Shown here: in pieces, positions 1 through 64,000 of the stretch
Layout of the letters: the number at the start of each line of letters is the position of its first letter
Position numbering within the stretch: the first letter of the stretch is position 1
Virus record (IMG/VR): IMGVR_UViG_3300048836_000452
Direction: 5' to 3' (one strand)
DNA length: 64,000 bases
Source: an uncultured virus (IMG/VR IMGVR_UViG_3300048836_000452)
Taxonomy: Duplodnaviria > Heunggongvirae > Uroviricota > Caudoviricetes
Notes under the pieces: generated by a model
Databases searched by the model: none
Seen by the model: the letters and a program-made list of their open reading frames with translations, nothing else
What the model was told of the DNA's origin: nothing
Position numbers and translations under genes: made by a program

Positions 1-12
1 CTGGCGCTGATC

Positions 13-618
13 ATGCGGAACCGCGACACGGTGGCGGAGATGCCCAACATCGTGCGCCGCGCGCAGGGCTATCTCGTTTCGCGGCTCGACCACGACCTCT
101 TTCGCACTCAGGTCCCGTCCGCGCAGATCGGGGCGGACGGGATCATCGACCAAACCTCCTTCCCCGGAAAGGTCCTCGAGATCAGGTCGATCTCGGTGCA
201 GGTGTCTCCCGGATCGTGGCTTCCGCTTCTGCGGCGCAGCGAGGAGATGCTGATTGCGCTGCACACGGACAACCCGAGGGGGCAGCCGCGCTACTACACA
301 GTCACGGCAGACGGGGACATCCAGACGTTCCCCTCGCTTGGCGTTGCCGGCAAGCTGGCCCGGGTGACGGCCAACGTCGCGCCTCCGGTGCTCAGCCCCA
401 CCGTTCAGACGAACATCATCATCGAGCAGTTTCCTGAGCTGTTCGAGTTCGCGACAGCGATGGAGGCGGCAGTCTTCAACGTGGATGCGGCCACGACGCA
501 GCTCTACCAGGGGCGCATTCAGGAGACCCTGCCGGTGGCCAACGCGCAGATTTCGCGCCGCGCCCGGGATGAGAGCGGCCAGCGGACGGTCGAGACACGA
601 AACATCACGGGAGCATAG
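13..618 (+). CDS. Probable head-tail adaptor / tail tubular protein A-like (may start upstream of the window)
   Basis: ~200 aa ORF ahead of tail genes; 'PRGQPRYYT...FPELFEFATAMEAAVF' pattern resembles podophage adaptors. Confidence 0.5.
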   Translation: MRNRDTVAEMPNIVRRAQGYLVSRLDHDLFRTQVPSAQIGADGIIDQTSFPGKVLEIRSISVQVSPGSWLPLLRRSEEMLIALHTDNPRGQPRYYTVTADGDIQTFPSLGVAGKLARVTANVAPPVLSPTVQTNIIIEQFPELFEFATAMEAAVFNVDAATTQLYQGRIQETLPVANAQISRRARDESGQRTVETRNITGA

Positions 619-620
619 GC

Positions 621-980
621 ATGACTTGCGCGCTGCGGCACGACTTGAGACTTGTCCGTGGGGACAGCTTCAGCTTTTTCATCGGCCTGGCCTCGGGCTG
701 GGGGAACGTCGCGCAGGATCCTGCTCTCTACGAGGGGCGGCTCGTCTTCCGGGAGCGGCAGGACGACAGCCTGCCCGAGCTTCTGGTCATCACCACCACA
801 CCGCAACCGATCGACGAGCACCGCTTCCCGCAGTTGGATTACCTGCTGGACCTGTCCATGACGCCCGATCAGACGGCGAGCCTTCCGGAGTGGCCGGTGG
901 TATGCTTCTGCGAGATCAGGCTGGTTGACGGGACCTATGTGCGGCGGCTCTTTGAGGGGCAGGTCAGAAAGAGGGACTGA
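621..980 (+). CDS. Virion/tail-associated protein (BppU-N-like beta fold)
   Basis: 119 aa, 'LVRGDSF' start and 'RRLFEGQVR' end typical of this small family; tail-module position. Confidence 0.4.
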   Translation: MTCALRHDLRLVRGDSFSFFIGLASGWGNVAQDPALYEGRLVFRERQDDSLPELLVITTTPQPIDEHRFPQLDYLLDLSMTPDQTASLPEWPVVCFCEIRLVDGTYVRRLFEGQVRKRD

Positions 981-982
981 GG

Positions 983-1864
983 ATGAACCTTGCAGGCAAG
1001 TCGGCGACCGTCCTCGAGCAGGACCCCAACCTCATCGTGATCTATGACGGGCCGCGCGGGCTGCCCGGGAAGAAGGGCAACGATGGCAACAACGGGGCGC
1101 CGGGCCGCTCGATCATCGTGCGGGGCGACTGGAACAACCAGGTCCAGTATGGGCCGGGGGATGCCGTCACGTCCCGGTCGCTGGTCAGCCCGGGCCTGAC
1201 CTCGCTCTGGATTGTCAGAGACGGTGGCCAGCCGACGATTGGCCGCGCGCCGCACGAGGAGCCGAGCCAGTGGTCCGAGGTGTCCGCCGGCGGTGACGGC
1301 GCCGGAGGCGCTGTCTACCGGGTGCAGCAGGTGGCTCACCCCTTCACGACCATCGGTCAGCCTGTGGCCCGGTCGGAGCGCACCGGTCGGTATGAGCTTG
1401 CGGACGCCCGGGACCGGGACCTGCTGGCGATCGGTGTGGTCTGCGACATCACGAACCTGAACGAGTTCGCGGTGCAGACGACCGGGCGGCTTGAGAACGC
1501 CGGCCCGCTCCTGATCTTCGACCCCGTCGCCCCTGCGGGGCGCGGCTCGTCGGACTGGGTGCTGGGGCGCGTCTATTACCTCTCGACCCGGCCGGGGATG
1601 TACGAAGCGGCGGAGCCTTCCGCTCCGGGAGCCTACTTCCAGCCGATGGTGGTGCCGGTATCACCGACCGATCTGGTCCTGCTGACCTGGGGGCCGGAAA
1701 ATCTTCAGGTTCCGGTGGACATTCCGGCGGTGGAAACCGAGCAGGGGGTGGTGCCGGGCCGGGAGGGCCAGCTCTGGTATCGCCGCATCGACCACCCCGG
1801 CCTTTATGTGGCACTGTGGGATGCAACGCGGACGCGGCTGATGTGGGTGCAGGCGAATGGCTGA
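983..1864 (+). CDS. Tail-associated protein with short collagen-like repeat and carbohydrate-binding-like motif
   Basis: GPRGLPGKKGNDGNNGAPG (Gly-X-Y), then RGDWNNQVQYGPGDAV; C-terminal GQLWY...WVQ module. Confidence 0.55.
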   Translation: MNLAGKSATVLEQDPNLIVIYDGPRGLPGKKGNDGNNGAPGRSIIVRGDWNNQVQYGPGDAVTSRSLVSPGLTSLWIVRDGGQPTIGRAPHEEPSQWSEVSAGGDGAGGAVYRVQQVAHPFTTIGQPVARSERTGRYELADARDRDLLAIGVVCDITNLNEFAVQTTGRLENAGPLLIFDPVAPAGRGSSDWVLGRVYYLSTRPGMYEAAEPSAPGAYFQPMVVPVSPTDLVLLTWGPENLQVPVDIPAVETEQGVVPGREGQLWYRRIDHPGLYVALWDATRTRLMWVQANG

Positions 1865-2057
1865 GCGGCGAGGACTGACGGCGGCATATCCGTTTCCCGT
1901 CTCGCCCGGGGCGGCCTATCGGCCGCGCAACGAGGAGCGTTTCCGCGCGCAAATAGCGCAGAGCACTGCCGACATTCTGGACCGGCTTGCGGCGCTTGAA
2001 GAGGAACTGGCGGCGGCCAACGCACGGATCGCCGCGCTTGAGGGGGCAGGGCCATGA
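1857..2057 (+). CDS. Small coiled-coil protein
   Basis: Heptad-like ILDRLAALEEELAAANARIAALE; overlaps both neighbours. Confidence 0.5.
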   Translation: MAERRGLTAAYPFPVSPGAAYRPRNEERFRAQIAQSTADILDRLAALEEELAAANARIAALEGAGP

Positions 2058-2314
2058 ACAAGAAGGTGACGCCGGTCAAGCCGGGGGCCAAGAAGCCACC
2101 TTCGGGGCGGGTCTACTCGACCTATGACCAGGAGTATCAGAAAGACCCGGCCTACATTAAAAAGCAGGTGACCCGGAACCGCGACCGGCGCAAGGCGCAG
2201 GAGGAGGGTCGCGTGAAGAAGGGCAGCGGCAAGGACGTGCACCACGTCCATGGGGCCGCCAACGGCGGCCCGACGCGGGTGATCTCGGCCTCCAAGAACA
2301 GGAGCATGAAATGA
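2054..2314 (+). CDS. Small basic HNH-like protein
   Basis: GKDVHH...GG...RVISASKNRS, a degenerate HNH pattern common in phage structural modules. Confidence 0.5.
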   Translation: MNKKVTPVKPGAKKPPSGRVYSTYDQEYQKDPAYIKKQVTRNRDRRKAQEEGRVKKGSGKDVHHVHGAANGGPTRVISASKNRSMK

Positions 2315-5217
2315 GCCTGCAGTTCCCGATCCCGCAGTTCGTCGGCCAAGCCGTCCGCTACATGGGGACCAGCTGGGTCTGGGATGGCACCGGCTGGCAC
2401 GTTGATGACGTGGCCTCCCGCCTCGATCTTGCGCTGATCCCCGCGTACCTCGGACAGTTCGTCCATGTCGTTGCGGACGAACTTCCGCTGCCGTCCTCGA
2501 TCAGCCTCGGCGTGCCGGACATTTACGGTGCGACCTTCACTCTTTCCCCCATTCCTCCCCTGGAAGGCGTGAAGGTCTACCTGAACGGGTCGCTGCAGGT
2601 CCTCGATGACGGCAGCGGAAACATTGGCGACTATGTCATCAACCGGGCGGCCAACAGCATCGACTTCCTTGCGCCGCTGGACCGTTTCGACACGGTGACG
2701 ATCGGCGTCCTGATGCCGCCCGACGCCCTCGCCCCCGGCCGCGTGGATGTGCGGCCCATCAAGGACCTGGACACGGATTGGGTCACGGACCCGCAGAACC
2801 CGACCACCGGCATGGTGGACGGGGTTCGCCGCACCTTCGACCTCCTTGTCGACGTGGAGGGTGTCGGCCAGCAGTTCGCTGTCATCAGCCGGCCCTCCGA
2901 TCTGGCGGTGTTCGTGGCGGGCCTGCGGCAGCGCCCTGACGTTGATTACACCGTGGTGGGTGCCCGGGTGACCATGACGGTCGCGCCGGTCGCTGGCGTG
3001 CCCTTCTGGGCGCTCTGGTATCAGCCGGCGGGCGCATCGGCCGGAGGTGCTGTCGCACCCCCACAGCCGCCGCTGGACACGCGCCTGGCGTTCTACGGCT
3101 CCCGGCCCGGCGCGGGGATCGGCTGGCAGGACGCGCGAGGCCTCACGCTGACCGTTCCTACGGCAGGAGCGCGCACCGCACTTCGCCCTGACATCGACAT
3201 TCTGACCGGGAGCCTCGTTCTTCAGGCTGACACGCAGGACCTCTGGCGCTGGACCGGCGCGGCTTGGGTTCGCTACCTCGACGCTGGCACGTTCGCGGCC
3301 CGGCTGGGCGGGGTCACGCAGGTCCTGCGGTCCTCCACCGCGCTGCAGCGGCCTGCGGCCGCCAGCCTCTTGCCCGGGCAGCTCTGGCTGAACCTCCTCG
3401 ATGGGGTGGTCGGCTTTGGCAACGATGCGGGAGACCCTGTCGAACTGCTGGCGCGCGTGGCCGCATCTGCGGGAGCTCCGGATGCAGGCAAGATCCCCGC
3501 GCTGGGCGCGCAGGGCGTGCTGGATCAGAGCTTCTTCCTGGCGGGCATGCGGCCTTATGGAACGATCGACCCCGGCTCGCTGCCGATCACGGATTGGGAC
3601 AACGCACACCTGACGGGCACCACCGTGGTGCGCGGCGCGGCTGGCATCCCCAATGCACCACCCGGCCCGGCTCGGGCCTACGCCGGCCATTACATCGCGA
3701 TGGGGGATGCCGGCACGGGCGTCCTGACGGCCATGTCTCCCACGGGCGACACGGTCTTCGTCCGGCCGCGCAGCGGCGGGGCATGGGGCGCATGGATCCA
3801 GGTGAACTCCCCCGGCCTCGACATCTCGTCAGCCATGCTTCGGGCGAACAACCTGAGCGACGTGGCCAGCAAGCCTGCGGGGCGGACCAACCTTGAGGTG
3901 CTGTTCAATCAGCGCGCCCTCTACGCAGGAGACCTGAACGCGCTGATCGAGACTGGGCTCTACGCCCTTGGGATCGGCGTGACCAATGGCTGGCTGAATG
4001 ACGGCACTGGCGCGGGCGGCGAGGCCACCGTGGGCGATGCGGTCCTGCATATCGCGACGGGCGGCACCCTGGCCTACCAGCTGGGGTTCAACGTGCGCCC
4101 GACCGCGCCTGCGGCGCGGCCGCTGCGGATGCGCTTCCTGATCGGGCCGGCAACCTGGACGCCTTGGGCCAGCATCCTGACGGCAGACGAAGTGGTTGCG
4201 GCCTTCAATGCCTTCGGTCTGGGCACCAACACGACCGACAAGGACGCCAACGCCCTCGGCCTCACGACCGAGATGTTCTTTGCCACCGCCAACGGTCCGG
4301 CTACGGGGAACTCGTGGCACACCTGGATGCATGCCCGGGCCGCTGACGCGCGGGCGGCGCAGGTGGCGGTCGAGAGCAGCGCCTCGGGCAACCGCACCCG
4401 GCTGGCATGGCGCCAGCGCGGCGGATCGGGCGCCTGGGCTGCTTGGGCGGAGGCGCAGCCCATCCTGTCCGGAACCACCGCGCAGCGCCCCACGAGCGGG
4501 CTGGTGGCGGGCCTGATGTACTTCGACACCACCTTGGGGCGGCCCATCTACCGCAACGCCGGCAATACGGCCTGGGTGGACGTGCTGGACCAGGTGCCGC
4601 CCGGCACGACGGTCGGCGCGGCAGCGCCGGCCAACCCGGTTCCGGGGCAGCTCTGGTTCCGGACGGTCGCGCCGGTGGGCCTGTTCGTCTGGTTCGACGA
4701 TGGCGACAGCAGCCAGTGGGTGCAGACCTCCGGCGGCGGGCCGGCGCTTTCCGGACAGCAGGCCATCAGCACCGCAGGGTTGACGCAATGCGTCTTCCAG
4801 TTCCCCGAGGACATGAAGGAGTTCGCGTTCAACTTTGCCAACGTCAACTTTGACACGGGGGCAGGGCTGCTGCTTGATTTCGTCTTTGCAACAGGGCAGG
4901 CGAACTCGGTCGTGCGGCAGGTCAGCGGTGCAGTCTATGCCGTGCCCGTCGCTGTCTCAGGTGCCGTGGGTGCAGCGATCAATCTCGACAATGCCGAGGG
5001 CGGAACCAGCATCACCGGCATCATTCAGTTCGAGCGCGCGGCGCTGGTCAGCACGGTCCAGCTGATCTTCTCTGGCACGTATCGCCGCGGCGGCACGGTC
5101 ATCAACCTTGCGGGCGGTCGCATGATCGCGAACGATCCTGCAATGAGGCAGGTGCGCCTGCGTCCGTCTGCGGGGACCTTCGGCACCGGGCTGATCACGT
5201 CGAGGTGGAGCATCTGA
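2311..5217 (+). CDS. Tail fibre protein
   Basis: 968 aa Gly/Ala-rich; repeated knob-like ends (GAWGAW, WTPW, GAWAAW), NNLSDVA motif, GTTAQRP...YFDTTLG motif. Confidence 0.8.
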   Translation: MSLQFPIPQFVGQAVRYMGTSWVWDGTGWHVDDVASRLDLALIPAYLGQFVHVVADELPLPSSISLGVPDIYGATFTLSPIPPLEGVKVYLNGSLQVLDDGSGNIGDYVINRAANSIDFLAPLDRFDTVTIGVLMPPDALAPGRVDVRPIKDLDTDWVTDPQNPTTGMVDGVRRTFDLLVDVEGVGQQFAVISRPSDLAVFVAGLRQRPDVDYTVVGARVTMTVAPVAGVPFWALWYQPAGASAGGAVAPPQPPLDTRLAFYGSRPGAGIGWQDARGLTLTVPTAGARTALRPDIDILTGSLVLQADTQDLWRWTGAAWVRYLDAGTFAARLGGVTQVLRSSTALQRPAAASLLPGQLWLNLLDGVVGFGNDAGDPVELLARVAASAGAPDAGKIPALGAQGVLDQSFFLAGMRPYGTIDPGSLPITDWDNAHLTGTTVVRGAAGIPNAPPGPARAYAGHYIAMGDAGTGVLTAMSPTGDTVFVRPRSGGAWGAWIQVNSPGLDISSAMLRANNLSDVASKPAGRTNLEVLFNQRALYAGDLNALIETGLYALGIGVTNGWLNDGTGAGGEATVGDAVLHIATGGTLAYQLGFNVRPTAPAARPLRMRFLIGPATWTPWASILTADEVVAAFNAFGLGTNTTDKDANALGLTTEMFFATANGPATGNSWHTWMHARAADARAAQVAVESSASGNRTRLAWRQRGGSGAWAAWAEAQPILSGTTAQRPTSGLVAGLMYFDTTLGRPIYRNAGNTAWVDVLDQVPPGTTVGAAAPANPVPGQLWFRTVAPVGLFVWFDDGDSSQWVQTSGGGPALSGQQAISTAGLTQCVFQFPEDMKEFAFNFANVNFDTGAGLLLDFVFATGQANSVVRQVSGAVYAVPVAVSGAVGAAINLDNAEGGTSITGIIQFERAALVSTVQLIFSGTYRRGGTVINLAGGRMIANDPAMRQVRLRPSAGTFGTGLITSRWSI

Positions 5218-5218
5218 T

Positions 5219-5716
5219 TTGGCGCTGAACTTTCCCTCCAGTCCGGCGGTCGGACAGGTCTATTCCGCTGAGGGGGCAGACTTTGTCTGGTCGGGCGCCG
5301 TATGGGCCCCGCTGGACGGATCGAACTTCCCGTTTGCTACCCAGGCGGAGGCGCTGGCCGGGACACGCACGGACCGGGCCATGTCTCCCCTCACAACCGA
5401 TCAGGCCATCGTGGCGCGAAACTTCCAGCCGAGCGAGGGGTATGCCCCTCCGGTCAACGTGGTCTCTCAGCGCGTCGAGGCTCAGAACTACCAGAACAAC
5501 ACCGGCAGGAACCTCTTCTGGGCGGTTGATACCAGCAACGACATAAGCTGCATCATGCGGATCGGACCGACCGGGACGCTGGCGGGCTTTACCGTGGCCC
5601 GGCTGCTGGCACCCGCGACGAGGAACAACGCGACTGGCCTCCTGATCGTGCCGCCGACATGGTTCTACCGGCTGAACGGGGCCGGGGTTGCTATCCGGGC
5701 GTGGTGGGAGTGGTGA
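5219..5716 (+). CDS. Small tail-fibre-associated protein, paralog 1
   Basis: TTG start; MALNFPSSPAVGQ...FVWSGAVW; ATQAEALAGT; C-terminal VPPTWFYRL...WWEW. Confidence 0.7.
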   Translation: MALNFPSSPAVGQVYSAEGADFVWSGAVWAPLDGSNFPFATQAEALAGTRTDRAMSPLTTDQAIVARNFQPSEGYAPPVNVVSQRVEAQNYQNNTGRNLFWAVDTSNDISCIMRIGPTGTLAGFTVARLLAPATRNNATGLLIVPPTWFYRLNGAGVAIRAWWEW

Positions 5717-5717
5717 T

Positions 5718-6227
5718 GTGGCGCTGAGCTTCCCGAGTAATCCTGTCGTCAACCAGGTCTTCCAGAGCGAGGGGATCACCTTTGTCTGGAGCGGCGCTGT
5801 CTGGCATGTGCTGGACCCGTTCCCCTGGGCTGTCGCCGGGGCAGAGGCGGGGGTGATGACCCCCGACGCCACGCGGGTCGCCCTCAACGCTGTGCCTTCC
5901 GGGCGGGTGTTTTCTCAAGGCGTGCCGCAGGATTTTCTGGCCAACAGATCGGCCAACGTGAATTACCAATGGACCGGGAGCCGCCCGCTGATGGTGGCCA
6001 TCAGTTTCAGCGATCGGGACGACCAGTCCAATGCCGAGCTGCGGGTGGGTCCGACAAACGTGAACCCGCCCACGATCAACCTCGGTCAGGCGCAGGCCTT
6101 GCGGGGAACGGGAGTGGTTGAAAACACGATCATCGGGGTCGTGCCGGCCGGCTGGTGGTACCGGCTGAACGGCGTGGACCGGCGACCCTCTGCCACCGCC
6201 TGGTGGGAGTGGAGGAACGCGCCATGA
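5718..6227 (+). CDS. Small tail-fibre-associated protein, paralog 2
   Basis: GTG start at 5718; ALSFPSNPVVNQ...FVWSGAVW; VPAGWWYRL...WWEWR. Confidence 0.7.
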   Translation: MALSFPSNPVVNQVFQSEGITFVWSGAVWHVLDPFPWAVAGAEAGVMTPDATRVALNAVPSGRVFSQGVPQDFLANRSANVNYQWTGSRPLMVAISFSDRDDQSNAELRVGPTNVNPPTINLGQAQALRGTGVVENTIIGVVPAGWWYRLNGVDRRPSATAWWEWRNAP

Positions 6228-6721
6228 GCATCGTCTTCCCGAACAATCCGGCCGCCGGAGACACCTTCACGGACGAAGGGCGGACCTTCGTGTGGACTGG
6301 CGACGTGTGGCTCATCCGGCGCAACGAAATCCCGTGGGCAACTCCGCAGCAGGCCATTGAAGGCACGAGGGCGGACCTCGCCATGTCTCCTTCGACGGCA
6401 GAAGCCCGCATAAGCCAGATCGTCGCAGGCGGGACGGACAATCCCCTGTCGGGCACACCCACCAACATGCTCGCCAGTCGGGCACAGGACATTGTCTATC
6501 AGAACACCTTCAGCCGCCCGATGATCGTGAGCGTCTGGGGAAACACGGCGATCACCCTGAACCTGGGCGCCACGCAGGCGGCCGTGACCCGCTTCATGCG
6601 GCAGGGAAACCCGCAGGCCGGCGCCCCTGCCTGCCTTTTCGGCATCGTCCCCGCCGGCTGGTTCTACAGCTTCACCATCAACGCGACAGCGGTCTTCAGC
6701 GGCTGGGTCGAATACAGGTAA
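6224..6721 (+). CDS. Small tail-fibre-associated protein, paralog 3
   Basis: ATG overlapping previous stop; MSIVFPNNPAAGD...FVWTGDVW; VPAGWFYSF...WVEYR. Confidence 0.7.
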   Translation: MSIVFPNNPAAGDTFTDEGRTFVWTGDVWLIRRNEIPWATPQQAIEGTRADLAMSPSTAEARISQIVAGGTDNPLSGTPTNMLASRAQDIVYQNTFSRPMIVSVWGNTAITLNLGATQAAVTRFMRQGNPQAGAPACLFGIVPAGWFYSFTINATAVFSGWVEYR

Positions 6722-6788
6722 ATTCTCGGCCGGTGTGCTATGCTGGCCGCAATCTCTCGTGACTGTCACTTCGATCAAGGAGAAACTC

Positions 6789-7115
6789 ATGGACCTCATC
6801 ATCAACACGGGGAAGCTGGATCTGCGCCGCACCGTCACCTGGCCCCTCGCCACGGCGGCGATGAACGCGACCCTCCCGCGCTACGCGCCGGTCTGGTCGC
6901 TTGTCTGCGCCTCCATCCATCTGGTCGGGGCCGGAAGCGCGCTTCTGCAGGGCAGCAACGACGGGGTGAACTTCGTCACCCTCAAGGACCTGGCGGGGGA
7001 CGACCTCGATGTCGCCGCCGGCGCGCTGAAGGAGTTCTCCAGCGGAGCGGCCTTCATCAAGCCGCTGGTCACCGGGGGCCCGGTCAGCATCATCGTGACC
7101 CATTGGCAGGGGTGA
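6789..7115 (+). CDS. Hypothetical virion protein
   Basis: AAGGAG RBS before ATG 6789; LQGSNDGVNF motif. Confidence 0.55.
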   Translation: MDLIINTGKLDLRRTVTWPLATAAMNATLPRYAPVWSLVCASIHLVGAGSALLQGSNDGVNFVTLKDLAGDDLDVAAGALKEFSSGAAFIKPLVTGGPVSIIVTHWQG

Positions 7116-7119
7116 GCGC

Positions 7120-8211
7120 ATGTTCATCAATCTTGCAGCCCGCAGGCGCCGCGAGGGCGGCGCGGCCGCGCCGCCGGTCGATCCGCCGGTCAACACCAGC
7201 GACCCGACCCTCGCCCTGTCCGGGGACAATCAGGCCCTTCTCTATGGGGCAGGGGTCTGGACCGGGACGGCGCCCCTGACCATCACCGCGCGCCTTTTCG
7301 TGGGCGGGGTCGATACCGCCCCTGCGGCTCCATCCATGCCCATTCTGCCTGGATGGCGCGGAAAGTCCTGCGGCATCATCGAGGCCGCGACCAACCCTGC
7401 CGGTGGTGCTCCTGTCAACGCTCTATCGAACGAGGTGGTGCCACCAGCCCTGCCCTCGCTGGACCAGCAGGTTCAGGCGATCCTTGCAGGCCGACAGGGC
7501 ACCGTTTTCGATCTCGGCGACAACACGACCCGGTTCCAGGACAGCGCAGGAACGTCTCCGGTCACCGCGACCGGACAGGCGGTGCAAGCCGTAAGGTCCA
7601 AGTGGGGATCGCTGGCCTACACCTTCAGCACCGCAACCACCGCCAACGCCCCCCTGGCCGAGGCGGACGGCATCTTCTTCGACGGCGTGGATGATGTGCT
7701 CACTGGTGGGGCTGGCAGTCGTAGCTTCCTGAACAATGCCGCCGCCGTCAGCGTCGGGATCAGCTTCAAGCCCTCGACCGTTGGCACCGGCAACGGCACC
7801 CTTCTCTTCCTGTCGCGCAGCACAGGCACGGGCATCAACTGGCTCGATTTCATGCGGTCCGTCTCCACGCTGCGCTTCCTGTCCAAGCGGTCTGGGGGTG
7901 ACGCGAACGCGATCTTTACCTCGGCGGTGGGAACGCTGGCCATTGGGCAGCAGGCTGATGCCCTTCTGGAAAGCGACTTCGCTGGAACCGGGCGGATGGA
8001 GACGTGGCTGGACGGGAGCCAACTTGCGGGCGTTGACCTTGGTGGAACCATCGGGAACTCCGATGCCCTGAACAGCGCGGGCACCGCGCTGGGGGCCGTG
8101 AGCGCGGCGTCGTCCCGGTTCTTTGGCAGCATCAGGAAAGTCTTCCTCGCCCGGTTCAAGCTGACCCCGGCGGAGAAGGCGACGGTTCAAGCATGGTTGG
8201 AGGAAGTGTGA
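7120..8211 (+). CDS. Virion protein with LamG/concanavalin-like C-terminal domain
   Basis: FFDGVDDVL motif, beta-rich C-terminus ending FFGSIRKVFLARFKLTPAE. Confidence 0.55.
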   Translation: MFINLAARRRREGGAAAPPVDPPVNTSDPTLALSGDNQALLYGAGVWTGTAPLTITARLFVGGVDTAPAAPSMPILPGWRGKSCGIIEAATNPAGGAPVNALSNEVVPPALPSLDQQVQAILAGRQGTVFDLGDNTTRFQDSAGTSPVTATGQAVQAVRSKWGSLAYTFSTATTANAPLAEADGIFFDGVDDVLTGGAGSRSFLNNAAAVSVGISFKPSTVGTGNGTLLFLSRSTGTGINWLDFMRSVSTLRFLSKRSGGDANAIFTSAVGTLAIGQQADALLESDFAGTGRMETWLDGSQLAGVDLGGTIGNSDALNSAGTALGAVSAASSRFFGSIRKVFLARFKLTPAEKATVQAWLEEV

Positions 8212-8516
8212 TGGGCTTTTCGGCAATCATTCCCGCGGCGGACGCCGCTGACGCAAATGCTGCCCTCGAGGCGGCGGGCTACGGGGAGAACAACTTTTCC
8301 GTGCCCCTGATGTCTGACGAGTGGAAGGACGGCAATCCGCACGATGCCTACGGCATGAACGTCGGTGGCAACGTGCCGGACTTCCGCGCTGCGGTGGCCG
8401 CGATCCCGAACGTGGACATTCGCGACACCGACCTCGGGGCCGTCACCTTCGACGAGCATGCGGCCAGCCTCAGCCTGGTGCGGAAGCCTCCCGAACCCGT
8501 GGAGGCCGAAGAGTAG
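8211..8516 (+). CDS. Hypothetical protein
   Basis: TGATG coupling to previous gene, 101 aa. Confidence 0.55.
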   Translation: MGFSAIIPAADAADANAALEAAGYGENNFSVPLMSDEWKDGNPHDAYGMNVGGNVPDFRAAVAAIPNVDIRDTDLGAVTFDEHAASLSLVRKPPEPVEAEE

Positions 8517-8517
8517 C

Positions 8518-8844
8518 ATGGGGCCACGCAACGCCGCTTGGTTCGTGATGGGGCTGCTCTTGCTCCTCAGCACCCTCATGTGCGTCCACCTCCTGACCCT
8601 GTGGGTGTCCCTGACGGTCTGCGTCGATTACGCGGAGTTGCTCCTGGGATTGAAGGCTGCGGACCCGACCTTCTCGCAACCCCGGTCCGATCCGAGCTGC
8701 GCGAACTTCGAGGGCACGTTCAGCGAGGCCGTAGACAAGTATCTCTCGGTGATCCTCTCCCTGATCGGCGGGGCCGCCGTCTCCGGCGGCTACGCCTCTG
8801 TTGTCACCACCCCACCACCCAACCGAAAGGAAGACGAGCCATGA
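8518..8844 (+). CDS. Putative holin (two TM segments)
   Basis: Hydrophobic AWFVMGLLLLLSTLMCVHLLTLWVSLTV and YLSVILSLIGGAAV; directly upstream of the endolysin. Confidence 0.5.
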   Translation: MGPRNAAWFVMGLLLLLSTLMCVHLLTLWVSLTVCVDYAELLLGLKAADPTFSQPRSDPSCANFEGTFSEAVDKYLSVILSLIGGAAVSGGYASVVTTPPPNRKEDEP

Positions 8845-9326
8845 GCGAAGACCTCCTCCTGAACCTTGCGGCCTGGGCCGAGACGCAAGGCTTCGATCCG
8901 AAGAAGGACTACACCCTCCCGATCAGTGAAGGGGATGAGCCGCCCGCCGTAGAGCCGCCGCCCACGGCGCTGCCGCCAGGCTTCCTGTCGACGAACTTCC
9001 GGGCCTCCGAGTTCGCCTGCCGACATTGCGGCACCCTGCCGCCGGGCGGGATGAACCCGAAGCTGATCGAGTTTCTGCAGCGCATCCGCGACCACTATGG
9101 CGTGCCGGTCACCATCAACTCGGGCTACCGCTGCCCGACCCACAACGCCGCCGTAGGCGGCGCCCGCAACAGCCAGCACCTCCTCGGCACCGCTGCTGAC
9201 TTCGTGGTGCGCGGGATCAGCCCGGCACAGGTCTATCGGGATCTGGACCCGCTCTGGCCGGGCGGCCTGGGGCGCTACTCGAACTTCACCCACGTCGACG
9301 TTCGGAACGGCCGCGCCCGCTGGTAG
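8841..9326 (+). CDS. Endolysin, peptidase M15A family
   Basis: INSGYRCPTHN...SQHLLGTAADF...FTHVDVR Zn-peptidase motifs. Confidence 0.85.
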   Translation: MSEDLLLNLAAWAETQGFDPKKDYTLPISEGDEPPAVEPPPTALPPGFLSTNFRASEFACRHCGTLPPGGMNPKLIEFLQRIRDHYGVPVTINSGYRCPTHNAAVGGARNSQHLLGTAADFVVRGISPAQVYRDLDPLWPGGLGRYSNFTHVDVRNGRARW

Positions 9327-9398
9327 AGGCTCACCCGCTAACGACAACATGCGTTGTCGTTAGCGAAACCCCCTTTTGTGAACGACAAGGAGAAAGCC

Positions 9399-9563
9399 AT
9401 GTCCAAGAAGCCTGCCTCTGCCAACCAGAAGGCCCGGGCGCTGCGCGCCGAGGGGAAGTCGCCCGACAGCGCCCGCCGCATCGCCAACGCGCAGCGCAAG
9501 CCCGGTCAGCAGTCCGTCCAGGCCGTGCGCCGCAACAGCTCGAAGCCGGACGCGATCAAGTAA
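9399..9563 (+). CDS. Small basic protein
   Basis: AAGGAG RBS; ALRAEGKSPDSARRIANA. Confidence 0.55.
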   Translation: MSKKPASANQKARALRAEGKSPDSARRIANAQRKPGQQSVQAVRRNSSKPDAIK

Positions 9564-9984
9564 GCTTGTTGTCCTTGAAGATCTGACGCAGAGCCGCCCG
9601 CTCCCGCAGGAAGGCGGCTTTCGTCGTGACGACATAGGCGTCGTCCCCCTCTCCCACCTGCTTGTAGATCGCCCCCTGCAGGATCCCGGCGATGACCTCT
9701 GCCGGCACGGGCGGCTTCGCCGCCGCGACGAGGGCCGCCAGCCGACCAGGAGGGGCTTTCTTGATCGGGTCTTGATCCGTGCGCTGATGCACAATCGGCT
9801 CCGGGATGCGGTAGCCACAGGCCACCAGGAGGCCGCGCACCTCGTTCTGTGGCACTTGGTAGCGCAGCGCGATCGCGTTCAGCGCCTCGAGCGAGACGGC
9901 GGTGCCGGTGCCAGAGCTGGCCACATCCCGCATGATCAGCTTGCGCTTCGTGCTGGTGATGACCCTCGGATCAGAGATCTGCAT
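9556..9984 (-). CDS. Hypothetical protein
   Basis: ATG 9984; last gene of the coupled leftward operon. Confidence 0.55.
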   Translation of the reverse strand: MQISDPRVITSTKRKLIMRDVASSGTGTAVSLEALNAIALRYQVPQNEVRGLLVACGYRIPEPIVHQRTDQDPIKKAPPGRLAALVAAAKPPVPAEVIAGILQGAIYKQVGEGDDAYVVTTKAAFLRERAALRQIFKDNKLT

Positions 9985-10216
9985 CGCGCGCCTCCCGCTC
10001 GATCTTGTCGGCATGCCGGTCCAGCTCGCGGCTGAGATAACGCAATTCCTCAATCGAGAGGTCACATTCCAGGAGCGCATCGCGGAGAGCGAAGGCCGAG
10101 TGGGTCGGCCCGATGATCTTGAGGAGGGATGGGATGGTCAGCTCGAGGTCGGACGCCGCCGTGCCTTGCTGGTGCGTCATGCAGATGAGGCGGTTCGGGT
10201 GGGGTTCGCTAACCAT
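9971..10216 (-). CDS. Hypothetical protein
   Basis: Overlapping operon gene, MVSEPHPN... Confidence 0.45.
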   Translation of the reverse strand: MVSEPHPNRLICMTHQQGTAASDLELTIPSLLKIIGPTHSAFALRDALLECDLSIEELRYLSRELDRHADKIEREARDADL

Positions 10217-10350
10217 TCGGTGATCTTCTCCAGGTGCTTGGGGTTCTTGTGCTTGTCGATCATGTGCATGGTGACGCCGCGCTCGTCCTTGCACCGCTTG
10301 TTGCAGATCGGGCAGCGCCACTTCGGAGGGATGACGCCGTCGAGCATCAT
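10177..10350 (-). CDS. C2H2 zinc-finger-like protein
   Basis: CPICNKRCKDERGVTMHMIDKH = C-x2-C-x12-H-x4-H. Confidence 0.55.
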   Translation of the reverse strand: MMLDGVIPPKWRCPICNKRCKDERGVTMHMIDKHKNPKHLEKITEWLANPTRTASSA

Positions 10351-10571
10351 CCGGGCTCCAGGAACGACAGCACCATCTTCTCGTAGGCCGCCTCGACCAC
10401 CGACATAGCGGTCGCTTTGTCGGGATACTCGCCGTTGTCGAGCGGCCAGACTGCCTCCCAGCCGCCTTTGTGCAACCGCCGGACCTCGCAGGTGAAGCCG
10501 AGACCGGTGCCGACATAGCGGAACCCCGGGTCGATTTCGCGCCAAGAGAGGGGCTTGACCTTTATGTTCAT
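10347..10571 (-). CDS. Hypothetical protein
   Basis: 4-nt overlaps with both neighbours. Confidence 0.55.
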   Translation of the reverse strand: MNIKVKPLSWREIDPGFRYVGTGLGFTCEVRRLHKGGWEAVWPLDNGEYPDKATAMSVVEAAYEKMVLSFLEPG

Positions 10572-10783
10572 GGGCAGATCGCCTTTCGCAGTCCGATGGG
10601 GTCAATGTCGAGCATCCGGCACATGGCGTTGAAGGCCTCCTTGCCGGTGTGGCCGCCAAAGTATTCGCCTTCGGCCCAGTAGAGGAAGCTTGCCGCCACC
10701 AAGAGGTCGTCGGTGAAGGTCCTCCGGTCGTAGGCCGCTGTCCGGCCGCTCTTGCTGATGTACTTGTCTGCGGTCTCGGTCAT
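10568..10783 (-). CDS. Hypothetical protein
   Basis: ATG 10783, ATGA coupling. Confidence 0.55.
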   Translation of the reverse strand: MTETADKYISKSGRTAAYDRRTFTDDLLVAASFLYWAEGEYFGGHTGKEAFNAMCRMLDIDPIGLRKAICP

Positions 10784-10974
10784 TGGATCGCCTTGAGCCC
10801 GGACGGCACGGCATCCAGCGCCTCCTGCAGCAGGTGAAGGACCGTCTCCGCATCCGAGGGGTTCCGCATGATCCAGCGGACCACGTCGCCCCAACTGTGC
10901 TGCTCGCCGAACCCGTAGATCGGGTCGCCATTCTCGTCGGCATAGACGAGCGGTGGCGTCATCACTTCGCTCAT
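10780..10974 (-). CDS. Hypothetical protein
   Basis: Coupled 64-aa ORF. Confidence 0.55.
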   Translation of the reverse strand: MSEVMTPPLVYADENGDPIYGFGEQHSWGDVVRWIMRNPSDAETVLHLLQEALDAVPSGLKAIQ

Positions 10975-11396
10975 GACCAGTTCACCTTTTTCAGTCGGCT
11001 GTTGTAGGACGGGATCGGCATCGCGTAGTCGATGCAGACCAGCTTGCCTCGCAGGATCCCGAAGTTCTCGCGCTTGAAGTCCGTCAGGAACGACGGCATC
11101 CGCTCGGGCATCTCATAGTCTGCCGGCACCGGATCGGCCCGCTCCTGCAGGAGGATGCGACCATCCGGAGAGAGGTAGCGACACGGGGCCAGCCACTTCA
11201 TCTCGCCTGTCGAGGCGTCGTTCCACATCTTCATCTCATGGACGTTGGCGAAGTAGCGGAAGACAGGCTCGGCCTCGACCTTCACCACCAACTCTGGCCG
11301 TAGGCGGCAGGCAAACACCTTGCGGTGCACACCCTCGCCCAGGAGCGTGCCGCAGAGGAGGTTGAAGGCATCCTCGAAGCATTCGGCGGTGCTCAT
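10971..11396 (-). CDS. Minimal protein-kinase-like protein
   Basis: LLGEGVHRKVF (Gly loop), VVK, NVHE (helix C Glu), DFKRENFG (catalytic loop), CIDY (DFG-like). Confidence 0.65.
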   Translation of the reverse strand: MSTAECFEDAFNLLCGTLLGEGVHRKVFACRLRPELVVKVEAEPVFRYFANVHEMKMWNDASTGEMKWLAPCRYLSPDGRILLQERADPVPADYEMPERMPSFLTDFKRENFGILRGKLVCIDYAMPIPSYNSRLKKVNWS

Positions 11397-11677
11397 TTCA
11401 CCTCCTCGACGGTGTGATCAATGGAGGGCTGGTGCCGACCGGTGAAGCTGTGATGGGTGCCGAGGGGGCTGATGACAACGATCAGGAAAGAGCTGTCGTG
11501 GTTGCGCTCCCAGCCGTCCCGCTCGTCGTAGTCCATCTCGCAGGCGCGCTGGGCTGCGTCCTCGGCATCCATGAACATGGGCCGCTGGGTGACCGGATGG
11601 GTCTTGGCCTTGACCTCCCACGCATCCTCTACGGTCTCCCCATCCTCGGGGAAGAAGGCTTTCCAGGTGTCGGTCAT
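11393..11677 (-). CDS. Hypothetical protein
   Basis: Coupled 94-aa ORF. Confidence 0.55.
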   Translation of the reverse strand: MTDTWKAFFPEDGETVEDAWEVKAKTHPVTQRPMFMDAEDAAQRACEMDYDERDGWERNHDSSFLIVVISPLGTHHSFTGRHQPSIDHTVEEVK

Positions 11678-11874
11678 GCCATGGCCTCATTAATCCGGGC
11701 GACCAAGGCGTCCTTGGTCTGGTAGGCGGATTTTCCGTAGTCCGACGGCACCCATATCGCGGAGCCGCCAGAGGACAGCAGGACATAAAGTCCTCTCCGA
11801 TCTTCGATGACCTCGATCTTGATGATCGCCGTCGGGGCAACCGAGATTTCTGGGGTCAGCATCACAAGCTTCAT
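11674..11874 (-). CDS. Hypothetical protein
   Basis: 66 aa with GGAGAG RBS. Confidence 0.55.
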   Translation of the reverse strand: MKLVMLTPEISVAPTAIIKIEVIEDRRGLYVLLSSGGSAIWVPSDYGKSAYQTKDALVARINEAMA

Positions 11875-11923
11875 CGTCTCTCTCCGTCAGGGGCCTGCCG
11901 CCGCTGGCGCGGCGGCAGGGGTG

Positions 11924-12088
11924 TCATGTCTCTTTCTTGCCGATCTGCATGCCCAGGTAGACGCAGCCGACCAGTGCCACGTCGAACAGGACGTCCAGCG
12001 TGGTGGGCAGCAGGATCTGGATCACGACCAGCATCACGGCGAAGACCATCAGGTATTCGCGGGCGTGGGCTTTGAGGAACTCCGGCAT
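11924..12088 (-). CDS. Small membrane protein
   Basis: 54 aa (below track cutoff): YLMVFAVMLVVIQILLP...VLFDVALVGCVYLG; coupled to terB stop. Confidence 0.5.
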   Translation of the reverse strand: MPEFLKAHAREYLMVFAVMLVVIQILLPTTLDVLFDVALVGCVYLGMQIGKKET

Positions 12089-12522
12089 CAGAGGTAGGAC
12101 GACAGGCTGAACCCAAGGATCTTGCCCAGGGCGTCCAGCTCCGTCTTCTCCTTGTCGCCGATCTCGCCGTCGGCCATCGCCACGTCGATGACGATCATGT
12201 AGGCCATCTCGAGTTCGTCGGACGACCCTTTGGCCTTCATCTCCTCGACCTCCTTGCGGAGCGCCAGCCGGCCAGCCATGCCGCCCTGAGCGCGCTGGAT
12301 CTGCTTGTTGACGCAGGTCTCGATCTGGCTGCCAGTGAAGGCCGCCGACAGGGCTTCGTGGTTCATCAGCGCGTTCAGCACCGCCTCCACCTCGCTCTCG
12401 TCGATCTTGCCATCCACCGAGGCCACGCGGGCCGCAGCGGCCGCAATGCCCTCGAGGAGGTCGGTTTTGCCAGACAGTTTCTTGGCACCGCCTCCAAGCC
12501 GCTCTTTCAGTTTTCCGAACAT
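12088..12522 (-). CDS. terB: TerB-family (tellurite resistance) protein
   Basis: Duplicated motif VASVDGKIDESE / VAMADGEIGDKE; GGAG RBS before ATG 12522. Confidence 0.8.
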   Translation of the reverse strand: MFGKLKERLGGGAKKLSGKTDLLEGIAAAAARVASVDGKIDESEVEAVLNALMNHEALSAAFTGSQIETCVNKQIQRAQGGMAGRLALRKEVEEMKAKGSSDELEMAYMIVIDVAMADGEIGDKEKTELDALGKILGFSLSSYL

Positions 12523-12565
12523 GTCAGTCTCCCGGTTCGTTCGGGCGGAAACCGCCGCCCACGGA

Positions 12566-12769
12566 TCAGTTGGGGATCTGCGCCCCGATGAAGGTGCCGA
12601 AGACCAAGGCCAGCGCGACAAGGAAAAGATTGATGGCGGGCCAGTGCCTGTGTAGCCATGCCTTCTCTGCGATGCCGGCCTTGAACCCGGCGGCATGACC
12701 ACGGCTATAGGCGTCGCGATAGATTGCCTCGAGCGCGCGCCGGTAGTCCGTCTTGTCATCGTCATCCAT
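12566..12769 (-). CDS. Small membrane protein
   Basis: C-terminal TM INLFLVALALVFGTFIGA. Confidence 0.5.
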   Translation of the reverse strand: MDDDDKTDYRRALEAIYRDAYSRGHAAGFKAGIAEKAWLHRHWPAINLFLVALALVFGTFIGAQIPN

Positions 12770-13364
12770 TGGCTTGTGCCTTCAGCTCTGCGAGGCCTTC
12801 GTCCCGCGCGATGTTGAGGGCCTGACGCTGCACGTCGCTTCCGACCGCGGGCAGGTCCCGCATCAGGCGCTTCCAGACCGCGTCGATCACCAGCTCGCTG
12901 GTGTGCCGGGGGATACCCAGGACCTCCCACCAGCCCCGCGCCTGCTGCGCGACACCGGGTGCGGGGAGCGCCAGGAAGCCGGTGTAGGCCGCGTCGGTGA
13001 TCGCGGCGCAGCCGCGCATCTCGGGCCCGCGCATGTCCTTGATGGAGAGGCCGATGGCGCGGATGTTCTTCCAGTGCCGGTCGTAGGTGTCGCAGGGGAT
13101 GCAGACCTGCTGGCCCTTGCGGACGAAGTAGGCGGCCACCCCCGGATCAGAAGGCTCACGCGCATTGGTGTAGGGCAGGCCGTCGCGGCGCAGCGGCACG
13201 TTCGACGACAGGATCAGGTCCCGGCCCGCCGACAGGCGGACTTCCTTGATCAGTTCTTCCATGGCCTTGCCGGGGGTGACCATGAAGCTGCCCGCCACAC
13301 GCCGCTCGGGCGGGGTGCGCTGGACATGGTGCGGCCATTGCAGGGGGAAGGCGTCGATGGTCAT
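12762..13364 (-). CDS. Phage protein with degenerate C-terminal J-like domain
   Basis: AFPLQWP...DPGVAAYF...IPCDTY N-domain; WWEVLGI...LNIARDEGL C-domain without HPD. Confidence 0.7.
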   Translation of the reverse strand: MTIDAFPLQWPHHVQRTPPERRVAGSFMVTPGKAMEELIKEVRLSAGRDLILSSNVPLRRDGLPYTNAREPSDPGVAAYFVRKGQQVCIPCDTYDRHWKNIRAIGLSIKDMRGPEMRGCAAITDAAYTGFLALPAPGVAQQARGWWEVLGIPRHTSELVIDAVWKRLMRDLPAVGSDVQRQALNIARDEGLAELKAQANG

Positions 13365-13485
13365 TGCTTTTTCCCCCATAGGATCAGCCAGCAGCCGACA
13401 TGGACCAGGTTGGCATAGGGCGCGTCAGGGCTGGTCGCGCGGTAGCGCCGGGGGATCCAGCGCCAAGTGACGACACGGCTGACGG

Positions 13486-13647
13486 TCACGTCGCATTCCC
13501 CCGGGCCATCTGCAGCGCCGCCATGCGGATGAAGGTGCCTGCCTGCAGACCCTCGCTCGCAGCAGCCACCACGATCTCGGCCTTCTCTGCCTCGGTGAGG
13601 CTGACCTCGATCCTCTCTGTTCGTCTATTTTCGGGTGGCTTTGTCAT
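13486..13647 (-). CDS. Ribbon-helix-helix DNA-binding protein
   Basis: RTERIEVSLTEAEKAEIVVAAASEGLQAGTFIRMAAL. Confidence 0.65.
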   Translation of the reverse strand: MTKPPENRRTERIEVSLTEAEKAEIVVAAASEGLQAGTFIRMAALQMARGNAT

Positions 13648-13788
13648 GGTGCCCTCTCTTTCGCTCTGCCCATATAGCCCGGTAAAAACCCGGTGCGTCA
13701 AGGGGAAAAGAAAAGGCCCCGCACCTTTCGATGCGGGGCAGGGACAGGCAGGGGGAAGATGTCGCCGAACCCCTGCGAGGCAGGGGAA

Positions 13789-14505
13789 TTACTTCAGCTT
13801 CCAGCGCGCCTTGCAGGCCGACAGTTCGGCGCTGCGCGCCTCCTTCGTGGTCGGCTGGAACGTCAGGGTCTTGCCGCGCAGTTCGCACTTCGCGCCCCAC
13901 CCGGCGACCGACTTGGACGACGCGGCTGTCGCCTTGGCCGAGAAGTCTTTCTTCGCAGCGGCCGCGCCGGCCCGGCGCTCCTCGCGGGTCACGCAGTCCA
14001 GCATGCCGGCCTGCTCCATCGCCTTGCAGGCCGCAGGGTCGCGGGTAGCGATGATATACTGCGAGGCCTTGTAGGCTTTCGGATCACCCGCAGCCCCCAT
14101 AACCATGAGCATGCAGGCGCTGTCCACCTTCATGCCGCCGACACCCGCGCCGCCGCCGATGATGCTGATCTGCGCGGTGGCCGGCGAGTAAGCGCAGGGG
14201 TGACCGCCGCCCAGGGCGAGGCCACCGAGGGAGGGGGCGCTGGACACTTCGGCGTAGACCTTGTTGTCCTTGCCAGCCTTCTGGCCGTAGTTGTTGATCG
14301 CAGCGCCGGCGGCCGCGCCGGTCGTGACTTCGACCTCGGACGAGGCTTCGCTTTCAGCGCGGCTTTCCGAGGACTGTGCGAAGGCGGCAATGCCCATCAG
14401 CGCCCAGAAGGCGATGCCGATGAGGATGGCGAGGATCGGGCCTGCATAGCTCTCGCGCCGGGTCGGACGGGAGCGCAGGATGGCATAGGTGTAGTCGCGT
14501 TCCAT
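13789..14505 (-). CDS. Membrane-anchored exported Cys-containing protein
   Basis: AGGAG RBS; N-terminal TM; several Cys. Confidence 0.6.
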   Translation of the reverse strand: MERDYTYAILRSRPTRRESYAGPILAILIGIAFWALMGIAAFAQSSESRAESEASSEVEVTTGAAAGAAINNYGQKAGKDNKVYAEVSSAPSLGGLALGGGHPCAYSPATAQISIIGGGAGVGGMKVDSACMLMVMGAAGDPKAYKASQYIIATRDPAACKAMEQAGMLDCVTREERRAGAAAAKKDFSAKATAASSKSVAGWGAKCELRGKTLTFQPTTKEARSAELSACKARWKLK

Positions 14506-14522
14506 GGCGGTTCTCCTTGGGG

Positions 14523-14753
14523 TTACTTGGTGACGTGCTTGACGGCCCACATGACCGCCTCTTCCATCTTCGTGATGGCCAGCGACAGCTCGCGGCTCGC
14601 ACCGATCGTCTGGCACTCGGCAATGAAAGCCGCGCCAATGTCCTTCAGTGAAACCATCTGCGCCTTCTCCTCGTCGGTCAGGACGCGATAGGCGTGGCGC
14701 ACGGCGTTGTTCGCGGTGCGGTCGTCGGAGGCGCTGTCGATCATGTTGGTCAT
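14523..14753 (-). CDS. acb2: Acb2/Tad1-like cyclic-nucleotide sponge (anti-CBASS)
   Basis: YRVLTDEEKAQMVSLKDIGAAF parallels the Acb2 YRDLSQEEIDMMNRVKELG segment; SRELSLAITKMEEAVMWAVK hairpin. Confidence 0.7.
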   Translation of the reverse strand: MTNMIDSASDDRTANNAVRHAYRVLTDEEKAQMVSLKDIGAAFIAECQTIGASRELSLAITKMEEAVMWAVKHVTK

Positions 14754-14850
14754 CTGGTCTTTCCTCGGTTGGGGCTGGAGGTGAGGCGCGAGCGCCTCAC
14801 CCGGTGGCTTCACCACAGCCAACCGCGCCAGCGGTCAGCACCGGCTGCGG

Positions 14851-15237
14851 TCAGGGCTGAAAAACGCCGAGGCCGCCGAAGGCGAAAGCGTTCGAGCCAG
14901 CGCCGCCGGCCGAGGACGAACCCGAGAAGCCGCCAGCGCCACCGGCAGAGATGGAGCCGTTGATCGCGGTGTTGTTGCCGGTCGAGACGGTGGACGTGGT
15001 CGCGCCCGAGAGCAGGCCCACGGTGCCGCCGATGCCGATGCCAGCCGAGTAGTTGCGCGACGACACCTGCGATCCGGACAGGGCCGCACCGTTGCCGAGC
15101 GAGCCAGCGCCGCCGAGGGTCGAGTAGGTGTGCTCCGCGCCGGACTGCGAAACAGCGCCGGTGCCAAGGACGACTTCAGCCGAGAGGACGGCCGCCGACA
15201 GGAACAGAGCGGCGGTCGAGAGAAGGATCTTCTTCAT
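14851..15237 (-). CDS. Secreted Gly/Ser-rich protein
   Basis: Signal peptide MKKILLSTAALFLSAAVLSA; Gly/Ser/Ala-rich body. Confidence 0.65.
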   Translation of the reverse strand: MKKILLSTAALFLSAAVLSAEVVLGTGAVSQSGAEHTYSTLGGAGSLGNGAALSGSQVSSRNYSAGIGIGGTVGLLSGATTSTVSTGNNTAINGSISAGGAGGFSGSSSAGGAGSNAFAFGGLGVFQP

Positions 15238-15346
15238 GGTGGTCTCCATTGCAAGGGCTACCCTGGGTAGACCTCTCGGTGGCGGGCAGCAGGAACACCG
15301 AGAGGATGGAGGGTGATACCATGCGAAGGTATCACGCAAGCGTGTT

Positions 15347-15574
15347 TCAGGGGAGGAGGTAGAGTTCCCAATCCTCCGAGAGCATGTCGGACTGGTTTGC
15401 CAGCCACGGAACCAGGTCGCCCTGCGCCGTCTTCATGTAGATGTAGGGCAGGGTCATCTTCGAGTGCTCGTCCGGCACCTGCAGCGCCAGCCACATGTCC
15501 TTGCCGTTCCAGCCGCGGCGGGTGACCCGCTCGCCGGCCTTGAGGACTTCGATCGCTGCGCCAAAAGTCATCAT
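15347..15574 (-). CDS. tad2: DUF2829 / Tad2-like Thoeris anti-defence sponge
   Basis: MTFGAAIEVLKAGERVTRRGWNGKDMW...VPWLANQSDMLSEDW family signature. Confidence 0.8.
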   Translation of the reverse strand: MMTFGAAIEVLKAGERVTRRGWNGKDMWLALQVPDEHSKMTLPYIYMKTAQGDLVPWLANQSDMLSEDWELYLLP

Positions 15575-16473
15575 GCTGCCATTCCTTCCTGTTGCTTGTT
15601 GCGTTTGCGGGCGAGGTAGCGGTGCAGGACGACCCCGTATTCGGGATCCCCGCGCCAGTGGCCCTCGATCCAGATCTTCCACTGGCCATTCACCATCTGG
15701 CCATGCAGCGAGGTGGGCGAGATGCGCCAGTGTCCGGAGACGAAGTGCAGCGCCTTACCGTGCTCGCCCGACTGGTGAGGCCGGTTCAGCCCTGCGGTGA
15801 CGGACCGGCTGACGGTCACGTTGGTTATGGCCACCGCCTTGCCCTTCCGCTCGAGGCGGCGCCGCGCTGCGCGCGGCAGCGCGCCGGGGGTCTTGCCCGC
15901 GATGGGCATGGCCATGAACTCGCAGGCGGCGGAGGCGAAGCGGGCCATGGCCCGGGCGTTCTCCGGCGCATCATCGACCGTCTGCCCCACGGTGAACTGC
16001 AGGAGCGGGATGATCTGGTTCTGCGGCAGGGCCGTGTCCATCCAGGCGCTCTCCTCGAGCGTTCTGACGCAGGACTGCTCGACCACGGTGAGGTTCCCCT
16101 CCGCCACCCTCCGGCGCAGCTTGGCCACCGAGGCGTTCAGGAGCCGCACCACTTCGTTGTGCATCAGGTGCGCCGCAAAGGCGCAGCGGATGACGCCGCC
16201 GCCGATGTCCTCGAGGTAGAGGCCGAAGCTGGCCTCCCGCTCCTCGTTGGCCGATACGACCAGGAGCGTCCTCTTGGCCGGGAGAAGACCGCCCTGCATC
16301 ATGGGGGCATGGGCCTCGGCCGCAGCCTCCACCATCTCGTCAATAAAGGGGGCCACCATGGTCAGGTCGTAGACCTGTGTGTCGACGGCCAGCACCCCCG
16401 CCTCGGTCCACTCCTCGATCAGGGTGGCCATGTCAGGCATGGGCCGGTCTGCAGTTTGATTGGATGTCGGCAT
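15571..16473 (-). CDS. Conserved phage protein of unknown function
   Basis: C-terminal HFVSGHWR...IWIEGHWRGDPEYG motif. Confidence 0.65.
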   Translation of the reverse strand: MPTSNQTADRPMPDMATLIEEWTEAGVLAVDTQVYDLTMVAPFIDEMVEAAAEAHAPMMQGGLLPAKRTLLVVSANEEREASFGLYLEDIGGGVIRCAFAAHLMHNEVVRLLNASVAKLRRRVAEGNLTVVEQSCVRTLEESAWMDTALPQNQIIPLLQFTVGQTVDDAPENARAMARFASAACEFMAMPIAGKTPGALPRAARRRLERKGKAVAITNVTVSRSVTAGLNRPHQSGEHGKALHFVSGHWRISPTSLHGQMVNGQWKIWIEGHWRGDPEYGVVLHRYLARKRNKQQEGMAA

Positions 16474-16494
16474 GGACCCTATACCTTTCGACGT

Positions 16495-16568
16495 TCAGAC
16501 TATAGAAGTGCCCCTGTTTTCGCAAGATGGATGTGTGGGTTGCCGGACTTATTTTCGCAAGCTATCTT
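16495..16568. promoter_or_regulatory. Divergent sigma70-like promoters with two TTTTCGCAAG direct repeats
   Basis: + strand TTGCCG(16540)-N17-TATCTT; - strand TTGCGA-N17-TAGTCT; repeats at 16517-16526 and 16552-16561. Confidence 0.55.
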
Positions 16569-16574
16569 CCCGTC

Positions 16575-16826
16575 ATGACGCTCACCGAATGGATCAGAAG
16601 CCAGCCCGACCCGAAGCTCACCACCTGGGCTTTGCAACTAGGTACGTCCCCTGGGTATCTGCACGACCTGATGGCTGGTCGCCGGAAGCCGAGCCGGAAG
16701 CTGCAGCTGGCGATTGACCGCCTGACGGAAGGGGCTGTCCCGGCCTCCTCTTGGGAGGCTTCCCCATCCGATACTCCCACTGCCGCCACACCAGCGACGG
16801 ATATGGAACAACCAGCCCTTTCATGA
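16575..16826 (+). CDS. Cro-like HTH transcriptional regulator
   Basis: WALQLGTSPGYLHDLMAGRRKPS...AIDRLTEGAVP; only + strand gene in the block. Confidence 0.8.
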   Translation: MTLTEWIRSQPDPKLTTWALQLGTSPGYLHDLMAGRRKPSRKLQLAIDRLTEGAVPASSWEASPSDTPTAATPATDMEQPALS

Positions 16827-16988
16827 GCCGGTTCCGGTAGTCCTGCGCCTCGCGCACCTGGTCGGTGGTGAGCGGCAGGTAGGTCGCGCTCGGGTCAATG
16901 GTCGGGTCTGCCGCCATCTGCCCAAGCGCGTGCAGGAAGCCGTCAAGCTCCTCGAGGCAGGGCCTGCCCGCAAGGAACTCCGCCAGCA

Positions 16989-17306
16989 TCATTCCCCGCG
17001 CTCCTGCCTGTCGTGGGCCACGACTGCCTGAACCTCCTCCATCGCCACGTCCATGACCTTTTGGATCAGGCGTCGCAGGAGGTCTTCGTTCAGCGCCCCG
17101 GTCTTGATGTCGACAGCCTCCTGCTGCAGGAGAAACAGCGCCATTGATCCGCCGGCCATATTGAGGGCGAGACAGTCCAGGCAGAGCTTGCGCCGCCTAC
17201 CTTCTCCGCCCAGCGCCTCAAGGGCGATCTGGACAAGGTGCCGGATCGGCCGGTGACGATCGTCGCCCCCACCGCCGCCCCTGCTCATGTCGTGATCGAA
17301 GGGCAT
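16989..17306 (-). CDS. Hypothetical protein
   Basis: Coupled ORF with CLDC. Confidence 0.5.
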   Translation of the reverse strand: MPFDHDMSRGGGGGDDRHRPIRHLVQIALEALGGEGRRRKLCLDCLALNMAGGSMALFLLQQEAVDIKTGALNEDLLRRLIQKVMDVAMEEVQAVVAHDRQERGE

Positions 17307-17581
17307 CAGTGGATCCTCCCTGCCTTCTGCTGCAGACGCCAAGCCTTCTCGGCTTTGTCGATCAGGTCGAGCGCATCGCCCAGTTCCCTCTCGATGCCGG
17401 GATCGTTGGGGTTGACCTTGGACACACCCATCACGGCAAGGACCAGAGACATGGGGCCAAGGTCTTCCTGCCGCATGCCATCAACCTTGCGAGCGGCCTC
17501 AAGGGACTTGTCGAAAAGGTCCCTGTCGACCTTGAGCATGGCCGTGCCGATCTGGCGGGCCTCCTCGATAGTCATCCGCAT
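17306..17581 (-). CDS. Hypothetical protein
   Basis: Coupled 91-aa ORF. Confidence 0.55.
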   Translation of the reverse strand: MRMTIEEARQIGTAMLKVDRDLFDKSLEAARKVDGMRQEDLGPMSLVLAVMGVSKVNPNDPGIERELGDALDLIDKAEKAWRLQQKAGRIH

Positions 17582-17775
17582 CAGAAGTCCTCCTCAAGAA
17601 ACTCCGCGAAGGCGAAGGCACTCTGGAACGACAGCCATTCCTCTGCCCTAAGCACCAGGTCGCCACTCTTGGCCCAGGTCTCCTGCCCCTTCGGTCGGGA
17701 GAAAACCCGGCAGTGGATGTGCCCGCCGCCCGCCTTGTAGCGAACGCGATACTCGTAGTCCTTCTGTTGCGTCAT
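17581..17775 (-). CDS. Hypothetical protein
   Basis: Coupled 64-aa ORF. Confidence 0.55.
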   Translation of the reverse strand: MTQQKDYEYRVRYKAGGGHIHCRVFSRPKGQETWAKSGDLVLRAEEWLSFQSAFAFAEFLEEDF

Positions 17776-18125
17776 ACCATGATCTCCGGTGGGGTCGGGA
17801 TGGCCACGTCATGCGGCCGCCATAGGTGCAGCACGTAGGGGTGCCGGCTGATGTGCTTGGACGGCGGAGCGTGCAGCTCCATCGCCCACTCGTCGTCGCG
17901 AAAGCAGAGCCGCTTGATCGCCTTCATCTCGTCGTAGAGCGGGGTGCGATACTCAAGGCTGACCGATGCGTGATCCCACCCGAGGCCGCAGGCCACGATG
18001 ATCCTGATGTCGCCGATCTGCGCGGCCAGACCCCACGCGTCCTTGACGCCCTCGTCGGGCCCGGCGTGAAAGATGGTCGCTCCCAGCTTGTCCAACCGGG
18101 CCAGTATCTCGATCATCGACCTCAT
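17772..18125 (-). CDS. Conserved phage protein
   Basis: GWDHASVS..RTP.YDEM..IKRL.F...HPYVLHLWRP, a recurrent phage family pattern. Confidence 0.65.
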   Translation of the reverse strand: MRSMIEILARLDKLGATIFHAGPDEGVKDAWGLAAQIGDIRIIVACGLGWDHASVSLEYRTPLYDEMKAIKRLCFRDDEWAMELHAPPSKHISRHPYVLHLWRPHDVAIPTPPEIMV

Positions 18126-18376
18126 GACTTCTCCTTGGGTTCGGGCATCAACGGGAAGGGGCACATCCAGTAGGCGCGCTCATCCATATCGGGAAGGTCG
18201 ATCCCAAGCATGAGGCGCAGGAACCTTTGCGCTTCGATCAGACCCGCTTCGCGGCCAGCATCCCAGCCGTTGAGGTACTGGCGGGCGGCGTAGGCATCAT
18301 GTGTGCCACCCCCGCTCATTTTCTCAAGGACGGCTTTGACCTTTTCGTATTCGGGGCGCTCTATCCGACCATTCAT
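18122..18376 (-). CDS. Hypothetical protein
   Basis: ATG 18376 overlapping helicase stop. Confidence 0.5.
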   Translation of the reverse strand: MNGRIERPEYEKVKAVLEKMSGGGTHDAYAARQYLNGWDAGREAGLIEAQRFLRLMLGIDLPDMDERAYWMCPFPLMPEPKEKS

Positions 18377-19848
18377 TGCAGGAACTCCCGCAGGCCGTCG
18401 ATGTTGCGGCGGCTGATGTCTTCCTTGTGCTCGAGCGCCTTCATCACCTTGGTCTCCACGGTGCCGGGCGTCGTCAGATCCCAGATGCGGACCTGCCGCG
18501 TCTGGCCCATCCGGTCGGTGCGCTTGATGGACTGCCACCGCGCCTCGGCCGAGAAGGTGTTCGACAGGTAGATGTTGGCCGCCGAGTGCTGCAGGTTCAG
18601 ACCCACGCCCATCCCCGACCCCTGGTTGCCGAACAGGACGCCGTTGCGCGTGGCCTCCCATGCCGCCACCGAGGGCGAGCCTTGGTACATGTAGAAGGGC
18701 CTCGCCTCCGGCAGGCCCCGCTCCACTCGGTCGTTCAGCTCGATCATCAGCATCTGCTGCTGCGCCCGGTAGGGCGCCCAGATCAGGACCGGCTCGTCCA
18801 GCTGGTCCAGGAGGTCCAGCGCAGCCTCGATCTTGTTCGACCCGAGGACCTGCCATGGCCCCTGCTCGTCGTTGGCATCCTCCCGGTAGAGAAAGCCCGC
18901 GGCGATCTGCATGAGCTTGCCCAACTGCACCAGCGCGTTCTGCGCGGTGATGACCCCACCGTCGATCTGCGCGATGAGCGCGTTCTCCATCAGGTGATAC
19001 TGCGCCGCCTGTGATGCGGTCATGGGGGTGGGAACCTCGATCACGTCGGGCTCCTCCATCACGGCGAACTCGCTGGACTTGATCCGGGTGACGAAGGGCG
19101 CGACCCGCTCCCGCAGATGCTCCTCGTTCCGGTAGCCCACGATGATCTTGGCGCGCGGATTGGACGGCAGTTCGCGGGTGATGCAGTAGTGGCTCTTGAA
19201 GCCGGTGAAGCCATAGGTGTGGACCTTGCCCCTGGGCAGGAGCCGGATCGGCTCGTGCGGCCAGCCCAGGCCGGGGGTGCAGGCCTCGTACTGGCTCCAC
19301 AGGTCCTCAAGGCCGCGCAGGACCGGCGTTCCGGAGAGGATGCGGCGGAAGCGGGCGCGAAGCGCCCAGCGCATCGTTTCCTTGGTGCGCTGGGCTGTAG
19401 GAGACTTCACCTTGTGGCTCTCGTCCACGACCAGGAGGTAGCGCGGATAGAGCGCAACGAAAGCCTCCAGGAGCGCCTCACCATCATTTGTTCGCAGGGC
19501 CTCGTAGTTGACCGCAATGACCCCCAGCGGCCGATCTGGGAGCGCGTGGCGGGGTTTCAGAAACTCCCCGAGCGCCCGCTTGCCGGCGCGGTTGTGGTGG
19601 CCGGTCCACGGCACCCCGCACCACTGCGGAAACTGCTGGTCGATCCATTGCTCATGGACCCCGTTCGGAGCGATGACGATCACGCCGTCAATAAGACCTT
19701 CGACGTACATGCGGCCGGCGTCTGCGATCGACAGGAAGGTCTTTCCGCCACCGGGATCCACGAAGTAGCAATGCCCGTCGTGCCCCCATGCTTCCGCCAG
19801 GGCGCGCACCTGGTGGGAGCGCGCCTTTCCCTTGACCGGATAGGTCAT
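18373..19848 (-). CDS. SNF2-type (SF2) helicase
   Basis: DPGGGKT, VVDESH, LSGTP, GVGLNLQ, QSIKRTDRMGQ. Confidence 0.9.
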   Translation of the reverse strand: MTYPVKGKARSHQVRALAEAWGHDGHCYFVDPGGGKTFLSIADAGRMYVEGLIDGVIVIAPNGVHEQWIDQQFPQWCGVPWTGHHNRAGKRALGEFLKPRHALPDRPLGVIAVNYEALRTNDGEALLEAFVALYPRYLLVVDESHKVKSPTAQRTKETMRWALRARFRRILSGTPVLRGLEDLWSQYEACTPGLGWPHEPIRLLPRGKVHTYGFTGFKSHYCITRELPSNPRAKIIVGYRNEEHLRERVAPFVTRIKSSEFAVMEEPDVIEVPTPMTASQAAQYHLMENALIAQIDGGVITAQNALVQLGKLMQIAAGFLYREDANDEQGPWQVLGSNKIEAALDLLDQLDEPVLIWAPYRAQQQMLMIELNDRVERGLPEARPFYMYQGSPSVAAWEATRNGVLFGNQGSGMGVGLNLQHSAANIYLSNTFSAEARWQSIKRTDRMGQTRQVRIWDLTTPGTVETKVMKALEHKEDISRRNIDGLREFLQ

Positions 19849-19849
19849 G

Positions 19850-20104
19850 TCAGTCTCCCTGTTTGCCTGCGATGAACCCCATGCGGGTCAGGCCGTAAGG
19901 GGTGAAGCGGTAGAAATACCCCTTGCCCCCCTCGACTGGACGAAGGTCCACCAACTGGTGACCACTCATCCGCATGAGCGCCTTGTGGATCAGACGCGGG
20001 GACCCATAGGCCCCCGCCTTGACCAGATCGGGAATGGTTGCCCAGTCCGATCCGGTGATCTTCCACGCCTGCACCAGATTGATGCGACGATGGGTGGTGT
20101 TCAC
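19850..20104 (-). CDS. Small putative winged-helix protein
   Basis: C-terminal FYRFTPYG wing-like motif. Confidence 0.4.
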   Translation of the reverse strand: MNTTHRRINLVQAWKITGSDWATIPDLVKAGAYGSPRLIHKALMRMSGHQLVDLRPVEGGKGYFYRFTPYGLTRMGFIAGKQGD

Positions 20105-20913
20105 TTCTCGAGCCCCGTGTCATCGACGCGGGCCTTGCCGGTCTCGAGCGCGATCTTCAACTCCTTCGCGTCCTTGACCATCGCGTTGTAGATCGGGTCG
20201 TCCAGAAGCGGACTGCCCTTCTCTGCCACGCCAAGGTGGTGGATCACGAAGCCGAACCACTCATTGTCGTTGCCGCTCTCCAGCCCGGTCTTGAGCTGGA
20301 ACTGGTGGTAGAACATGGCCGGGCGGAAGAAGGTGCCGGGCTTCGACGCGCTCTCCACCCGGGTCAGTTCGACCGTGGTGTTGATCTTTTTCGCCGCCTT
20401 CACCTTGGTCGACGGCATGGAAATCGCCACCGGCATCGGGCCCCAACCCTTGCCCATCGCGATGCCGACATACTCGGGGGTCTGCGCGACCTCGACCCGG
20501 ATCGCTTCCTCGTTGGGCGAGGGGCGCATCATCCCGATCCAGGAGCCGATGCCCTCCTGCTGGAAGTTGGCCTCGACCTCCTCGAGCGTCAGGTTCGGAT
20601 CGACCAGACCGCCGCCAGCCTTGCGCGGACGCCACGCGATGTAGCGCACCGAGAACGCCGCCGGCACGAACAGAATGTCGGTGTCCAGCTTCGAGTTCAT
20701 CTCGTTGCAGATCAGGCCGGGCCGGGCGCCGGGGATATACTCGGCCTTGGTGTCCTTCACCTCGGGCGAGAGGTCCTGCAGGATCTTGATCCGGGGGATC
20801 GTCAGCATGTCCCGGTCAAAGACCTGGCGGTGGGCTTCGGCATCCGCCTCCATATCGCCCATCAGCGCGGGCAGCGGGGCTTCCTGCAGCTTGGCTACGT
20901 CTTTCTTCGTCAT
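20101..20913 (-). CDS. Putative single-stranded DNA-binding / replication protein
   Basis: LTIPRIKILQDLSPEV...YIPGARPG...YIAW pattern; next to helicase. Confidence 0.55.
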   Translation of the reverse strand: MTKKDVAKLQEAPLPALMGDMEADAEAHRQVFDRDMLTIPRIKILQDLSPEVKDTKAEYIPGARPGLICNEMNSKLDTDILFVPAAFSVRYIAWRPRKAGGGLVDPNLTLEEVEANFQQEGIGSWIGMMRPSPNEEAIRVEVAQTPEYVGIAMGKGWGPMPVAISMPSTKVKAAKKINTTVELTRVESASKPGTFFRPAMFYHQFQLKTGLESGNDNEWFGFVIHHLGVAEKGSPLLDDPIYNAMVKDAKELKIALETGKARVDDTGLEK

Positions 20914-20920
20914 GTCGTCC

Positions 20921-21505
20921 TCACTTTCTGGTGGTGAATTTGGCGCGCGGGAAGGCCATGGTGCCCACCTTCGCGAAGTCGAAGTTCGGGTCTTCGGCCA
21001 GCTTCTGCCGGACGAAGGCCATCAGCGTGGGCGGGGCCAGCTTGCGGATCATCGTCGGGTGACGACCCTCGCGCTCGATCCGTTCCAGCATTTCCTTGGC
21101 AAGCTCGCGCTCATCCTCGGTGTAGTCGATCTCGATGACCGACTTGATCGTCCCCTTCATGCCCGCCGCCTCGAGGTATTCGACGGCTGCTTCCATGTCG
21201 GGGGCGGCGTTCAGCGACCCGAGGACCTTGACTTCCATCTTGATCCGGGGCCGACGCCCGTCCGGCATCTCGAAGCCGAACTCGTCCACGCCCACTTGGG
21301 CCAGACGGTCAGGGATGGCGTAGCGCATGATGCGCTCGAGCCGTTTCTTCTCATCGGCCAGGGCCTTCTCCTGCGCCTCGATGCCTTCCTCGATCGCCAG
21401 CGCCAGGGCGCCCAGGTCCTTCAGACCCTGATCGGCAAACTCCTCCTTGGCGCGTAGGGCTTCGGCCTCCATCTCGTCGATGAGGGCATTCGGTTCAGTG
21501 CTCAT
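20921..21505 (-). CDS. Conserved replication-module protein
   Basis: Coiled-coil N-terminus; PTLMAFVRQKL motif; family usually found beside SSB. Confidence 0.55.
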   Translation of the reverse strand: MSTEPNALIDEMEAEALRAKEEFADQGLKDLGALALAIEEGIEAQEKALADEKKRLERIMRYAIPDRLAQVGVDEFGFEMPDGRRPRIKMEVKVLGSLNAAPDMEAAVEYLEAAGMKGTIKSVIEIDYTEDERELAKEMLERIEREGRHPTMIRKLAPPTLMAFVRQKLAEDPNFDFAKVGTMAFPRAKFTTRK

Positions 21506-21514
21506 GGGTAACTC

Positions 21515-21742
21515 CTATGTGGTGCCCTCAATTTCGCTAGAGCGCGGGCGATTGTCAAGATTATTCTCGCGGCGCTCGCGCATTCCGCGCGTTTCCAGCC
21601 CGTGGTTGACGAGATACTGGTGCACGGCCTGCTGGCTCTTGCCGAGCAGGCGGGCGATCTGCCCGGTGCTGAGGCCACTATTGATGTGCGTTTCCATCGT
21701 CTTGCGAAGGCGCGTCTGCTCGGAGGCGTTCGGTCTCGGCAT
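21515..21742 (-). CDS. HTH DNA-binding protein
   Basis: GLSTGQIARLLGKSQQAVHQYL. Confidence 0.7.
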   Translation of the reverse strand: MPRPNASEQTRLRKTMETHINSGLSTGQIARLLGKSQQAVHQYLVNHGLETRGMRERRENNLDNRPRSSEIEGTT

Positions 21743-21829
21743 GTCAGTCTCCTTTCCCCTGGCATACTGCTCAACTTGTCAAGCAAAGGCAATGACCGGA
21801 AAAAAGCCGCCCCCGAAGGGGCGGGTGGG

Positions 21830-22300
21830 TCAGGTCCCCGGCCAGGGCTCCTCGCCGGCGAAGGTGCGCCGGAGCGCGGCGGCGGCGTCAGCCGCCGTGG
21901 CCTTGGGAGCCCGCTCGAGGTTGAAGAGCGGGTGGCCGCAGTATTCCCCCTGGACCCGCTTGAGGCCGAGGAAGTCCAGCGCGGCCCCGAGAACCATGGT
22001 CCAGTCGTATTCGACCAGCTCATCGTCTCCGTTTACCCATTCTGCAGTGCGGGTGCCTTTGTTCACGATGGTTGCGCGAGCCTCGGGGGAGAGGGTGCGG
22101 AGCCACATGGTGAAGGCGGCCCCGGCAATGCAGCCGGTGGTGCCGCAGGTAGTGGGCACCTCGGTCGAGTGGTGCACCTCGATCTGCAACCCCGACATCA
22201 TGTCGAAGTGGTAGTGCGGCGCACCCTGGTCGAAGAAGTCGATCAAGGTCTGCCGGTTCGCGGCAATGATCAGATCGAGTTGTTCGGGTTCGGTGGTCAT
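21830..22300 (-). CDS. Early hypothetical protein
   Basis: AAGGAG RBS; CGTTGCIAG motif. Confidence 0.65.
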   Translation of the reverse strand: MTTEPEQLDLIIAANRQTLIDFFDQGAPHYHFDMMSGLQIEVHHSTEVPTTCGTTGCIAGAAFTMWLRTLSPEARATIVNKGTRTAEWVNGDDELVEYDWTMVLGAALDFLGLKRVQGEYCGHPLFNLERAPKATAADAAAALRRTFAGEEPWPGT

Positions 22301-22370
22301 GGGTGTCTCCTTTGCATGATCCGATGGGGACCCCGCGCGAAAACCCCGCCCCTGGCGGGGCGGGTGGGGG

Positions 22371-22778
22371 TCAGACAAGGCCGAGCTTGAACGTGGTGTT
22401 GCGAATACTGATCGCGAACATCTTGGGCGTCACGCCCAGCTCCTTGGCGGTCTGCAGCAGGCTGTCGATGTCGCTGAGGTCGATCGTATCGACGCCATCG
22501 TCACCGCCGTAGTAGCTCTGCTTGGCATCCCACCAGCCATCCGGATCCTTGTCCGGATTGCACTCCTCGGCATAGACGGCGCGGGAGGCTTCGGGGGCGG
22601 CGCCAGGCTGGTGTTGATGCGGCTTGCCATTCGACATCAGGTAGATGCCGTGGTCGCCGACGAGCCAGAGGCCCGGGCCCGTCGCTGGGCCGGCGTAGGT
22701 CTCTCCCCATTCGGTGCAGGACCGGGCGTGGTCCATCAGGGGTTTTATCTCCTCGAGGGAGAAGTGGATGGTGGGCAT
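22371..22778 (-). CDS. DUF3085-like protein
   Basis: LWLVGDHGIYLMSNG...VYAEECNP...YGGDDG. Confidence 0.75.
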   Translation of the reverse strand: MPTIHFSLEEIKPLMDHARSCTEWGETYAGPATGPGLWLVGDHGIYLMSNGKPHQHQPGAAPEASRAVYAEECNPDKDPDGWWDAKQSYYGGDDGVDTIDLSDIDSLLQTAKELGVTPKMFAISIRNTTFKLGLV

Positions 22779-22842
22779 GGGTATCTCCTTTGTGGTGTCC
22801 CGAAGGGGACCCCGCCGAAAACGAGTGCCGTTTGGTCCGTTT

Positions 22843-22937
22843 GAGTGCCGTAAAAACGGCACCTGCCTATATTCCCGCGTATACGCGTGCGCGCATACAT
22901 GCGAGAAAGGTCGGTAAGGGACGTTTTAACGTCACTC
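22843..22937. repeat. 95-bp origin-like element, copy A (inverted relative to 39713-39807)
   Basis: GTGCCGTAAAAACGGCAC palindrome, alternating purine/pyrimidine core, CGTTTTAACGTCACTC. Confidence 0.75.
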
Positions 22938-22968
22938 GAAAAAGCCGCCCCCGAAGGGGCGGGGTCGT

Positions 22969-23376
22969 TCAATCACACCGTGCGACGACGAAGCTGTCGT
23001 CTTTCTGGATGATGCCGACGTATTCGCAGTCGAAGATAACGATGATCTCGTCGCGCAGGTGCGCGCGGATCAGTTCCTCGAGCGGCGGGTCGGCCGGGTC
23101 ACCGTCCTCGTCGGGCTCGCCAGAGCCATACTGGATGGCGTAGCGGCCGTCAGCGAGGCGCTGGAGGGTGAAACCGGTCTGCGGGTGGTAGCCGCAGCCA
23201 GCGGTGTTCTTGTAGCCGCTGTCGGCCTGCTCCTGGGCAGGGCGATCGTCGGCGATGTTGAACCACTTGGGCAGCATGCCCAGGTGGTCGACCATCGCGT
23301 TGGCGTTGGTCATCTGCCAGGCGATCCCTTGGCTTCCGTAGATCGAGTGGGGCTCGACTTGGGTCGGGTCGTTCAT
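22969..23376 (-). CDS. Early hypothetical protein
   Basis: Promoter-RBS-ORF-terminator cassette. Confidence 0.7.
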   Translation of the reverse strand: MNDPTQVEPHSIYGSQGIAWQMTNANAMVDHLGMLPKWFNIADDRPAQEQADSGYKNTAGCGYHPQTGFTLQRLADGRYAIQYGSGEPDEDGDPADPPLEELIRAHLRDEIIVIFDCEYVGIIQKDDSFVVARCD

Positions 23377-23499
23377 GTCGGGTCTCCTTCTGTTGGTCCC
23401 GGTGGGGACCCCGCAAAGAGCCCCACCCCTTGCGGGATGGGGGTGTCCAGGCGAACATGACGGGCTGCTAAGCGGTCATGTCGGGCCTGGTCTTGCGGG

Positions 23500-23664
23500 T
23501 CATTCCCGCGCCGCGTCACCCGCTTTACGCAGGTGTTCCTTCAGGCGACGGATTTCACTCCGTGCCTGACGAAGGTTGCTAGCTGTGCTCCCTTCTCGGC
23601 GCGCGGATGCTTCCAGTCTGTCGAGCAGACCTTGTTCCCGCGTTTCTTGATGACGTTGTGACAT
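23500..23664 (-). CDS. Early coiled-coil protein
   Basis: AAGGAG RBS, 54 aa. Confidence 0.5.
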   Translation of the reverse strand: MSQRHQETREQGLLDRLEASARREGSTASNLRQARSEIRRLKEHLRKAGDAARE

Positions 23665-23743
23665 CACCAGTCTCCTTGAGGCTTGGTAGTCAGGAGCAGG
23701 TGCCTCTTTACCTGGTCTCCGATGGGGACCCCGCAAGTTGGGG

Positions 23744-24148
23744 TCAGGCGGCCTGGGTGAGGCCGTGGCGCACGACATGGGCCACGCCGGGCCAGTTCTG
23801 CGCGATGGCAGCTTCGGCGATGGCGTCGATGTTGTTCTTGACGAACTTGGCCCACTGCATGCCGTGCTGGTCGTTGCGGCGCTTCTGCTCTTGCAGGAGC
23901 ATGCGGCGCCCCCGGTCGTCCCCGACGGTGCGGGTGACGGTGGCGTATCCGCTCTCGCTCTTGTCCCGGGTGACGGGCCAGAAGCTGAGGTAGATGCCGC
24001 GGCGGTTCTCGGTCCCGGTCCAGTAGTTGTGGCCGCCGAGGGTGTAGTAGACCTCGACCTCCATCTCCTCGAGGCGGACCTTGCCGGTCACCGGGTCGGT
24101 CGTCTCGCGCATGGGGACGTGGGTCTTGAAGTAGCGATCGTTGGACAT
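23744..24148 (-). CDS. Early hypothetical protein
   Basis: AAAGGA RBS after promoter 24176. Confidence 0.7.
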   Translation of the reverse strand: MSNDRYFKTHVPMRETTDPVTGKVRLEEMEVEVYYTLGGHNYWTGTENRRGIYLSFWPVTRDKSESGYATVTRTVGDDRGRRMLLQEQKRRNDQHGMQWAKFVKNNIDAIAEAAIAQNWPGVAHVVRHGLTQAA

Positions 24149-24211
24149 GGGTGTTCCTTTCGGTTGGTTCCCGAAGGGGACCCCGCGCAAAATGGACAAA
24201 ATGGCCCGCCC

Positions 24212-24433
24212 CTATCGGGGGCGGGGGTAGGGGTCCTTGCTCCAGTCTTCAACGCGCTGGGCGAGGAACTTCATGGCCTCCGCATCGAAGCGGTTGCCGT
24301 CGTAGATCAGCCAGATGGCGCGGGCGATGTGCCCGCGCTTGGCCAGGTCCACGACCATCTCGGCCGTCCGGTCCAGCTCGCGCTCCTTGGAGCCGTAGCG
24401 GTGGATGGCCTTCGGGTCGTAGGGCGTGCTCAT
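24212..24433 (-). CDS. Early hypothetical protein
   Basis: ATGA coupled to upstream gene. Confidence 0.55.
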   Translation of the reverse strand: MSTPYDPKAIHRYGSKERELDRTAEMVVDLAKRGHIARAIWLIYDGNRFDAEAMKFLAQRVEDWSKDPYPRPR

Positions 24434-24600
24434 GACGTCGAGAGCGCTGAGATCGCGACGAGCGCGATGATGACCACGCCACCACAGAGGAGCAGGAAGG
24501 GGATTGCCCATCCTGCGGCGGTGAGTTTCTTGTGGTCGGCATGGCCGTACTTGTCCATCTCGGGCCGGTAGCCGGAGTAGGGATCGTCAGGGTCGAACAT
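24430..24600 (-). CDS. Early small membrane protein
   Basis: AAGGAG RBS; C-terminal TM. Confidence 0.6.
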   Translation of the reverse strand: MFDPDDPYSGYRPEMDKYGHADHKKLTAAGWAIPFLLLCGGVVIIALVAISALSTS

Positions 24601-24653
24601 GGTTGTCTCCTTGTGTTGTTCCCAATGGGGACCCCGCGCAAAGAGCCTGCCCC

Positions 24654-24998
24654 TCACGGGGCAGGCAGGTCGCGCGTGACGGCCTCGCGCAGGGCAAGCA
24701 GCACGTCACCATCCTTGAAGTAGGGCTTGTGGTTGACGTAGCGGTCGCCCTGGGCATAGGCGGTCTGGATCCCGCAGCCGAGGCGGAAGTCCGTGATCCT
24801 CCAGAGGTGCAGGCCATCCGGCCTGCTGAAGGACCGGTGCCACCCGTCGTTCGTTGTGTGATCGACGGTCAGGCCCAGCTCGAGGACGGCGGCATTGAAC
24901 CGCGATCGGGGGCTGGTGTGGTCCGGGCGGGTGCTTGGTGCGCCGCCGCAGGTGCGGCAGCGCCCGTCGGAGCCGACGATGTAGTCGTGGTCAATCAT
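24654..24998 (-). CDS. Early hypothetical protein
   Basis: CRTC motif; GGAG RBS. Confidence 0.55.
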   Translation of the reverse strand: MIDHDYIVGSDGRCRTCGGAPSTRPDHTSPRSRFNAAVLELGLTVDHTTNDGWHRSFSRPDGLHLWRITDFRLGCGIQTAYAQGDRYVNHKPYFKDGDVLLALREAVTRDLPAP

Positions 24999-25126
24999 CG
25001 TCGCGCTCCCATCCGATCTTCGGGCGGCAGCCCAGCTTGAGGTAGGTCCAGAAGGGGATGCGCCACCAGAGGCGGCCGACATACCCTTCCCACGCGGTGG
25101 CGCCCTTAAAGGCATTCATCCGCATC

Positions 25127-25384
25127 TCAGCACCCCGCCCACATGTCGCGGAATTTCGCTTTCCGGATAGCCCGGGCGCGCTTCGCGTAGTATTGGCGGT
25201 CGCCGATCGCGAGGGGTCGCTCCATGTGTAGGCTCTGCAGGGCATGGTAGGTCCGGTGAGGATCGAGATCCTGCCGGCGTGCCCCCCTGTGTGGCGAGAC
25301 GACGACGCCATGGGTGCTTTGCGATCCACGGTGTCGGTTAACCCTGGCGTAGCGCCAGGCCCACTTCCACTCGCTGCGGGTCAT
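25127..25384 (-). CDS. Early basic hypothetical protein
   Basis: Coupled ORF. Confidence 0.5.
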   Translation of the reverse strand: MTRSEWKWAWRYARVNRHRGSQSTHGVVVSPHRGARRQDLDPHRTYHALQSLHMERPLAIGDRQYYAKRARAIRKAKFRDMWAGC

Positions 25385-25563
25385 CGGGTGCCGACCAGGT
25401 TCTCGAGGGTCTCTCGAATGAGCTGGCGGAGCGACACTTCCTTGGTGGCGGCCAGGTCGTAGAGGCGACGGTAGGTGTCGCTGTCTACGCTGGTTTGCAC
25501 GATGCGCTCCATGCGGCCGCCGGGTGGGTTGGCCCGGAGGGTGCGGCGATGGTCATGCGGCAT
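25381..25563 (-). CDS. CopG-like ribbon-helix-helix protein
   Basis: IVQTSVDSDTYRRLYDLAATKEVSLRQLIRETL. Confidence 0.6.
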   Translation of the reverse strand: MPHDHRRTLRANPPGGRMERIVQTSVDSDTYRRLYDLAATKEVSLRQLIRETLENLVGTR

Positions 25564-25795
25564 AGGCGGCCCCCGTCTCTTTGATGGGGCTGACGGTGGT
25601 TTGGTGCACGGTTTTGACCGTGGTTCTCATGCCGGTAATCTCGCAGTAGGCGCGAGCAAGTTGCTCGTCGGTGTGGCCGCGATATTCATCAATGAAGTCT
25701 CCTTCACGGATGTCGATGACAAGCCCGCCAGGGGTTTCAAGCTGCACCGTGCGGGTCTTGTCGACGGTGGGCGGGCTGAAGGTTTTGGTGGCCAT
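25553..25795 (-). CDS. Early hypothetical protein
   Basis: AAAGGAG RBS after promoter 25822. Confidence 0.6.
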   Translation of the reverse strand: MATKTFSPPTVDKTRTVQLETPGGLVIDIREGDFIDEYRGHTDEQLARAYCEITGMRTTVKTVHQTTVSPIKETGAAYAA

Positions 25796-26064
25796 GATGG
25801 GTCTCCTTTCATGTGTCCTGCGGGGACCCCGCGGCGCGCGCAAGTAGCTATCGTGATTAGTGTAAACTGAAAAAAGCCACCCCCGAAGGGGTGGTGGTCA
25901 GATGGCCCATCGGCCACGGACCTGCAGGACGCGGAGAGCGAACTCTTCCGGGTTGTCCTTGTGGTCATCGAACGCTGTCAGGATGTGATGCAGCGTGTCG
26001 GCTGCAAGCTTCAGATCCCGCGCTGTCATGGCGTCCTTCACGAACGGGAGTTTGATAGGTTCTC

Positions 26065-26265
26065 TCACTTCCCCCTCCGTTCCAGTTCGGCCTCGATGGC
26101 CTTGACGATGACGGCGGACGCGAAGGCATTGAGGCCTCGATGGTTCTCGAGGTCCTCCTTCAGGCCGCGCGTGTCGCGCCGGGTCATGCCGAGGGCACGG
26201 GTTGCGGACGCGATGTCGTCGTCGGTGATGGGCCGGTAATCTGCCGGCCTTCGTTGTTCGATCAT
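26065..26265 (-). CDS. Early hypothetical protein
   Basis: AAGGAG RBS after promoter 26287. Confidence 0.55.
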   Translation of the reverse strand: MIEQRRPADYRPITDDDIASATRALGMTRRDTRGLKEDLENHRGLNAFASAVIVKAIEAELERRGK

Positions 26266-26332
26266 GGCAGTGATCTCCTTTCCGGTGGGGACCCCGCGAA
26301 AAGGTCCGGCCCCCGAAGGGACCGGTCCGTTG

Positions 26333-27232
26333 TCAGGCAGCCAGAAGCTGGTCGAACTCCTGCGAGCGCAAGGCCCGCGCCACCCGGTCGTCGCGCCCGG
26401 TGCGGGCGGTGACGACACCGGACCCCTGGCGAACCTCGCCGTGGGTGGCCCAGTTGGTCATGGCATTTAACATCCCCCAGACGGTCTGGTCCTCGTTCTT
26501 GAAGCGGTTGAGGATGTCCAGGACCAGGGGCTCCGAGAAGTTCTCGTCGCCGTTGGCCTTGAGGGGCAGCTTGGCCAGGGTGGCCTTGAGGAAGTCCTCG
26601 GCCTTGTCGACCGAGAGCTTCGTGGATGCATAGAGACCGAAGCGTTCGCCATCGTTCTCCATCATGTCGGCGGCGGTGATGATCGACCGCTTGAGGGCGT
26701 CGATCGAGAAGTTCGAGGTATGCTTCCCGTAGGTGGAGGCGCTGAACTTCTCGTTCACCATGCCGTTCATGCAGACCAGCCGGAAGTATCCGGCCGACGA
26801 TTTCACGGCATAGGTTCCGTCATGGCTGTTGAGCGCGGTGAAGCGGCGCAACAGGATGTCGTTCCCGAGGCCTTTGGGGGTGGTGAAGTCACCGACCACG
26901 ATGTCGGAGCGCATGATGGCTCCGTTGGCCTGCAGACCGGTGCTGATGAAGGCGCCCCGCTGCCCCTTCAGGTCGTAGAAGTCACGCTGAGAGGGGGTGC
27001 GGTTGGTCCGTTCCACGATCTCGTAGCCCTGGTCATGCAGGGTCTGGAGCATCGGGTCGAGCACGTCCTGGTGCTGGACGGGCTTGAAGTTCTGGCCGCA
27101 GATGGCCAGCAGGCTGTCGTCGTCGGTCCGGTAGACACCGCGCCCGATGGTCGGGTCGATCTCCTTGCCGTTGTGGTCGAAGATCGGTTTCACGACCGCC
27201 GACCAGTTGGTCACAGGGCTGTCAAAGGGCAT
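26333..27232 (-). CDS. DUF932-family protein
   Basis: LNSHDGT...FRLVCMNGM...TVWGMLNAMTNWATH. Confidence 0.8.
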   Translation of the reverse strand: MPFDSPVTNWSAVVKPIFDHNGKEIDPTIGRGVYRTDDDSLLAICGQNFKPVQHQDVLDPMLQTLHDQGYEIVERTNRTPSQRDFYDLKGQRGAFISTGLQANGAIMRSDIVVGDFTTPKGLGNDILLRRFTALNSHDGTYAVKSSAGYFRLVCMNGMVNEKFSASTYGKHTSNFSIDALKRSIITAADMMENDGERFGLYASTKLSVDKAEDFLKATLAKLPLKANGDENFSEPLVLDILNRFKNEDQTVWGMLNAMTNWATHGEVRQGSGVVTARTGRDDRVARALRSQEFDQLLAA

Positions 27233-27340
27233 GTGTTGTCTCCTTCATGCTTTGGGGTCAGTCCCGAAGGGGACCCCGCGAGAGGATGCTCCACAATCTG
27301 AACGGGGAAAAGCACCGCCCCCGAAGGGACGGTGCGAGGG

Positions 27341-27706
27341 TCAGGCTGCTTCTACCGGTTCTTCCGGGTAGATGCCTTTCCATGTGCTGAGGGCGTTCGG
27401 CCCTTTGGCCTGCGACGGCACGTAGTTGTGCAGGACGTAGGCATAGTCAAAGAGCAGCCGCTGGTTCTCGTCGTCGGCGCAGGCCGCGGCTTCAAAGAGA
27501 TCGCCGCGGATGATGGCCTGCAGGAAGCTGCCCGGCACGATGCCGAACAGGACCCACCGGACGATGCCGCCATGCATGCGCGATGGCAGCTTCCAGAGGC
27601 CTTGCCCCCAGGCGTAATTGCCGGAGAGCTCGCCATAGGCGGCGGCTTCGACGCCGGTTTCGGCGAGGAGCCTGTAGCGGGCGACGGCTTCTGCACGGGT
27701 CATCAT
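27341..27706 (-). CDS. Early hypothetical protein
   Basis: PGSFLQAII.GDLFEAA..AD..N pattern. Confidence 0.6.
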   Translation of the reverse strand: MMTRAEAVARYRLLAETGVEAAAYGELSGNYAWGQGLWKLPSRMHGGIVRWVLFGIVPGSFLQAIIRGDLFEAAACADDENQRLLFDYAYVLHNYVPSQAKGPNALSTWKGIYPEEPVEAA

Positions 27707-28362
27707 GCGTCCACCTCCAGGGCTTCGACGTCCTTCATGTCGACCGCCAGGAACTCGGTCATGGTGCCGGTCCAGAGAGCCGAGCAGCCGTAGTAGACCG
27801 AGCCGTCCGAGTGTCGTTTGGCCTTGTCTTTCTGCCCCTTCACTTCGGAAGGGGACAGCCGGGCATGGGCCCACTGCTTGTCTTCGTGGTTGTTGAAGCC
27901 GCGCAGGATGATGACCTTGCGGTCATCGAGGTCGAAGATGTAGCCCCATTCGCAGAACAGGCTGTCCTTGATGAAGGCGGTGTCTTCGGTGGCAATGCCA
28001 GAGCGAAGGCGCTTCATCAGGCTTCCCTGCTGCTCGCGCAGTTGGGAATACCAGTCGTCTCCGGTGGAGACGTTGCTGTTCAGGAACTGGCTGTACTTTT
28101 CGGCCTGTTCCTCCGTGGGGTGCTTGTCCGCGTCGACATAGGTCATGTTGCCGACGAGCGGGGCGAGATAGTCGAAGAGGCTTTCGGGGTTTTCGTGATC
28201 CAGAAAGCTGAGGGCGGTCTGGTCGTGTTCGACCAGGTCCAGCGTTTCCCTCATCTCCTTCTGCAGCTCGACCCCCGTTGAGGTGGGGTAGGTGTCGAAC
28301 TGCTGGTAGCTGGCGTGCAGCACCTTGTCGTGCAAGGTGCCGATCACTCCTCTGGTTCCCAT
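27703..28362 (-). CDS. Early hypothetical protein
   Basis: MGTRG...YQQFDTYP...DSLFCEWGYIFDLD. Confidence 0.7.
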   Translation of the reverse strand: MGTRGVIGTLHDKVLHASYQQFDTYPTSTGVELQKEMRETLDLVEHDQTALSFLDHENPESLFDYLAPLVGNMTYVDADKHPTEEQAEKYSQFLNSNVSTGDDWYSQLREQQGSLMKRLRSGIATEDTAFIKDSLFCEWGYIFDLDDRKVIILRGFNNHEDKQWAHARLSPSEVKGQKDKAKRHSDGSVYYGCSALWTGTMTEFLAVDMKDVEALEVDA

Positions 28363-28461
28363 GATGTATCTCCTTCATTGGGGTTTCCCGTGGGGACCCC
28401 GCGCGAAATAGACCGGACCTGAAGGTCCGATCCCACAGCAAAAGACCGCCCCGAAGGGCGG

Positions 28462-28800
28462 TCAGAGGTCAAGGTCGATCCGGCAGACCTGCTGGACTGC
28501 CAGGGGTAGGCTCGACCACTTGGCCTGGAACTTGCGGTTCCTTTCCCGGAACGTTTTCACGTCCGAGATGACCATCTCGCGGGGCGCCCCCGGGCCGTTC
28601 TCACGGTCGAAGGGGTCCTCGCCACACGACCTGTAGCCATAGAACTTGTTCTGCCAGGTCGTCCCGTAAAGCGGGTAGCGGTAGAAGATGGTGTAGCGGT
28701 TGGGGGTCTCTCCCCCGTTGTCGTACATAGCCAGGATACCGCTGGGGCACCCGCCTTCCCGGTAGAGGGGGTGGCAGGGCTTGAGGGTGGGGCCGGTCAT
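28462..28800 (-). CDS. Early hypothetical protein
   Basis: YDNGGET..RYTI motif; coupled. Confidence 0.6.
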   Translation of the reverse strand: MTGPTLKPCHPLYREGGCPSGILAMYDNGGETPNRYTIFYRYPLYGTTWQNKFYGYRSCGEDPFDRENGPGAPREMVISDVKTFRERNRKFQAKWSSLPLAVQQVCRIDLDL

Positions 28801-29057
28801 TTCTTGTTCGCCTTCCGCGCCAGATCGGTGATCAGTGCATCCATGCGGCTGAGCGCAAGGGTGAGCGGGATCATGCTGTCGAGGTCGGCGGTCCGGTTAC
28901 GCGGATCCGTGTGCTGGTAGTTCCGCCCGTGCAGGACATGGCTATGCATGACCTTCAGGGCGTCGGCAGTCCGGTCCCGGGCGATCTGCAGCGCCATGGC
29001 GGCGGTGGCGAAATCGCGCGGCTCGTTGCCGTTGAGTTGGGGTTCAGCGTAGAGCAT
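28797..29057 (-). CDS. Early hypothetical protein
   Basis: RBS after promoter 29084; HGRNYQ. Confidence 0.6.
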   Translation of the reverse strand: MLYAEPQLNGNEPRDFATAAMALQIARDRTADALKVMHSHVLHGRNYQHTDPRNRTADLDSMIPLTLALSRMDALITDLARKANKK

Positions 29058-29146
29058 GGGTGTCTCCTTTCATGTCTCCCTACGGGGACCCCGCGCGATA
29101 GGGAGACGACAGCCGGAAAAAGCCGCCCCCGAAGGGGCGGCGGTCG

Positions 29147-29596
29147 TCACCAGCTGGACGTGTAGATCACGGTCCAGCCGCGGGCGATTTCCTCCTTGGC
29201 CCGCTTGATGAACTCAAGCGTGCGAGGCTTGTCGCTTTCGTCACTGGTGCCGAAGAAGAAGCCGGTGGTGTGCGGCAGCTCGTCGGCCAGAGTAAGCTTC
29301 TCAAGCTCCTCGATGTCGGGGAGGTCGAGAACCACGTTGCCGTGGAAGCTGTCCATGGAGATTTCGGTCCCGCCCTTGCGGCGATAGATCGCGTCGATCG
29401 CGCCGTGCAGGTTGGGGTGCTTGCGCCAGTAGGCCAGCGCCTTGAAGCCCGGCTTGCAGACGAAGAGCGATCCAAAGATCGGATCGTCGAAGAAGCAGTC
29501 CGGGTAGTGCAGGTCGGTGACCATATCGGCTTCCTCGAAGTCGACATCGGTCGCGGGGCGTGTTTCGCGCGCCCAGGCGTATTGGTCCAATCCCAT
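29147..29596 (-). CDS. Early conserved phage protein (MGLDQY...YWRKH...YTSSW family)
   Basis: Family-typical termini and YWRKHPNLHG. Confidence 0.7.
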   Translation of the reverse strand: MGLDQYAWARETRPATDVDFEEADMVTDLHYPDCFFDDPIFGSLFVCKPGFKALAYWRKHPNLHGAIDAIYRRKGGTEISMDSFHGNVVLDLPDIEELEKLTLADELPHTTGFFFGTSDESDKPRTLEFIKRAKEEIARGWTVIYTSSW

Positions 29597-29661
29597 CAGG
29601 TCTCTCCTTTGGTTGGGTGTTCCCGTGGGGACCCCGCGAAAAGAGAGGGCGCTTGCGCGCC

Positions 29662-30288
29662 CTACTCCCGTAGCCATTCCTGCATGCAGGTCTCTCCAAG
29701 GGTGTAGATGCCGATGCGGCTCTCGCCGTCATCGACCAGAGCATAGGCAGCGCCTTGCTCCATCGCGGCCGCCACGAACTCGATGTCGTCGAGTTCGCTT
29801 TCATGGGCGACCTGGATCATCCGGCCCTTTTCGAGGCCGTGGTTGATCTCCTTCCAGTCGATCCAGACGCCCAGCTCATAGGCTGCGTCGTCGTTCGGAT
29901 CGTCCGAGGCCCACCCATAGGTCATGAAGAGTGGGACCTCCTTGTTGAGTTGGTTGAGCAGATCCGAGACGTAGCGATAGATCGCCAGGTTCTCGGCATC
30001 GTACTCCCCGTCCAGCACGTTCATTTCCTCCTCGTCATTGACGGGGAAGCTCATGTCCAGGTGGCTCGAGGTCTTCACATAGGCAAGCATGGCATCCGCG
30101 ACGAGGAGCCATTCGGCGAGACTGTCGTAGTCGAAGCCGCCTTCAATGGCCTTGTCGTGGACGAATTGCATGTCCATGCGGATGGCGTTGAGGATCTCGC
30201 TGGGCCGCCGCTCGCCGTTGCCGTTCAGGCGCAGGCCGGGTGGCAGTGCATCGAGATCATCGTAGTCGTAATCGGGTCCATCATACAT
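29662..30288 (-). CDS. Highly acidic early protein
   Basis: About one residue in five is Asp/Glu (manual count). Confidence 0.65.
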   Translation of the reverse strand: MYDGPDYDYDDLDALPPGLRLNGNGERRPSEILNAIRMDMQFVHDKAIEGGFDYDSLAEWLLVADAMLAYVKTSSHLDMSFPVNDEEEMNVLDGEYDAENLAIYRYVSDLLNQLNKEVPLFMTYGWASDDPNDDAAYELGVWIDWKEINHGLEKGRMIQVAHESELDDIEFVAAAMEQGAAYALVDDGESRIGIYTLGETCMQEWLRE

Positions 30289-30374
30289 TGTGGTCTCCCT
30301 TTGGTTGATGGTGGTTCCAATGGGGACCCCGCGGCGCGGGCGAAAAGCCCCGCCGCGTCAGCGGCAGGGCTCAG

Positions 30375-30632
30375 TCAGAGTGGGTTTCCCGTCTTGGCAT
30401 CGACCAGCAATAGGTCAATGTCGAGGGCCTCGAGGATGGCAAACAGGGTCTTGCCGCGCGGCCAGATCGTGCGTCCCGACTTGATCGAGTTGATGCACGC
30501 CACGGAGAGCCCGGTGACCTCTGCGAGGTCCTGGGCGTTCCAGGTGTACATCTTCAATCGAAGGGCGTTCATCACGTCTTCCGGCAGGCGGTAGCCTTGC
30601 TTCGTCTTCCTCAGGGCGATCACATTCGTCAT
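30375..30632 (-). CDS. XRE-type HTH protein
   Basis: WNAQDLAEVTGLSVACINSIKSG...TLFAILEALDI. Confidence 0.75.
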   Translation of the reverse strand: MTNVIALRKTKQGYRLPEDVMNALRLKMYTWNAQDLAEVTGLSVACINSIKSGRTIWPRGKTLFAILEALDIDLLLVDAKTGNPL

Positions 30633-30723
30633 GTCGTTCGGTCCTTTCAGGGTGTCCTATGGGGACCCCGCCGCGAAAAAGCCCCGCCGGACCGAATGAT
30701 CGGGGGCGGGGAAGTTGGGCAGG

Positions 30724-31011
30724 TCAGCGCCGTTGGTTGTTGTTGTGGTTCTGAGTGGTCTGCTGGCTCTGTTGCGGCAGCTGCCGGACGTTGTCCGGCT
30801 GGCCATCCCGCGACTGTCCACGGCGTTGGTAATCCTCGCGTGCGACGATCAGGTTGATCGCGCTCATCGCCAGGAGGAAGTCCTCCTTCTTGCGAGCGTG
30901 AAGCAACGTGGTCATCGACTGCTGGATCAGCTTCTCCGTGCTCATGTGCTGGATGTCGTCCATATGCGGCCGGCGGCGGCCGAACATGAGCCAGAAAATC
31001 AATCGAAACAT
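30724..31011 (-). CDS. Early hypothetical protein
   Basis: Cassette after promoter 31043. Confidence 0.55.
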   Translation of the reverse strand: MFRLIFWLMFGRRRPHMDDIQHMSTEKLIQQSMTTLLHARKKEDFLLAMSAINLIVAREDYQRRGQSRDGQPDNVRQLPQQSQQTTQNHNNNQRR

Positions 31012-31103
31012 GGTCGTCTCCTTCGGGGCGTGTTGTCCCTATGGGGACCCCGCGCAAATCCGATGAAAAAGCCCCGCCTTGAGGGCGGGGAAGGTGGGTC
31101 AGA

Positions 31104-31415
31104 TCATCCGTGGGCAACGTGATGTCTGGCCAGGCATTCCTTGAGCGTGGCGACCAGATAGACCAGGCCGCCCGGCCACTTCATCACCTCAACCGGCCAG
31201 ACCTTGGCGCGGAAGACGACGATGGGTTCAGCCCCCCGATCCATGAGGACACCTTGCACGTTGTGCAGAGGTATCGTCGCGGGCCCGGGGACGAGCTGGA
31301 TCCATTCGCTCCACGCAGGCAGCGCAGGGTGAAGGGTGAGGTAGTCAGGCAGTTCCTGATTGGTCAGGGTCGCCACAAGCTGGTTTTGCTCGTGCCAGAA
31401 GAACTTCGTTGTCAT
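31104..31415 (-). CDS. Early hypothetical protein
   Basis: GAGGAG RBS after promoter 31438. Confidence 0.6.
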   Translation of the reverse strand: MTTKFFWHEQNQLVATLTNQELPDYLTLHPALPAWSEWIQLVPGPATIPLHNVQGVLMDRGAEPIVVFRAKVWPVEVMKWPGGLVYLVATLKECLARHHVAHG

Positions 31416-31484
31416 GTGGGTCTCCTCTGTTCCCTATGGGGACCCCGCGCAAAAGCCCACCCCCGAAGGGATGGGCCAGAAAGC

Positions 31485-31682
31485 TCAGGCCGAACGAACC
31501 CGGAAGGCTTTGGCGAGAGTGGTGTTCTCCTGCCGAAGGTCGTTGAGTTCGCGGTCTTTGTTCCGCAGCCGCTCAGTGAGAGTGGCTTCGGCTGCGACGG
31601 CTTTCTTGACGTCGCGGTAGAGTGCGTTTTCACGCGCTGTCCAAGGTTTCTCGCTCATGGCGATCTCCTCGTGGGGCATCAT
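31485..31682 (-). CDS. Early coiled-coil protein
   Basis: Cassette after promoter 31740. Confidence 0.5.
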   Translation of the reverse strand: MMPHEEIAMSEKPWTARENALYRDVKKAVAAEATLTERLRNKDRELNDLRQENTTLAKAFRVRSA

Positions 31683-31754
31683 GATGGCCCGGCGCAGCCC
31701 CTGGCTGCCGGGTCAGGAAGGCCAAGATGGCTTTCCAATGGGGACCCCGTAAGA

Positions 31755-31770
31755 TGTTTCACGTGAAACG
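31755..31770. promoter_or_regulatory. parS-consensus palindrome
   Basis: TGTTTCACGTGAAACG, 15/16 match to chromosomal parS TGTTTCACGTGAAACA; intergenic. Confidence 0.65.
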
Positions 31771-31818
31771 AGGGCACTTCGCAAAATGCGACCACCCCGT
31801 GAGGGATGGTCGTGGGTT

Positions 31819-32175
31819 TCAGAGGCAGAGCGCGATGATGCGCGCCTCGAGTTCGTCGCGTGCGGCCTTGGCAGGCATTGCGGCGAGGCGGGGCTTGTTC
31901 TGTTCGAGCCAGAAGTTGGTCGCGTAGGTCGCTCCGACATAGTCATCGACCAGATCCCAGCCGCCAAGCTGGCGGATCGCCGTCTCGCTGCGGCGTGACC
32001 GTATCTTGGTCACTTTCGCGGTGAGTTGGGCGTCCATCTTGGTGGCGGCCGGATCGGCCGGGTGGTGATGTACGGAGTGATCCTCAAGGACCAATTCGCA
32101 AGCTGCGTAGTCGAACTGGCCCGCCTGGGCCATGCCTGCAAAGGCGATGAACGCGGCGGAAATCAGGGTCTTCAT
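31819..32175 (-). CDS. Early exported protein
   Basis: Signal peptide MKTLISAAFIAFAGMAQA. Confidence 0.65.
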   Translation of the reverse strand: MKTLISAAFIAFAGMAQAGQFDYAACELVLEDHSVHHHPADPAATKMDAQLTAKVTKIRSRRSETAIRQLGGWDLVDDYVGATYATNFWLEQNKPRLAAMPAKAARDELEARIIALCL

Positions 32176-32197
32176 GTGGGTCTCCTCTTGGTTGTCC

Positions 32198-32470
32198 CTA
32201 TGGGGACCCCGGCTTCGGCGGGTGGCCGTAGAAGGCCAGCCAGACGATCCCCTCCACCTGAGGGGTGAACATCGAGATCGTGTAGTTCTGGGCTTCCGGC
32301 CCCGGCACGAGCCAGACGTTGAAGGGATAGCCTTCCTTCTTCATGACCTCGATGAGTTCACCCAGGTCGGTCATCGTCCGCCATGTGGCGACAGATGAGG
32401 CGAAGAAGTGGTGGTGTTCCTTGCCGTCCGCGATGGTGGTCATCGCGACGAGCTTCGGTCTTTTGGCCAT
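32198..32470 (-). CDS. Early hypothetical protein
   Basis: AAGGAG RBS after promoter 32498. Confidence 0.55.
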   Translation of the reverse strand: MAKRPKLVAMTTIADGKEHHHFFASSVATWRTMTDLGELIEVMKKEGYPFNVWLVPGPEAQNYTISMFTPQVEGIVWLAFYGHPPKPGSP

Positions 32471-32571
32471 GTGGGTTCTCCTTTGCATGGGTCCGGTGGG
32501 GACCCCGCGCGAGAGGGCCGGGCCCGAAGGTCCAGCCCCACAGCAAAAGGCCGCCCCCGAAGGGGCGGCGA

Positions 32572-32778
32572 TCAGTTCGGTTTCGGCAATGGCCCCTGCG
32601 GGGCCAAGGCGAGCTTGAGCATGGTGCCAGGCGGCACCAGCACAGCCATGGTGACCTCCACGTCGAACTCATCGCGACCGTCCTCAACGTCCTCGACGGT
32701 CAGGTCGAGAACGAGGCTGGGGTCTGAGGTTCGGTGTTGGGTCACCAGGAGGGTGATGAGGCTGATGTAGAGCTTCAT
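32572..32778 (-). CDS. Early hypothetical protein
   Basis: 68-aa ORF downstream of 32781 gene. Confidence 0.45.
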   Translation of the reverse strand: MKLYISLITLLVTQHRTSDPSLVLDLTVEDVEDGRDEFDVEVTMAVLVPPGTMLKLALAPQGPLPKPN

Positions 32779-32780
32779 CG

Positions 32781-33182
32781 TCAGCCCGGCTTGTAGAGGC
32801 CGGACTTGTCCAGCACGTCCCGGAGGACGTGGTTCGCTTCATAGAAGTCCAGCTTGTAACAGCCGGCGGGCGCCCCGGGCTTTGTGGCCCAGAGCCGCCG
32901 CATCCCGTGCCGGTCGATCGACTTGGTGGCGAGACGAAGGCGGATTTCGCGCTTCATGGTCTCGACCACCTGGTTGTCGTCGGTGTCCAGCCGGTAATGC
33001 ATGGGCTTCTTCCAGCCCTCCTGCGGGAGGAGGTCCGGGTGCTTCTTCACGAGCCGGTCCATTCGTGCCGGGCCTTCCTTGCGGCCGCGGCAGAACTCGA
33101 TGTAGGCGATCGGTTCGCGCTCCCAAGGTCTCTTGGGGTTGGCGATGCCGTCGTGAAAAGCCAGATATGCGTAGTAGGTCAT
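32781..33182 (-). CDS. Early hypothetical protein
   Basis: ATG 33182 after promoter 33215. Confidence 0.6.
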   Translation of the reverse strand: MTYYAYLAFHDGIANPKRPWEREPIAYIEFCRGRKEGPARMDRLVKKHPDLLPQEGWKKPMHYRLDTDDNQVVETMKREIRLRLATKSIDRHGMRRLWATKPGAPAGCYKLDFYEANHVLRDVLDKSGLYKPG

Positions 33183-33283
33183 GATCTGGGGGTCCTTTCT
33201 CTGGTTGTCCCTATGGGGACCCCGCGCCGGCGGATCAGGATCAGCGAAAAGCCGCCCCCGAAGGGGCAGCGGAAGACCGGTCG

Positions 33284-33499
33284 TCAGAGGTCTATCCTTA
33301 TGCGGCTCGTGTGATGGCTGATGATGGTGGCCACATCGGAGCGGGGGATGGTGTAGGTGCTCTGCACCGCGAGATCGAAAGCTTGCCCTTTGGGCTGCAG
33401 CTTTTCCTTCATGCGGAGCAGGTCCTCCAACCCTCTCTCGTTCAGTATGCTCAGTCGCACCAGCGATCGGGTTGAGGTCGCGTGGATGATGATGTCCAT
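33284..33499 (-). CDS. Early hypothetical protein
   Basis: AAGGAG RBS after promoter 33518. Confidence 0.6.
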   Translation of the reverse strand: MDIIIHATSTRSLVRLSILNERGLEDLLRMKEKLQPKGQAFDLAVQSTYTIPRSDVATIISHHTSRIRIDL

Positions 33500-33602
33500 T
33501 TGGGTCTCCTTTCCTATGGGGACCCCGCGCCAAGAAAAGACCAGGCGCGAAGCGCCAGGTCACACAGAGCAAATGGACCGACCCCGAAGGGCCGGCCAGG
33601 AG

Positions 33603-33791
33603 TTACCGATGCGGCGTGCGTGCTTTCTGCTGATGCCGGTCCCGGATCATCTCCAGGATCTCGGCTACCTCGTCGATGCCATCCAGGCCTCTTCCGGACC
33701 TCAGGATCGCAGCCGCCCGTTGTCGCAAGTCCGCAGTTGAGAGATGCTGAATGTCCTGCATCTCAGTTTGGCGGATGTAGCTCGTGAGCAT
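33603..33791 (-). CDS. Early hypothetical protein
   Basis: GAGGAG RBS; DIQHLST shared with the 30724 ORF (DIQHMST). Confidence 0.55.
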   Translation of the reverse strand: MLTSYIRQTEMQDIQHLSTADLRQRAAAILRSGRGLDGIDEVAEILEMIRDRHQQKARTPHR

Positions 33792-33840
33792 GTGCTCTCC
33801 TCTCTTGCGCTTGGGGTTACTCCCAACGGGGACCCCGCGC

Positions 33841-34175
33841 AAAAAAACGATGGTCATTGTCCTACCATCCCGACAGCACCTTTTCAGTACTGCCGTTCCC
33901 CGGGTTTTGCACCCCGGGAATAGCTTCTGTCTGCTACACGTTTTCTGCTTACGCACAGGTGTCTCTCCTGCTTTGTGCTCACCATGGCTCTCGCTTTAGG
34001 TTGCACGCGTCTTCGTCCAGATTAATCAGGTTCCCCAAGCGGCTATTCTCTCGGGCATCGTCCTGAAGCCGTGTTTCCACGTTCCGGCGCTGCGGGCTCA
34101 CGCGGCCCCATTTACGGGCCGCTTTACTGATGCAGGGTTCTTCCACTTACCCACCAGGGGCAGTTCGGTTGTTCC
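33841..34175 (-). ncRNA. Candidate structured ncRNA (~330 nt)
   Basis: From promoter 34179 to a hairpin + T tract at ~33841-33870; several hairpins; no ORF with a convincing RBS. Confidence 0.45.
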
Positions 34176-34226
34176 TATGGGGACCCCGCGAAAAGAACCG
34201 CCCCCCGAAGGGGGCGGGGGTCTTGG

Positions 34227-35132
34227 TCACAAGATCGCGGTTGCGAAACTCCAGAGGTATGGCATTACCATCCACCCAAGCAGGGCATAGTCCACGATCG
34301 TCAGGACGATCAGCACGGGTGCGAGCACCGCTGCGATCCGAGGGACTGTGAGTACGGCAAGGAAGCCGACGATGGCTGTCAAGAGCCACGGCGCGAACTT
34401 CATCAGGACAGATTTCACGATCGCCAATATGGTCCGCTCAGGGAGCGTGACAACCTTGTCGACGGCCTCGAAACCTCGCACGAGTGCAGGTGTCGGGCTT
34501 GCCTTTGGGGTTGGAGCAGAGTTCGTGTTCGCCGGCGCAGTCCGAGCTACCTCAGCCACCTCGAAAGGTGTCATCAGTTTCGGGCCGTGCAGGGTCACAG
34601 GACGATCGGCCATGAGGGCCTTCTCATCGGCTGTCCGCATGGATACTGCTTTCTCGGCATTCTTCTGAATGCGGGTGCAGCGCTCTGTGCGATCGGGCGC
34701 GTTGAATATCTCGTCTGATGTGTGCGTGATCCCGTTTGGCGGCAGATACTTTCCTTCACGGAAGTAGCTGACGTGGGTCAGGCGCTCAACGAATTCTGCT
34801 TCACCCCGGGTCAAGCCGGTGATGAGGCAACGATTGTCTTTCGTCAAACCCAAGTTTGGATTTTTCGCAATGACAACGTTATTTCTGTCTATGAATGAAC
34901 CTTCAAACGCCGAGCCAATCTTGGCTTCGCGTCCGTCGTTTCCATATGCGTACACAAGTCCGGTCGGGTCGAGCGAGCGCGCTCCTTCGCGGCTGTCGAT
35001 CAGATCGTAGGCCCATTGCTTCAGCTCGATGTCTGATAGATTGGCCAGTTCCGGCAAAGCTTGCGCGGATACTTGTGATCCAAGAACCACCGCCACAATG
35101 GCGAGCAGTCCTCGTCGGATTTCCCTAAGCAT
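34227..35132 (-). CDS. Exported/membrane protein, lower-GC insert
   Basis: N-terminal signal/TM, two C-terminal TM segments, more AT-rich than neighbours. Confidence 0.7.
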   Translation of the reverse strand: MLREIRRGLLAIVAVVLGSQVSAQALPELANLSDIELKQWAYDLIDSREGARSLDPTGLVYAYGNDGREAKIGSAFEGSFIDRNNVVIAKNPNLGLTKDNRCLITGLTRGEAEFVERLTHVSYFREGKYLPPNGITHTSDEIFNAPDRTERCTRIQKNAEKAVSMRTADEKALMADRPVTLHGPKLMTPFEVAEVARTAPANTNSAPTPKASPTPALVRGFEAVDKVVTLPERTILAIVKSVLMKFAPWLLTAIVGFLAVLTVPRIAAVLAPVLIVLTIVDYALLGWMVMPYLWSFATAIL

Positions 35133-35185
35133 TTAATTTTTCCTTTCATGTCAAGGGGTTATTCCTATGGGAACCCCGTGACGCG

Positions 35186-35359
35186 AAAAAAAGTCTTTCA
35201 CTCCCTAGCGATAGGTCGTGTCGTCCTTTTAGAACCTCTGTCGAATTCCGCATGTGCTCGCGTGGTCTCAAGCGCCGGGTCAGGGCGCGATCTTCACGGA
35301 TCGTATGTGGCGGTGCCCTCGCCTTATGACAGGGGCATATCCGGTTTACGGTTCTTTCC
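35186..35359 (-). ncRNA. Candidate structured ncRNA (~170 nt)
   Basis: From promoter 35363 to T tract at ~35186; AGAACC/GGTTCT closing stem, internal hairpins. Confidence 0.45.
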
Positions 35360-35387
35360 TATGGGGACCCCGTGAAATTGAAGGGGC

Positions 35388-35538
35388 AAAAAAACGATGC
35401 CTTGCGGCATGTTCCTGGCCTAGATCCTGTTTCAGTCTGTCTCCAGGTGAACCTGGTCGGACCTATATCAGACCCGCCCTCCTTGCAGAGGGCTACCAAG
35501 CGATGTCTTGCGACATGCCGGGCGAGGCCGTGTATTCC
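35388..35538 (-). ncRNA. Candidate multibranch ncRNA (~150 nt)
   Basis: From promoter 35542; GGCCT/AGGCC closing stem enclosing four hairpins (two GCAA loops), then GCAA terminator hairpin + T7 tract. Confidence 0.55.
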
Positions 35539-35768
35539 TATGGGGACCCCGTGACTTCCTCCGGCAGGCCAGCACTGGCCCCGGCCATGTCGGTGATCCA
35601 TTCAGCCACCCAGCCCTCCGCCAGCTGCATCTGCTCATAGACGAGGAGCGTCAGGATGTATTTCTCCTGGAACGGGGTCAGCCCAAGACCAGGCAGGGCG
35701 TCAGCCGTTGCCTGGATGGCAGCCTCAAGTGCGGGGATCAGCTCCTCGCCGGCTGTCACCTCAGTCAA
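35538..35768 (-). CDS. Hypothetical protein
   Basis: 76-aa ORF ending in promoter 35542. Confidence 0.45.
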   Translation of the reverse strand: MTEVTAGEELIPALEAAIQATADALPGLGLTPFQEKYILTLLVYEQMQLAEGWVAEWITDMAGASAGLPEEVTGSP

Positions 35769-36252
35769 GGTGAAGCCTCCTCTGGCTTAGCAGGTCCTTC
35801 CTCACCCGCACGGCAGCGCAGAAATGCACGCGCTTCTTCAGGTGAACGCGATTGTTCGTTGTGACCTTCACGCGCCACGTAAACCCCTGAGCGTAGCGAT
35901 GATCGGGGATCGGCCAGATGTGATACCCCGGCATGTTTTGCTTGTTCTCGGCATTTGTTGCCTCTCTCAGGTTGGCCCATCGGTTGTTGGACTTGTCCCT
36001 GTCCTCGTGGTCGAGAAGGTGAGGCCAGCGCCCCTCCATCAGTGCGAAGGCAAGGCGATGCGCTTTGACGCGGAGCGTCCGGGTCAAGGCAACGACCACA
36101 TATCCCTTCCTGGACAGCGCGGTGCAGGGACCGCGTGGCCCTGTGATGACGCCAGTTTCAGGATCGTAGCTGAACCGCGCCCGCAGCCAGTCGATCGGTG
36201 GCAGCTCGTGCTTGCGTAATTCGGCGCGAAATGGTTCGGTCGGGATGTTCAT
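35761..36252 (-). CDS. HNH homing endonuclease
   Basis: YDPETG...AHRLAF...LDHEDRDKSNNRWANLREAT. Confidence 0.85.
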   Translation of the reverse strand: MNIPTEPFRAELRKHELPPIDWLRARFSYDPETGVITGPRGPCTALSRKGYVVVALTRTLRVKAHRLAFALMEGRWPHLLDHEDRDKSNNRWANLREATNAENKQNMPGYHIWPIPDHRYAQGFTWRVKVTTNNRVHLKKRVHFCAAVRVRKDLLSQRRLHLD

Positions 36253-36346
36253 CAGCGGCTCTCCAGGGCTGCTTGTGAAAAGTGTCACCGGGCGCTGTTC
36301 CATCAGCCCCGGTGACGCGCAGGCTAGCAGCCGCTTTCCCTGACAG

Positions 36347-36520
36347 TCAATCCAAATGCAGTTGATCCGGATCCCAAGGGCGCCCGTTCCAGGCGTCGTC
36401 GCTGGGCTGCATGCGCGAGCCGTCTGCGGCCATCCCCAGGCTCTCCATGAACTGGTCCTCCTCGTCAGGAAGATCGACGGTGTCTTCCTCTATCTCACTC
36501 TCGTCAGGCTTCGGTGCCAT
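36347..36520 (-). CDS. Small acidic protein
   Basis: 57 aa (below track cutoff) MAPKPDESEIEEDTVDLPDEEDQ...; AAGGAG RBS. Confidence 0.55.
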   Translation of the reverse strand: MAPKPDESEIEEDTVDLPDEEDQFMESLGMAADGSRMQPSDDAWNGRPWDPDQLHLD

Positions 36521-36692
36521 GGTTCTCTCCTTGTCAATATTAAGGGCAGACCCCCTCGACAGGCAGACCCGGCTGACGCATAGTGCCCTTGCGCCCTGTC
36601 GAGGGGGCGCAAGGGTAGATTACCAACCAGAGGGGTTTCCATGCAAGGACCAGCCAGTCCCTTGACCAATATGCTGTGGGAGGCATCAGGTC

Positions 36693-37229
36693 ATGCCTCA
36701 CTATAGAGTGGCGACACAAGTCGCGCAACGCCGTAATTGCAAGGTTGACAAGCCGAAGCGCCCGATCCGTATTGAGGGCGACATCGCTTTCATCCCCCTG
36801 ACCAAAGGGCATGAGGCCATCATCGACGCTGCAGATGTGCCGCTGGTGGAGGGGCGAAGATGGTCAATGTCTGGCCCGGGCTATGCTCAGTGGAAGGGCG
36901 GCGTTTATCTGCATCGGATGATCCTTGGCCTTGAAGCCGGAGACGGTCGGTTTGCGGACCACATCAATGGCAACAAGCTGGACTGCCGAAGGGCAAACCT
37001 CAGGGCCGCCACAATGGCGCAAAACGTCCAGAACCGGCCGGCCCGCAGCGATAATTCTTCCGGCATCAAGGGGGTTTCCTTTGATCGCAGCAGGGGGCTG
37101 TGGACGGCGGAGGTGAAGAGCGGCCGGGTGCGGATCAGGTGCGGACGCTTCGCAAGCAAAGAGGCGGCAGCAGATGCCGTCAGGGCCGCTCGCGAGGTCC
37201 TGCATGGGGAGTTCTGCAACCATGGCTGA
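36693..37229 (+). CDS. HNH-AP2 homing endonuclease
   Basis: YLHRMIL...ADHINGNKLDCRRANLR; NSSGIKGVSF...W.AEV AP2 domain. Confidence 0.85.
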   Translation: MPHYRVATQVAQRRNCKVDKPKRPIRIEGDIAFIPLTKGHEAIIDAADVPLVEGRRWSMSGPGYAQWKGGVYLHRMILGLEAGDGRFADHINGNKLDCRRANLRAATMAQNVQNRPARSDNSSGIKGVSFDRSRGLWTAEVKSGRVRIRCGRFASKEAAADAVRAAREVLHGEFCNHG

Positions 37230-38124
37230 GGACATCCTCACAGCCGCCCTCCGCCTTGCTGGCGATGGTGTGGCCATCTTCCCGGTCGCAGGCAAGGTGC
37301 CGGTCTGGGAAAAGGGCAAGAGCCCCACTGGCAGAGACGGCTTGCATGCAGCCACCACCGATGAGGAGGAGGTGGTGGCCCTCTTTTCCCACCCCCGCGT
37401 CACTGGCGTCGGCATGCCCACCGGAAAGATCAATCAGGTCACAGTGGTGGATGTCGATTGCGGGAGGGGTAAACCGCACCGGGATGCTGCAATGGCGTGG
37501 CTGGATGACAACCGCAAGAACTTGCTGGCCTCAACCGTATCCCGAACGCAGAGTGGCGGCTTGCATTTCCTGTGCCGCTACCGAGAGGACATCAAGTCAT
37601 CAGCCAATGTCTGGGCGATGGGTGTCGATTGCCGGAACAACGGGGGGTATATCCTTATCCCTCCGTCGCCCGGATACAGGTTTGAAAGGCTCATCGAGAA
37701 GGAGGATTGGGGGCTGCCCCCAGAACCCCCCGCAGCGCGGCTCCGCCGCGCCATCGTGGACCTCAAGGACGGCAAGTGCCCCACCGAGATCATGGCCATG
37801 CGCGACCTCATCGAGCAGGGCGTCACCTGGCACGATCCGGTCCGCGACATCATCGCCCACCTCGTAGGGTCGGGATGGTCGGATGCGGAAATCCTGCGCT
37901 TCACCTTCCAGTGGACATGGGCCGGGCACCAGCCAGCCGAAACCTTCGAGCAGCTTTGCGTCATGATCAACGGCGCGCGGGACAAGTGGACCCGCAAGGA
38001 TGATCCCACCACCACAGAAGAGGCCAAGCTCTGGAAGCTGGCCGACACATGGAACCGGTCGGCGCCAGACACGCGCAAGACCTTCTTCGACATGATCCGG
38101 GAAAGCGAGGAACAGAATGACTGA
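37222..38124 (+). CDS. Bifunctional DNA primase/polymerase (prim-pol)
   Basis: AIFPV..KVP, ATTD, GMPTG, VVDVD, RTQSGGLHF, GVDCRNNGGYILIPPS. Confidence 0.85.
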   Translation: MAEDILTAALRLAGDGVAIFPVAGKVPVWEKGKSPTGRDGLHAATTDEEEVVALFSHPRVTGVGMPTGKINQVTVVDVDCGRGKPHRDAAMAWLDDNRKNLLASTVSRTQSGGLHFLCRYREDIKSSANVWAMGVDCRNNGGYILIPPSPGYRFERLIEKEDWGLPPEPPAARLRRAIVDLKDGKCPTEIMAMRDLIEQGVTWHDPVRDIIAHLVGSGWSDAEILRFTFQWTWAGHQPAETFEQLCVMINGARDKWTRKDDPTTTEEAKLWKLADTWNRSAPDTRKTFFDMIRESEEQND

Positions 38125-39664
38125 CGAACGGGGGCCGCGGCGACCGACAATCCTGCCGATGAGTGATCCGAACGTGGCCGAAGCGGCAGAGCGCGCCGCC
38201 GTCGAACCCTTGCAGACCCGCGTCGGCCGCCATTGGGCACAGGAGAATGCCGATGCCTTCTGCTACGATCACGAAGGCGAACGCTGGATGCGGTGGGATG
38301 GGTCGAGGTGGGAGGATGAACGGACCGGGGCCGCGCTCGACAGCATGGTCAATTTCGTCGAAGCCCTTCGGGTAAGAGATCCCCGCGGCTACAAGGGCGC
38401 CGCCAACCTCAGTTTCATCAAGTCCGCACTCTCGATCGCCGCCGCCTCCCGCCTCATGGCCCGCAAGACAGACGATTTCGATGCCGACCCGTTCCTCCTC
38501 GGTGTGCCAGGCGGACAGGTGAACCTGCTCACAGGTGAGATCGAGGACCCGCGCCAGACGTCCATGATCTCCAAACAGGTCATCGTCCGCCCCGAGAAGG
38601 GCGAATGTCCAAAGTGGATCGCCTTCCTCAGGCAGGCCCACGAAGGGCAGGAAGAGGTGGTCGACTGGCTGCAAAAGTTCTGCGCCGAAATCCTCCTGGG
38701 CAAACAGACCGATCACCACTTCGCGTTCTTCTACGGCGACGGTGGCAACGGCAAGTCGCAATTCCTCGAGACCATTCGCGAGCTGATGGGGGACTATGCC
38801 GAAGAGGCGCAGGAAGGCACGTTTACCCGCCCTGAAAAGGGAGGATACCACGGCCACACCCACGTCCTCGCCCGCCTGCGTGGCAAGCGCCTGGTCACCG
38901 TCTCGGAGCCGGGCGTGGGCGATGTCTGGGATCTGGGTCGCATCAAGGCATGGGCCGGCGGAAATATCATCAGCGCCAACCGCATGCGGCAGGAGAGCGT
39001 TCCCTTCAAGCCCGTGGGCATGCTGGTCTGCACCGCCAACCACCAGTTGAAGGTCGAGAGCGTCGATAACGCCGTCGCCCGCCGCCTCAAGTATCTGGTC
39101 TGGCCGCACAAGTTTCACGGCGATGGCTACGAGCACCTGACCGTGACAGACCTCGGAGCGAAGATCATGGCTGAGGAAGGGCCGCAAATCCTCTGGTGGA
39201 TGATCCAGGGCGTGCCGCGCCTTCTTGAGGAAGGGCTGGGGGCCGCTGACGTGATGAAGGTGGCAGGCAAGGCCTATCTGCGCGAGCAGGACACCATGCA
39301 GCGGTTCATCGACGAAACCTTCGTGGCCGATGAGCAGGTGCAGCCAGGCGTCAACCTGCGTGATGCGGTCACGATCTACAACGAATGGGCGCGGATCAAC
39401 GAAGCCCCGGCCCTCAAGCGTATCGGAGAACTCCTCACGAAGAAGGGCCTCACCATCTCGAAGACCAACACCGAGCGGTTCGTCCGCAAGCAGTCCCTCT
39501 CCGCAGAAGGCATGACCCTCATGTCGAACGCCCTCATGGCGCGGATCAGGGCCAAGGAACTGACGAAAGCCGAAGCCGCGCGATGGTCGCCCACCCTGTC
39601 AGAATGGAAGCTCGCCGGCGAAGATGGGGCTTACCTCGATGATCTGCTTGGGGTTGAAAAATGA
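38117..39664 (+). CDS. P4-family primase-associated D5-like SF3 helicase
   Basis: WMRWDGSRW D5-N motif; YGDGGNGKS Walker A; LARLRGKRLVTVSE; CTANH. Confidence 0.9.
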   Translation: MTDERGPRRPTILPMSDPNVAEAAERAAVEPLQTRVGRHWAQENADAFCYDHEGERWMRWDGSRWEDERTGAALDSMVNFVEALRVRDPRGYKGAANLSFIKSALSIAAASRLMARKTDDFDADPFLLGVPGGQVNLLTGEIEDPRQTSMISKQVIVRPEKGECPKWIAFLRQAHEGQEEVVDWLQKFCAEILLGKQTDHHFAFFYGDGGNGKSQFLETIRELMGDYAEEAQEGTFTRPEKGGYHGHTHVLARLRGKRLVTVSEPGVGDVWDLGRIKAWAGGNIISANRMRQESVPFKPVGMLVCTANHQLKVESVDNAVARRLKYLVWPHKFHGDGYEHLTVTDLGAKIMAEEGPQILWWMIQGVPRLLEEGLGAADVMKVAGKAYLREQDTMQRFIDETFVADEQVQPGVNLRDAVTIYNEWARINEAPALKRIGELLTKKGLTISKTNTERFVRKQSLSAEGMTLMSNALMARIRAKELTKAEAARWSPTLSEWKLAGEDGAYLDDLLGVEK

Positions 39665-39712
39665 GGGTTGGAGTGACGATATTACAACCGGCGGTAGCCC
39701 TAAGGTTTAAGT

Positions 39713-39807
39713 GAGTGCCGTTAAAACGGCCCTCCCCCCTTTTCACGCACATACGCGTACGCGCGCATATGCGGAGAACGTAGGCAAGTGCCGTTTTAAC
39801 GGCACCC
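39713..39807. repeat. 95-bp origin-like element, copy B
   Basis: GAGTGCCGTTAAAACGGC ... CGCACATACGCGTACGCGCGCATATGCG ... GTGCCGTTTTAACGGCAC, directly after the helicase stop. Confidence 0.75.
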
Positions 39808-39902
39808 ATATAAAAGCACTCAACCATAGAGAAATGGCCGCAACCTTAAGTTGACCGCGAAAAAAGGAGCGCCCGCGTGATGCGGACGCTGCCATTCTGC
39901 GG

Positions 39903-40091
39903 TCACTTGGCTTTCAAGCGACGGAACTGTCTGTTGGACAGGCGCGACACGCGGCGCTTTCCGACCTCGTTCCCGCCTGCGAAGGCGGCGATGGTCATGA
40001 GCACGGCGATGCCGAGCGCGATCCAGGTCAGGTTGGCTCCGACGAAGGTCGTCAGGTCACTGAGCAGGGTGGCGTTAAGCGTGGGTTCCAT
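39903..40091 (-). CDS. Small membrane protein
   Basis: GAGGAG RBS after promoter 40133; one TM. Confidence 0.6.
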   Translation of the reverse strand: MEPTLNATLLSDLTTFVGANLTWIALGIAVLMTIAAFAGGNEVGKRRVSRLSNRQFRRLKAK

Positions 40092-40126
40092 GTGGAACGC
40101 TCCTCTTGTGTCAGAAGCGGATTGCT

Positions 40127-40263
40127 TCCTATGGGGACCCCGTAACCTGTTGATAAAAGCTAATGATTGGTAAAACTATATTGCGCCGCAGCGCGGCGGA
40201 GCCGCGCCAGCCTGAGTAGCTTGCGTGATTAGTGTAAACTGACGTGGCGGGGTCCCCACAGGA
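40127..40263. promoter_or_regulatory. Back-to-back pair of phage-RNAP-type promoters
   Basis: Leftward core at 40133-40141 (N3=ATA); rightward core GGGGTCCCC at 40249-40257 followed by ACAGGA. Confidence 0.8.
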
Positions 40264-40285
40264 AACATCAACCAGGAGACCAACC

Positions 40286-40447
40286 ATGAAGACCCTGATC
40301 GACAAGCTTTCTCACGCAATCAACCTGATCGTCGTGAGCCTATGCTTCACCGCCGCCGCCATGGCAGCTGCCCCCAACTACAAAGTTGAGGTCGCTGTCG
40401 AGCGCGTCGTCTGTGAGGGATGGTCTTACTGGACGCTTCAGTGCTGA
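40286..40447 (+). CDS. Small exported/membrane protein
   Basis: AGGAG RBS after rightward promoter; hydrophobic N-half. Confidence 0.6.
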   Translation: MKTLIDKLSHAINLIVVSLCFTAAAMAAAPNYKVEVAVERVVCEGWSYWTLQC

Positions 40448-40496
40448 GGCATTGAAGCATCGACCCGGCATCACAGCCACCTGACGAAACCACAAG

Positions 40497-40526
40497 GCCA
40501 CCGCCCGCAAGGGTGGTGGCTTTTTT
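40497..40526 (+). terminator. Intrinsic terminator
   Basis: GCCACCGCCC-GCAA-GGGTGGTGGC followed by TTTTTT. Confidence 0.8.
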
Positions 40527-40596
40527 CGCACGGCGTTGGTATCGTGTCGGCACACGACCGAGAACGCACCTCCATCGCGAACCGAAAGGAACTCCC

Positions 40597-41513
40597 ATGA
40601 AGTCCAAGTCCACCTCGCGCATGCCCGGCAAGCCTGTCCAGGCGTTGAGCCGCTCGCGCCTGCCGAAGTCGGCGCCCGACCTTCCGATGAAGGGCACTCT
40701 CAAGCCCGACAGTCGCCTGGCGAACCTGTCGAAGTCGAAACCCAAGGCGAACACTCCGAGATGAGCGCGCTCGCCAGGTCGTCTGCCTTCGGTCTCCGCA
40801 TGGGTGTGACGCCGAAGGTGGGCAAGCAGATGAAGGCGGGCAAGTCCAGCGGAGCTGGTGCTGGCCGCGACAAGGTAAAGGCTGGCCCTGCCGGGGCCGG
40901 CCGCGACTGCATCAAGCCGAAGGGTGGCAAGTGATGGCGAAGAAAGGTGATCCGGGATATGCAACCGCGATGGGTGTGCTGAAGGCGGCAGCCCCGAAAA
41001 CGGCACTGGCTTTGTCCGGTTACGATGCGTCTGTGAAGGCAGCACGCCGGGCAAAAGTTGATAAAATGGTGAGGACCACCAAAGCCCTCACCGGCATCGG
41101 GGACAAACTTTACGGCAAGTCTGGCAAGTTGAAGGCGGGCAAGTGATGACCAGCAAGCTGACGAAGGGCGCGCTCTCTCTGTCCGGGAAGGGTATGGGCA
41201 AGGTGATGTCGCTGCTTCCGGTCAAGAAGCCCAAGCCGAAGGTTCAGGCCAAGTCGAAAGGGAGCAAGTGATGGGGAACAGTGATCGCGACAAAGAGGCG
41301 ATGCGTCAGTTGACGAAGCCGATAAGGGCCATGTCTACCATCGCTCCAACGGCATCTGGCGTTGCCAAGGTGGTCTTTCCCAAGCTGAGCGCCACAGCAA
41401 AGGCTGCCGAGCGCCCGCTGACCAAGGCCTATATCGACGGGATGATGAAACTTCAGGGCCACATGATGCGCCGCACCATGGGTGCTTCTGGCAAGATCAA
41501 GGGTGGCAAGTGA
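40597..41513 (+). CDS. Five coupled small Lys-rich proteins (40597-40764, 40761-40934, 40934-41146, 41146-41271, 41271-41513)
   Basis: ATGA/TGATG overlaps; last four end KGGK, KAGK, KGSK, KGGK. Confidence 0.6.
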
Positions 41514-41914
41514 GGGAAGCTGAGTTCTGGGCGCAGATCCGCAGGGGCATGCCGACCGGCTGGTTCGTCCGCCGGATCGAGGATGCGAGCGGGAACCTCG
41601 GAACCTACGATACCTTCCTCGCGCACCGCGGCTGGGGTCAGGCATGGATGGAGCTGAAGGTTGCGGGCCCGAACGCCAAGCCCGACCTTCGCAAGGGACA
41701 GCCTGCCTTCGGCCAGGGCCTCGATGCGGCCGGTGTGCCCTGCGCCTACCTGGTTGGCAGTCCGAACGGCAAGGTGCGGATGATCGGCCCTCACACGACG
41801 GGCGATGACTGGCGCGAGCATCTGATCGCCGAGTGGCCTTCGCTCGATGTGCCGGCAGTCTTGACCGCGCTCTTCCGTGCGAGGAACGTGGTTCAGCTTC
41901 GCAAGGCAGGGTGA
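41510..41914 (+). CDS. VRR-NUC / Holliday-junction-resolvase-like PD-(D/E)XK nuclease
   Basis: EAEFW..IR...RIE...GTYD...WMELK. Confidence 0.7.
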   Translation: MREAEFWAQIRRGMPTGWFVRRIEDASGNLGTYDTFLAHRGWGQAWMELKVAGPNAKPDLRKGQPAFGQGLDAAGVPCAYLVGSPNGKVRMIGPHTTGDDWREHLIAEWPSLDVPAVLTALFRARNVVQLRKAG

Positions 41915-41918
41915 CACG

Positions 41919-42482
41919 ATGGCAAACCCCAAACCCGCAAGGTCATGGACCGGGCCGGATGGCTCGAACCCTCCGCCGAAGGGCGGTCGCCCGAAGGGCA
42001 GGACCGACAGCCCGGGCAAGACGATGCGCGTCAGGAACAAGCTCGACGAGATGCTTGGCCAGGCGCACACGAACGTAGCCAAGGCGCTGAAGAAGGGCGA
42101 CGTGCCCACCAGCCGGTGGATCATCGAGCGCCTGGCTGAGGAGCATGGCAACCGGATGCCGAAGGGGCTGATGGCCCCGCTGGTCCAGGCTCTTGAGACA
42201 CTCGATGACGTGGCGCAGATCTCGAAGCAGGTGCTGCTCTTGGCGATCGAGGGTGACATGACCTTCGATCAGCTGAAGTTTGTGCAGGAGGCGCTGGCCC
42301 GGCACTCGGTGCTGTCAGGCATCGTCGAGCTTCGCAAGCTGCGCGAGGAGGTCGAGGCGATGGCTGAGGCCAACAACATCAAGCCCGCCGCGCTGGGGCG
42401 CGATCACCTGCCTTCGTGGGGTCGGCTTGCCAAGGATGTCACGCCCACGCATGATGCAGGCCAGCAGCTGCCGGCGGAGTGA
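41919..42482 (+). CDS. terS: Putative terminase small subunit
   Basis: N-terminal GSNPPPKGGRPKG motif, helical body. Confidence 0.55.
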   Translation: MANPKPARSWTGPDGSNPPPKGGRPKGRTDSPGKTMRVRNKLDEMLGQAHTNVAKALKKGDVPTSRWIIERLAEEHGNRMPKGLMAPLVQALETLDDVAQISKQVLLLAIEGDMTFDQLKFVQEALARHSVLSGIVELRKLREEVEAMAEANNIKPAALGRDHLPSWGRLAKDVTPTHDAGQQLPAE

Positions 42483-42488
42483 GGACAG

Positions 42489-44075
42489 ATGAAGGTCGCT
42501 TGCCCGCCGGGTTACCGCACCGACCTGCCGCCTGTCGCTCCCGAGCCGTTCTGGTTCTACGGCGAGAACATCCGCTTCCGGATGGGCATGCCTGAAACCA
42601 TCGGCCTCTACATCAAGGCCTATGCCCGGGACACGGGTGAGCCTGTGGTGTTTCCCGCGGTCGAGAAGACCGCAACGCTCTACGGCGATGCCAACTTCCT
42701 GATGCTTGGCCACGGTGACCAGCTGACGATCCTGCGGTGGGATAACGGTGTTCGCGTCACGGTGCCCACGCCCCTGGCGGGAGGGTACGGGCGCTGGTGG
42801 TTTGCCGCGACGGAGACCGAAGTCATCTGCGGGCGGTCGAACTTCAACGGCAAGACCTATGTGGTCAACCGGGGGACGCTGACTGTCACCCTGCTGCCCA
42901 ATGCGCCCGAAGGGTCGATGGGTGGTGGCATCGTGGCGGGCATCCTGATCCAGGCGGGGACGGACGGCTTCGCGGGCGACAGCCCGAAGATGGTCGTCCG
43001 CTGGTCAGCCAGGCGCACTGACCCTTCGTCGTCGGGCGGGCCGGGAGGTCCGTTCGGGTTCGAGGACTGGACGCCGAGCGATCTGAACGCCTCGGGTGAG
43101 TTCCTGCTCGACGAGGGTAGCGAGATCAGGGGCGGGGCTTCAACGCAGTTCGGCTTCATGGTCTGGACGGACACGCGTGCCATCCTGCTTGCGCCACGCA
43201 ACGACCTCTACGTCTTCACGAAGTCGGTTGTCTCCTTGCGCGGGATCCTGTCGAGCCACGCCTGGGTGGAGAGTGACGGTCGCCTGTGGTGGTTCGACCA
43301 GACGCGCACGCTGAACTTCTTCGACGGAGGCGGCGGCCGCCAGGTGATGAACCCGATGCGGCACGTCAGCACGGAGATCATCTCGGACGAGGACCTGGAC
43401 CTGTGCTTCATGTCCTCGGACATCGAGAACGGCGAGGTGATCCTGCACTATCCGGACAAGGACGGCTTCTTCCGCGAGCTGGTCTACAACTACATGGAGG
43501 ATGCCTGGTACTCCTTCGCGCTTGACCGCATCTCGATGACGGACGCGCACGGGGATCGGCCCACGATTGGTCTGGATCAGTCGGGGCAGGTCTACTTCTA
43601 CGACATTCGAGAGGCGCTGTTGTCCAGCATCACGATGCCGAAGAACCCTCCTGCCCCGTTTCATCCTCCGGTGCCGTTCAAGGACCCGCGTGTGTTTCCG
43701 GTCATCCCTTCCAGGGCAGTTCCTGTCCTGCCGGAGCCGTTCTCGTTCTTCCTGATGACGAACTGGATCGCGCCCAGCGACACCACGCTTGAGAGCCTTC
43801 GGACCCGCAACATCGTAGTTTCGCACACGACTGCCACCATTCCCGGAGCGGAGCCTGGCGCTGACCAGCTCTATGTGGCGGTGCAGAGCTACGGCAAGCT
43901 GGACTTGGCCGAGGATCCTGTCCTGGACTTTGACCAGCGGCCGATGGGGCAGATGCTGCGCGAGTTGAGGGCCGGGGGGAAGGTCATCCAGCTGGTTCTG
44001 GCGGCCAAGGACATCCGAACGCACATCGCCTTTGCCCCTGTTGACGTGGAGGCTGACGTTTCCGGCAAGCGATGA
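42489..44075 (+). CDS. Tail nozzle / DNA-stabilisation protein (P22 gp10 / T7 gp12-like)
   Basis: 528 aa beta-rich; ENIRFRMG, VVRWS, VWTD, VYNY.EDAWY; precedes ejection genes. Confidence 0.65.
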   Translation: MKVACPPGYRTDLPPVAPEPFWFYGENIRFRMGMPETIGLYIKAYARDTGEPVVFPAVEKTATLYGDANFLMLGHGDQLTILRWDNGVRVTVPTPLAGGYGRWWFAATETEVICGRSNFNGKTYVVNRGTLTVTLLPNAPEGSMGGGIVAGILIQAGTDGFAGDSPKMVVRWSARRTDPSSSGGPGGPFGFEDWTPSDLNASGEFLLDEGSEIRGGASTQFGFMVWTDTRAILLAPRNDLYVFTKSVVSLRGILSSHAWVESDGRLWWFDQTRTLNFFDGGGGRQVMNPMRHVSTEIISDEDLDLCFMSSDIENGEVILHYPDKDGFFRELVYNYMEDAWYSFALDRISMTDAHGDRPTIGLDQSGQVYFYDIREALLSSITMPKNPPAPFHPPVPFKDPRVFPVIPSRAVPVLPEPFSFFLMTNWIAPSDTTLESLRTRNIVVSHTTATIPGAEPGADQLYVAVQSYGKLDLAEDPVLDFDQRPMGQMLRELRAGGKVIQLVLAAKDIRTHIAFAPVDVEADVSGKR

Positions 44076-44126
44076 TATGCTTACCGCATCCCACGGCCTT
44101 TGGGCCGAACCAAGAGGAGGGAGAGA

Positions 44127-44381
44127 ATGGCGAAAACCCCGACGACGAAGGAGGCACCCGCGACGGATCAGGCGGGCCTGCCGGTCGAGCCGACGACAGG
44201 CGAGACCACCATTGACCCCCCGGCTGAGCCGGAGGTTCCCGAGATGGAGCTGTCTACCTACGAGCAGGCGCTGGCCTTCAAGCCTGACCCTTGGGATCAG
44301 CTGCCGGATGACCTCGAGGTGCGGTCGATCTATCTCGCCCTGAACGGGCACATCAACTTCTTCATCAAGCGGAGGGCCTGA
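44127..44381 (+). CDS. Hypothetical protein
   Basis: GAGGAGG RBS. Confidence 0.55.
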   Translation: MAKTPTTKEAPATDQAGLPVEPTTGETTIDPPAEPEVPEMELSTYEQALAFKPDPWDQLPDDLEVRSIYLALNGHINFFIKRRA

Positions 44382-44475
44382 ACCATGGCACTCCTTGTCC
44401 ACATGATGTGCAAGGAGTGCAGCGTGAAGCCCATCCGCAAGGACGGGCTTTGCTGGGGCTGCTACGAGCAGGTGG

Positions 44476-44988
44476 TCATCGACCGCGAGGTGTTCGGCCG
44501 TGGTTCGGGTGAAAGCCCGCCACAATCTCGGCACCACGACGAGCAGCAGCAGCCTCAGCTTCAGTCCCGTAGGTGCCAAGGTGGATGAACTTGTTGTTGA
44601 TCGAGACGTGCGCGGTGAAGGCTCCCCGGTATCCTTCTCGCACGCCGAGTTGCACTCCCTGTCCGGGCTGGTTCCTGCTGTTCAGGGCGGCGCTCACCTC
44701 GCGAAGGTTCTCGATCCGATTGTCGAGACCATCGTGGTTGACGTGGTCGACGTAACCTTCTGGCCATGCGTCGTGGTGCATGGCCCAAGCGATGCGGTGG
44801 GCGAAGATCTCCACACCATCGACAAGGATCATCCGATACTGATTGCTCTTCGATCGGCGTATCCAGCCAGCCTCGTCTCCGGGCCAGAGCTTGGACTTGT
44901 GCTGGTGGACCAGGACAGTGATGCGCCCGGTCGCGGGGTCGTATGTGAACAGTTCCCGCAGGCGTTCGATTGTGGGATATTGCTTCAT
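44476..44988 (-). CDS. HNH homing endonuclease (antisense insertion in late operon)
   Basis: LRELFTYDPATG...AHRIAWAM...VDHVNHDGLDNRIENLREV; AP2-like tail. Confidence 0.85.
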   Translation of the reverse strand: MKQYPTIERLRELFTYDPATGRITVLVHQHKSKLWPGDEAGWIRRSKSNQYRMILVDGVEIFAHRIAWAMHHDAWPEGYVDHVNHDGLDNRIENLREVSAALNSRNQPGQGVQLGVREGYRGAFTAHVSINNKFIHLGTYGTEAEAAAARRGAEIVAGFHPNHGRTPRGR

Positions 44989-45106
44989 GGCTGCGCTCCT
45001 AACGCGGCTGTGAATGAAGGGGTGTCGGGTTGCAGCCCGACACCCAAACCGTAACAGCAATCGTTCACTTCGGCAAGTGACACGAAACTCTTGAAAGGAG
45101 ATGCGT

Positions 45107-45547
45107 ATGGCCAGAAATACCTTCCAGGGCCTGATGCGAACCACCTGCGGTCGTCCCGGCTCCGTTCCGGACGCGGCAGGACTGCCCAAGAACATCGCTC
45201 GCATGACGCTGCGTGGCGTGATCCAGTGCCGGGCGGTCGATCTGGGCGCGAACGATGTGGTGATCGGCATGCTGCCGGCCAACTTCCTCGTCACCAACAC
45301 CCTCGGCATCATCGCGCCTTCGGGCGGCACGGTGGCCGTGGTGCTGCCTGCCTTTCGTGGCCTGCCCGAGGTCATCCTCCGGGCGGCGGCGGCGGTGGTT
45401 CCCGGCGAGGTGACGGCTGTCACTCCGGCGCGCAGTTATGGCCGTGACCGCCCCATCGCCCTGCGCGGCGTAGCCGCGACCTTGGGGCAGGCGAGCGTCG
45501 GCATCGAGGGCTTCCCGCTCGACGATGCTGCGGTGGCGGGCGACTGA
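45107..45547 (+). CDS. Putative virion structural protein
   Basis: AAAGGAG RBS; beta-rich, IGMLPAN motif. Confidence 0.5.
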   Translation: MARNTFQGLMRTTCGRPGSVPDAAGLPKNIARMTLRGVIQCRAVDLGANDVVIGMLPANFLVTNTLGIIAPSGGTVAVVLPAFRGLPEVILRAAAAVVPGEVTAVTPARSYGRDRPIALRGVAATLGQASVGIEGFPLDDAAVAGD

Positions 45548-45951
45548 TGCTGGACGCGGGATCAGGCATGGATGTGGCGGAGGCGATCCTCGCGATCCTC
45601 GGCTCGCAGCCTGCCTATGCCGCTCTCCTGCCGGACGACTGGAATGGCCGGGTCATGCGCCCGGCCATTGCCGCAGGCAAGGCTCGGCTGATCTGTGATG
45701 GCACGGCCTTCGTGATCTGGTGCCGCCCCCTGTCTCCGCCGCATGTGGCGGTGAGTGCGGGCGCGTTCTTCGAGGATGGCCCGCTGACCTGGGTGATCGA
45801 CATTGTGGGGATGCCTGGCGTTCCTGCGATCCGCATAGGGCGCGAGGTCTATCGCGTCATGACGTCTGATGCTGGCATGAAGAAGGGGCAGCGCGCCCTG
45901 TTCTTCCGGACCAGGAACGAGCGCATCGGGTATTGCACGGCGCGCGCCTGA
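45547..45951 (+). CDS. Acyltransferase-like protein (HlyC/GNAT-like)
   Basis: RPAIAAG...FVIW...GPLTWVIDIV pattern; position before ejection proteins. Confidence 0.45.
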   Translation: MLDAGSGMDVAEAILAILGSQPAYAALLPDDWNGRVMRPAIAAGKARLICDGTAFVIWCRPLSPPHVAVSAGAFFEDGPLTWVIDIVGMPGVPAIRIGREVYRVMTSDAGMKKGQRALFFRTRNERIGYCTARA

Positions 45952-45967
45952 GCGATGGAGACGACAG

Positions 45968-47059
45968 ATGGGCAGCCCCAAGACGCAGACCACCACGCAG
46001 AAGACTGACCCGTATTCCGGCCTGCCGGACTGGGCGATGGACTACTACAAGGATGACGCGGCCACCGGCAGCGCGCTCTTGGACAGTTCCTCCAAGGTTG
46101 CCGAGTGGCTGTCGAAGAACCCCCAGCAGATTGCCAACATGTCGAACAGCGAGACGGCGGCCGTCGAGCGCATGTTGCGCGAGGGGCAGCAGAGCCAATC
46201 GCTCCTGGATCAGGCGCGCAAGTCGATCGGTGGCGATCAGTACATGTCAGAGTACACCGATGACGTGGTTGACACGACGCTGGCCGGGATGGACCGCAAC
46301 TATGCCCGGGATATGGCTGCGCGCGGGGCTTCCGAGGCTGCGATCGGCGGGATTGGCGGGACGCGGGCCGCAGTTGCAGACGCGCTTGGGGGTCAGCTGC
46401 ACGGCATGGACCGTGCCCAGATGGAGGCCAAGCTCAGGGATGATGCATTCCGCTTCGGGTCGGAGATGGGGCTCAACGAGGCAGCAGCGCTGGAAAGCCT
46501 GGCGGGCTCGGGCCTCGATGCGGCAAGCAAGACATCGCAGTTCCAGAGCACCTATGGCGCGATGAACAGGGACATCAACCAAAAGCGGCTCGACGCGCAG
46601 CGCGAGGCCCCGCGGGATGCGCTCAGCTGGTATGCGGACATGTTCAACTCCTCGCGTCAGCTACCCTCGACCGGTGGCGGGACGGCTACCGGCCAGCAGC
46701 CGGGCAAGAGCGTGGCGTCGCAGGTTCTTGGTGCGGCTTCGACGGCGGCCGGGATCTGGGCGGCCTTCTCGGACGAGCGCGTCAAGGAGGACATCGAGGT
46801 CGAGCACGACGCACTCGACAAGCTGCGTGACCTTGAGGCCTACCGCTACCGCTACAAGGAGGGCTACGGCCACACGCGCGACGAGACGACCGGCCTGATG
46901 GCGCAGGACCTCGAGCGTGCGGGCATCGTCGGTGCTGTCCGTGAGACGGAGGATGGGGTGAAGGTGGTCGAGCCCTACGCGGTTCTGGCCACGGTCGTCG
47001 CTGCGGTGAAGGAACTCGATGACCGGACGAGGAGCAACGCAGGCCTGGAGGCGGCCTGA
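45968..47059 (+). CDS. Ejection (internal virion) protein with C-terminal S74 chaperone/autocleavage domain
   Basis: MGSPKTQTTTQ start; FSDERVKEDI...YRYRYK...GLMAQDLE. Confidence 0.75.
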   Translation: MGSPKTQTTTQKTDPYSGLPDWAMDYYKDDAATGSALLDSSSKVAEWLSKNPQQIANMSNSETAAVERMLREGQQSQSLLDQARKSIGGDQYMSEYTDDVVDTTLAGMDRNYARDMAARGASEAAIGGIGGTRAAVADALGGQLHGMDRAQMEAKLRDDAFRFGSEMGLNEAAALESLAGSGLDAASKTSQFQSTYGAMNRDINQKRLDAQREAPRDALSWYADMFNSSRQLPSTGGGTATGQQPGKSVASQVLGAASTAAGIWAAFSDERVKEDIEVEHDALDKLRDLEAYRYRYKEGYGHTRDETTGLMAQDLERAGIVGAVRETEDGVKVVEPYAVLATVVAAVKELDDRTRSNAGLEAA

Positions 47060-47610
47060 TGGAGCCCTACGACATCTGGCAGCATGCGGTGGATGGGGCC
47101 ACGAGGTCGGACGCGCGCAACCTCGACCCTCGGTTCGTCGCGATGCTGCAGCAGTTCTATGGCGCAGCCCCCGAGGAGCTTCGCAACGACCTGATGATCA
47201 TGTCGGCCTACCGCTCGCCCGAGCGGCAGCGCGAGTTGTGGGAGGCGTCGGACAAGAGCGGGAAGATGGTTGCTCCGCCGGGCCGGTCCTACCACAACAA
47301 GGGGCTGGCGATCGACTTCCGCTATGGCAGCGATGCGGCCCGCCAGTGGGCGCACGAGAACGCTGACGACTACGGCATGGTCTACCCCATGTCCTATGAG
47401 AACTGGCACATCGAGCCGTCCTGGGCGCGCTCTGGTGGTGGGCCGGCGATGGATGGCGCGGCGGCTGGGCTTGACTACCCGCCGCGGACCGGTGCTGGAT
47501 TGTCCATGGGCGCTCCTGTAGCGGAAGAAGGACTGAACGAGCCGACGGTTGAGGATCGCATGGATCGTGCGTCACGGCTGTTCGAGATTGCAGCAACGCT
47601 ACTGGCGTAG
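47059..47610 (+). CDS. Virion-associated M15 (VanY-like) peptidoglycan peptidase
   Basis: SAYRSPERQ..LW...APPGRSYHNKGLAIDF...ENWHIE. Confidence 0.8.
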   Translation: MEPYDIWQHAVDGATRSDARNLDPRFVAMLQQFYGAAPEELRNDLMIMSAYRSPERQRELWEASDKSGKMVAPPGRSYHNKGLAIDFRYGSDAARQWAHENADDYGMVYPMSYENWHIEPSWARSGGGPAMDGAAAGLDYPPRTGAGLSMGAPVAEEGLNEPTVEDRMDRASRLFEIAATLLA

Positions 47611-47620
47611 GGAGACGGAC

Positions 47621-48121
47621 ATGGCTGGAATGGCAGGCTTGGGTTTCGGTGCGCGACCGCCGACCACAACGCAGTCGAGGCAGTTGGCGGAGCTCTATGC
47701 GGCGCAAAAGGGCACGGGTCAGCCCATGCTGCGCTTCCAGAACCCGGCGAATGCGCCGCCCGGCAAGATGCCGATGCCCACGAGCAATGCGGGGACATGG
47801 GCGAACACCGGCACTGTGGTCAAGCCGGCGATGGCGGCGGCTTCGCCGCCGCAGGCCTCGGCGGGGCTGGTGGACGACCCTGGCCTTGTCTCCAGTCTGA
47901 GGCCGCAACCCAACCCGCAGGCCGGGATTGGCGAGGCTGAGAAGCCCGCATCGAGCATGTCGCCGATGATGGGGCTGATGCAGATGTTCATGAACCAGAT
48001 GATGGGGATCAAGACGCCCAAGAAACCCATCGAGCAGCCGCAGGCTCCGGTTCAGGAGGCTGCGCCGAACAAGTTCGACCGTGCATCGCGCCTTTTCGGG
48101 ATTGGTGCAGAGCTGCTGTAA
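47621..48121 (+). CDS. Pro/Met/Ala-rich internal virion protein
   Basis: GGAG RBS; C-terminal DRASRLF shared with the preceding gene. Confidence 0.55.
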   Translation: MAGMAGLGFGARPPTTTQSRQLAELYAAQKGTGQPMLRFQNPANAPPGKMPMPTSNAGTWANTGTVVKPAMAAASPPQASAGLVDDPGLVSSLRPQPNPQAGIGEAEKPASSMSPMMGLMQMFMNQMMGIKTPKKPIEQPQAPVQEAAPNKFDRASRLFGIGAELL

Positions 48122-48133
48122 GAGGGGGTCGGC

Positions 48134-51100
48134 ATGGCTTCGGTGAACGAAAAGATTGACCAGTTCCTTGACTGGGCGCTGAAGGAAAAGGGCGCTGTCG
48201 ACATCGAGCCTCCCCTCGACGGCGACGTAATTCCGTTTGTTTCCCGGCGGGCATCCATGTCGCCTGAGGAGCTTCGTGACCTGAATGACAAGAGGGTCAT
48301 GGACCGTCTCTTCGAGAACTTCCAGAAGCTGAACGCTGCGGCTCCCGTCATGGACCCTGGGCCGCGTGTCGAAGCCCCGTCGGATGCTGGACTTGGTGAC
48401 GCGCAGGTCAATGCTCCGGATGCACCTACCCGTGCGCCAGGCCCGCCTCTGGCGCGGCCATCTGGTGGTGCTGGGCTCAACGAAGGCCCGCTGCCTTATA
48501 CCGGCGGGCCGGTCAACCTGCGTGAGGGGCCGGTTAACTCCAACATGTGGCGTGAGGGCTATCGGGCCAGAGATATTCTTCTTCCCCCGCTGACGATCAA
48601 TCGTGCCTTCAGGAACGCCACTGGCGCTCCCTTGCGCGAGGAATTCTCGAACTTGGGCCGCTTCGCCTACTACACGGGTTGGGCAGGGCACCCTCGCTAT
48701 GAGATGGCGGTCCGTGGCAAGAAGCTGCTCGATGATGCGATCGCGGCGCAGGAGGACCAGGGCCTCATCACTAACCGGATCAACAAGGAGTTCGAGCCAA
48801 AGCTGAAGGAGGCGCGCAAGGCCCTGGCTGACGCCTCCAAGGGGAGGAGCCAGTCACAAATCACGACGGCCACCAACAACCTGAATGCGCTTCTCGCGCA
48901 GAAGGATGACGCCATTGCGGCGGTGACGGCCAATGACCCGGATGCGCTCCGTGCGGAGATCGACAAGCAGATCGGGGCTGATTGGACCAAGACCAAGAAC
49001 AAGATCAAGAAGGGGGCCAAGCTCGGCGCTGCTGGCTTGGCCGCCGTCGGTGGAACGGTAGCCACGACTTTGGCCGCCAAGGCGATCATGGATGCCAATG
49101 CTGGCGGTGAAGACGGGGACTTGGTTGTCAGGTTCGCCCGGGGTCAGCCTATGACCGATGACGAGATTGCCGAAGTCGAGGACATGTTCCCGCCTGAGGA
49201 ATTCGAGGCCCTGCAGATTACCCGGAACAAGGGGTTGGGCATTGATTACCCGCAGGCCAAGGAGCCGCTGTTCTTTCAGGGCGGCGCAGGCATGACGGAC
49301 GGTGGTGGCTCACCCGCCACTCCTGCAGCCTCGCCGGTCTCTACGGTCGAGGACTGGAACGACATCACCCAGAGATATGTCAGTGGTGGTGATCTTACGC
49401 CCGAGGAAGTGGCGGCGATGCAGCAGTTCCTGTCGCCTGAGACCATGGCCGAACTGGATGGATACAGGGCCGCCGTTCAGCCAGCGCCCGCATCATCTCC
49501 GGGGCCAAGTGCTCCCTCGTATAAGCGACCTGAGGTTGTCGAGCCTGAGGCGACGATGACGGCTGAGGAAGTTCTGGCCCTGATGGAGACAGACCCGGCC
49601 GCAGCGGCCGCCTATGTTCAGGAAAACCAGAACCAGCGCGACCTGGACGCGATCCGCAATTATGTCGATGCCGGCATCCAGAACTTTGCTGGGGCGCTCG
49701 ACCTTCCGGAGAGCATCCAGGGCGGCCTTCGTAATGCTGCAGAGGGTGCTCGCACCGGTCAGGTGGGGGACGTTGTTCCTGACAATGTGGTTACGGACGT
49801 GTGGGATGGATATTCTGACCTTTGGTCCGAGTATGTGATGAACCCCTATGAGAGTTGGAAGCGCGGCGGCGATCCGAATGACCCGTCCTTCTTGCGGCGG
49901 CCTGCGGCCGCTGCGGCCAAGGCGCTGCTTCCGGAAGATGCTTACCGCGCCTACGAGGATTACGGGATCGGTGAGTTCCTCGACCCGATGAACTACGCTG
50001 ACATGATCCTCGGCACCAAGTCCGACGAGCTTGGTCAGGGGGTTTACAACCTGGCTCGCGAGGGCCTGACTGCGATGGAGGCAGAAGGCACGACACCCGA
50101 GAGCTTTGTCGAGCCTTATCGCAAGATCCTTGGTGACCTTGGTGGTCAACCGCTGGGCTACCCGGGGGAGCAAGGGTCTGTCTTCGAGCCAGGCCCTCTC
50201 CCGGCATTCGGCGGTGCCCGGCCTGAACTTGCCCCTGGCGGCATGCCTCCGGCTCCCGCACTTCCCCCTGATGCACTATCCGGCTTTGTCCGCCCGGAGC
50301 TCACCGCGGCTGGCATGCCTGCTGCTGCTGCTGGTCCTGCGCCGATCGTGGAGCCTCAAGCCCCAGGCATGCCGATGGGGCCGGACGCAGAGCCGCAACC
50401 TCCGTCTGGTGGTGGCATCAGTGGGTTCTTCGGTGATCTGTTTGGTTCTGGCGACGACCAGCAAGCCAAGGACGAGAGCATTGACGGCATCATCGACGGG
50501 GCTGAGGTTCTAAACCCAAGGGGACAGATTGATGCGTCTCCGCGCCCCCTCCCCCGTCCGGCCGGGCTGAATGAGGACGTGGCTCCGGCTATCGACGTGA
50601 CCGTTCCAACTGTCAGTGCGCCGGCTGTGGCGACACCCACAACTCCCGCCGGTCGTCCTGCCCCGGGGGCAGTGGGGGACCTCAACACTTCGCGTGAGCG
50701 CGGGGTGGCCGGGCTGGCTGAAGATGCGGAGGCGGCTGAGGAGGAGTTGAACTGGATCAACCGCATGATGCGGGACAAGCTCGGTCTGACTGACGCCTCT
50801 GAGCGCGCCAAGGCGGCTGAGGCGCTGGTTTCTTTTGGATCGACCGTCCTGGCCTCAAAGGGCGACACTTGGCAGTCGATTGGGGAGGGTCTTCAGGCTG
50901 GCCTAGGGAGCGTTCTCGCTGCGAACGACGAGGAAGCTGCTTCTATCGCGGCCCAGCAGGAGGCTATGGAGGAGGACGCTCGTTGGCGGGCGGATTACGC
51001 CCTCAGGGAATTGAACGCTCGCCGTGGCGGAGGGGCTGCGGGTGGTATGCCAGCAGACGTCCAGAAACTCGAATACCTCACTGGCATCTTCTACGAGCAG

Positions 51101-51196
51101 CTGATGGCCTCCGGGGGGATGACTGCTGAGCAGGCTGCGGTTGAGGCGCAGAGGATGGCGACTGACAGGATCTTCGAGGCGGAGGCCGCATACTGA
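48134..51196 (+). CDS. Large internal virion (ejection) protein
   Basis: 1020 aa, low-complexity/acidic, in ejection-gene position. Confidence 0.65.
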   Translation: MASVNEKIDQFLDWALKEKGAVDIEPPLDGDVIPFVSRRASMSPEELRDLNDKRVMDRLFENFQKLNAAAPVMDPGPRVEAPSDAGLGDAQVNAPDAPTRAPGPPLARPSGGAGLNEGPLPYTGGPVNLREGPVNSNMWREGYRARDILLPPLTINRAFRNATGAPLREEFSNLGRFAYYTGWAGHPRYEMAVRGKKLLDDAIAAQEDQGLITNRINKEFEPKLKEARKALADASKGRSQSQITTATNNLNALLAQKDDAIAAVTANDPDALRAEIDKQIGADWTKTKNKIKKGAKLGAAGLAAVGGTVATTLAAKAIMDANAGGEDGDLVVRFARGQPMTDDEIAEVEDMFPPEEFEALQITRNKGLGIDYPQAKEPLFFQGGAGMTDGGGSPATPAASPVSTVEDWNDITQRYVSGGDLTPEEVAAMQQFLSPETMAELDGYRAAVQPAPASSPGPSAPSYKRPEVVEPEATMTAEEVLALMETDPAAAAAYVQENQNQRDLDAIRNYVDAGIQNFAGALDLPESIQGGLRNAAEGARTGQVGDVVPDNVVTDVWDGYSDLWSEYVMNPYESWKRGGDPNDPSFLRRPAAAAAKALLPEDAYRAYEDYGIGEFLDPMNYADMILGTKSDELGQGVYNLAREGLTAMEAEGTTPESFVEPYRKILGDLGGQPLGYPGEQGSVFEPGPLPAFGGARPELAPGGMPPAPALPPDALSGFVRPELTAAGMPAAAAGPAPIVEPQAPGMPMGPDAEPQPPSGGGISGFFGDLFGSGDDQQAKDESIDGIIDGAEVLNPRGQIDASPRPLPRPAGLNEDVAPAIDVTVPTVSAPAVATPTTPAGRPAPGAVGDLNTSRERGVAGLAEDAEAAEEELNWINRMMRDKLGLTDASERAKAAEALVSFGSTVLASKGDTWQSIGEGLQAGLGSVLAANDEEAASIAAQQEAMEEDARWRADYALRELNARRGGGAAGGMPADVQKLEYLTGIFYEQLMASGGMTAEQAAVEAQRMATDRIFEAEAAY

Positions 51197-54100
51197 TGGA
51201 CCAGGCAGGTCTGGGATACCCGGCTGCGCCGGCAGGTGTCGGGCTCAATGAGGCTCCTGCGGTCACGATGGGTGATCGCAACCGAGCTTTTGTCGAGAAC
51301 CGCAAGATGGGCATGTCTGTGGTGGATGCGGCTCGCGCTGCAGGCATGGCCGTCGCCCCTCCCCCTCCCCCGGTCGCGGCTTCGCCTGCGCCCGTCGACG
51401 ACCCCTCGATGCTGGACCTTGTTCCGGGGGCTATTCGCAGCACGGCAGCAAACACCCTCAAGGGTCTGGCGGAGATCGGCACCCGCCTGACGGGTGATGA
51501 CGAGATTGCCGATCAGGGTGCGGAATGGGCGGAGGCCATCGGTCCGACGGAGAGCCAGATCGCACTGTCCAACGAGATGCGCGAGGATCGTCAGGCGACT
51601 TATGAGGAAGACCAGAACGGCGTGAAGCGCCTTGCTGGTGATGTCGGCCAGGCACTTACCGAAAGCGCGCCTCAACTCGGCCTTTCCATCGGCTCAGGTC
51701 TTGCGGCAAGGCAGGGGTATCGAACTTCGATCAAGGCAATCTCCAAGCTCCTTCCTGGACGTCTGGGGAGGGTGGCTGAGGCCGTCTCCGAAAGCGCCTT
51801 CGGCAAGAACGCGTTTACCACGGCCGGCGCGGCCGCCCCGAACCTCGCGCTATCCTATGAGGACGGGATCCAGAAGGCGCTTGATCAGGGCCTTGATCCG
51901 TCCGACCCGGAGGTGCGGGACCGCATTGACCAGTCCTCTGTCGCGCGCACCGTGTTCGAGACATTTACCCCGTTTGCCATTCTCAGGAAGATTGGCACGC
52001 AGGCCCATGTTGCCCGCACTGTGAAGGGTGCCTTGGCGCGTGAGGTGCCGAAGACCGGCCTCATCGAGGGGTCGAGTGAAGTGGTCGATATGGCTATCCA
52101 GGAGGTCATGCTTGACGAGGAGTTGCGCTCAAAGCTGAGCGATGAGGACAAGACGGCGCTGCTGCCCTATGCCGCCGATCGCTACGGATATGATGCTGCC
52201 GTTGCCGCCCTGTCGGGCGCTGCTGCCGGTGGCGCGTTTGACGCGCCAGGTGTCAGCATGCAGCAGAGCCTGACCAACCGGCGCTTGGCTGAAGACGCTC
52301 GCAAGGCGGCGACCGTGCTTGAGCCGATGGGCATGAGCGCCGCTGATCTTGAGGATCTGACGAAGACCCCCGAAGGGACAAAGAAGCTTCGTGAGGCTGT
52401 TGAGCAGCTGGGGTCTGTCGAGGCTGCGCGCGCCCGCCACTTCCGCAAGATTGACGAGATGGGGGCTGAGGAAGATACCGTCGCAGAGCTGAAGGCGCAG
52501 GTGAACCGGCAGCTCGATGAGCGTGTCGACAAGATTGCCAAGGCGGTCGGCGCACCGAAGTCACTCGAGGATGTGCGCCGTGAGCGCACCTCGTGGGAGA
52601 AGGAGCGCCAGCGCACCGCGGCGGACCGGCTGGTCCGGCGAGGGCTGAAGCCGAAGAAGGACTTGCCCCCTGAAGTCGGTGAGGAGGTCGCCAACGCCCT
52701 TGACCAAGCCGAGGGGGAGGTCGACCGGTTGCAGACCCGGCTGGATGCGACAGCTAACGCTGAACGCCGGGCCGGCACCCAGGCCGAGCTGGACGCGGCG
52801 CTATCTACGCGGCGGCAGGCTCGGATTGACGCTCGCATGAAGGTCGAGGGGCTGACCAGCGCCCAGGCTGTCAGGGCTGTGGAGCAGGAAGGCAAGCAGA
52901 CCGAGGCGGAGAGACGCCTTGAGGCGCAGCGCGGAGCGCGGGAGCGCGCCATTGAGCGTCAGACCGAGATTGAGTTCCCGGAGACCATGGCGCCCGCGCT
53001 GCGCGCGCAGCGCGCACAGGAGGTTATCGCTGAGGCCGAGGCTGATGTTCGCCCCGACGCCGGTCTCGACGGGAAGATCAAGCGCCTCGAGCGCCAGAGA
53101 CGGGCCGCGACATCTCCTGAGGATGTTGATAGGCTCACAGACGAGATCGCCGATCTTGAGGCGCGGCGCGGTCTGCCCACACCTGCGGTGGAAGCAGCGC
53201 GTCGCGTTCTGCAGGCTCAGGGTGTAGCGGTCCCGCAGAGGGGTGAGGCGTCAGGGCCCACCGCTCAACCCGCTGAAGCTGAGGGTTTGCAGCCTGAGGC
53301 GGAGGCATCAGGGCCGGTGGGCGCGGCAGCGCCTGCCGGTCCGCGCAATACCGAGGTCGATGGAGACCTGGTTACCAACCTCAAGCGGGGTGGTGATAAC
53401 GCGCCCCCACTGTCGGACACGACCCGCCCGGCTCGGGCCCGGCGTCTCTACAAGCGCCTGGTTGATCGCGGCGTGCCGGCAGATGATGCGGCCAAGCAGG
53501 CGGCGGAGCTGACTGCACCCGTGCCGGAGCCGTCGCCACAGCCGGACGGGAAGGGCTTCCTTGGTCGCTTGCTGTCGCCGCTCCCCACCCCCGCGCAGCA
53601 GGGCATCGTCCTCGATGCCCTTGAGCGGGCACGAAGCTATGTCCGCCCCAATGGAACCCTCTTCGAGGCTTATGCCTACGAGGATCTGGCTGGGCGCTTC
53701 CGCGCAGCCAGGACGGTCGATGAAGTCTACGACATGATGGGCGACATCTCGGACGCCAGGTATGCCGAGGTGTCGGTGGTCATGACCCCCGATGGCCAGA
53801 TCGTGACGGCAGGGACGAACAACAACCCGAACTCTGTCATTGTCATGGTGCCGAATGACGCCTTCGAGCGGGGGCTGATCGACATTCACACCCACCCTGT
53901 CCCGTCTGCCTTCTCGATGCAGGACCTCTACTCGACCATGGGGAGCGGCCTGACCTCGCGGCTCGTTCTGACGGATGGTCAGGTTCTCGAAATTCGCCCT
54001 TTGGTCGCTGACGGTGAGCATCTGAACGAGGCCAAGGAAATGCTTCGCGAGGTCTCTCGCGCCATCATCGACGCAAGCCCGTCGCGTGGACCGACGGGTT

Positions 54101-57100
54101 ACTACAACGTCCAGACCCGGGCTGAGGCCATCACGCAGGCCGCCGAGATGATGGGCATGATCGACTACGTCCGCCCGTTCCGGGGCCTGGACCAGCAGCA
54201 GAAGGACATCGTTGATGCAACCCTTGACACCTTCAGGCCAAGGCTCGAACGGATTAAGGCAGGTCTTGCGAGTGGACCACGACCGGATGGAGGAGCAGGA
54301 GCTTCGCAAGCTGGCCGGGAGCGGCGATCCCCTAGCCTCCGAAGAGCTGTCGATGCGGAAGAGGGAGCGAGCGAAACGGATGACATCGAGCAAGACGAAC
54401 TCTCCGATCTCCTCGACGATCCCTACGACGTCCGCCACTCCGCCCGAACAGACCGTAGACCTTCCGTCAGTCCCGAGCGACTGAGGGATCTGGCCACCTC
54501 GGTTCACGCCGAGCTTCTGCGCGACGCCAATGCCAGCAGGCACCGGAAATCGCCGCTTGTCGCGGCGGTCCGGGACGGCAAGGTGACTGTCGATCAGATC
54601 GAAGCAGGCATCAAGGCGTGGGTAGAGAACGACGGCTACAAGCGGATGCATGCCCTCGGCGATGTCGTCCGCAGGATGTTCCCCGACCATGTCATCGGTC
54701 CTGATGACTTCGTCGTGGACAAGCGGAACAAGGTCGGCCAGGCGCGTTACGGCACGAAATACAATCGGCTTCTCGACAATGCCATCGAGCCTCACAAGAT
54801 AGCGCTCGAGCTGGCCGAGAAGGTTTACGTTGGCAAGGCTGGCTACATCGACAGCCGGATGATCTGGGTCCGGAACAAGTCAGGCCTGAGGTTCAAGAGC
54901 GGCCTCGTCGTCGTCAGTGACCGGTTGAAGAACAGCCTCGAATTCACCAGCCCGCCGCACACCCGGTTCGATCCACCCTGGCCGGCTGACAACGTGTCGA
55001 AGATCAAGCGCGATGTGCGCGGAAACGCCTTCACCGACGACGCTCTTGAGCCAGCGCGCCGCACGGCGCGCTATCTGCAGGGCAACCGGTACACGCTCGA
55101 TGCGGACCGTATCGCCAAACTGACCTCTGACGACATGATCTCGAAGAAGGGTCTTGCGGCCGATGGCCTCAAGAAGTCCGACATCGAGCTGTATCGCAAG
55201 CTTACCCGCACGCCGCGGGCTCAGTGGACCGACGTCGAGGCGAAGTTCATGGCCCGGCAGGGAGACAGCATCGGCGAGAAGATCGTCATCGCCGAGAACA
55301 AGCTCAAGCAGCTGCGCCGTGCCTATGAGACCTTCAAGGAGCAGCACGGGCCCGACGCGGAGACCGGCTTCCTCTACCAGGTGGACAATCGCGGTCGCAT
55401 CTATGCGGATGGCCAGTTCAACCCGCAGGGTGGCTCTGCGATCAAGGCAATCTTCAAGCATAAGGGTGTATCCCTGGCCGACATGACCGAGGTCGATGCT
55501 TCGGCTTCGGGCTGGCAGATCAACGCGCTGATGGCCCGTGACCACATTGCGGCGCCCGAGATCAACCTGGGCCGTGGCCAGGCAAGCGTGCCGGACGGGG
55601 TGAAGTCTGACCTCTACACCAACACGATCGCCAAGGTGGTGGAGCAGATCAGAGCTGACGCCGCGGTGGACGTGAAGTCTCTCCCGATCAGCCAGAGGTC
55701 TGATGCCCTGCGCCGCCAGCGCCTCGCCAAGGCCTTTATCAAGGCCGGCCTTGGTCCAGATGGGAAGCTGAACCGGGACGCCATCAAGGCTTCGGTGATT
55801 GCCGTAAACTACGGCGGGACGCGGGCGAATTTCTCCAAGAACCTTCGCAAGGTGTTTGACGCCGACATGGATGCCTTCCGGGATGTTCAGGGCGACCAGC
55901 CTTGGTCCTACATCGGCAATCTGGCGTTCGAGAGCCTGAGAGCGACGGCCCCGCATTCGCTGGCCTTGCAGGAGTGGACGACCTCTTCGATCTCCAAGCT
56001 GGCCGAGGCTGTCGAGAAGAAGTATCCGCCCGGCGAGATGCCACCGCTGGTGTTCTCCGTGGGCCTCGAGGGCAAGGTCAAGGTCAAGAAGAAGAAGACC
56101 AAGGAGGCCGAAGCTGCCATTCGTGGTCGCACGGCGACGACTTTTGCCCGGGATGCAAACGGAGCTTACGTCCTTGACGAGGCTGGTGAGCGGGTTGTCG
56201 TGAACAACACGCGCGAGGACGTGGTCAATTACAAGCAGCGCATCGACATCCTTGAGGTGGATGCCGACAAGATCGGCCGGGCGGTATGGGCGAACATCGT
56301 GCAGGGCTTTGATGCCTCTGTCCTGCACCGGGCGGTCGAGCGGTACAAGCAGATGACCGATGGCGCTTATATCACCACGAACCACGACAGCTTTACCGTT
56401 CCTCCGGAGCATGAAGGCGCGATTGCGGCTTCGGTCCGCGAGAGCATGAGGGCGATCATGGAGCAGGTAGATGCGCCGGCGCGCATCTACCAAGAGATCA
56501 TGGACCAGGCCGCAGAGCATGGGGTCGAGATCGACGTTCAGCCCTTCAGCAACATGGGCCAGTACAACATGGACGACCTAATGACCTCGACGCCGGTTTT
56601 CGGCGAAGGGGCCAAGGGCAAGGACTACATTCCCGACTACGCCGAGATCCCGGAAGATGCTCCGACCTTGCGCCGCGCAGTCGATCCAGAGGTTCCGGCG
56701 GGCGGTGGGGGTGCCACCACCGTCGGATCGCCCCCTGCCCGCGTCCCGGTTCGCGAGCAGGGGGCCTCGGATATTTCCGATCTGTCGCCAAGTCTGCGGC
56801 GGGCTGTCGATGTCGCTGATTATATGGCTTCGCTTCCTGAAACCTCATCCGTTCTGGCCAAGGTGCAGGCGGCTGCGGCTTCGCCGCAGGTAGCCAATCG
56901 CAACCTGATGCAGATCCTCGAAGATACGGTCTTCAACTCGTTCGCTCCGATCCGGCGCCTCGAGATCGGCCTCAAGGGCAAGCTGCCCGACGGGGCTGAA
57001 AGCGCGTTCAAGGCCGCCGAGATGGCCGTCAACGACAGCGGGCGGCAGGAGGCGCTGCTCTACTATGGCGCGGCCAAGTTCGGTCAGCATGGCGAATATG

Positions 57101-59439
57101 CTGTTGCCCCCGGGACGATGGGTCTGAAGGACATCTTCAAGCTTGCCGGCGGTGACGGTGCTGACCGTGGGCAGCGCCTGCAGGACTGGATGCAGTGGAT
57201 GGTCGCGCGCAGGGCGCAGGATCTGGCGGCGCGCGGGATCAAGACGCCGCTCACACCGCAAGACATTCAGACCGCGCTAGCCAAGGGGGCGAATATCCCT
57301 GAGTTCCAGCAGGCGGCGGATGCCTGGAAGAAGTTCAACGACGCCAACCTCGACTTCCTCGAGCAGTCTGGCCGCATCAACGCAGCGCAGAAGGCTGCGA
57401 TGCAGGCCGATGACTTCTATGTCCCCTTCTACCGGTCGGACGAGCGTGTTGACGGCACCTCGCCCGAGCTGGTCCTGCCTGGCTACAGGCCCGGCACGAT
57501 CCAGGCGGGCATCCTGAGCCGCAATCCCGGGATCAAGGCGATCAAGGGCGGGGACAAGCTCCGCATCGACAACTTGATGCAGAACATGATCCGCAACAGC
57601 CAGGCCATGGTGGGCGCGGCTATGCGGAACAAGGCGGCCAACCAGACCTTCGACCTGATGACGCAGGCCGGCATGGCGAGGGTCGAGCCGATCAGCGCTT
57701 CCAAGCCCGATCCGAATGCGGTTCGGATATGGAAAAACGGGGTTGAGAGCTGGATCATCCCCGAAGGGCGCGAGGCTTACCCCCTGATGACAGCGCTGGC
57801 TGGCATGCAGCCCGTTCAGATGAACGCAGCTATTCAGCTGATGGCTGATATTGCCAGCATCTTCCGGCAGGGCATCACGCTCACGCCACCGTTCATGATC
57901 CGCAACGCCATTCGTGGCGCGGTGTCGTCGGGCATCATGACGACCGGCGCGAACCTGACCCTGACCAACAACACGATCACCGGCTTCCGGGAGGCTTACA
58001 ACAACGGGCAGGCGGCGCAGGCGTTCAAGGCGCAAGCGGGGATGGGGGACTACCGGTTCGGCAACACGGATGCCGGCTTCGGGAAGGACGACATCCTGAT
58101 CGAGTTCGGCCTTCTGCCAAAGACGATGGGGTCTCGTTTCCGCAAGTTCATGGAGAAGATGGAGCACGTCGGTTCCGCGACGGAACTCGCTGACCGCATC
58201 GCGGCCCGCGAGACCATGATCGCCAATGGCATGCGGCCAGATGAGGCGTCCTATCAGGCCCTCACGATCATGAACTACAGCCGGAAGGGCAACAGCCAGG
58301 CGCTGCGCGCCTGGCTGCCGCTGGTCCCGTTCTTCAACGCCCGCTTGCAGGGCTTCTCCCGCATGGCGGAGGGGGCTGTGGGCAAGCGCGGGATGGCGGG
58401 TCGCAAGCAGGCTCTGATGCAGATGGCCTTGAACGGCTTGGTCCTCTCGATCATCTCGGGGGCGATCTGGGCCTGGAATTCCGACGACGAGGAGCGCAGG
58501 GAGAAGTACAAGGACGAGCCGCTCTACCGGCGCCTGAACTATCACATCGTGTACTTTGGCGACACCGCGCTCTACATCCCAAAGGCATTCGAGCTTGGCC
58601 ACGTCTTCTCCTCGATCCCCGAGTTGTTCGCGGATGCCTTCATCAAGGGAGACATGAACGAGATCGGCGCTGGCCTGCGAAAGATCGCAACCGACACGGT
58701 GACGATGAACATGATCCCAGCGGCAGCCCTGCCCATCATCGAGGGGCTGACCAACTACAGCTTCTTCCGTCAGGCTGAGCTTGAAGGGATGCGGGAAAGC
58801 GCCATGAGGCCATCCGACAGGACGTCAGGGGCATCAGCCCTGACACGCCTGGTCGGGCGCGACATGGGGATCAGCGATCTGACGGGCATCTCGCCCACCA
58901 TGATCGAGCACTGGGCCTCCAGCTACGGCGGGATCTACTACGTCATGCTGTCTACGGCGATCGACAGCGTAGCGTCGGACCTTGGCCTCATGCCGGTCCG
59001 CCCCGGCGGGGCTTTTGGTGACACTCCGGTCCTGTCGCCGGTCCTTAACCGAGCCTTCGGCTCCTTCCTTAGGGACAGTTCGACCACCACCACGAAGTGG
59101 GTCGAGGAGTTCTACCGGACCAAGGACTGGATTACCCAGATCCACAGGTCTGCTACCGCCGCCGAAGGTGCGGGGGACATCGAGTATTCCAACAGGCTCT
59201 TGGCTGCCGCTCCCGGGCGACCAGCGGCGTACAAGCTTGTCAACAAAGCGGGGACGGACCTGAGCGAGATCAACGCTGAGCTGCGGAAGATCAGGGATGA
59301 CCGGTCGATGAGCCGTGAAGAGAAGCGCAGGCGCGAGACTGAATTGATCCAGAGGCGGAATGCGATCACAAAGAACGTCATGCGGACGATCCGGGACATT
59401 GAGGATAGGCAGGGGGCAACCTTCAGGTCGGTTCAGTGA
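51196..59439 (+). CDS. 2747-aa virion polyvalent protein: N-terminal ejection region, JAB-like domain, T7-like RNA polymerase, LPD38-like C-terminus
   Basis: DNRGRIY..FNPQG (aa ~1397), DASASGWQ (D1434), R1527-x3-K-x7-YG, NIVQGFDAS, HDSF (D1731); HTHP..FS..D; C-terminal PFFNARLQG / YIPKAFELG. Confidence 0.85.
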   Translation: MDQAGLGYPAAPAGVGLNEAPAVTMGDRNRAFVENRKMGMSVVDAARAAGMAVAPPPPPVAASPAPVDDPSMLDLVPGAIRSTAANTLKGLAEIGTRLTGDDEIADQGAEWAEAIGPTESQIALSNEMREDRQATYEEDQNGVKRLAGDVGQALTESAPQLGLSIGSGLAARQGYRTSIKAISKLLPGRLGRVAEAVSESAFGKNAFTTAGAAAPNLALSYEDGIQKALDQGLDPSDPEVRDRIDQSSVARTVFETFTPFAILRKIGTQAHVARTVKGALAREVPKTGLIEGSSEVVDMAIQEVMLDEELRSKLSDEDKTALLPYAADRYGYDAAVAALSGAAAGGAFDAPGVSMQQSLTNRRLAEDARKAATVLEPMGMSAADLEDLTKTPEGTKKLREAVEQLGSVEAARARHFRKIDEMGAEEDTVAELKAQVNRQLDERVDKIAKAVGAPKSLEDVRRERTSWEKERQRTAADRLVRRGLKPKKDLPPEVGEEVANALDQAEGEVDRLQTRLDATANAERRAGTQAELDAALSTRRQARIDARMKVEGLTSAQAVRAVEQEGKQTEAERRLEAQRGARERAIERQTEIEFPETMAPALRAQRAQEVIAEAEADVRPDAGLDGKIKRLERQRRAATSPEDVDRLTDEIADLEARRGLPTPAVEAARRVLQAQGVAVPQRGEASGPTAQPAEAEGLQPEAEASGPVGAAAPAGPRNTEVDGDLVTNLKRGGDNAPPLSDTTRPARARRLYKRLVDRGVPADDAAKQAAELTAPVPEPSPQPDGKGFLGRLLSPLPTPAQQGIVLDALERARSYVRPNGTLFEAYAYEDLAGRFRAARTVDEVYDMMGDISDARYAEVSVVMTPDGQIVTAGTNNNPNSVIVMVPNDAFERGLIDIHTHPVPSAFSMQDLYSTMGSGLTSRLVLTDGQVLEIRPLVADGEHLNEAKEMLREVSRAIIDASPSRGPTGYYNVQTRAEAITQAAEMMGMIDYVRPFRGLDQQQKDIVDATLDTFRPRLERIKAGLASGPRPDGGAGASQAGRERRSPSLRRAVDAEEGASETDDIEQDELSDLLDDPYDVRHSARTDRRPSVSPERLRDLATSVHAELLRDANASRHRKSPLVAAVRDGKVTVDQIEAGIKAWVENDGYKRMHALGDVVRRMFPDHVIGPDDFVVDKRNKVGQARYGTKYNRLLDNAIEPHKIALELAEKVYVGKAGYIDSRMIWVRNKSGLRFKSGLVVVSDRLKNSLEFTSPPHTRFDPPWPADNVSKIKRDVRGNAFTDDALEPARRTARYLQGNRYTLDADRIAKLTSDDMISKKGLAADGLKKSDIELYRKLTRTPRAQWTDVEAKFMARQGDSIGEKIVIAENKLKQLRRAYETFKEQHGPDAETGFLYQVDNRGRIYADGQFNPQGGSAIKAIFKHKGVSLADMTEVDASASGWQINALMARDHIAAPEINLGRGQASVPDGVKSDLYTNTIAKVVEQIRADAAVDVKSLPISQRSDALRRQRLAKAFIKAGLGPDGKLNRDAIKASVIAVNYGGTRANFSKNLRKVFDADMDAFRDVQGDQPWSYIGNLAFESLRATAPHSLALQEWTTSSISKLAEAVEKKYPPGEMPPLVFSVGLEGKVKVKKKKTKEAEAAIRGRTATTFARDANGAYVLDEAGERVVVNNTREDVVNYKQRIDILEVDADKIGRAVWANIVQGFDASVLHRAVERYKQMTDGAYITTNHDSFTVPPEHEGAIAASVRESMRAIMEQVDAPARIYQEIMDQAAEHGVEIDVQPFSNMGQYNMDDLMTSTPVFGEGAKGKDYIPDYAEIPEDAPTLRRAVDPEVPAGGGGATTVGSPPARVPVREQGASDISDLSPSLRRAVDVADYMASLPETSSVLAKVQAAAASPQVANRNLMQILEDTVFNSFAPIRRLEIGLKGKLPDGAESAFKAAEMAVNDSGRQEALLYYGAAKFGQHGEYAVAPGTMGLKDIFKLAGGDGADRGQRLQDWMQWMVARRAQDLAARGIKTPLTPQDIQTALAKGANIPEFQQAADAWKKFNDANLDFLEQSGRINAAQKAAMQADDFYVPFYRSDERVDGTSPELVLPGYRPGTIQAGILSRNPGIKAIKGGDKLRIDNLMQNMIRNSQAMVGAAMRNKAANQTFDLMTQAGMARVEPISASKPDPNAVRIWKNGVESWIIPEGREAYPLMTALAGMQPVQMNAAIQLMADIASIFRQGITLTPPFMIRNAIRGAVSSGIMTTGANLTLTNNTITGFREAYNNGQAAQAFKAQAGMGDYRFGNTDAGFGKDDILIEFGLLPKTMGSRFRKFMEKMEHVGSATELADRIAARETMIANGMRPDEASYQALTIMNYSRKGNSQALRAWLPLVPFFNARLQGFSRMAEGAVGKRGMAGRKQALMQMALNGLVLSIISGAIWAWNSDDEERREKYKDEPLYRRLNYHIVYFGDTALYIPKAFELGHVFSSIPELFADAFIKGDMNEIGAGLRKIATDTVTMNMIPAAALPIIEGLTNYSFFRQAELEGMRESAMRPSDRTSGASALTRLVGRDMGISDLTGISPTMIEHWASSYGGIYYVMLSTAIDSVASDLGLMPVRPGGAFGDTPVLSPVLNRAFGSFLRDSSTTTTKWVEEFYRTKDWITQIHRSATAAEGAGDIEYSNRLLAAAPGRPAAYKLVNKAGTDLSEINAELRKIRDDRSMSREEKRRRETELIQRRNAITKNVMRTIRDIEDRQGATFRSVQ

Positions 59440-60386
59440 GACCTATCCTCTCCACCGAAATTGCGGAGATCAGGCGGCTCATCGAGAAGCAGCGGCTTGC
59501 CAACTTCGACATCCTGAGCAGGATCGAGCGCATCCCTGCGCCGCTCGAGTTCGGCCAGGCCATCCTCGGGGCCAAGTTCGACGCCTGGCAGCGCCGCTAT
59601 ATGGAGGAGTGCCGGCACCGCGGCCGCATTGCCCTGGCGGCATGCCGGCAGTCGGGAAAGTCCACTGTCACCGCAATGTTCGTGGCCTGGTGCCTGGTCT
59701 TCATTCCGGGCTTCCAGTGCCTCGTGGCGTCCCGCTCCCTGCGTCAGGCATCCCACTACCTGAACGCTGTCCGGAACGCTGTCCTCTCGGTCATCCCGCG
59801 TGAGGCAATGCCGCAGCTTAACCGGCTGAGCATGGAGCTTCCGAACGGAAGCCAGATCATCTCGATCCCCTGCGCGCAGCCGGACGCGGGCCGGGGCTTC
59901 TCGCCCCACCTGATCATCCTGGACGAGGCCGCGTTCGCGCCGGAGGCGCTCTTTCGGGCCATCACACCGTCGCTGGCGGCGACGGACGGGGCGCTGCACA
60001 TGCTGTCCTCGCCGAATGGTCGGCAGGGCTACTTCTTCGAGGCCTTCGAGGGTGAGGCGCAGAGCGTCTTCATGTCGCTGAAGGTGCCTTACACCGAGTG
60101 CCCCCGCATCTCCGAAGAGACGATCCGAAACGAGAAGATCGCGCTGGGCGACCTCTACTTCCGGCAGGAATACGGGGCTGAGTTCATCACCCCGCACGGT
60201 GCGTTCTTCGGCTTCTCCGCGATCCAGAACCTCGAGGAGGGAGAGGACCCTGACCTGACCGATCTGGAACTGCTGGACATGGACAAGATCCTCGAGAAGA
60301 TCATGCCCATCCCGGAGCCGAGGAAGGAGGACCTTGCCGTCGCGCTGGACCGGGCCGAGAGGGTTAAACAGGTGCTTTATGAATGA
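59436..60386 (+). CDS. terL: Terminase large subunit, ATPase half
   Basis: ACRQSGKST Walker A, LIILDEAAF Walker B, LSSPNG, FRQEYGAEF. Confidence 0.85.
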   Translation: MRPILSTEIAEIRRLIEKQRLANFDILSRIERIPAPLEFGQAILGAKFDAWQRRYMEECRHRGRIALAACRQSGKSTVTAMFVAWCLVFIPGFQCLVASRSLRQASHYLNAVRNAVLSVIPREAMPQLNRLSMELPNGSQIISIPCAQPDAGRGFSPHLIILDEAAFAPEALFRAITPSLAATDGALHMLSSPNGRQGYFFEAFEGEAQSVFMSLKVPYTECPRISEETIRNEKIALGDLYFRQEYGAEFITPHGAFFGFSAIQNLEEGEDPDLTDLELLDMDKILEKIMPIPEPRKEDLAVALDRAERVKQVLYE

Positions 60387-61098
60387 GGTTCCGCAGTTCA
60401 ACCGCATCCTCGACTGGAAGAAGCGCGGCTACCACCTGCGGACGCCGCCGCTGATCCTGGTCGGCTACGACCCCGCGGGCGACGGTCAGGACCGGGACGC
60501 CCTGACAATGACCGCGAGGGAGGAGCACCAGAAGGGCGAGCCCTACGATCCGGACTTCTCGGTCATGATGCTCTACCGGTGCCTGATGGCACATGAGATG
60601 GCGCCGGACCTCGAGTTCCCTGACAAGCTTGCGATGCTGCTGCGGCTGCACCGGCAGCTCAAGGGCTGGGCCCGCTCCGGGCGGGCGGCCAACCACGTCT
60701 TCACCGTGGAGACGAACGGGGTTGGCTACGCCATGGGGTCGGCCCTGCGGGCCAACATCGGCAACAACGTCATCTGCTACACCACGGTCGGCACCAGCGG
60801 GTCCGACCCCTATACCGACAAGAAGCTGGCCATGCCCAGGCTTGCGGCGCTCGACAACCTGCGTGTGCTGGCCGAGACGCACTCCCTGAAGCTGGCCAAG
60901 GATGCGCCGGGCCGCGATGCCCTGACCCGCCAGATGGCTTCCTTCGTCTGGCGCAGGCCGGGACGGCCGGAAGCGATCGAGGGCCAGCACGACGACCTGG
61001 TGCTGTCTCTGGCGGGGGCCTGCTGGATTGGGTCGAAGGTCATTCCGCCCATCCTCAAGCAGATCCCGGTGCGCGTCACCGGCATGCGGAGGCACTGA
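60379..61098 (+). CDS. terL: Terminase large subunit, RNase H-like nuclease half
   Basis: LVGYDPAGDGQD, VETNGVG, HDDLVLSLA; own ATG at 60379. Confidence 0.8.
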   Translation: MNEVPQFNRILDWKKRGYHLRTPPLILVGYDPAGDGQDRDALTMTAREEHQKGEPYDPDFSVMMLYRCLMAHEMAPDLEFPDKLAMLLRLHRQLKGWARSGRAANHVFTVETNGVGYAMGSALRANIGNNVICYTTVGTSGSDPYTDKKLAMPRLAALDNLRVLAETHSLKLAKDAPGRDALTRQMASFVWRRPGRPEAIEGQHDDLVLSLAGACWIGSKVIPPILKQIPVRVTGMRRH

Positions 61099-61164
61099 AA
61101 GTGCGGGGTCTAGCGAAAATCCGTGACTTCCGTATGATGGGGCGACCAGCGACAGGAGCGGCGC

Positions 61165-63585
61165 ATGGCTGACGGCGATCTCATCTTCACGCGGGACGAG
61201 GACGGTGTGACCTTCGGGCCGCCCGCGCCACCGCCCGCACCTGAGGGGGTGGAGCACTCCGCAAACCTAGCGGCGACCATCGACCAGTCATCGCTTGATG
61301 CCATTGCCGAGAGCCTCACCGAGACCGTCGCCTTCGACCAAGAGGGCACGTCGCCATGGGAGGCCATCGCGACAGACGTGATGGACCACCTGGGCCTCGG
61401 CCCCGATGCGGAAGCGGATGACGGCGCGGACGACACGTCCGACACGTCCAGCCACACGCTCATGCTGACCGCGCTCCTGCGGTTCCAGGCCAAGGCTCTG
61501 TCGGTCATGCTGCCATCCGACGACATGGCTGTCCGGACGAAGCCCGCTTTCGACCTGACGCAGATCGAGGACGACAAGAAGCGCGACGAACTGGCAGAGA
61601 AGATTTCGGAGGCCGAGCGCCGCGTGCAGGCGTTCTACACCGACTACCTCTACCACCGGCTTCCCTCCTACGAGGAGGACACCGACCAAATCCTCCACGA
61701 CATGGGGCTGATGGGCGTCGGCCTTCGCAAGATCGTGGTGGACCGGTCCCGGCAAGGCACGCCGGTCATGCCTGAATACGTCCCGCTGGGCGATCTGATC
61801 GTTTCCTATTCCAGCCGGAATTTCCGTATGGGGCGCTACGCCCACAAGATGGACATGCAGACCGGAGACCTGATCCGAAGGATCCAGACCGGAAACTATC
61901 GAGCCATCAAGCTGACAGACCAGGCTGTCCCTGACAGCACTGCGGTCAGCGATGCGCGGGACCGGATGTTCGGCCTGATGCCAGCCAACCTCATGAACAC
62001 CGAGACGCACCGGATTTACGAGGTCTATACCCACCTCTTCCTTGCGGCCGACCCGCACAAGCTGCGCCTGCCCCGCCCCTACATCGTCACCATTCACTCG
62101 GAAACCCGCGAGGTCTTGGCGATCCAGCGCAACTGGGATCAGTCCGATCCGGACGAGACGCCGCTCGAGCACTTCGTGGGCTACATCTACCACCCGGGCA
62201 AGAACGCAGCGACCGGCATCGGCCTGGGCCAGATCCTGCTGCAGACGACCAAGGCACTCCGCAAGGCGCAGCGCCGCACGCTCGAGGCCGGCTACCTGCA
62301 GAACCACCCCTCCGGGTTCAAGCTCTCGAACCTGTCGATCCGGAACGGCGACACCAAGGTCCGCCCGGGCGAGTTCGTCGACGTGGACAGCCCCACCGGG
62401 GACATTCGGCAGGCGCTGATGATGCACCCGTTCCAGGGGCCATCGCAGGGCCTCATGGCCTTGGCTGGTCAGCTTGAGGCCAACGGGCGCGAGTTGGGCG
62501 GCATCGCCTCGATCGACTTCGCCAGCCTGATGAAGGCGGGCGTTGCTGCCGGTCCGGCCATGGCGGCCTTCGAGGAGAGCAGCGAGTTCCAGACGGCGGT
62601 TCACCGCCGCCTCTACAAGGCGCACCGCAAGGAGCTTGAACTCATCCACGACCGGATGCGGACCGTCATGGGCAACAAGCCCGTGCTGTTCGGGACAGAC
62701 CAGACCCTTGAGCCTGGCGACCTCACCAGCGTCGACATCCTTCCCTACATGCAGCCTGGGCAGGCCTCGCGCCAGAAGGTCATCATGGAGGCGCAGGCGA
62801 TCTGGGATCTGGCCAAGGAAAACCCTGACCTCCTGAACAAGCGCCGCGCCGCAGAAAACTTCGTCCGCGCCCTGGGGTCGCCCGATGCGGACCGACTGGT
62901 CATCCCCGACCCCGAGGAGGAGGAAATCCTGCCGGCAGACCCCATCACCGAGTACACGATGATGCTCGGCGGCAGGCCCGTGAAGGCCGGGCCCATGCAG
63001 AACCACCAGGCCCATATCGACGCGCACAGCGCGCAGATGCGGATGGTCCAGACCTCGGCCCTCCCGGTCGAGCAGGGGGAGGCCGTCATGGCCGGTCTGG
63101 CCGCGCACATCGCCGAGCACATGGGCCTGCAGCTCATGGTCGAGGCCGCAGGCATGGCTGGTATCGACATGGCGCAGATCGGCCCCGAGATGCCTCCGGA
63201 GATCGAGGCGCAGCTTGCGCCCGTGCTGGCGCAGGCCGTCCAGCAGATCGAGGCGATGCGGCGCCCGCCCGATCCGGAGGAAGCGCGGATCCAGACCGCC
63301 CGCGTGGTTGGGGAGAGCCGGGTGGAAGCGACCCGCGTGGCGGCCGAAGGCCGCCTGGCACTGGCTCAGGCCCAAGGGCAGCACGACAAGGAGATGCAGG
63401 ACCTCAAGGCCAAGCACGCCAAGGAACTGCAGGACATCAAGGATGCCGCGGCCCTCGATCGGGAGATTGAAGACAACACGGTCGCCCTGCAGATCGCCAA
63501 GCTCAAGGGCAACAAGGACGCCGTGGCGTCGGCTGGCGCCTCCGCCAGCGGCGGCGCGGTTGCCCGATCGGGAGCCTCCTCCTGA
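61165..63585 (+). CDS. Portal protein
   Basis: 806 aa directly after TerL; helical, RPYIVTI...LAIQRNW, PGEFVDVD. Confidence 0.8.
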   Translation: MADGDLIFTRDEDGVTFGPPAPPPAPEGVEHSANLAATIDQSSLDAIAESLTETVAFDQEGTSPWEAIATDVMDHLGLGPDAEADDGADDTSDTSSHTLMLTALLRFQAKALSVMLPSDDMAVRTKPAFDLTQIEDDKKRDELAEKISEAERRVQAFYTDYLYHRLPSYEEDTDQILHDMGLMGVGLRKIVVDRSRQGTPVMPEYVPLGDLIVSYSSRNFRMGRYAHKMDMQTGDLIRRIQTGNYRAIKLTDQAVPDSTAVSDARDRMFGLMPANLMNTETHRIYEVYTHLFLAADPHKLRLPRPYIVTIHSETREVLAIQRNWDQSDPDETPLEHFVGYIYHPGKNAATGIGLGQILLQTTKALRKAQRRTLEAGYLQNHPSGFKLSNLSIRNGDTKVRPGEFVDVDSPTGDIRQALMMHPFQGPSQGLMALAGQLEANGRELGGIASIDFASLMKAGVAAGPAMAAFEESSEFQTAVHRRLYKAHRKELELIHDRMRTVMGNKPVLFGTDQTLEPGDLTSVDILPYMQPGQASRQKVIMEAQAIWDLAKENPDLLNKRRAAENFVRALGSPDADRLVIPDPEEEEILPADPITEYTMMLGGRPVKAGPMQNHQAHIDAHSAQMRMVQTSALPVEQGEAVMAGLAAHIAEHMGLQLMVEAAGMAGIDMAQIGPEMPPEIEAQLAPVLAQAVQQIEAMRRPPDPEEARIQTARVVGESRVEATRVAAEGRLALAQAQGQHDKEMQDLKAKHAKELQDIKDAAALDREIEDNTVALQIAKLKGNKDAVASAGASASGGAVARSGASS

Positions 63586-63794
63586 TGGTGGCGATGCTCA
63601 ATCCAGCGGTCGAGGCTGAAGTCTGCCGCAGGATGCTCACGCAGGTGCAGCAACAGCTTCACCAAGTGGAGCGGCAGCTCACGCACACCCCGCTGGAAAT
63701 GACCGCCTACCACGCGGCCTTCGGCCGCGCGGCTGGCCTGCGCGCTGCCCTGACCGAAATGCAGGCCATCTACGACCAGAACTTCAACGTCTAA
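63585..63794 (+). CDS. Small protein downstream of portal
   Basis: TGATG coupling; Y...GR..GLR.AL pattern. Confidence 0.6.
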   Translation: MVAMLNPAVEAEVCRRMLTQVQQQLHQVERQLTHTPLEMTAYHAAFGRAAGLRAALTEMQAIYDQNFNV

Positions 63795-63805
63795 CCGGAG
63801 CACCC

Positions 63806-64000
63806 ATGTCCAACCTGATCCTACCCAAAGCGACCGCGAGAGCTGTCATGGCAGATCGCCAGCAGCAGGCCGTCGCTGACAGCATCCAGAGATCCTCGAT
63901 CAACCAGCTCACCTCCGACGACTTCGTGACGGTGAGGGAGGTTGAGCGGCAACTCCTCGAGCTGCGCGCCTACATCGAGGACCGTCGCCAGGTCGAGCCC
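63806..64000 (+). CDS. Hypothetical protein, truncated by window end
   Basis: GGAG RBS, ATG 63806, open to the end. Confidence 0.5.
   Translation, partial: MSNLILPKATARAVMADRQQQAVADSIQRSSINQLTSDDFVTVREVERQLLELRAYIEDRRQVEP

Follow-up and report, generated by a model that had tools for sequence, protein, structure and literature searches.

A 28-copy array of promoter-like sites as candidate cognate promoters of a T7-type RNA polymerase embedded in a phage polyvalent protein

The RNA polymerase (RNAP) of phage T7 (Autographiviridae) is a free early gene product. Its promoters are numerous in the genome, often lie immediately ahead of a Shine-Dalgarno sequence (SD), and consist of an AT-rich upstream part and GACTCACT for recognition, with an AT-rich melting region. 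In phage N4, whose genome is about 70 kb, a single-subunit RNAP is part of gp50, a giant virion-gene protein, and its promoters are early only. In the excerpts of PMC4496689 and PMC9163698 used here, 3 promoters of this kind are given for N4 and 9 early start sites for LUZ7; the promoters are GC-rich hairpins with 3-nt loops and a G start, requiring stems of 5-7 bp in N4 and at least 4 bp in LUZ7. The portions of Iyer et al. (2017, PMC5512222) drawn on here describe LPD38 polyvalent proteins as giant, multidomain and encoded beside packaging and structural genes, propose that polyvalent proteins are injected and subsequently cleaved into individually functioning parts, and place virion RNAP modules in N4-like phages only, almost always as fusions with zincin metallopeptidases.

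The DNA studied here comes from an uncultivated phage with a genome of about 69 kb, similar to that of N4; the window, that is the whole stretch analysed, covers about 64 kb of it. Its structural module contains a gene (51196..59439, + strand) for a 2747-aa polyvalent protein with a JAB-like motif (aa 898-910), an RNAP domain and, towards the C-terminus, a region containing LPD38. In size, domain number and gene position this protein resembles the LPD38 proteins of PMC5512222, and the idea of injection followed by cleavage also fits it. It differs from them by its T7-type module; the combination of T7-type RNAP, LPD38 and JAB-like motif was not found in the portions of that paper used here.

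The single-subunit RNAP fold (54445..56601, + strand; aa ~1084-1802) matches PF00940 and T7 RNAP itself (phmmer E 2e-11, BLASTP E 3e-11), with about 24% identity over 408 aa. Catalysis and template binding are assigned to R1401, D1434, K1531, Y1539, H1730 and D1731; the last five align with T7 D537, K631, Y639, H811 and D812 and are invariant among 26 homologues. Residues 31-749 of the AF2 model (pLDDT 85, pTM 0.85) align with residues 36-883 of T7 RNAP (Z 19.8-24.5), and a long beta-hairpin lies where the specificity loop sits. The domain represents an entire T7-type enzyme whose catalytic residues are intact, sharing full-length fold and catalytic motifs with T7 RNAP while being carried within a structural-module protein. 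Since the polypeptide continues beyond F1802, where the fold stops, and T7 RNAP requires a free C-terminus, processing would be needed. Membership of the N4 vRNAP family was rejected: the best BLASTP E value against N4 gp50 was 0.17, and the protein matches PF00940 and PF18857 but none of the four families matched by gp50 (PF21894, PF21769, PF21867 and PF21624), while gp50 matches neither of its two. N4-type RNAPII (gp15/gp16-like) genes were not found in this phage. No second RNAP and no sigma factor were recognised among 106 window ORFs, and the complete relative G001 gave one PF00940 match and zero Sigma70_r2 matches.

An earlier sequence-only reading had described 28 copies of a short motif, one with a core mismatch, as the likely cognate promoter of this polymerase. 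The count holds: CGGGGTCCCCNNNGG has 27 exact matches in the window, compared with 0.02 ± 0.14 in 100 dinucleotide-preserving shuffles, none of which reached 27, and the copy at 35169 carries the core variant CGGGGTTCCC-ATA-GG. As that reading also stated, GG follows the core after exactly 3 nt at 28/28 sites. The conserved block is asymmetric and 19 nt long, (c)(g)CGGGGTCCCC-A-T-n-GG-R-A. CGGGGT and GG are invariant in the 28-site profile, the AT after CCCC varies, and on the upstream side conservation reaches no further than 2 nt from the core, the positions beyond being occupied by unrelated terminators. The core contains a 4+1+4 partial palindrome, GGGGTCCCC, and the strongest conservation (GG-R-A) falls outside it. 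Most frequent, as had been proposed, is the form ...CCCCATAGG(G/A), but it accounts for only 11/28 sites. A scan of the window with the 19-nt profile (positions -2 to +17) was bimodal: the 28 sites lie at 22.5-32.2, and every other position scores 8 or less. Three one-mismatch matches (25821, 29083 and 33827) are not additional copies but the reverse reading of sites with G after the core, and a fourth, CGGGATCCCC at 15642, is unrelated.

Positions of the promoter-like sites are given here with profile scores and downstream ORFs. The only + strand copy, ggCGGGGTCCCCACAGGAA (40248; 40246..40264, score 27.6), heads ORF 40286-40447 (53 aa), followed by a hairpin and T-run. It forms a divergent pair with the - strand copy 40133 (40126..40144, 29.5; ORF 39903-40091, 62 aa; terminator-like sequence at 39890-39868). 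The remaining sites, all on the - strand, form a leftward array at 22326-35542, so that this strand carries 26 exact copies and the variant. The first (35535..35553, 30.9) shares bases with the 3' end of ORF 35538-35768; the unit that it heads is non-coding and 151 nt long (35538->35388, - strand). Next come 35356..35374 (30.9; a unit of ~174 nt without ORF or RBS, 35359->~35186), the single core variant at 35162..35180 (27.1; ORF 34227-35132, 301 aa, where GC content is lower), 34172..34190 (32.2; a structured non-coding unit of 335 nt, 34175->33841), 33821..33839 (25.4; ORF 33603-33791, 62 aa), 33511..33529 (32.2; ORF 33284-33499, 71 aa), 33208..33226 (30.8; ORFs 32781-33182 and 32572-32778), 32491..32509 (24.6; ORF 32198-32470, 90 aa) and 32195..32213 (24.3; ORF 31819-32175, 118 aa), which lies at a coding-region end with no terminator upstream. 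Site 31733..31751 (27.7) has a long leader and an uncertain downstream ORF (31485-31682).

Further along the array lie 31431..31449 (30.8; ORF 31104-31415, 103 aa), 31036..31054 (30.8; ORF 30724-31011, 95 aa), 30654..30672 (26.3; ORF 30375-30632, 85 aa, HTH_3), 30315..30333 (30.4; ORF 29662-30288, 208 aa), 29620..29638 (26.3; ORF 29147-29596, 149 aa), 29077..29095 (27.2; ORFs 28797-29057 and 28462-28800), 28385..28403 (26.3; ORFs 27703-28362, 219 aa, and 27341-27706), 27262..27280 (26.3; ORF 26333-27232, 299 aa, DUF932), 26280..26298 (28.2; ORF 26065-26265, 66 aa), 25815..25833 (22.5; ORF 25553-25795 and small ORFs to ~24654), 24620..24638 (29.0; ORFs 24430-24600 and 24212-24358), 24169..24187 (26.3; ORF 23744-24148, 134 aa), 23717..23735 (24.0; no terminator upstream, a 53-nt leader and a GTG-start ORF), 23397..23415 (25.3; ORF 22969-23376, 135 aa) and 22798..22816 (24.1; ORF 22371-22778, 135 aa, DUF3085). 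The last site, 22319..22337 (26.2), precedes ORF 21830-22300 (156 aa) and a terminator-like sequence at 21824-21807.

Orientation toward the downstream unit is uniform (28/28), in agreement with the sequence-only reading, although the downstream unit is not always a gene as had been claimed: neither an ORF nor an RBS follows copies 35542, 35363 and 34179, which head structured non-coding units. The other 25 each precede an SD and a start codon, with leaders mostly of 15-38 nt (maximum 78), and a hairpin plus T-run lies upstream of 23/28 (rough criteria: hairpin dG <= -8 plus T-run, at most 75 nt upstream), which bears out the placement described earlier, after a terminator and shortly before an RBS. 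This arrangement leaves no space for a different promoter at those 23 sites. At two sites (33518 and 26287) the SD starts 3 nt after GG, so the RNA start there must be at or before that point. Sigma-70-like matches between 21.5 and 41 kb number 3, versus 3.2 in shuffles. The scan placed no copies at the leftward block (9.5-22.3 kb), the primase/helicase genes or the structural genes; the sites are all-or-none and confined to the early block, and the earlier reading had likewise seen none before middle or structural genes.

We consider it likely, on sequence grounds, that the 28 sites serve the embedded RNAP as early promoters of the duplex T7 type and that this RNAP is delivered with the virion. 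The enzyme would bind these sites and start at the first G of the invariant GG. This register, which the earlier reading had proposed, also gives the best alignment to 17 annotated T7 promoters: the best profile register places T7 +1 on core position 14, with a score of 10.52 versus 6.52 ± 0.83 for column shuffles (reached by 1/1000). The promoters would then be about 19 bp long and span roughly -15 to +4, a block similar in size to that of T7, with A-T-A then G-G-R-A at the positions of T7 -3 to +4; like T7 promoters, they are numerous and often lie immediately ahead of an SD. They differ from T7 promoters by the GC-rich, partly palindromic CGGGGTCCCC, by G or C within positions -3 to -1 at 17/28 sites, which speaks against the assignment, by a terminator for nearly every unit and by serving early-type genes only.

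Because the RNAP gene lies in the late/structural module and the promoters precede small early-type genes, the polymerase is most likely packaged; gene position and domain architecture both point to virion delivery. It would be ejected with the DNA, as in N4, but would have evolved independently. It would then read about 28 short insulated units, each running from a promoter through 1-3 small genes or a structured non-coding RNA to an intrinsic terminator, and the motif-free genes would be served by another enzyme, probably host RNAP. If true, this would be a possible new polymerase/promoter pair.

Relatives are consistent with this assignment. Of 2.9 million IMG/VR contigs, only 3 carry the motif in multi-copy arrays, and all 3 encode a homologue of this RNAP; other motif-bearing contigs (28 in one scan, 16 in another) have single copies, and the two of these checked for the RNAP lack it. 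The phage was found in none of the RNA runs that have raw reads. Motif scan and co-occurrence therefore both came out as the sequence-only reading predicted, and its overall proposal is supported. At 13 sites orthologous between the window and G001 (~75-85% identical), core and GG are identical in 13/13; the 19-nt block as a whole is 87% identical, compared with 34% for the 18 nt on its upstream side and 68% for the 18 nt on its downstream side. The block thus appears to be under selection, core and GG being kept while the flanks diverged.

Host RNAP could instead read the motif through an alternative host sigma or a small phage factor, the embedded RNAP being otherwise employed. Heat-shock (sigma-32) promoters have a -10 element similar to CCCCAT-A, most early ORFs have no known family and could hide such a factor, and RNAPs sharing only 45% identity go with one and the same core. 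We regard this as unlikely. There is no conserved -35-like element, it is the AT of the supposed -10 element that varies while CGGGGT and GG do not, and a start 6-8 nt below a -10 would not fit the two sites with an SD 3 nt past GG. No sigma domain was found in G001. Bacterial and archaeal genomes gave at least 121 matches; among the matches listed, all were single, on separate contigs and chance-like, and no host-like regulon was evident.

An N4-style promoter, in which the near-palindrome is extruded from supercoiled DNA and read single-stranded with host SSB as cofactor, is suggested by the RNAP inside a giant virion-type protein, by the GGGG-T-CCCC core and by the GC-rich, G-starting hairpins of N4 and LUZ7 in the excerpts cited above. 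A 3-nt loop, however, permits only 3 bp (4 bp at 3/28 sites, those with G after the core), against the 5-7 bp and at least 4 bp given there for N4 and LUZ7. Six strands fold at -1 to -4.6 kcal/mol, no better than shuffles (z +1.5 to -1.3). Such a promoter would be expected to start transcription 11-14 nt past the centre of the hairpin, no earlier than the A of core position 17, whereas GG lies 8-9 nt from the centre, and GG-R-A is outside the palindrome. With a T7-type enzyme lacking N4 vRNAP similarity, this reading is quite improbable.

The partial palindrome GGGGTCCCC is also of a kind that a dimeric DNA-binding protein might recognise, and HTH and RHH genes are present in the window (HTH_3, 30375-30632; RHH, 13486-13647). 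The motif could then be an operator switching early units off or on, a caveat already raised in the sequence-only reading, with another element as the promoter proper or the site doing both jobs. The sites might serve both as promoters and for shut-off, but an operator reading as such seems very unlikely given the asymmetric conservation, the strict orientation, the position of GG-R-A outside the palindrome, the shortness of 9 bp for a dimer and the lack of a second conserved, promoter-like element between terminator and SD. An integron-like recombination site swapping promoter-gene-terminator cassettes is the least credible: whole cassettes differ among relatives (28 sites in the window and 30 in G001, with 13 clear orthologous pairs), unrelated sequence lies upstream of orthologous cores and deletion joints fall at or beside cores in contigs from other runs (e.g. 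33846->34159, 26304->33510, 24188->28440, 32211->32543), but no integrase or recombinase was found among the window ORFs, the fixed position and orientation before an SD and the T7-like GG-R-A stay unexplained, and a promoter array made of 28 identical 17-19-nt repeats would be expected to recombine anyway.

Comparison with the relatives cuts both ways for recognition by the embedded T7-type RNAP. The RNAP domain of the window is only ~45% identical to those of G001 and G003, with an indel of ~20-28 residues in the specificity-hairpin region, yet all share one promoter core. Identity between the enzymes of G001 and G003 is 78%; G001 mixes G- and T-type cores while G003 is G-type at 8/8 sites, so promoter variants do not simply track enzyme variants. 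In G001, 13 further sites share a single substitution, T for G at core position 3. These T-type cores cluster in the upstream half (11/13 vs 2/17, Fisher p = 1e-4), which argues against drift and is predicted by a base-specific contact.

Scanning the window confirmed that it holds 28 copies of the promoter-like motif, including one with a single mismatch at 35169, as the sequence-only reading had counted. CGGGGTCCCCNNNGG has 27 exact matches for a chance level of 0.02 ± 0.14 (0 of 100 dinucleotide-preserving shuffles reach 27), and the copy at 35169 carries a single core change (CGGGGTTCCC). Further one-mismatch matches are not extra copies: three are reverse readings of sites with a G after the core, and the one at 15642 is an unrelated site. 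Twenty-seven sites are on the minus strand (22326 to 35542, plus 40133) and one is on the plus strand (40248); the sites at 40133 and 40248 are divergently oriented as a pair. Conservation extends beyond the core first described, covering 19 nt (positions −2 to +17) with the consensus (C 20/28)(G 22/28)CGGGGTCCCC-(A 22)(T 21)(n)-GG-(A 17/G 11)-(A 23). When a profile of these 19 positions was run along both strands of the window, the 28 sites scored 22.5–32.2 and all other positions 8 or less. A genome-wide motif scan had been proposed as a check; because the profile scores split in this way, the signal is all-or-none and confined, within the window, to 22.3–40.3 kb. The GG placed exactly 3 nt past the core at every copy proved invariant (28/28). 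All 28 copies are oriented with the downstream unit; T7-type promoters are expected to be oriented, multi-copy blocks of ~17–23 bp, and the 19-nt block agrees with this.

The register of the motif was examined with the 17 promoters annotated with a +1 in the T7 record, whose profile was compared with the 28-site profile at all offsets. At the best offset (score 10.52), T7 +1 coincides with the first G of the GG, which is core position 14. Column-shuffled profiles gave a maximum of 6.52 ± 0.83, and 1 in 1000 attained the observed score. In this register the consensus agrees with T7 at −11, −8, −7, −5, −3 to +2 and +4. Where a T7-type promoter would have an AT-rich, readily melted region (−4 to −1), positions −3 to −1 are A-T-A at 11 of 28 sites and include G or C at the other 17, and −4 is always C. 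The A-T-A sites are clustered, with 11 of the 16 sites at or beyond 30.3 kb vs 0 of the 12 below (p = 2.5e-4).

The surroundings of the sites agree with the earlier observation that most copies lie just after a terminator and before a ribosome-binding site (RBS). A hairpin (dG ≤ −8) with a T-run is present at most 75 nt upstream of 23/28 sites, and our own script found, downstream of 25/28, a Shine-Dalgarno (SD) sequence and a start codon opening an ORF of 53 aa or more. Leaders, measured from the first G, are mostly 15–38 nt and reach 78 nt; at 25822 the automatic call was replaced by eye (23 nt). An independent terminator scan of the 21.5–41 kb region gave 36 terminator-like sites, mostly on the minus strand, vs 14.7 in shuffles. 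At sites 33518 and 26287 the SD begins 3 nt past the GG, and the RNA therefore starts at or before about that point. Both units of the divergent pair (40133, 40248) are closed by terminators; since its unit ends in one, the plus-strand copy 40248 does not drive the structural operon.

An 18-nt exact repeat is also found in this region, at 25852–25869 and 40224–40241 (+) (two copies vs 0.01 expected). Both copies are just upstream of a promoter copy and ~30 nt of their flanks are alike. The repeat includes a TGTAAACT stretch that could be a rightward extended −10 element; the copy at 25.9 kb would then point towards a possible plus-strand ORF (25988–26239) with a terminator-like site at 26230–26250.

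The candidate cognate enzyme is a domain (aa ~1084–1802) of a 2747-aa polyvalent protein encoded at 51196..59439 (+). This protein matches PF00940 at aa 1433–1782 (55.8 bits vs a cut-off of 22) and LPD38 at aa 2436–2592. In a PDB sequence search the sole matches were T7 RNAP chains (E ~2e-11), with alignments spanning the DxxGR region and motifs A, B and C. BLASTP pairs T7 D537, K631, Y639, H811 and D812 with D1434, K1531, Y1539, H1730 and D1731, and these five residues together with R1401 are invariant across a 26-homologue alignment. The PF00940 match, the motifs and the catalytic Asp, Lys and Tyr are those predicted for a T7-like single-subunit RNAP. An AlphaFold2 model of aa 1054–1830, built from a 24-row alignment, had a mean pLDDT of 85 and a pTM of 0.85. 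Foldseek ranked T7 RNAP first (E 3e-18 to 1e-17, TM 0.50–0.55) and mitochondrial RNAPs second. In a second structural alignment, model residues 31–749 aligned with T7 36–883 (Z 19.8–24.5; yeast mitochondrial RNAP, Z up to 24.7), indicating that the whole T7 architecture, including the N-terminal domain, is present. The T7-type fold stops at F1802, which corresponds to the end of T7 RNAP, and a long beta-hairpin (model 580–635) occupies the position of the T7 specificity loop. The modelled structure thus has the full T7 fold, with a predicted N-terminal promoter-binding domain and specificity hairpin.

The RNAP family comprises 26 clusters at E ≤ 1e-3, 22 of them at ≤ 1e-30, among 1.84 billion representative proteins, and its strong matches are giant proteins of 1269–3881 aa. 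A JAB-like H-T-H-x6-S-x2-D motif (aa 898–910) is almost invariant in it. Since tblastn of the RNAP core against 50,697 GenBank phage records gave no match, the family is essentially unexplored. No other RNAP and no sigma factor was found among the 106 window ORFs scanned, and in the complete relative G001 PF00940 is matched exactly once and Sigma70_r2 not at all. From its position between the structural genes and the terminase, and from its C-terminal module, we infer that the 2747-aa protein is packaged in the virion; this LPD38-containing module is one that it has in common with virion or polyvalent proteins of phages. Three LRRAVD repeats (aa 1049, 1826 and 1868) flank the RNAP domain and are kept at equivalent places in the closer homologues (P0002, P0003, P0005–P0007 and P0009). 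The protein may be cut at these repeats to free the polymerase.

A partly palindromic promoter and a putative virion enzyme could also mean an N4-type system reading hairpin promoters. According to PMC4496689, N4 early promoters require a 5–7-bp stem and a 3-nt loop centred at −11; PMC9163698 describes LUZ7 early promoters in which the stem has at least 4 bp and transcription starts with a G 13–14 nt past the centre. Pairing at the motif amounts to 3 bp around a 3-nt loop (4 bp at 3/28 sites), and six folded strands gave dG values of −1 to −4.6 kcal/mol, not better than shuffles. The conserved GG is 8–9 nt from the palindrome centre vs the 11–14 nt expected. Such weak pairing (3 bp) and a GG so near the centre argue against an N4-type hairpin promoter. 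Nor does the protein resemble the N4-type virion RNAP (Schitoviridae gp50) in sequence: the best BLASTP E value against N4 gp50 was 0.17, and PF21894, PF21769, PF21867 and PF21624, the four vRNAP families that all match N4 gp50, have no match in the 2747-aa protein. Conversely, N4 gp50 is without PF00940 and LPD38, both present here. The N4 mini-vRNAP was absent from the best 50 rows of the second structural alignment, which says no more than that it ranks below T7 and mitochondrial RNAPs. Recognition by a sigma-70 holoenzyme is not favoured either, as hexamer pairs with 16–18 nt spacing in the 21.5–41 kb region number 3 vs 3.2 ± 1.9 in shuffles, none of them at the motif. Finally, CCCCAT can be likened to the sigma-32 consensus, a reading rejected given that there is no −35 element and that the 'AT' is variable.

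We therefore consider it likely that the sites serve the embedded polymerase as early promoters of the duplex T7 type; the enzyme is probably delivered with the virion. The kind of element is already known. What is new is a non-N4, T7-type RNAP inside an LPD38 polyvalent protein, a promoter that is GC-rich and partly palindromic, and an array of ~28 insulated cassettes, some of them non-coding. A literature search found no description of such an RNAP/promoter arrangement among the matches listed, nor in passages of PMC5512222, PMC4496689 and PMC9163698. A full-text search for the core string returned no phage-promoter paper among the matches listed, and a motif scan of bacterial and archaeal genomes gave at least 121 single copies, with no array among the matches listed.

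Co-occurrence of the motif with this RNAP in related phages, suggested earlier as a check, was borne out in IMG/VR. CGGGGTCCCCATAGG was found in 24 stretches and CGGGGTCCCCAYNGGRA in 40. Multi-copy motifs are restricted to three related contigs, G001, G002 and G003 (16, 7 and 8 copies of CGGGGTCCCCNNNGG, respectively), the other 16 and 28 contigs having single copies. All three array-bearing contigs encode an RNAP homologue, and none was found in the two single-copy contigs checked. G001 is 69,145 bp long with a 42-bp end overlap, from which it is read as a circular assembly, and the window is collinear with it at ~70–90% nucleotide identity. About 64 kb of a ~69-kb phage genome lies within the window. 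Thirteen orthologous sites were paired by their downstream gene. The core and GG are identical in 13/13 pairs, and ungapped identity is 87% in the 19-nt block, against 34% over the adjoining 18 nt on its upstream side and 68% over those on its downstream side.

With one or two changes allowed, G001 has 30 sites in total, of which 13 have T instead of G at core position 3 and one more has a CCCT end. The T-type sites lie within 11924–26780 (L026–L027) and include the divergent pair; the window has 0 T-type sites. They are clustered upstream in the array, accounting for 11 of the 13 sites at or beyond 19.5 kb vs 2 of the 17 below (Fisher p = 1e-4). Together with the clustering of A-T-A in the window, this indicates two position-dependent promoter classes in both phages, which is reminiscent of the promoter classes of T7.

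How promoter and enzyme vary across the window, G001 and G003 gives a mixed picture. The RNAP domains of G001 and G003 share 78% identity with each other and only ~45% with that of the window, whose hairpin at the place of the specificity loop is set apart from theirs by an indel of ~20–28 residues; the core is the same in all three. T-type sites occur in G001 only, despite the 78% identical enzyme of G003. For relatives with a more divergent RNAP, IMG/VR scans gave only the G001–G003 lineage and short fragments, a metagenome scan gave 3 loci without early regions and a genome scan gave 0. GGGGTCCCC has no copies in the contigs G006 and G007, whose sequence stops short of the early region. Repeated 10-mers in G006, the most divergent contig, were considered as promoters and are actually collagen-like coding repeats in a fibre gene.

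Comparison of the contigs makes a mosaic structure of the giant gene and of G003 evident. The segment from aa ~718 to 1690 of the giant protein (53349–56265), containing most of the RNAP domain, has ~45% amino acid identity to G001; the rest of the genome, at 70–90% nucleotide identity, is far less diverged. G003 combines window-like tail genes (95–97% nucleotide identity) with a G001-like RNAP. Compared with window 22001–41000, related-phage contigs (runs X15, X18 and X19; 85–99% alike) skip whole cassettes, with joints at or adjoining promoter cores, for example 33846->34159 (the 335-nt unit at 33841–34175 lost), 26304->33510, 24188->28440 and 32211->32543. Orthologous promoters of the window and G001 also have upstream flanks that are unrelated to each other. 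The promoter repeats may be recombination joints. Relatives were found in freshwater or wastewater samples, and among RNA runs with raw reads none contained the phage.

Some units of the array appear to be non-coding. Sites 35542, 35363 and 34179 have no ORF or RBS and head minus-strand stretches of 151 nt (35388–35538), ~174 nt (~35186–35359) and 335 nt (33841–34175), each with a promoter and a terminator and ending in a T-run. The predicted 335-nt and 151-nt RNAs form far more stable folds than shuffles do (z −3.36 and −4.17, respectively; 0 shuffles equal). The first non-coding unit is kept in the window, G001 and G003 at ~80%. In G003 (L031), four consecutive ORF-less units of 174–203 nt each are found at 21871–22621, and they are mutually unrelated except for the promoter. 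Rfam gave no match in the window at gathering score and none at E ≤ 1 over 33.7–35.7 kb, and a tRNA search of the window found none.

A broader reading, which we offer tentatively and regard as rather doubtful in its entirety, is that these phages represent a second, independently evolved lineage of virion-delivered RNAPs: a T7-type enzyme in an LPD38 polyvalent protein, a duplex promoter needing no cofactor, a programme of ~28 cassettes, two promoter classes and repeats acting as swap joints. The polymerase would perhaps be freed by cutting at the repeated LRRAVD sites, and it would need no host factors to read its promoter, an ordinary GC-rich duplex of 19 bp. The resulting immediate-early programme would consist of ~28 insulated single-unit cassettes, with several structured non-coding RNAs first. 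The two promoter classes (−3 to −1 ATA vs GC-containing in the window, T vs G at core position 3 in G001) could control timing or strength, and the promoter repeats could also be joints for cassette swaps between phages.

The N4 family provides the sole well-studied virion-packaged single-subunit RNAPs, and its hairpin promoters are unusual. A T7-type enzyme delivered likewise with a normal duplex promoter would show that this infection strategy has more than one origin. Such an enzyme would also offer a compact (~750-aa) candidate orthogonal RNAP/promoter pair, with a GC-rich promoter that differs from those of T7, T3 and SP6. For studies of early takeover functions, the densely packed promoter-gene-terminator units and the structured RNAs under promoter control are ready material.

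The genes that read rightward (40.3–64 kb, continuing at 1–9.5 kb) are for structure and lysis, among them those for a virion protein, tail fibre, VanY peptidase, a 1020-aa protein, the 2747-aa protein, terminase, portal, adaptor and endolysin. Those that read leftward, between 36.5 and 9.5 kb, are small and for the most part without a known family; they also include genes for an SNF2-type helicase, Pam3 gp33/gp34-like proteins and anti-defence proteins (Tad2 and Acb2/Tad1-like). Rightward at 37.2–39.7 kb, a PrimPol and a D5-type helicase are encoded. Megablast of window 22–42 kb against GenBank phages gave no match. By portal and C-terminal module, the closest cultured phages (Pelagibacter HTVC023P/027P, Roseobacter CRP-901/902, Planktothrix Pag-Yong1 and Caulobacter RW) show only 25–29% identity.

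In the motif-free leftward block, sigma-70-like hexamer pairs were seen by eye in the intergenic regions 13648–13788, 16474–16617 and 21743–21829 (−), for example TTGACG-N17-TATATG near 13.7 kb and TTGACA near 21.78 kb; they are candidate host-RNAP promoters for middle genes. The same block contains anti-defence genes with a Tad2-like domain (E 5e-27; 15347–15574, −) and an Acb2/Tad1 hairpin domain (E 3e-14; 14523–14657, −). The large terminase is apparently split into two plus-strand ORFs that overlap in different frames (59436–60386 and 60334–61098): the first (316 aa) matches the ATPase part and a 254-aa ORF is next, which could reflect a frameshift, a sequencing error or two genes. Under the sole variant promoter lies a 301-aa ORF (34227–35132, −) with no family match, where GC content is at its window minimum (0.577 at 34–36 kb); its N-terminus looks hydrophobic, so the product may be a membrane or secreted protein that was acquired. 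Three HNH-type endonuclease genes (35761–36252, −; 36693–37229, +; 21515–21742, −), one also with an AP2 domain, are found near where the early array starts and near the replication genes.

What the first reader, a model, noticed from the sequence alone, without database searches (positions are those of the whole stretch)
35388..35538. ORF-less ~150-nt multibranch RNA under its own phage promoter
Seen on the - strand after the promoter: GGCCT, ATGTC-GCAA-GACAT, GCCCTCT-GCAA-GGAGGGC, GGGTCT-GATAT-AGGTCC, CCAGG-TTCA-CCTGG, AGGCC, then ATGCC-GCAA-GGCAT and T7. GNRA loops and G-U pairs fit only this strand, and there is no RBS/ATG. Inference: a dedicated early ncRNA (decoy, antitoxin mimic or scaffold).
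Basis: partly seen in the sequence, partly recalled or inferred. Interest (0 to 1): 0.72.

Follow-up and report, generated by a model that had tools for sequence, protein, structure and literature searches.

The report
Conserved structured small RNA of a phage
An uncultured phage carries a ~150-base gene with no protein-coding frame that folds into a four-armed RNA. Related phages keep the same fold through matching base changes, so it is a real RNA family not yet catalogued, and its job is still unknown.

Summary
Window 35538→35388 (− strand) lies between a phage promoter-like motif and a hairpin+U7 terminator. It folds far better than shuffles on the − strand only (z −3.2/−4.2 vs −0.5). The motif (cgCGGGGTCCCCATAGGRA) occurs 28 times in the window, 27 on the − strand and usually just after a terminator. 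The phage's only RNA polymerase is a T7-like domain inside a 2747-aa polyvalent protein.

I found four further distinct homologues in uncultured-phage contigs, plus variants in public runs. On five sequences, 99.6% of pair cells are paired (26–48% when partners are slid) and 8 pairs change on both sides. A sixth variant has 10 substitutions, none of which breaks a pair.

The fold is a four-way junction: P1; H1 and H2 capped by GNRA loops; a long three-helix H3 with a UUCG-type loop; then the terminator. There is no Rfam, tRNA or tmRNA match and no conserved reading frame.

It is the only unit present in all five phages of a variable array of ORF-less promoter–terminator cassettes.

Function is inferred, not shown. 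Most likely it is a trans-acting, shape-dependent, protein-binding RNA (decoy or scaffold) made by the phage polymerase. "Early" timing and the antitoxin-mimic idea are untested or unsupported. It is a new RNA family.

The parts
35535..35553 (-). Promoter-like motif CACGGGGTCCCCATA|GGAA. The inferred start is the G at 35538.
   Evidence: Exact match to the repeated motif. Consensus built from 28 sites. The start site is inferred by analogy with T7-group promoters (recalled) and was not measured.
35388..35538 (-). RNA A: the whole inferred transcript (~151 nt), from inferred start to the end of the U-tract.
   Evidence: The covariance model finds it at 35388-35534, 142 bits.
35525..35530 (-). 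P1, 5' strand (CGGCCU). It closes the four-way junction by pairing with 35416-35421.
   Evidence: helix 1 (96.7% of cells paired). The outermost pair is C·A in the window and C-G in the other 4.
35495..35523 (-). H1: 3+3+5 bp with a 1x1 loop, a bulged C and a GNRA loop (GCAA).
   Evidence: helix 2: 11 pairs, 100% paired, one pair changed on both sides. The run variant adds two more compensatory pairs, 20-31 and 22-29.
35476..35493 (-). H2: 7-bp stem with a GCAA loop. Stem length is 5-8 bp in relatives and the loop is always GNRA.
   Evidence: helix 3. Pair 43-58 changes C-G to U-A in the run variant.
35423..35474 (-). H3: P3a (5 bp), a 6x6 purine-rich internal loop, P3b (4 bp), an internal loop, P3c (5-6 bp) and a UUCA/UUCG/UUUA loop.
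   Evidence: helices 4-6: 100% paired, 5 pairs changed on both sides. Favoured or equal in energy in 5 of 5 sequences.
35416..35421 (-). P1, 3' strand (AGGCC plus A/G).
   Evidence: helix 1.
35388..35415 (-). Intrinsic terminator: extended hairpin with core ATGCC-GCAA-GGCAT (35397-35410) and U7 (35388-35394). Its 17 nt repeat the apex of H1.
   Evidence: terminator scan; helix 7; (two copies of the 17-mer pattern per phage and none elsewhere).
35356..35374 (-). Next promoter-like motif, starting ORF-less unit B.
35181..35359 (-). Unit B: a second ORF-less promoter-to-terminator cassette (~179 nt), 96% identical in L080.
   Evidence: Fold z is only −0.9.
51196..59439 (+). 2747-aa polyvalent protein carrying the phage's only RNA polymerase domain (T7-like) and LPD38. 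It is the presumed enzyme for the motif promoters.
   Evidence: PF00940 at 4.7e-15 and PF18857 at 1.9e-20; one PF00940 domain in the complete 69-kb relative.

Best explanation
RNA A is a genuine, independently transcribed, non-coding structured RNA of a new family. It belongs to a lineage of uncultured phages that transcribe with their own T7-like polymerase.

The polymerase domain sits in a giant polyvalent, presumably virion-delivered protein. It is proposed to start at the G of ...CCCCATA|GGAA (35538) and to stop at the hairpin+U7 terminator (35388). This releases a ~150-nt RNA that folds into a compact four-way junction with four parts:
- P1, which closes the junction.
- H1 and H2, both capped by GNRA tetraloops.
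- A long three-helix arm, H3.
- The terminator hairpin.

The RNA has almost no conserved unpaired sequence. Its junction core (P1, H1, base of H3) is invariant in sequence. H2 and distal H3 vary freely but keep their pairing. I therefore think it acts in trans through its shape, by binding and titrating or scaffolding a protein (host or phage), rather than by base-pairing or by being translated.

What is shown and what is inferred:
- Shown here: the fold, its strand, its conservation and covariation, the lack of coding capacity, and its place in a cassette array.
- Inferred: the promoter function of the motif, the transcript ends, the timing, and the whole protein-binding mechanism.

Rough odds: real structured RNA element 0.9; discrete transcript with these ends 0.75; trans-acting protein-binding decoy or scaffold 0.35-0.4. 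The confidence figure given for this explanation (0.4) is for the full statement including the mechanism.
For: Fold and strand:
- z −3.2 and −4.2 on the − strand against −0.5 on the + strand.
- Several invariant G·U pairs, for example 12-40 and 80-125. These would be A·C on the other strand.

Homologues:
- The covariance model R1 searched 85 sources (314,672 bases). It found 5 matches at E ≤ 2.6e-29 and one noise hit at E 0.28.
- The 5 matches are the window, two IMG/VR phages and two metagenome contigs.

Covariation on the 5 sequences:
- 46 pairs, with 99.6% of 227 cells paired, against 26-48% when partners are slid.
- 8 pairs changed on both sides, against 0-1 when slid.
- Covariation score 0.30 against 0.195 in shuffles (0 of 500 reach it).

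Sixth variant, from contigs of runs X10/X18:
- 10 substitutions in total.
- 6 of them form 3 compensatory pairs.
- 3 keep a pair through a change on one side.
- 1 lies in a loop, and none disrupts a pair.

Loops: they stay GNRA (H1, H2, terminator) or UNCG-like (H3) in all five, although the H2 stem ranges from 5 to 8 bp.

No coding:
- Sense frames carry stops.
- Indels of 4 and 2 nt shift the antisense frames between clades.

Promoter reading:
- 28 motif copies, 27 on the − strand, typically right after a terminator and 15-35 nt before an RBS and start codon.
- The complete relative has the same layout: 28 reverse and 1 forward copies, with 0/0 for the control pattern.
- Each phage has a single T7-like polymerase domain.

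Core status: of the ORF-less units, only RNA A is present in all 5 phages. The other units occur in 1-3 of 5.

Against base-pairing or cis roles:
- Linkers at the junction are 1 nt each.
- The downstream unit differs among phages and has its own promoter.
Against: - No transcript evidence. No listed run is on record as RNA, and what was laid were contigs.
- No protein partner is identified. The neighbouring small proteins have no Pfam or PHROG family.
- There are only 5 full sequences in two clades, and alignment A3 was fitted to the model. The covariation statistics are therefore indicative, not a formal test.
- The base of H3 has a competing local hairpin that is also largely conserved.
- The promoter role of the motif rests on position and analogy only. 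An RNA-processing site is not excluded.
- The argument for protein binding is by elimination.
Confidence: 0.4

Rival explanations
1. Cis-acting leader, or a riboswitch-like attenuator. The four-way junction would be a sensor, and the adjacent terminator would decide whether the polymerase reads through into the next cassette.
For: - The architecture resembles junction-type riboswitches followed directly by a terminator, with an invariant junction core.
- The terminator sequence is nearly invariant among the five.
- Its 17 nt repeat the H1 apex, so H1-3' could in principle pair with terminator-5'.
- A second, mutually exclusive pairing at the base of H3 is also largely conserved.
Against: - The unit downstream differs among the five phages: unit B, unit X, an unrelated unit, or a small gene. 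It always has its own promoter.
- The swap pairing shows no change on both sides. It is broken by the window's own compensatory H1 change (29-145 unpaired; 82.9% of cells paired, no better than its shuffles). By my reading, the run variant breaks it too.
- No Rfam riboswitch matches.
Confidence: 0.12
2. Structural module without a trans function. It would be a stable 3' end or insulator that terminates and protects the upstream operon mRNA (g57-g76). That operon has no terminator of its own in the window, and RNA A would separate it from the promoter array.
For: - In the window, L080 and L081 the upstream 76-aa frame runs into the promoter motif with no terminator before RNA A.
- The − strand between 35550 and 40141 has no motif promoter, so upstream transcripts would end at RNA A's terminator.
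Against: - In L005 and L035 another unit with its own terminator lies between g76 and RNA A, yet RNA A is kept.
- A plain terminator would suffice. An invariant junction core, GNRA loops kept across stem-length changes, and a dedicated consensus-perfect promoter are not needed for insulation.
Confidence: 0.12
3. Base-pairing regulatory sRNA that targets a host or phage mRNA.
For: - Size, own promoter and Rho-independent terminator are typical of sRNAs.
- Phage ncRNA candidates are widely reported (PMC10914365, passages read).
Against: - Conserved unpaired stretches are very short: 1-nt linkers and tetraloops.
- The internal loops of H3 differ between clades.
- The only longer single-stranded piece is the 5' GGAAUA(C)AC, which is shared with the promoter's initial transcribed sequence.
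- The host is unknown, so targets could not be searched.
Confidence: 0.1
4. Transcript or DNA element of a replication origin. Tandem phage promoters giving short transcripts next to the primase-helicase genes would resemble the promoter-dependent origins of T7 (recalled knowledge).
For: - Three motif promoters lie within 400 bp (35550, 35371, 35177), about 1.6 kb from the PrimPol and D5-like helicase genes.
- This is the lowest-GC part of the window, 0.577.
- No DNA polymerase gene was recognised among the proteins scanned.
Against: - The constraint is on RNA pairing, with G·U pairs and strand specificity.
- The RNA ends at an efficient-looking terminator, so it would be released rather than left as a primer.
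- No iterons lie around it.
- The low GC is mostly due to the inserted 301-aa gene.
Confidence: 0.08
5. It encodes a small protein on either strand.
For: - A 7-codon ATG frame is present in all five.
- A TTG frame of 37+ codons is open in the window and L080.
- Antisense frames have few stops in this GC-rich DNA.
Against: - No Shine-Dalgarno sequence precedes the ATG.
- The TTG frame is stopped after 12-23 codons in 3 of 5.
- Indels shift the antisense frames between clades.
- Substitutions come as the two sides of stem pairs.
Confidence: 0.02

Closest known systems
phi29-type packaging RNA (pRNA) (properties recalled)
   Same: A phage-encoded, ORF-less, multibranch RNA of ~120-170 nt made from its own promoter. 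It works through its shape as a protein-bound scaffold.
   Different: - pRNA has a three-way junction and complementary loops that link copies into a ring on the portal.
- Here the fold is a four-way junction whose loops are GNRA or UUCG-type and not complementary to each other.
- No Rfam match at E ≤ 10.
- This phage has a terminase ATPase and no protein-primed system was seen.
Short terminated promoter-proximal transcripts of lambdoid phages (lambda '6S' pR'-tR' RNA) (recalled)
   Same: A strong phage promoter, a short ORF-less transcript and an intrinsic terminator.
   Different: - Those are by-products of an antitermination switch that opens the late operon.
- Here each following cassette has its own promoter.
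- The RNA has a conserved, covarying multibranch fold.
Phage ncRNA candidates found by transcript mapping (PAK_P3 ncRNA1/2, phiKZ and others; PMC10914365, passages read)
   Same: Small phage RNAs without ORFs, conserved within a genus, with unknown function.
   Different: - According to those passages they are mostly derived from 5'UTRs by premature termination or from 3'UTR processing.
- RNA A is a free-standing cassette with a dedicated promoter and terminator.
- RNA A sits in an array of such cassettes and has comparative support for its fold.
Four-way-junction riboswitch aptamers followed by a terminator (for example SAM-I; recalled)
   Same: A compact four-way junction with a sequence-invariant core, directly followed by a terminator hairpin.
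   Different: - No match to any Rfam riboswitch.
- No conserved downstream gene.
- No conserved antiterminator pairing.
RNA-based phage counter-defence: RNA anti-CRISPRs (solitary repeat units) and pseudo-ToxI antitoxin mimics (recalled)
   Same: Phage non-coding RNAs that act as decoys for host defence proteins. RNA A also lies in a variable accessory region next to a very acidic small protein.
   Different: - Those mimic CRISPR repeats or are tandem 34-45-nt repeats.
- RNA A has no tandem repeats and no CRISPR-repeat model match.
- The host is unknown, so mimicry cannot be tested.
N4-type virion RNA polymerase early transcription (PMC4496689 abstract seen in listing; promoter hairpin details recalled)
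   Same: A giant virion-type protein with a single-subunit polymerase domain, and a short conserved promoter containing an inverted repeat (GGGG-T-CCCC).
   Different: - N4 has three early promoters. Here there are 28, spread over 18 kb, plus one for the opposite strand.
- The domain matches the T7-type Pfam family directly.
- The ATA|GG start region looks T7-like.

Membership tests
Any Rfam 15 family | Covariance-model score at or above the family's gathering threshold | tested here: not met
   - 0 matches in the whole window at gathering thresholds.
- At E ≤ 10 over 34900-36600 there are two hits. One is on the opposite strand of the element (ATPC, 15.4 bits against 45, E 8.8). The other lies outside it.
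- In four relatives at E ≤ 1, only a 17-nt terminator-like PhotoRC-I fragment elsewhere.
tRNA / tmRNA | Cloverleaf with a 7-nt anticodon loop and a T loop, or a tmRNA tag | tested here: not met
   - ARAGORN finds 0 genes in the window.
- The arms end in 4-nt loops.
phi29-type pRNA | Three-way junction with two loops complementary between copies; Rfam model | tested here: not met
   - The fold is a four-way junction.
- Loops are GCAA/GAAA and UUCA/UUCG and are not complementary.
- No Rfam hit.
Riboswitch / transcription attenuator | Conserved alternative (antiterminator) pairing that excludes the terminator | tested here: not met
   The only obvious candidate, H1-3' with terminator-5', has 82.9% of cells paired. 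No pair changes on both sides, it is not above its shuffles, and the window's own H1 covariation breaks it.
Riboswitch / transcription attenuator | Conserved regulated gene downstream | tested here: not met
   The downstream unit differs in the five phages and carries its own promoter.
Type III antitoxin RNA (ToxI-like) or its phage mimic | Tandem direct repeats of about 34-45 nt | tested here: not met
   - Tandem Repeats Finder finds none in the element.
- The only internal repeat is a 17-nt hairpin present twice, about 105 nt apart.
Type III antitoxin RNA (ToxI-like) or its phage mimic | Matches the antitoxin of a host toxin | not testable with these tools
   The host is unknown and no genome is held for the window.
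RNA anti-CRISPR (solitary repeat unit) | Sequence and fold of a CRISPR repeat of the host | tested here: inconclusive
   No Rfam CRISPR-repeat model hit at E ≤ 10. The host's arrays are unknown.
Group I intron (considered because HNH endonuclease genes are adjacent) | Intron core fold (Rfam model) interrupting a gene, with the endonuclease inside it | tested here: not met
   - No intron model hit at E ≤ 10 over 34900-36600.
- The HNH gene is absent from relatives that keep RNA A (joint 35777→36366).
Free-standing phage ncRNA gene (generic kind) | Own promoter and terminator, no conserved ORF, conserved structure | tested here: met
   - Motif promoter and terminator.
- No conserved frame.
- Covariation.

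Promoter activity itself is inferred.
Free-standing phage ncRNA gene (generic kind) | Detected discrete transcript | not testable with these tools
   No RNA holder was listed and only contigs could be laid.

The most novel reading that the evidence does not exclude
RNA A is the conserved core of a battery of RNA effectors. An injected, virion-borne T7-like polymerase would fire them from consensus-perfect promoters the moment the DNA enters, before any phage protein can be made. This would be an RNA-only immediate-early layer of host takeover or counter-defence. RNA A's four-way junction would trap a host protein, such as a nuclease, a sensor or an RNA chaperone. The neighbouring cassettes would be swapped between phages by recombination at the promoter repeats, like anti-defence gene islands.
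Probability: 0.2. Interest if true: 0.85.

Novelty: new variant of a known kind. Interest (0 to 1): 0.62.

Why it matters
Phage non-coding RNAs with a proven fold are very few. Most candidates are UTR fragments without comparative support.

Here a free-standing RNA gene has a fold backed by compensatory changes. It sits in a swappable array of promoter–terminator cassettes, in a phage lineage with a self-contained transcription system and no cultured relative.

- If the RNA binds a host factor, it would be a new type of RNA decoy or scaffold.
- The short, well-defined promoter and terminator pair could serve as an orthogonal expression module for a new single-subunit polymerase.
- Even with function unknown, it is a clean candidate for a new Rfam family.

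Tried and rejected
**Searches for more homologues**
- An 18-mer from H2 in IMG/VR gave 4 loci, all chance.
- A junction 16-mer gave 27 loci and the first gapped pattern gave 31 loci in IMG/VR. Only the same three contigs are real.
- A stricter three-block pattern gave the same three contigs.
- The genome-contig scan gave 13 loci, 0 real.
- The metagenome scan gave 7 loci, 2 real.
- Protein-anchored searches with PrimPol and the 62-aa protein alignment returned only the same IMG/VR contigs.
- The fixed patterns would miss variants like the one in runs X10/X18, so the family is probably larger than seen.

**Named phages**
- No DNA match.
- Primase-helicase reaches at most 32% identity, to actinophages.
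- For the polyvalent protein, only the C-terminal third matches, at 22-28%.

**Expression**
- No RNA holder was listed.
- Contigs of two runs guessed to be RNA cover RNA A, but they continue into other sequence on both sides, so they say nothing about a transcript.

**Other checks**
- No whole genome is held for the window.
- Earlier findings of the scan: nothing by place or by sequence.
- Origin-like iterons near the element: none.
- Other instances of the duplicated 17-nt hairpin as a shared protein site: none outside RNA A.
- Neighbouring small proteins as RNA binders: no family hit.
- Literature string search for the promoter: 2 papers, both unrelated human or mouse work.

Full report
**1. 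What is in the sequence**

On the − strand the region reads as follows:
- The end of a 76-codon frame, whose TAG stop lies inside a conserved motif, CACGGGGTCCCCATAGGAA (35553-35535).
- About 150 nt without a credible ORF.
- A hairpin, ATGCC-GCAA-GGCAT, followed by seven T (35394-35388).
- A second copy of the same motif at 35374-35356.

The fold is better than chance on the − strand only:

| Sequence folded | Energy / z-score | Shuffles as good |
|---|---|---|
| 161 nt, − strand | −63 kcal/mol, z −3.22 | 2 of 200 |
| Same 161 nt, + strand | z −0.51 | 53 of 200 |
| 147-nt core, − strand | z −4.22 | 0 of 200 |

**2. The setting**

The window is a phage genome of about 63% GC with few recognisable genes.

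Proteins identified:
- Portal-like and virion proteins, a tail fibre, a terminase ATPase, a PrimPol, a D5-type primase-helicase, an SNF2 helicase and two HNH endonucleases.
- A 2747-aa protein (51196-59439) with a T7-type RNA polymerase domain (PF00940, 4.7e-15) and an LPD38 domain.
- According to a passage of Iyer et al. [quoted passage not shown] It is therefore reasonable, though not shown, that this polymerase travels in the virion.

Relatives:
- No named phage is close. There is no DNA match, and protein identities are at most 32%.
- A complete relative (69,145 bp, direct terminal repeats, CheckV 100%) has a single PF00940 domain in a 2765-aa frame.

**3. The repeated motif**
- The 19-mer has 20 matches at ≤3 mismatches against 0.00 expected.
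- The looser 16-mer has 28 matches against 0.41 expected. Of these, 27 lie on the − strand between 22.3 and 40.1 kb and one lies on the + strand at 40249.
- The aligned consensus is cgC-GGGGTCCCC-AT(A/C)-GG(A/G)A (a 29th regex hit at 45395 looks unrelated).
- Most copies sit just after a GC-rich hairpin plus T-run and 15-35 nt before a Shine-Dalgarno sequence and start codon.
- The complete relative has the same layout: 28 reverse and 1 forward copies, and 0/0 for the reversed control pattern.

I read the motif as the promoter of the phage polymerase, starting at the G of ATA|GG. That reading rests on position, on the single phage polymerase, and on a recalled likeness to T7-group promoters (…TATA|GGG). 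It is inferred, not measured.

The copies with the perfect ending CCCCATAGGAA cluster at the upstream end of the leftward array (33.5-40.1 kb), where the ORF-less units lie.

**4. Homologues**
- A scan of IMG/VR for the promoter motif brought in three contigs with many copies. BLAST then showed about 80% identity across the RNA unit.
- A gapped pattern from conserved junction sequence found two more in the metagenome collection.
- The covariance model built from three sequences was run over 85 sources (314,672 bases). It gave five matches of 131-168 bits (E ≤ 2.6e-29) and one noise hit at E 0.28.
- The many other pattern hits in IMG/VR, metagenomes and genomes were chance.
- The five distinct sequences fall into two clades: window with L080, and L005/L045 with L015 and L081.
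- Synteny is kept: PrimPol, then small frames, then the 76-aa frame, then RNA A, and further on a 62-aa protein.

**5. The fold and its support**

RNAalifold and the model alignment give the following architecture:

| Element | Description |
|---|---|
| P1 | 6 bp, closing the junction |
| linker | 1 nt |
| H1 | 3+3+5 bp, a 1x1 loop, a bulged C, GNRA loop |
| linker | 1 nt |
| H2 | 5-8 bp, GNRA loop in all five |
| linker | 1 nt |
| H3 | P3a 5 bp; 6x6 purine-rich loop; P3b 4 bp; loop; P3c 5-6 bp; UUCG, UUCA or UUUA loop |
| linker | 1 nt |
| P1, 3' strand | abuts the terminator directly |

Pair counts on the five sequences (the innermost H2 pair was left out because stem-length differences misalign it):
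- 46 pairs and 227 cells, with 99.6% paired, against 25.8-47.6% when the 3' partners are slid by 1-3 columns.
- 8 pairs changed on both sides, against 0-1 when slid.
- Covariation score 0.300 against 0.195 ± 0.018 in shuffles (0 of 500 reach it).
- The pairs changed on both sides lie in H1 (1), H2 (1), P3b (3), P3c (2) and the terminator (1).
- P1, the lower part of H1 and P3a hardly vary at all, so the junction core is conserved in sequence.

Caveats: there are five sequences in two clades, and the alignment was fitted to the model.

**6. Independent variants from public runs**

Laying contigs of four runs on 34100-36400 showed further relatives.
- The variant in X10 and X18 differs from the window RNA at 10 places with no gaps. 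Mapped on the fold:
  - Three pairs change on both sides: 20-31 (U-A to A-U), 22-29 (U-A to C-G) and 43-58 (C-G to U-A).
  - Three changes keep a pair from one side.
  - One change is in the H3 loop, and none breaks a pair.
- The X6 variant has three of the same harmless changes.
- These are contigs, not reads, and say nothing about expression.

**7. The one disputed stem**
Three of five have a C·C mismatch, and one strand is invariant.
- It excludes P3a and P3b, which are 100% paired with three pairs changed on both sides.
- With either pairing enforced, the distal version is lower in energy by 0.2 to 10.3 kcal/mol in 5 of 5. It equals the unconstrained optimum in 3 of 5.
- I take the distal version as the main fold and leave open that the local hairpin is a folding intermediate or an alternative state.

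**8. Not coding, not a known RNA**

No coding capacity:
- Sense frames carry stops.
- The 7-codon ATG frame has no Shine-Dalgarno sequence, and its changes are stem covariations.
- A TTG frame is open in two sequences and stopped after 12-23 codons in three.
- Antisense frames are open, as is common at this GC content, but shift between clades through 4-nt and 2-nt indels.

No known RNA family:
- Rfam gives nothing at gathering thresholds in the window.
- Nothing meaningful appears at E ≤ 10 locally or at E ≤ 1 in four relatives.
- ARAGORN finds no tRNA or tmRNA.
- There are no tandem repeats.

**9. The array**

RNA A is one of several ORF-less promoter-to-terminator units.

| Source | Order of units |
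|---|---|
| Window | RNA A; unit B (~179 nt); the 301-aa gene; a 336-nt unit without a convincing ORF; then the 62-aa gene |
| L080 | RNA A; unit X (~90 nt); unit B; the 301-aa gene homologue |
| L081 | RNA A; unit X; unit C |
| L005 | a 79-nt unit; RNA A; three other units including unit C; a gene |
| L035 | a 285-nt unit; RNA A; a 40-codon gene; unit C |

- Only RNA A is present in all five.
- Unit C also shows a conserved fold: 50 pairs, 3 changed on both sides, across three sequences.
- Run contigs skip the 301-aa cassette exactly from one promoter copy to the next (34190→35187).
- They also skip the HNH gene (35777→36366), and one carries 276 extra letters between RNA A's terminator and the next promoter.
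- The region is therefore a cassette-exchange hot spot, with the promoter repeats as likely recombination points.

**10. How it most likely works**

Shown:
- A strand-specific, conserved, covarying four-way-junction RNA element with promoter-like and terminator signals.
- No coding capacity.
- Core status within a variable array.

Inferred:
- The phage polymerase makes it as a discrete ~150-nt RNA, probably from the onset of infection if the polymerase is injected.
- It acts in trans through its shape.

Reasons for the trans, shape-dependent reading:
- Unpaired conserved sequence is nearly absent.
- The junction core is invariant, while the peripheral helices vary only in ways that keep pairing and GNRA caps.
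- The downstream neighbour is not conserved and has its own promoter.

That profile fits a protein-binding decoy or scaffold better than an antisense regulator or a leader. It is an argument by elimination, and I give the mechanism 0.35-0.4.

The duplicated 17-nt bulged-C GNRA hairpin (the H1 apex and the terminator) could be a paired protein site or a relic of duplication. The two copies covary within themselves and not with each other. This also argues against an antiterminator swap.

**11. Rivals**

The rivals considered are:
- an attenuator or riboswitch-like leader;
- a stabilising or insulating 3' module for the upstream operon;
- a base-pairing sRNA;
- an origin transcript;
- a small protein.

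Each is set out with its evidence in the Rival explanations section. None is excluded except, practically, the coding one.

**12. Comparison and novelty**
- It works most like free-standing structured phage RNAs such as phi29 pRNA (recalled), but it fails that family's defining features.
- It resembles a junction riboswitch in outline but fails the antiterminator and regulated-gene tests.
- It is not a member of any catalogued family.
- The kind (a phage ncRNA gene) is known. This fold is not, and neither is the array of independently promoted RNA cassettes driven by a T7-like polymerase embedded in a polyvalent protein.
- Two searches of the paper library bear on whether this is already in print. 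Three strings of the promoter found only two unrelated papers. A search on polyvalent-protein polymerases listed none with such an RNA, judged from titles and abstract openings only.
- In PMC10914365, the passages I read report phage ncRNA candidates that are mostly UTR-derived.

**13. Verdict**

This is a real feature and a new RNA family, with good but small-sample comparative support. The function is open.

Noticed in passing
window 22319-40264: 28 copies of the promoter-like motif cgCGGGGTCCCCAT(A/C)GGRA. 27 point leftward, each heading a small cassette that usually ends in a GC-rich hairpin plus T-run. Only one (40249, + strand) faces the ~33 kb of structural genes, which include the polymerase itself. 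The complete relative has the same 28+1 layout.
   Followed up: partly
window 51196-59439 (+): A 2747-aa polyvalent protein with a T7-type RNA polymerase domain (residues ~1433-1782) and LPD38 (~2436-2592). Its C-terminal third resembles DarB-like or methylase-annotated virion proteins of Vibrio and Aeromonas phages at 22-28% identity. It is the only polymerase domain found in the phage.
   Followed up: partly
window 35761-36303 (-) and 36693-37229 (+): Two HNH (HNH_3; the second also has AP2) endonuclease genes. The first is absent from relatives (L005; joint 35777→36366 in run X1), so it is a recent free-standing insertion between the 57-aa and 76-aa frames.
   Followed up: partly
window 34191-35186 (-): The 301-aa gene has a signal-like N-terminus, a C-terminal membrane segment, and lower GC3 (0.65) than its neighbours. 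It is a cassette present in L080 but skipped exactly promoter-to-promoter in contigs of runs X18 and X6. This suggests cassette exchange by recombination at the promoter repeats.
   Followed up: partly
window 35181-35359 (-): Unit B is a second ORF-less promoter-to-terminator unit, 96% identical in L080. Its fold is not better than shuffles (z −0.9), and there is too little variation to test it.
   Followed up: partly
window 33840-34175 (-): A 336-nt unit between two promoter copies has only an unconserved 55-codon GTG frame, folds well (z −3.3), and ends in ...CATCGTTTTTTT like RNA A. It may be another ncRNA or a long leader.
   Followed up: no
L005:2471-2655, L035:992-1180 (-), L081:1105-1296 (-): Unit C is a ~190-nt ORF-less cassette shared by three relatives and absent from the window. 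Its predicted fold has 50 pairs, 3 of which change on both sides.
   Followed up: partly
window 33603-33791 (-): A 62-aa protein just downstream of the RNA array is 90-94% identical in relatives whose flanking DNA is only about 80% identical. It has no Pfam family.
   Followed up: no
window 36347-36520 (-): A 57-aa, very acidic protein (runs of D and E) lies at the head of the leftward genes. It may be a DNA-mimic-type early protein. It has no family hit.
   Followed up: no
window 40828-41278 (+): A 29-nt repeat (CAAGnnGAAGGnnGGCAAGTGATG...) recurs three to four times, at the junctions of small + strand frames, ending in ATG. It looks like a repeated ribosome-site and start module for a family of small genes.
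   Followed up: no

Follow-up and report, generated by a model that had tools for sequence, protein, structure and literature searches.

The window, that is, the whole stretch of 64,000 nucleotides that was analysed, belongs to a phage genome of ~68 kb, and the ~4.4 kb beyond it could be judged only through a complete relative of 69,145 bp, G001. A 42-bp terminal repeat of G001 was considered as the true genome ends, from which the end that enters first might be told, and rejected, since it is probably an assembly overlap. In the window an open frame of 2747 codons encodes a giant protein of 2747 aa (Table 1). The start codon, ATG, and the stop of the upstream 1020-aa ORF overlap, as do the stop codon and the start of a terminase ORF downstream; in this way the gene is translationally coupled to both neighbours. 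Tail-fibre, terminase and portal genes belong to the same series of + strand genes, in which starts and stops overlap where checked, and the giant gene lies 11 kb into this structural operon. The sequence-only reading that preceded this analysis had called the neighbours ejection-protein genes, a label for which we find no homology support, the upstream 1020-aa protein matching no Pfam and no PHROG family. Within the N-terminal region of the giant protein, a helical block at aa ~578-673 is highly conserved, with many invariant columns in the family alignment (A1). The ESM Atlas neighbours of the N-terminal 700 aa are clusters of viral proteins, in some of which a share of the members has LPD22 (12%) or LPD14 (66%); we regard this as a lead only.

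Table 1. Features of the giant gene, its operon and the promoter-like sites, in window coordinates
Feature	Position	Strand	Remarks
27 promoter-like sites, core GGGGTCCCCNNNGGRA, extended consensus CGCGGGGTCCCCATAGGRA	22319..40141	-	Before leftward early-type genes
Single promoter-like site	40249..40264	+	Heads rightward operon with structural genes and giant gene
Upstream 1020-aa protein, 0 cysteines	48134..51196	+	Without family match; candidate co-ejected protein
Giant ORF, polyvalent protein carrying RNAP, 2747 aa, 0 cysteines	51196..59439	+	Start and stop overlap neighbours (translational coupling)
N-terminal region, aa 1-700	51196..53295	+	Gly/Ala-rich conserved part, then helical block
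JAB/MPN+ (JAMM) metalloprotease-like domain, aa ~838-994	53707..54177	+	E858, H898, H900, S907, D910
Joint 1, LRRAVD, aa 1048-1053	54337..54354	+	Followed by variable acidic linker, ahead of RNAP module
Single-subunit T7-type RNAP module, aa ~1085-1803	54448..56604	+	N-terminal domain, thumb, palm, fingers, long beta-hairpin aa 1633-1688
Codon of D1434, motif A aspartate (= T7 D537)	55495..55497	+	Invariant 17/17
Codon of D1731, motif C aspartate (= T7 D812)	56386..56388	+	Invariant 17/17
Joint 2, LRRAVD, aa 1825-1830	56668..56685	+	22 residues past RNAP homology end
Joint 3, LRRAVD, aa 1867-1872	56794..56811	+	Start of C-terminal module
C-terminal carrier module, aa ~1912-2733	56929..59394	+	Common to phage large polyvalent proteins
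LPD38, aa 2436-2592	58501-58971	+	PF18857, E 1.9e-20
Downstream genes of giant-gene operon, overall span	59436..63585	+	
Terminase large subunit, two ORFs	59436-60386, 60334-61098	+	Same operon as giant gene
Portal	61165-63585	+	Same operon as giant gene

What kind of polymerase does the giant protein carry? The sequence-only reading had recognised a T7-like RNA polymerase (RNAP) in its middle, and this is borne out by PF00940, which matches aa 1433-1782 with 55.8 bits against a cut-off of 22 (E 4.7e-15, Pfam), by phrog_414 'RNA polymerase' (E 1.4e-32) and by the T7 RNAP chains in the PDB, which match the module at E 3.6e-11 to 7e-11 (HMMER). When PDB sequences were searched with the family profile, T7 RNAP was found at E 6e-14 and, besides it, only N4 RNAPII (E 0.035) and chance rows; neither a JAB chain nor the N4 mini-vRNAP was among the matches. 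Each catalytic motif named in the earlier reading stands where it had been placed (YQVDNRGR at aa 1394, DASASGWQ at 1434, RDAIKAS at 1527, NYGG at 1538, NIVQGFDAS at 1700, NHDSF at 1729 and TPVFG at 1799), and HMMER pairs the motifs with the T7 residues proposed for them: D1434 with T7 D537; R1527, K1531 and Y1539 with R627, K631 and Y639; and H1730 and D1731 with H811 and D812. Similarly, G1540 aligns with T7 G640, and D1397 and R1401 align with the T7 DWRGR motif (DxxGR). The C-terminal stretch of the module aligns with T7 residues 868-882, likewise as proposed, and homology stops at F1802/G1803, equivalent to T7 F882/A883. Another 944 residues follow, and the free C-terminus of T7-type enzymes at the FAFA-type foot is absent. 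Residues D1434, K1531, Y1539, H1730 and D1731, together with D1397 and R1401, show no exchange in 17 of 17 relatives, R1527 and G1540 are kept in at least 90%, and the relatives in which the catalytic and NTP-binding residues are invariant have no more than 31-56% overall identity.

The predicted fold agrees with the sequence. The AlphaFold model of aa 1080-1810 has a pLDDT of 90.1 and a pTM of 0.89, and a Foldseek search with it places T7 RNAP first (3e2e, E 1.8e-19), so that the single-subunit RNAP fold expected from the earlier reading is matched. VIA aligns the model with T7 RNAP (1h38) at Z 23.4, rmsd 4.4 over 444 aa and 23% identity, and with the yeast mitochondrial RNAP Rpo41, also at Z 23.4; the alignments cover model residues 7-723 and reach the last listed residue of the solved T7 and mitochondrial RNAP chains (883, 1351, 1230), and DNA polymerase I chains score less (Z at most 17). 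Neither Foldseek nor VIA has the N4 mini-vRNAP in its list of 50 entries, though absence from such a list does not prove that its fold differs. The model places a long beta-hairpin, formed by aa 1633-1650 and 1668-1688, between motif B and motif C, where T7 residues 714-767 are left unaligned; it is a candidate for the specificity loop that reads a duplex promoter. By sequence and model, the module is a complete T7-type single-subunit RNAP with all catalytic residues, and we predict that it is active.

The RNAP is one of several domains. The C-terminal ~820 aa of the giant protein correspond, by homology, to the module that serves as carrier in phage large polyvalent proteins: aa 1994-2728 align with a 'large polyvalent protein' of Planktothrix phage Pag-Yong1 at E 5e-47, and the module is found in 41 phage records, 28 of which cover at least 80% of the query. 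Its partners in phage records include a DNA methylase, DarB-like and RelA/SpoT parts, and it contains one hydrophobic segment (aa 2406-2424). Upstream of the RNAP, a zinc-site motif and an MPN fold together make a modest case for a JAB/MPN+ metalloprotease-like domain that has no Pfam match, no JAB family being detected by Pfam anywhere in the giant protein. The JAB-type motif is present in 19 of 20 proteins, and 25 of 25 have E858, H898, H900, S907 and D910 unchanged (alignment A3, from which conservation was taken; A4, in which a JAB fragment cut at aa 1010 was scattered over distant columns, was discarded). The spacing here is HxH-x6-S-x2-D; canonical JAMM spacing is x7, i.e., one residue longer. 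The region was modelled with a pLDDT of 83.9, and Foldseek ranks 1-15 are all JAMM chains (PfJAMM1, AMSH, Sst2), PfJAMM1 being the best (E 1.8e-3, prob 1.0) and most of the lower rows being JAMM, MPN or RadC. VIA gives the same model a modest Z of 7.6, with an rmsd of 3.5 over 107 of 129 residues, and the ESM Atlas returned only unnamed clusters for the region. The zincin motif HExxH occurs neither in the giant protein nor in any of the 30 family proteins.

Three copies of LRRAVD flank these domains. The RRAVD joints are loosely conserved: at joint 2, LRR[AS][VIL][DE] is present in 8 of 20 proteins, with looser forms in others. Some relatives have an Acb1 domain between joints 2 and 3; precomputed Pfam assigns Acb1 to 6 of 19 relatives, P0004 was confirmed to carry it, and two relatives have a Zeta-type kinase (P0020 and P0026). 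The giant protein thus has the polyvalent-protein trait of several unrelated domains (JAB-like, RNAP, carrier), with domain swapping among relatives. Finally, it contains no cysteine, and neither do 29 of its 30 relatives. The N4 vRNAP likewise has none in 3500 aa, while T7 RNAP has 12 in 883 aa and the stand-alone RNAP hits P0033 and P0034 have 8 and 4, respectively. Since the N4 vRNAP shares this trait and T7 RNAP does not, the absence of cysteine points in the direction of virion delivery.

How widespread is the fusion, and is it the only RNAP of its phage? Scans of 54 window ORFs against PHROGs and 68 against Pfam detected no other RNAP, and a six-frame PF00940 search of G001 gave a single match, inside a frame of 2765 aa; the sequence-only reading had likewise seen no other RNAP gene across 9.5-41.5 kb. 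Among 1.84 billion representative proteins there are 26 hits, 22 of which, including all of the strong ones, are fused giant or truncated proteins (E <= 4e-48, 1269-3859 aa); the free RNAPs among the hits are confined to E 1.8e-5 and 2.4e-4. The RNAP fusion is maintained down to ~30% identity among proteins. A tblastn search of 50,697 deposited phage genomes with the RNAP region gave no match at E <= 1e-5, which indicates that no cultured relative has the module. A locus search with the single protein returned one near-identical fragment in viral contigs and none in genome contigs, and the family alignment raised the count to 9 loci in total. No sequencing run recorded as RNA contains the stretch, and two runs guessed to be RNA share a tenth of its words. 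DNA runs with part of the early region come from freshwater, sediment, wastewater and animal gut, the habitat being a lead only.

A polymerase of this type should have promoters, and a candidate is apparent. The 19-nt motif CGCGGGGTCCCCATAGGRA, which can also be written GGGGTCCCCATAGGRA or CGCGGGGTCCCCATAGGGA, occurs 28 times in the window against 0.63 expected, and 0 of 100 shuffles reach 28. The sites mostly lie directly 3' of a hairpin with a T-run, and in 24 of 28 a Shine-Dalgarno-like site and start codon are at most 64 nt away, as compared with 21% of 2000 random positions. The one + strand site diverges from the site at 40126-40141(-), and the same divergent pair is present in G001, which has 26 motif sites. 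Real T7 promoters read ...cactataGG, and the motif here ends ...ATA|GGRA, although it could instead bind another factor. It is absent from the leftward genes at 9.5-22 kb and from the rightward primase-helicase genes at 37.2-39.7 kb. Its core, GGGGTCCCC, is partly self-complementary.

We propose that the giant protein is a virion-delivered polyvalent protein whose cargo, an intact T7-type RNAP, serves the early genes, and we hold this reading to be probable; that the protein is packaged into the virion and injected we consider likely. Because the only RNAP found resides in a giant protein of ejectable type and ~28 T7-style promoter-like sites stand at early genes, the phage probably brings its own RNAP, as N4 does, though with another enzyme and another carrier. 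All that could be examined in silico agrees with the sequence-only reading, which had the phage inject a T7-type RNAP as part of its ejectosome. The giant protein would be made late, packed in the capsid via its C-terminal carrier module and ejected with the DNA, for which a lack of cysteine is suited. The RNAP module would then recognise double-stranded CGCGGGGTCCCCATA|GGRA and initiate at GGRA, as T7 RNAP does at TATA|GG, and would transcribe the 27 short leftward promoter-gene-terminator units, allowing early expression without the host RNA polymerase. The rightward copy at 40249 would drive the late operon, the giant gene included. Lastly, either the JAB/MPN+ domain or a head protease may cut the RRAVD-type joints and free the RNAP (and Acb1 in relatives), cleavage being the weakest step of this scheme. 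Against the scheme speaks the position of the RNAP homology, which in the model is internal, whereas in the solved T7 and mitochondrial RNAPs it coincides with the end of the chain.

Could the giant protein do its work without ever entering the virion? It would then be a late or middle polyprotein expressed from a host promoter, its RNAP, free or cleaved, would serve the motif genes in the manner of T7 class II/III genes, and the early-looking small genes would not be the first expressed. Enzymes of the T7 type usually work as free proteins of the cytoplasm (T7 gene 1), and the motif-free genes need other transcription or read-through, both of which fit such a reading. Host promoters are possible as well, as a scan with an E. 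coli-type consensus could miss those of a different host. Nevertheless, sigma-70-like sites are not in excess (3, 1 and 0 against 3.4, 2.4 and 2.1 expected), and the position of the gene deep inside the structural operon, coupled on both sides, speaks against an unpackaged protein, as does a carrier module that elsewhere belongs to virion or polyvalent proteins. The cysteine-free composition, like that of the N4 vRNAP and unlike that of T7 RNAP, and the persistence of the fusion in distant relatives argue in the same direction, and we regard an unpackaged protein as rather unlikely.

Alternatively, the protein may be injected, with its RNAP acting chiefly as a DNA-entry motor, which the C-terminal module would hold at the ejectosome, or as a maker of replication primers. 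In T7 and N4, transcription is known to drive the genome into the cell, and T7-type and mitochondrial RNAPs are known to make primers. The 27 co-oriented sites are what a pulling motor needs, the hydrophobic segment of the C-terminal module would suit a tether, and polyvalent proteins of conjugative elements deliver primases according to PMC5512222. The layout of the sites tells otherwise, since 24 of 28 lie 15-53 nt ahead of a ribosome site and start codon, most of them after a terminator-like hairpin; this succession of site, gene and hairpin indicates expression units and not a single entry track or origin. In addition, the phage encodes its own prim-pol and D5-type helicase. As the chief role, motor or primer synthesis thus appears improbable, and either is compatible with that of an early transcriptase. 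That the module was exapted as a structural domain without activity and that the motif is a regulator site or RNA-level element serving another factor, to which the partial self-complementarity of GGGGTCCCC would be suited, is highly improbable given the invariance of the catalytic and NTP-binding residues in divergent relatives, the confident fold model over the whole module and the similarity of the motif to the start region of real T7 promoters.

If the RNAP is indeed delivered by the virion, its roles may be combined. We tentatively suggest, as a speculation that may well prove wrong, that the phage transcribes without host polymerase from the start: the cysteine-free RNAP would pass through the tail with the ejectosome and, anchored at the membrane by LPD38, would use the 27 co-oriented sites to make the early mRNAs and reel the genome in, and a JAB cut at RRAVD would free an RNAP with a T7-like C-terminus (and Acb1 in relatives) for the late operon, read from the rightward site. 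In that case right-hand polymerases would have acquired the virion-RNAP strategy a second time and independently, and the RNAP and its promoter would form a new orthogonal pair.

Iyer et al. 2017 (PMC5512222) confine virion RNAP modules, and with them virion-delivered right-hand RNAPs, to N4-like phages. Here a canonical T7-type enzyme is the cargo of the widespread LPD38 frame, with a different, putative protease, and the phage lineage is not related to that of N4. Public genomes and metagenomes contain at least 22 distinct representatives. We take this as a sign that the 'bring your own polymerase' strategy arose more than once, via domain shuffling. It also raises the questions of how a T7-type RNAP functions without a free C-terminus, whether excision is needed and whether transcription drives genome entry. 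Furthermore, the cysteine-free RNAP module of ~720 aa and the 19-nt motif constitute a predicted enzyme/promoter pair for work in vitro.

Finally, how does the giant protein compare with known systems? Like N4 gp50, the Schitoviridae vRNAP, it holds a single-subunit RNAP in the middle of a giant protein (2747 aa here, 3500 aa in N4), is encoded beside virion genes and has no cysteine. The promoter of the N4 vRNAP is of the hairpin type, whereas the motif here looks like a T7-style duplex promoter. There is no significant sequence similarity to gp50 (best BLASTP E 0.2; hhalign probability 0.25), and in Pfam gp50 has PF21894, PF21769, PF21867 and PF21624 without PF00940 or LPD38, while the giant protein shows the reverse, none of the four being listed for it at E <= 1; by sequence the enzyme is thus T7-type and not N4-type, as the sequence-only reading had held. 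The virion proteins of the window have no match in the right 40 kb of N4, and no RNAPII genes were found. The N4 vRNAP is packed and injected and transcribes the early genes, as stated in PMC5512222 and PMC4496689. An HExxH metalloprotease is almost always fused to N4-like vRNAPs, according to Iyer et al. 2017 (PMC5512222), and the giant protein has none. The N4-like screen of PMC10654107 deliberately excluded T7-like RNAPs and proteins of <2500 aa; literature searches and passages of PMC5512222, PMC10654107 and PMC10386132 yielded no description of a PF00940-type RNAP fused to LPD38.

The virion RNAPs of crAss-like phages, such as phi14:2 gp66, likewise hide an RNAP in a giant, probably injected protein. 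phi14:2 gp66 is a two-barrel RNAP, a fold unrelated to the right-hand, Pol I-like fold predicted here. Among solved structures the closest relative by sequence is T7 RNAP gp1 (1cez, 1h38; E 4e-11, 24% identity over 408 aa), which is also the closest by fold, jointly with the mitochondrial RNAP; it has the same catalytic residues, and its promoters read ...TATA|GG where the motif here reads ...ATA|GGRA. T7 RNAP is a free early protein of 883 aa (gene 1) with 12 cysteines and a free C-terminus and tolerates C-terminal extension poorly, whereas the module here is internal and cysteine-free and is never free among its close relatives. In comparison to T7 RNAP, the module is ~110 aa shorter ahead of DxxGR, and the hairpin that separates its motif B from motif C is longer (77 versus 54 residues). 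With LPD38 polyvalent proteins, exemplified by the 2772-aa protein of Pag-Yong1 and by gp47 of E. coli phage phi24B, the giant protein shares the same ~800-aa carrier, a similar size, a position among late genes, enzyme cargo that can be swapped and accessory domains against host defence. One of them, phi24B gp47, was detected in virions by proteomics, as reported in bioRxiv 10.64898/2026.04.10.717836. The candidate processing enzyme is JAB-like here and not a zincin, and while the known cargoes of LPD38 proteins are methylases, DarB-like helicases, RelA/SpoT, kinases and peptidases, the cargo here is a T7-type RNAP.

What kind of polymerase does the giant protein carry? The sequence-only reading had placed a T7-like RNA polymerase (RNAP) within a 2747-residue virion protein. 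All of the motifs it listed were located at the residues it named, and HMMER alignment reproduced their correspondence to the named T7 RNAP residues. The giant protein matches Pfam PF00940 at 55.8 bits (cut-off 22), the phrog_414 'RNA polymerase' family at E 1.4e-32 and T7 RNAP chains at E ~4e-11; a profile from 17 relatives finds T7 RNAP at 6e-14 and N4 RNAPII at 0.035. An AlphaFold2 model of residues 1080-1810, built from 28 sequences (pLDDT 90.1, pTM 0.89), retrieves T7 RNAP at rank 1 in Foldseek (E 1.8e-19), with mitochondrial RNAPs next. VIA-align of the model gives Z 23.4 for T7 1h38 (rmsd 4.4 over 444 aa, 23% identity), 23.4 for yeast mitochondrial RNAP, 19.4 for N4 RNAPII and at most 17 for DNA polymerase I chains. 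Residues D1434, K1531, Y1539, H1730 and D1731 are invariant in 17/17 relatives, whose overall identity is 31-97%. The polymerase is genuine, T7-type and intact and looks active; it is also the sole RNAP found.

Among 1.84 billion representative proteins, 26 match the RNAP module at E <= 0.001. Two are short fragments and two are free RNAPs (E 1.8e-5 and 2.4e-4). Since the 22 strong matches (E <= 4e-48) are all long proteins (1269-3859 aa), the module is always fused among its recognisable relatives. On its C-terminal side, residues ~1912-2733 match phrog_18222 and phrog_9854, contain the LPD38 domain (E 1.9e-20) and resemble the C-terminus of the Pag-Yong1 'large polyvalent protein' (E 5e-47). 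Because the module recurs in 41 deposited phage genomes, within genes variously annotated as DNA methylase, DarB-like protein, RelA/SpoT protein or 'virion structural protein', we regard it as a common carrier with swappable cargo. A preprint reports that phi24B gp47, an LPD38 giant, was detected in virions by proteomics, and proposes a role for it in ejection (bioRxiv 10.64898/2026.04.10.717836).

For the T7 and mitochondrial RNAP structures, the alignment reaches the last residue of the chain, whereas in the giant protein 944 residues follow; the module must therefore either be cleaved or tolerate the extension, as the N4 virion RNAP (vRNAP) does. Residues ~838-994 carry the pattern E858 ... 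H898-x-H900-x6-S907-x2-D910, invariant in 25/25 proteins. With a model of this region (pLDDT 83.9), JAMM/MPN+ proteases take the first 15 places in Foldseek and most of the rows below, the best being PfJAMM1 (E 1.8e-3, prob 1.0; Z 7.6). From the motif and the modest Z, we assign, with moderate confidence, a metalloprotease domain of the JAB type; HExxH is absent from all 30 family proteins. Three copies of the hexapeptide LRRAVD (residues 1048, 1825 and 1867) mark exactly the joints on either side of the RNAP module, and relatives carry the looser versions xRRAxD, LRxGxD and xRRA-VDVA at these joints. We infer that these joints are candidate cleavage sites. The linker between the second and third joints holds an Acb1 anti-CBASS domain in 6/19 relatives (precomputed Pfam; confirmed in the family protein P0004), and a Zeta-type kinase lies ahead of the RNAP in more distant relatives.

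The fusion of RNAP and LPD38 carrier is encoded within the structural operon. The giant ORF overlaps its neighbours at both ends, its start with the stop of the 1020-aa ORF and its stop with the start of the terminase gene, with tail-fibre and M15 peptidase genes upstream and terminase and portal genes downstream; one of the two M15 peptidases adjoins the candidate ejection genes on their upstream side. The two terminase ORFs lie in different frames and overlap by 53 nt. Because the split recurs in the relative G001 (316 + 239 aa; L014 4521-5471 and 5464-6183), it is no sequencing error; the terminase may genuinely be encoded by two genes, or the ORFs may be joined by a programmed frameshift.

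Features of the window and their positions
Feature	Position	Strand	Remarks
SU10-type head-tail adaptor (PF24175)	13-618	+	E 9.6e-11
M15-family peptidoglycan peptidase	8538-9326	+	Peptidase_M15_3, E 5e-23
Acb2/Tad1 hairpin-domain protein (PF24729)	14523-14822	-	E 1.6e-18; anti-defence, among leftward genes
Tad2-like protein (PF11195)	15347-15682	-	E 1.7e-26; anti-defence, among leftward genes
Near-identical terminator-like hairpins, GCCGCCCC-TTCG-GGGGCGGC + T-run	21800-34220	-	after many early genes
HNH endonuclease gene	35761-36303	-	
HNH endonuclease gene with AP2 domain	36693-37229	+	
Three tandem lysine-rich small ORFs	40931-41513	+	71, 42 and 81 aa; head of rightward operon
M15-family peptidoglycan peptidase	47059-47610	+	VanY-like, E 2.2e-12
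1020-aa protein	48134-51196	+	0 cysteine; directly upstream of giant gene
Giant ORF	51196-59439	+	2747 codons
Large terminase, ORF 1	59436-60386	+	ATPase part, 316 aa
Large terminase, ORF 2	60334-61098	+	second part, 254 aa
Portal	61165-63585	+	806 aa, 0 cysteine

The window (62-68% G+C) covers most of the genome of an uncultured phage and is collinear with G001, a complete 69,145-bp IMG/VR record (CheckV completeness 100%). About 4.4 kb of that layout, directly after the portal gene, is absent from the window and was assessed through G001 only, where it holds five ORFs of 186-302 aa. Rightward genes run from ~40.3 kb to the window end and resume from base 1 to ~9.3 kb; leftward genes fill the interval between ~40.1 kb and 9.5 kb. 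Two HNH genes flank the switch from leftward early genes to rightward prim-pol and D5-helicase genes, and no DNA polymerase gene was recognised within the window. Acb2/Tad1 and Tad2-like proteins and, in relatives, Acb1 fused beside the RNAP suggest a heavy investment by the lineage in countering cyclic-nucleotide defences. Portal relatives occur in Pelagibacter phage HTVC023P, Roseobacter phages CRP-901 and CRP-902, Planktothrix phage Pag-Yong1 and Caulobacter phage RW. At 30% identity across the RNAP part, a far more distant relative (L006 6985-12606) lies on a 14,333-bp MAG contig; the contig's binning with an uncultured Chromatiaceae genome is the sole host hint and possibly an artefact. 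DNA runs from freshwater, sediment, wastewater and animal gut match part of the early region, a lead to the phage's habitat; none of the matching runs was recorded as RNA.

What might this polymerase read? A repeat search of the window returned one family of 17-plus copies, and the pattern GGGGTCCCCNNNGGRA, allowing one mismatch, matches 28 times against 0.63 expected (maximum 3 among 100 shuffles). This promoter-like motif, with the aligned consensus CGC-GGGGTCCCC-ATA-GGRA, lies ahead of early-type genes: 27 sites are on the - strand between 22,319 and 40,141, and 24/28 have a Shine-Dalgarno-like site and start codon within 64 nt downstream (21% of 2000 random positions), the start codons lying 15-53 nt from GGRA. 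Four - strand sites (31733, 34172, 35356 and 35535) have no such pair within 64 nt and may head longer leaders or non-coding RNAs. Most sites lie directly 3' of a G+C-rich hairpin with a T-run. On the - strand between 21800 and 34220, the near-identical hairpins that follow many early genes create a promoter-gene-terminator unit every ~300-1200 nt. Hairpin enrichment is confined to the early region (38 vs 15.8 expected; elsewhere 6 vs 9.8 and 13 vs 9.8). The motif's last seven positions resemble the T7 start region, since T7 promoters have the sequence ...cactata|GG around their annotated start. The single + copy, at 40,249, points away from the - copy at 40,126 and stands at the head of the rightward operon, in which small ORFs precede structural genes. 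Each of the three lysine-rich ORFs there ends in ...K-x-K/G-G-K, with a 29-nt repeated junction (repeat family D12, 4 copies), and they may encode small basic internal or DNA-binding proteins. The motif also matches 26 times in G001, where the same divergent pair recurs and the giant protein is ~53-57% identical. In an E. coli-type consensus scan, sigma-70-like sites showed no enrichment in three regions (3, 1 and 0 vs 3.4, 2.4 and 2.1 expected).

We propose that the giant protein is packed in the virion and then ejected, and that its RNAP module would be freed by the JAB domain or a head protease. The RNAP would read the motif as a duplex promoter, initiating at GGRA, and early genes would thereby be expressed without host RNAP. 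Late genes would be driven from the rightward copy.

Finally, how does this system compare with T7 and N4? The giant protein has no cysteine in 2747 residues, a feature shared with N4 vRNAP (0 in 3500), which alone among right-hand RNAPs is known to be injected; T7 RNAP has 12 in 883. With the exception of P0015, which has two, the family proteins lack cysteine (29/30), as do the 1020-aa protein and the portal, and a 968-aa tail protein has one; the two free RNAPs have 8 and 4, and the window's own cytoplasmic helicase has 4 in 516. A composition of this kind is expected for proteins that exit the cytoplasm inside virions. The enzyme itself is T7-like and not N4-like, as had been claimed: its PF00940 match is significant and its similarity to N4 gp50 is not (best BLASTP E 0.2; hhalign with the family profile, probability 0.25, confined to the DxxGR motif). 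N4 gp50 matches four Pfam families specific to N4 but not PF00940 or LPD38, and the giant protein shows the reverse. Likewise, tblastn of 31 window proteins against the right 40 kb of N4 gave zero matches at E <= 0.01. Iyer et al. 2017 (PMC5512222) restrict virion RNAP modules to N4-like phages, almost always fused to a zincin, and count both virion RNAP and LPD38 among phage-only domains. In the literature searched we found no description of a PF00940-LPD38 fusion. As we interpret it, the phage brings together a strategy, an enzyme family and a carrier that are each already known; their combination is new, as are the protease and the predicted promoter set.
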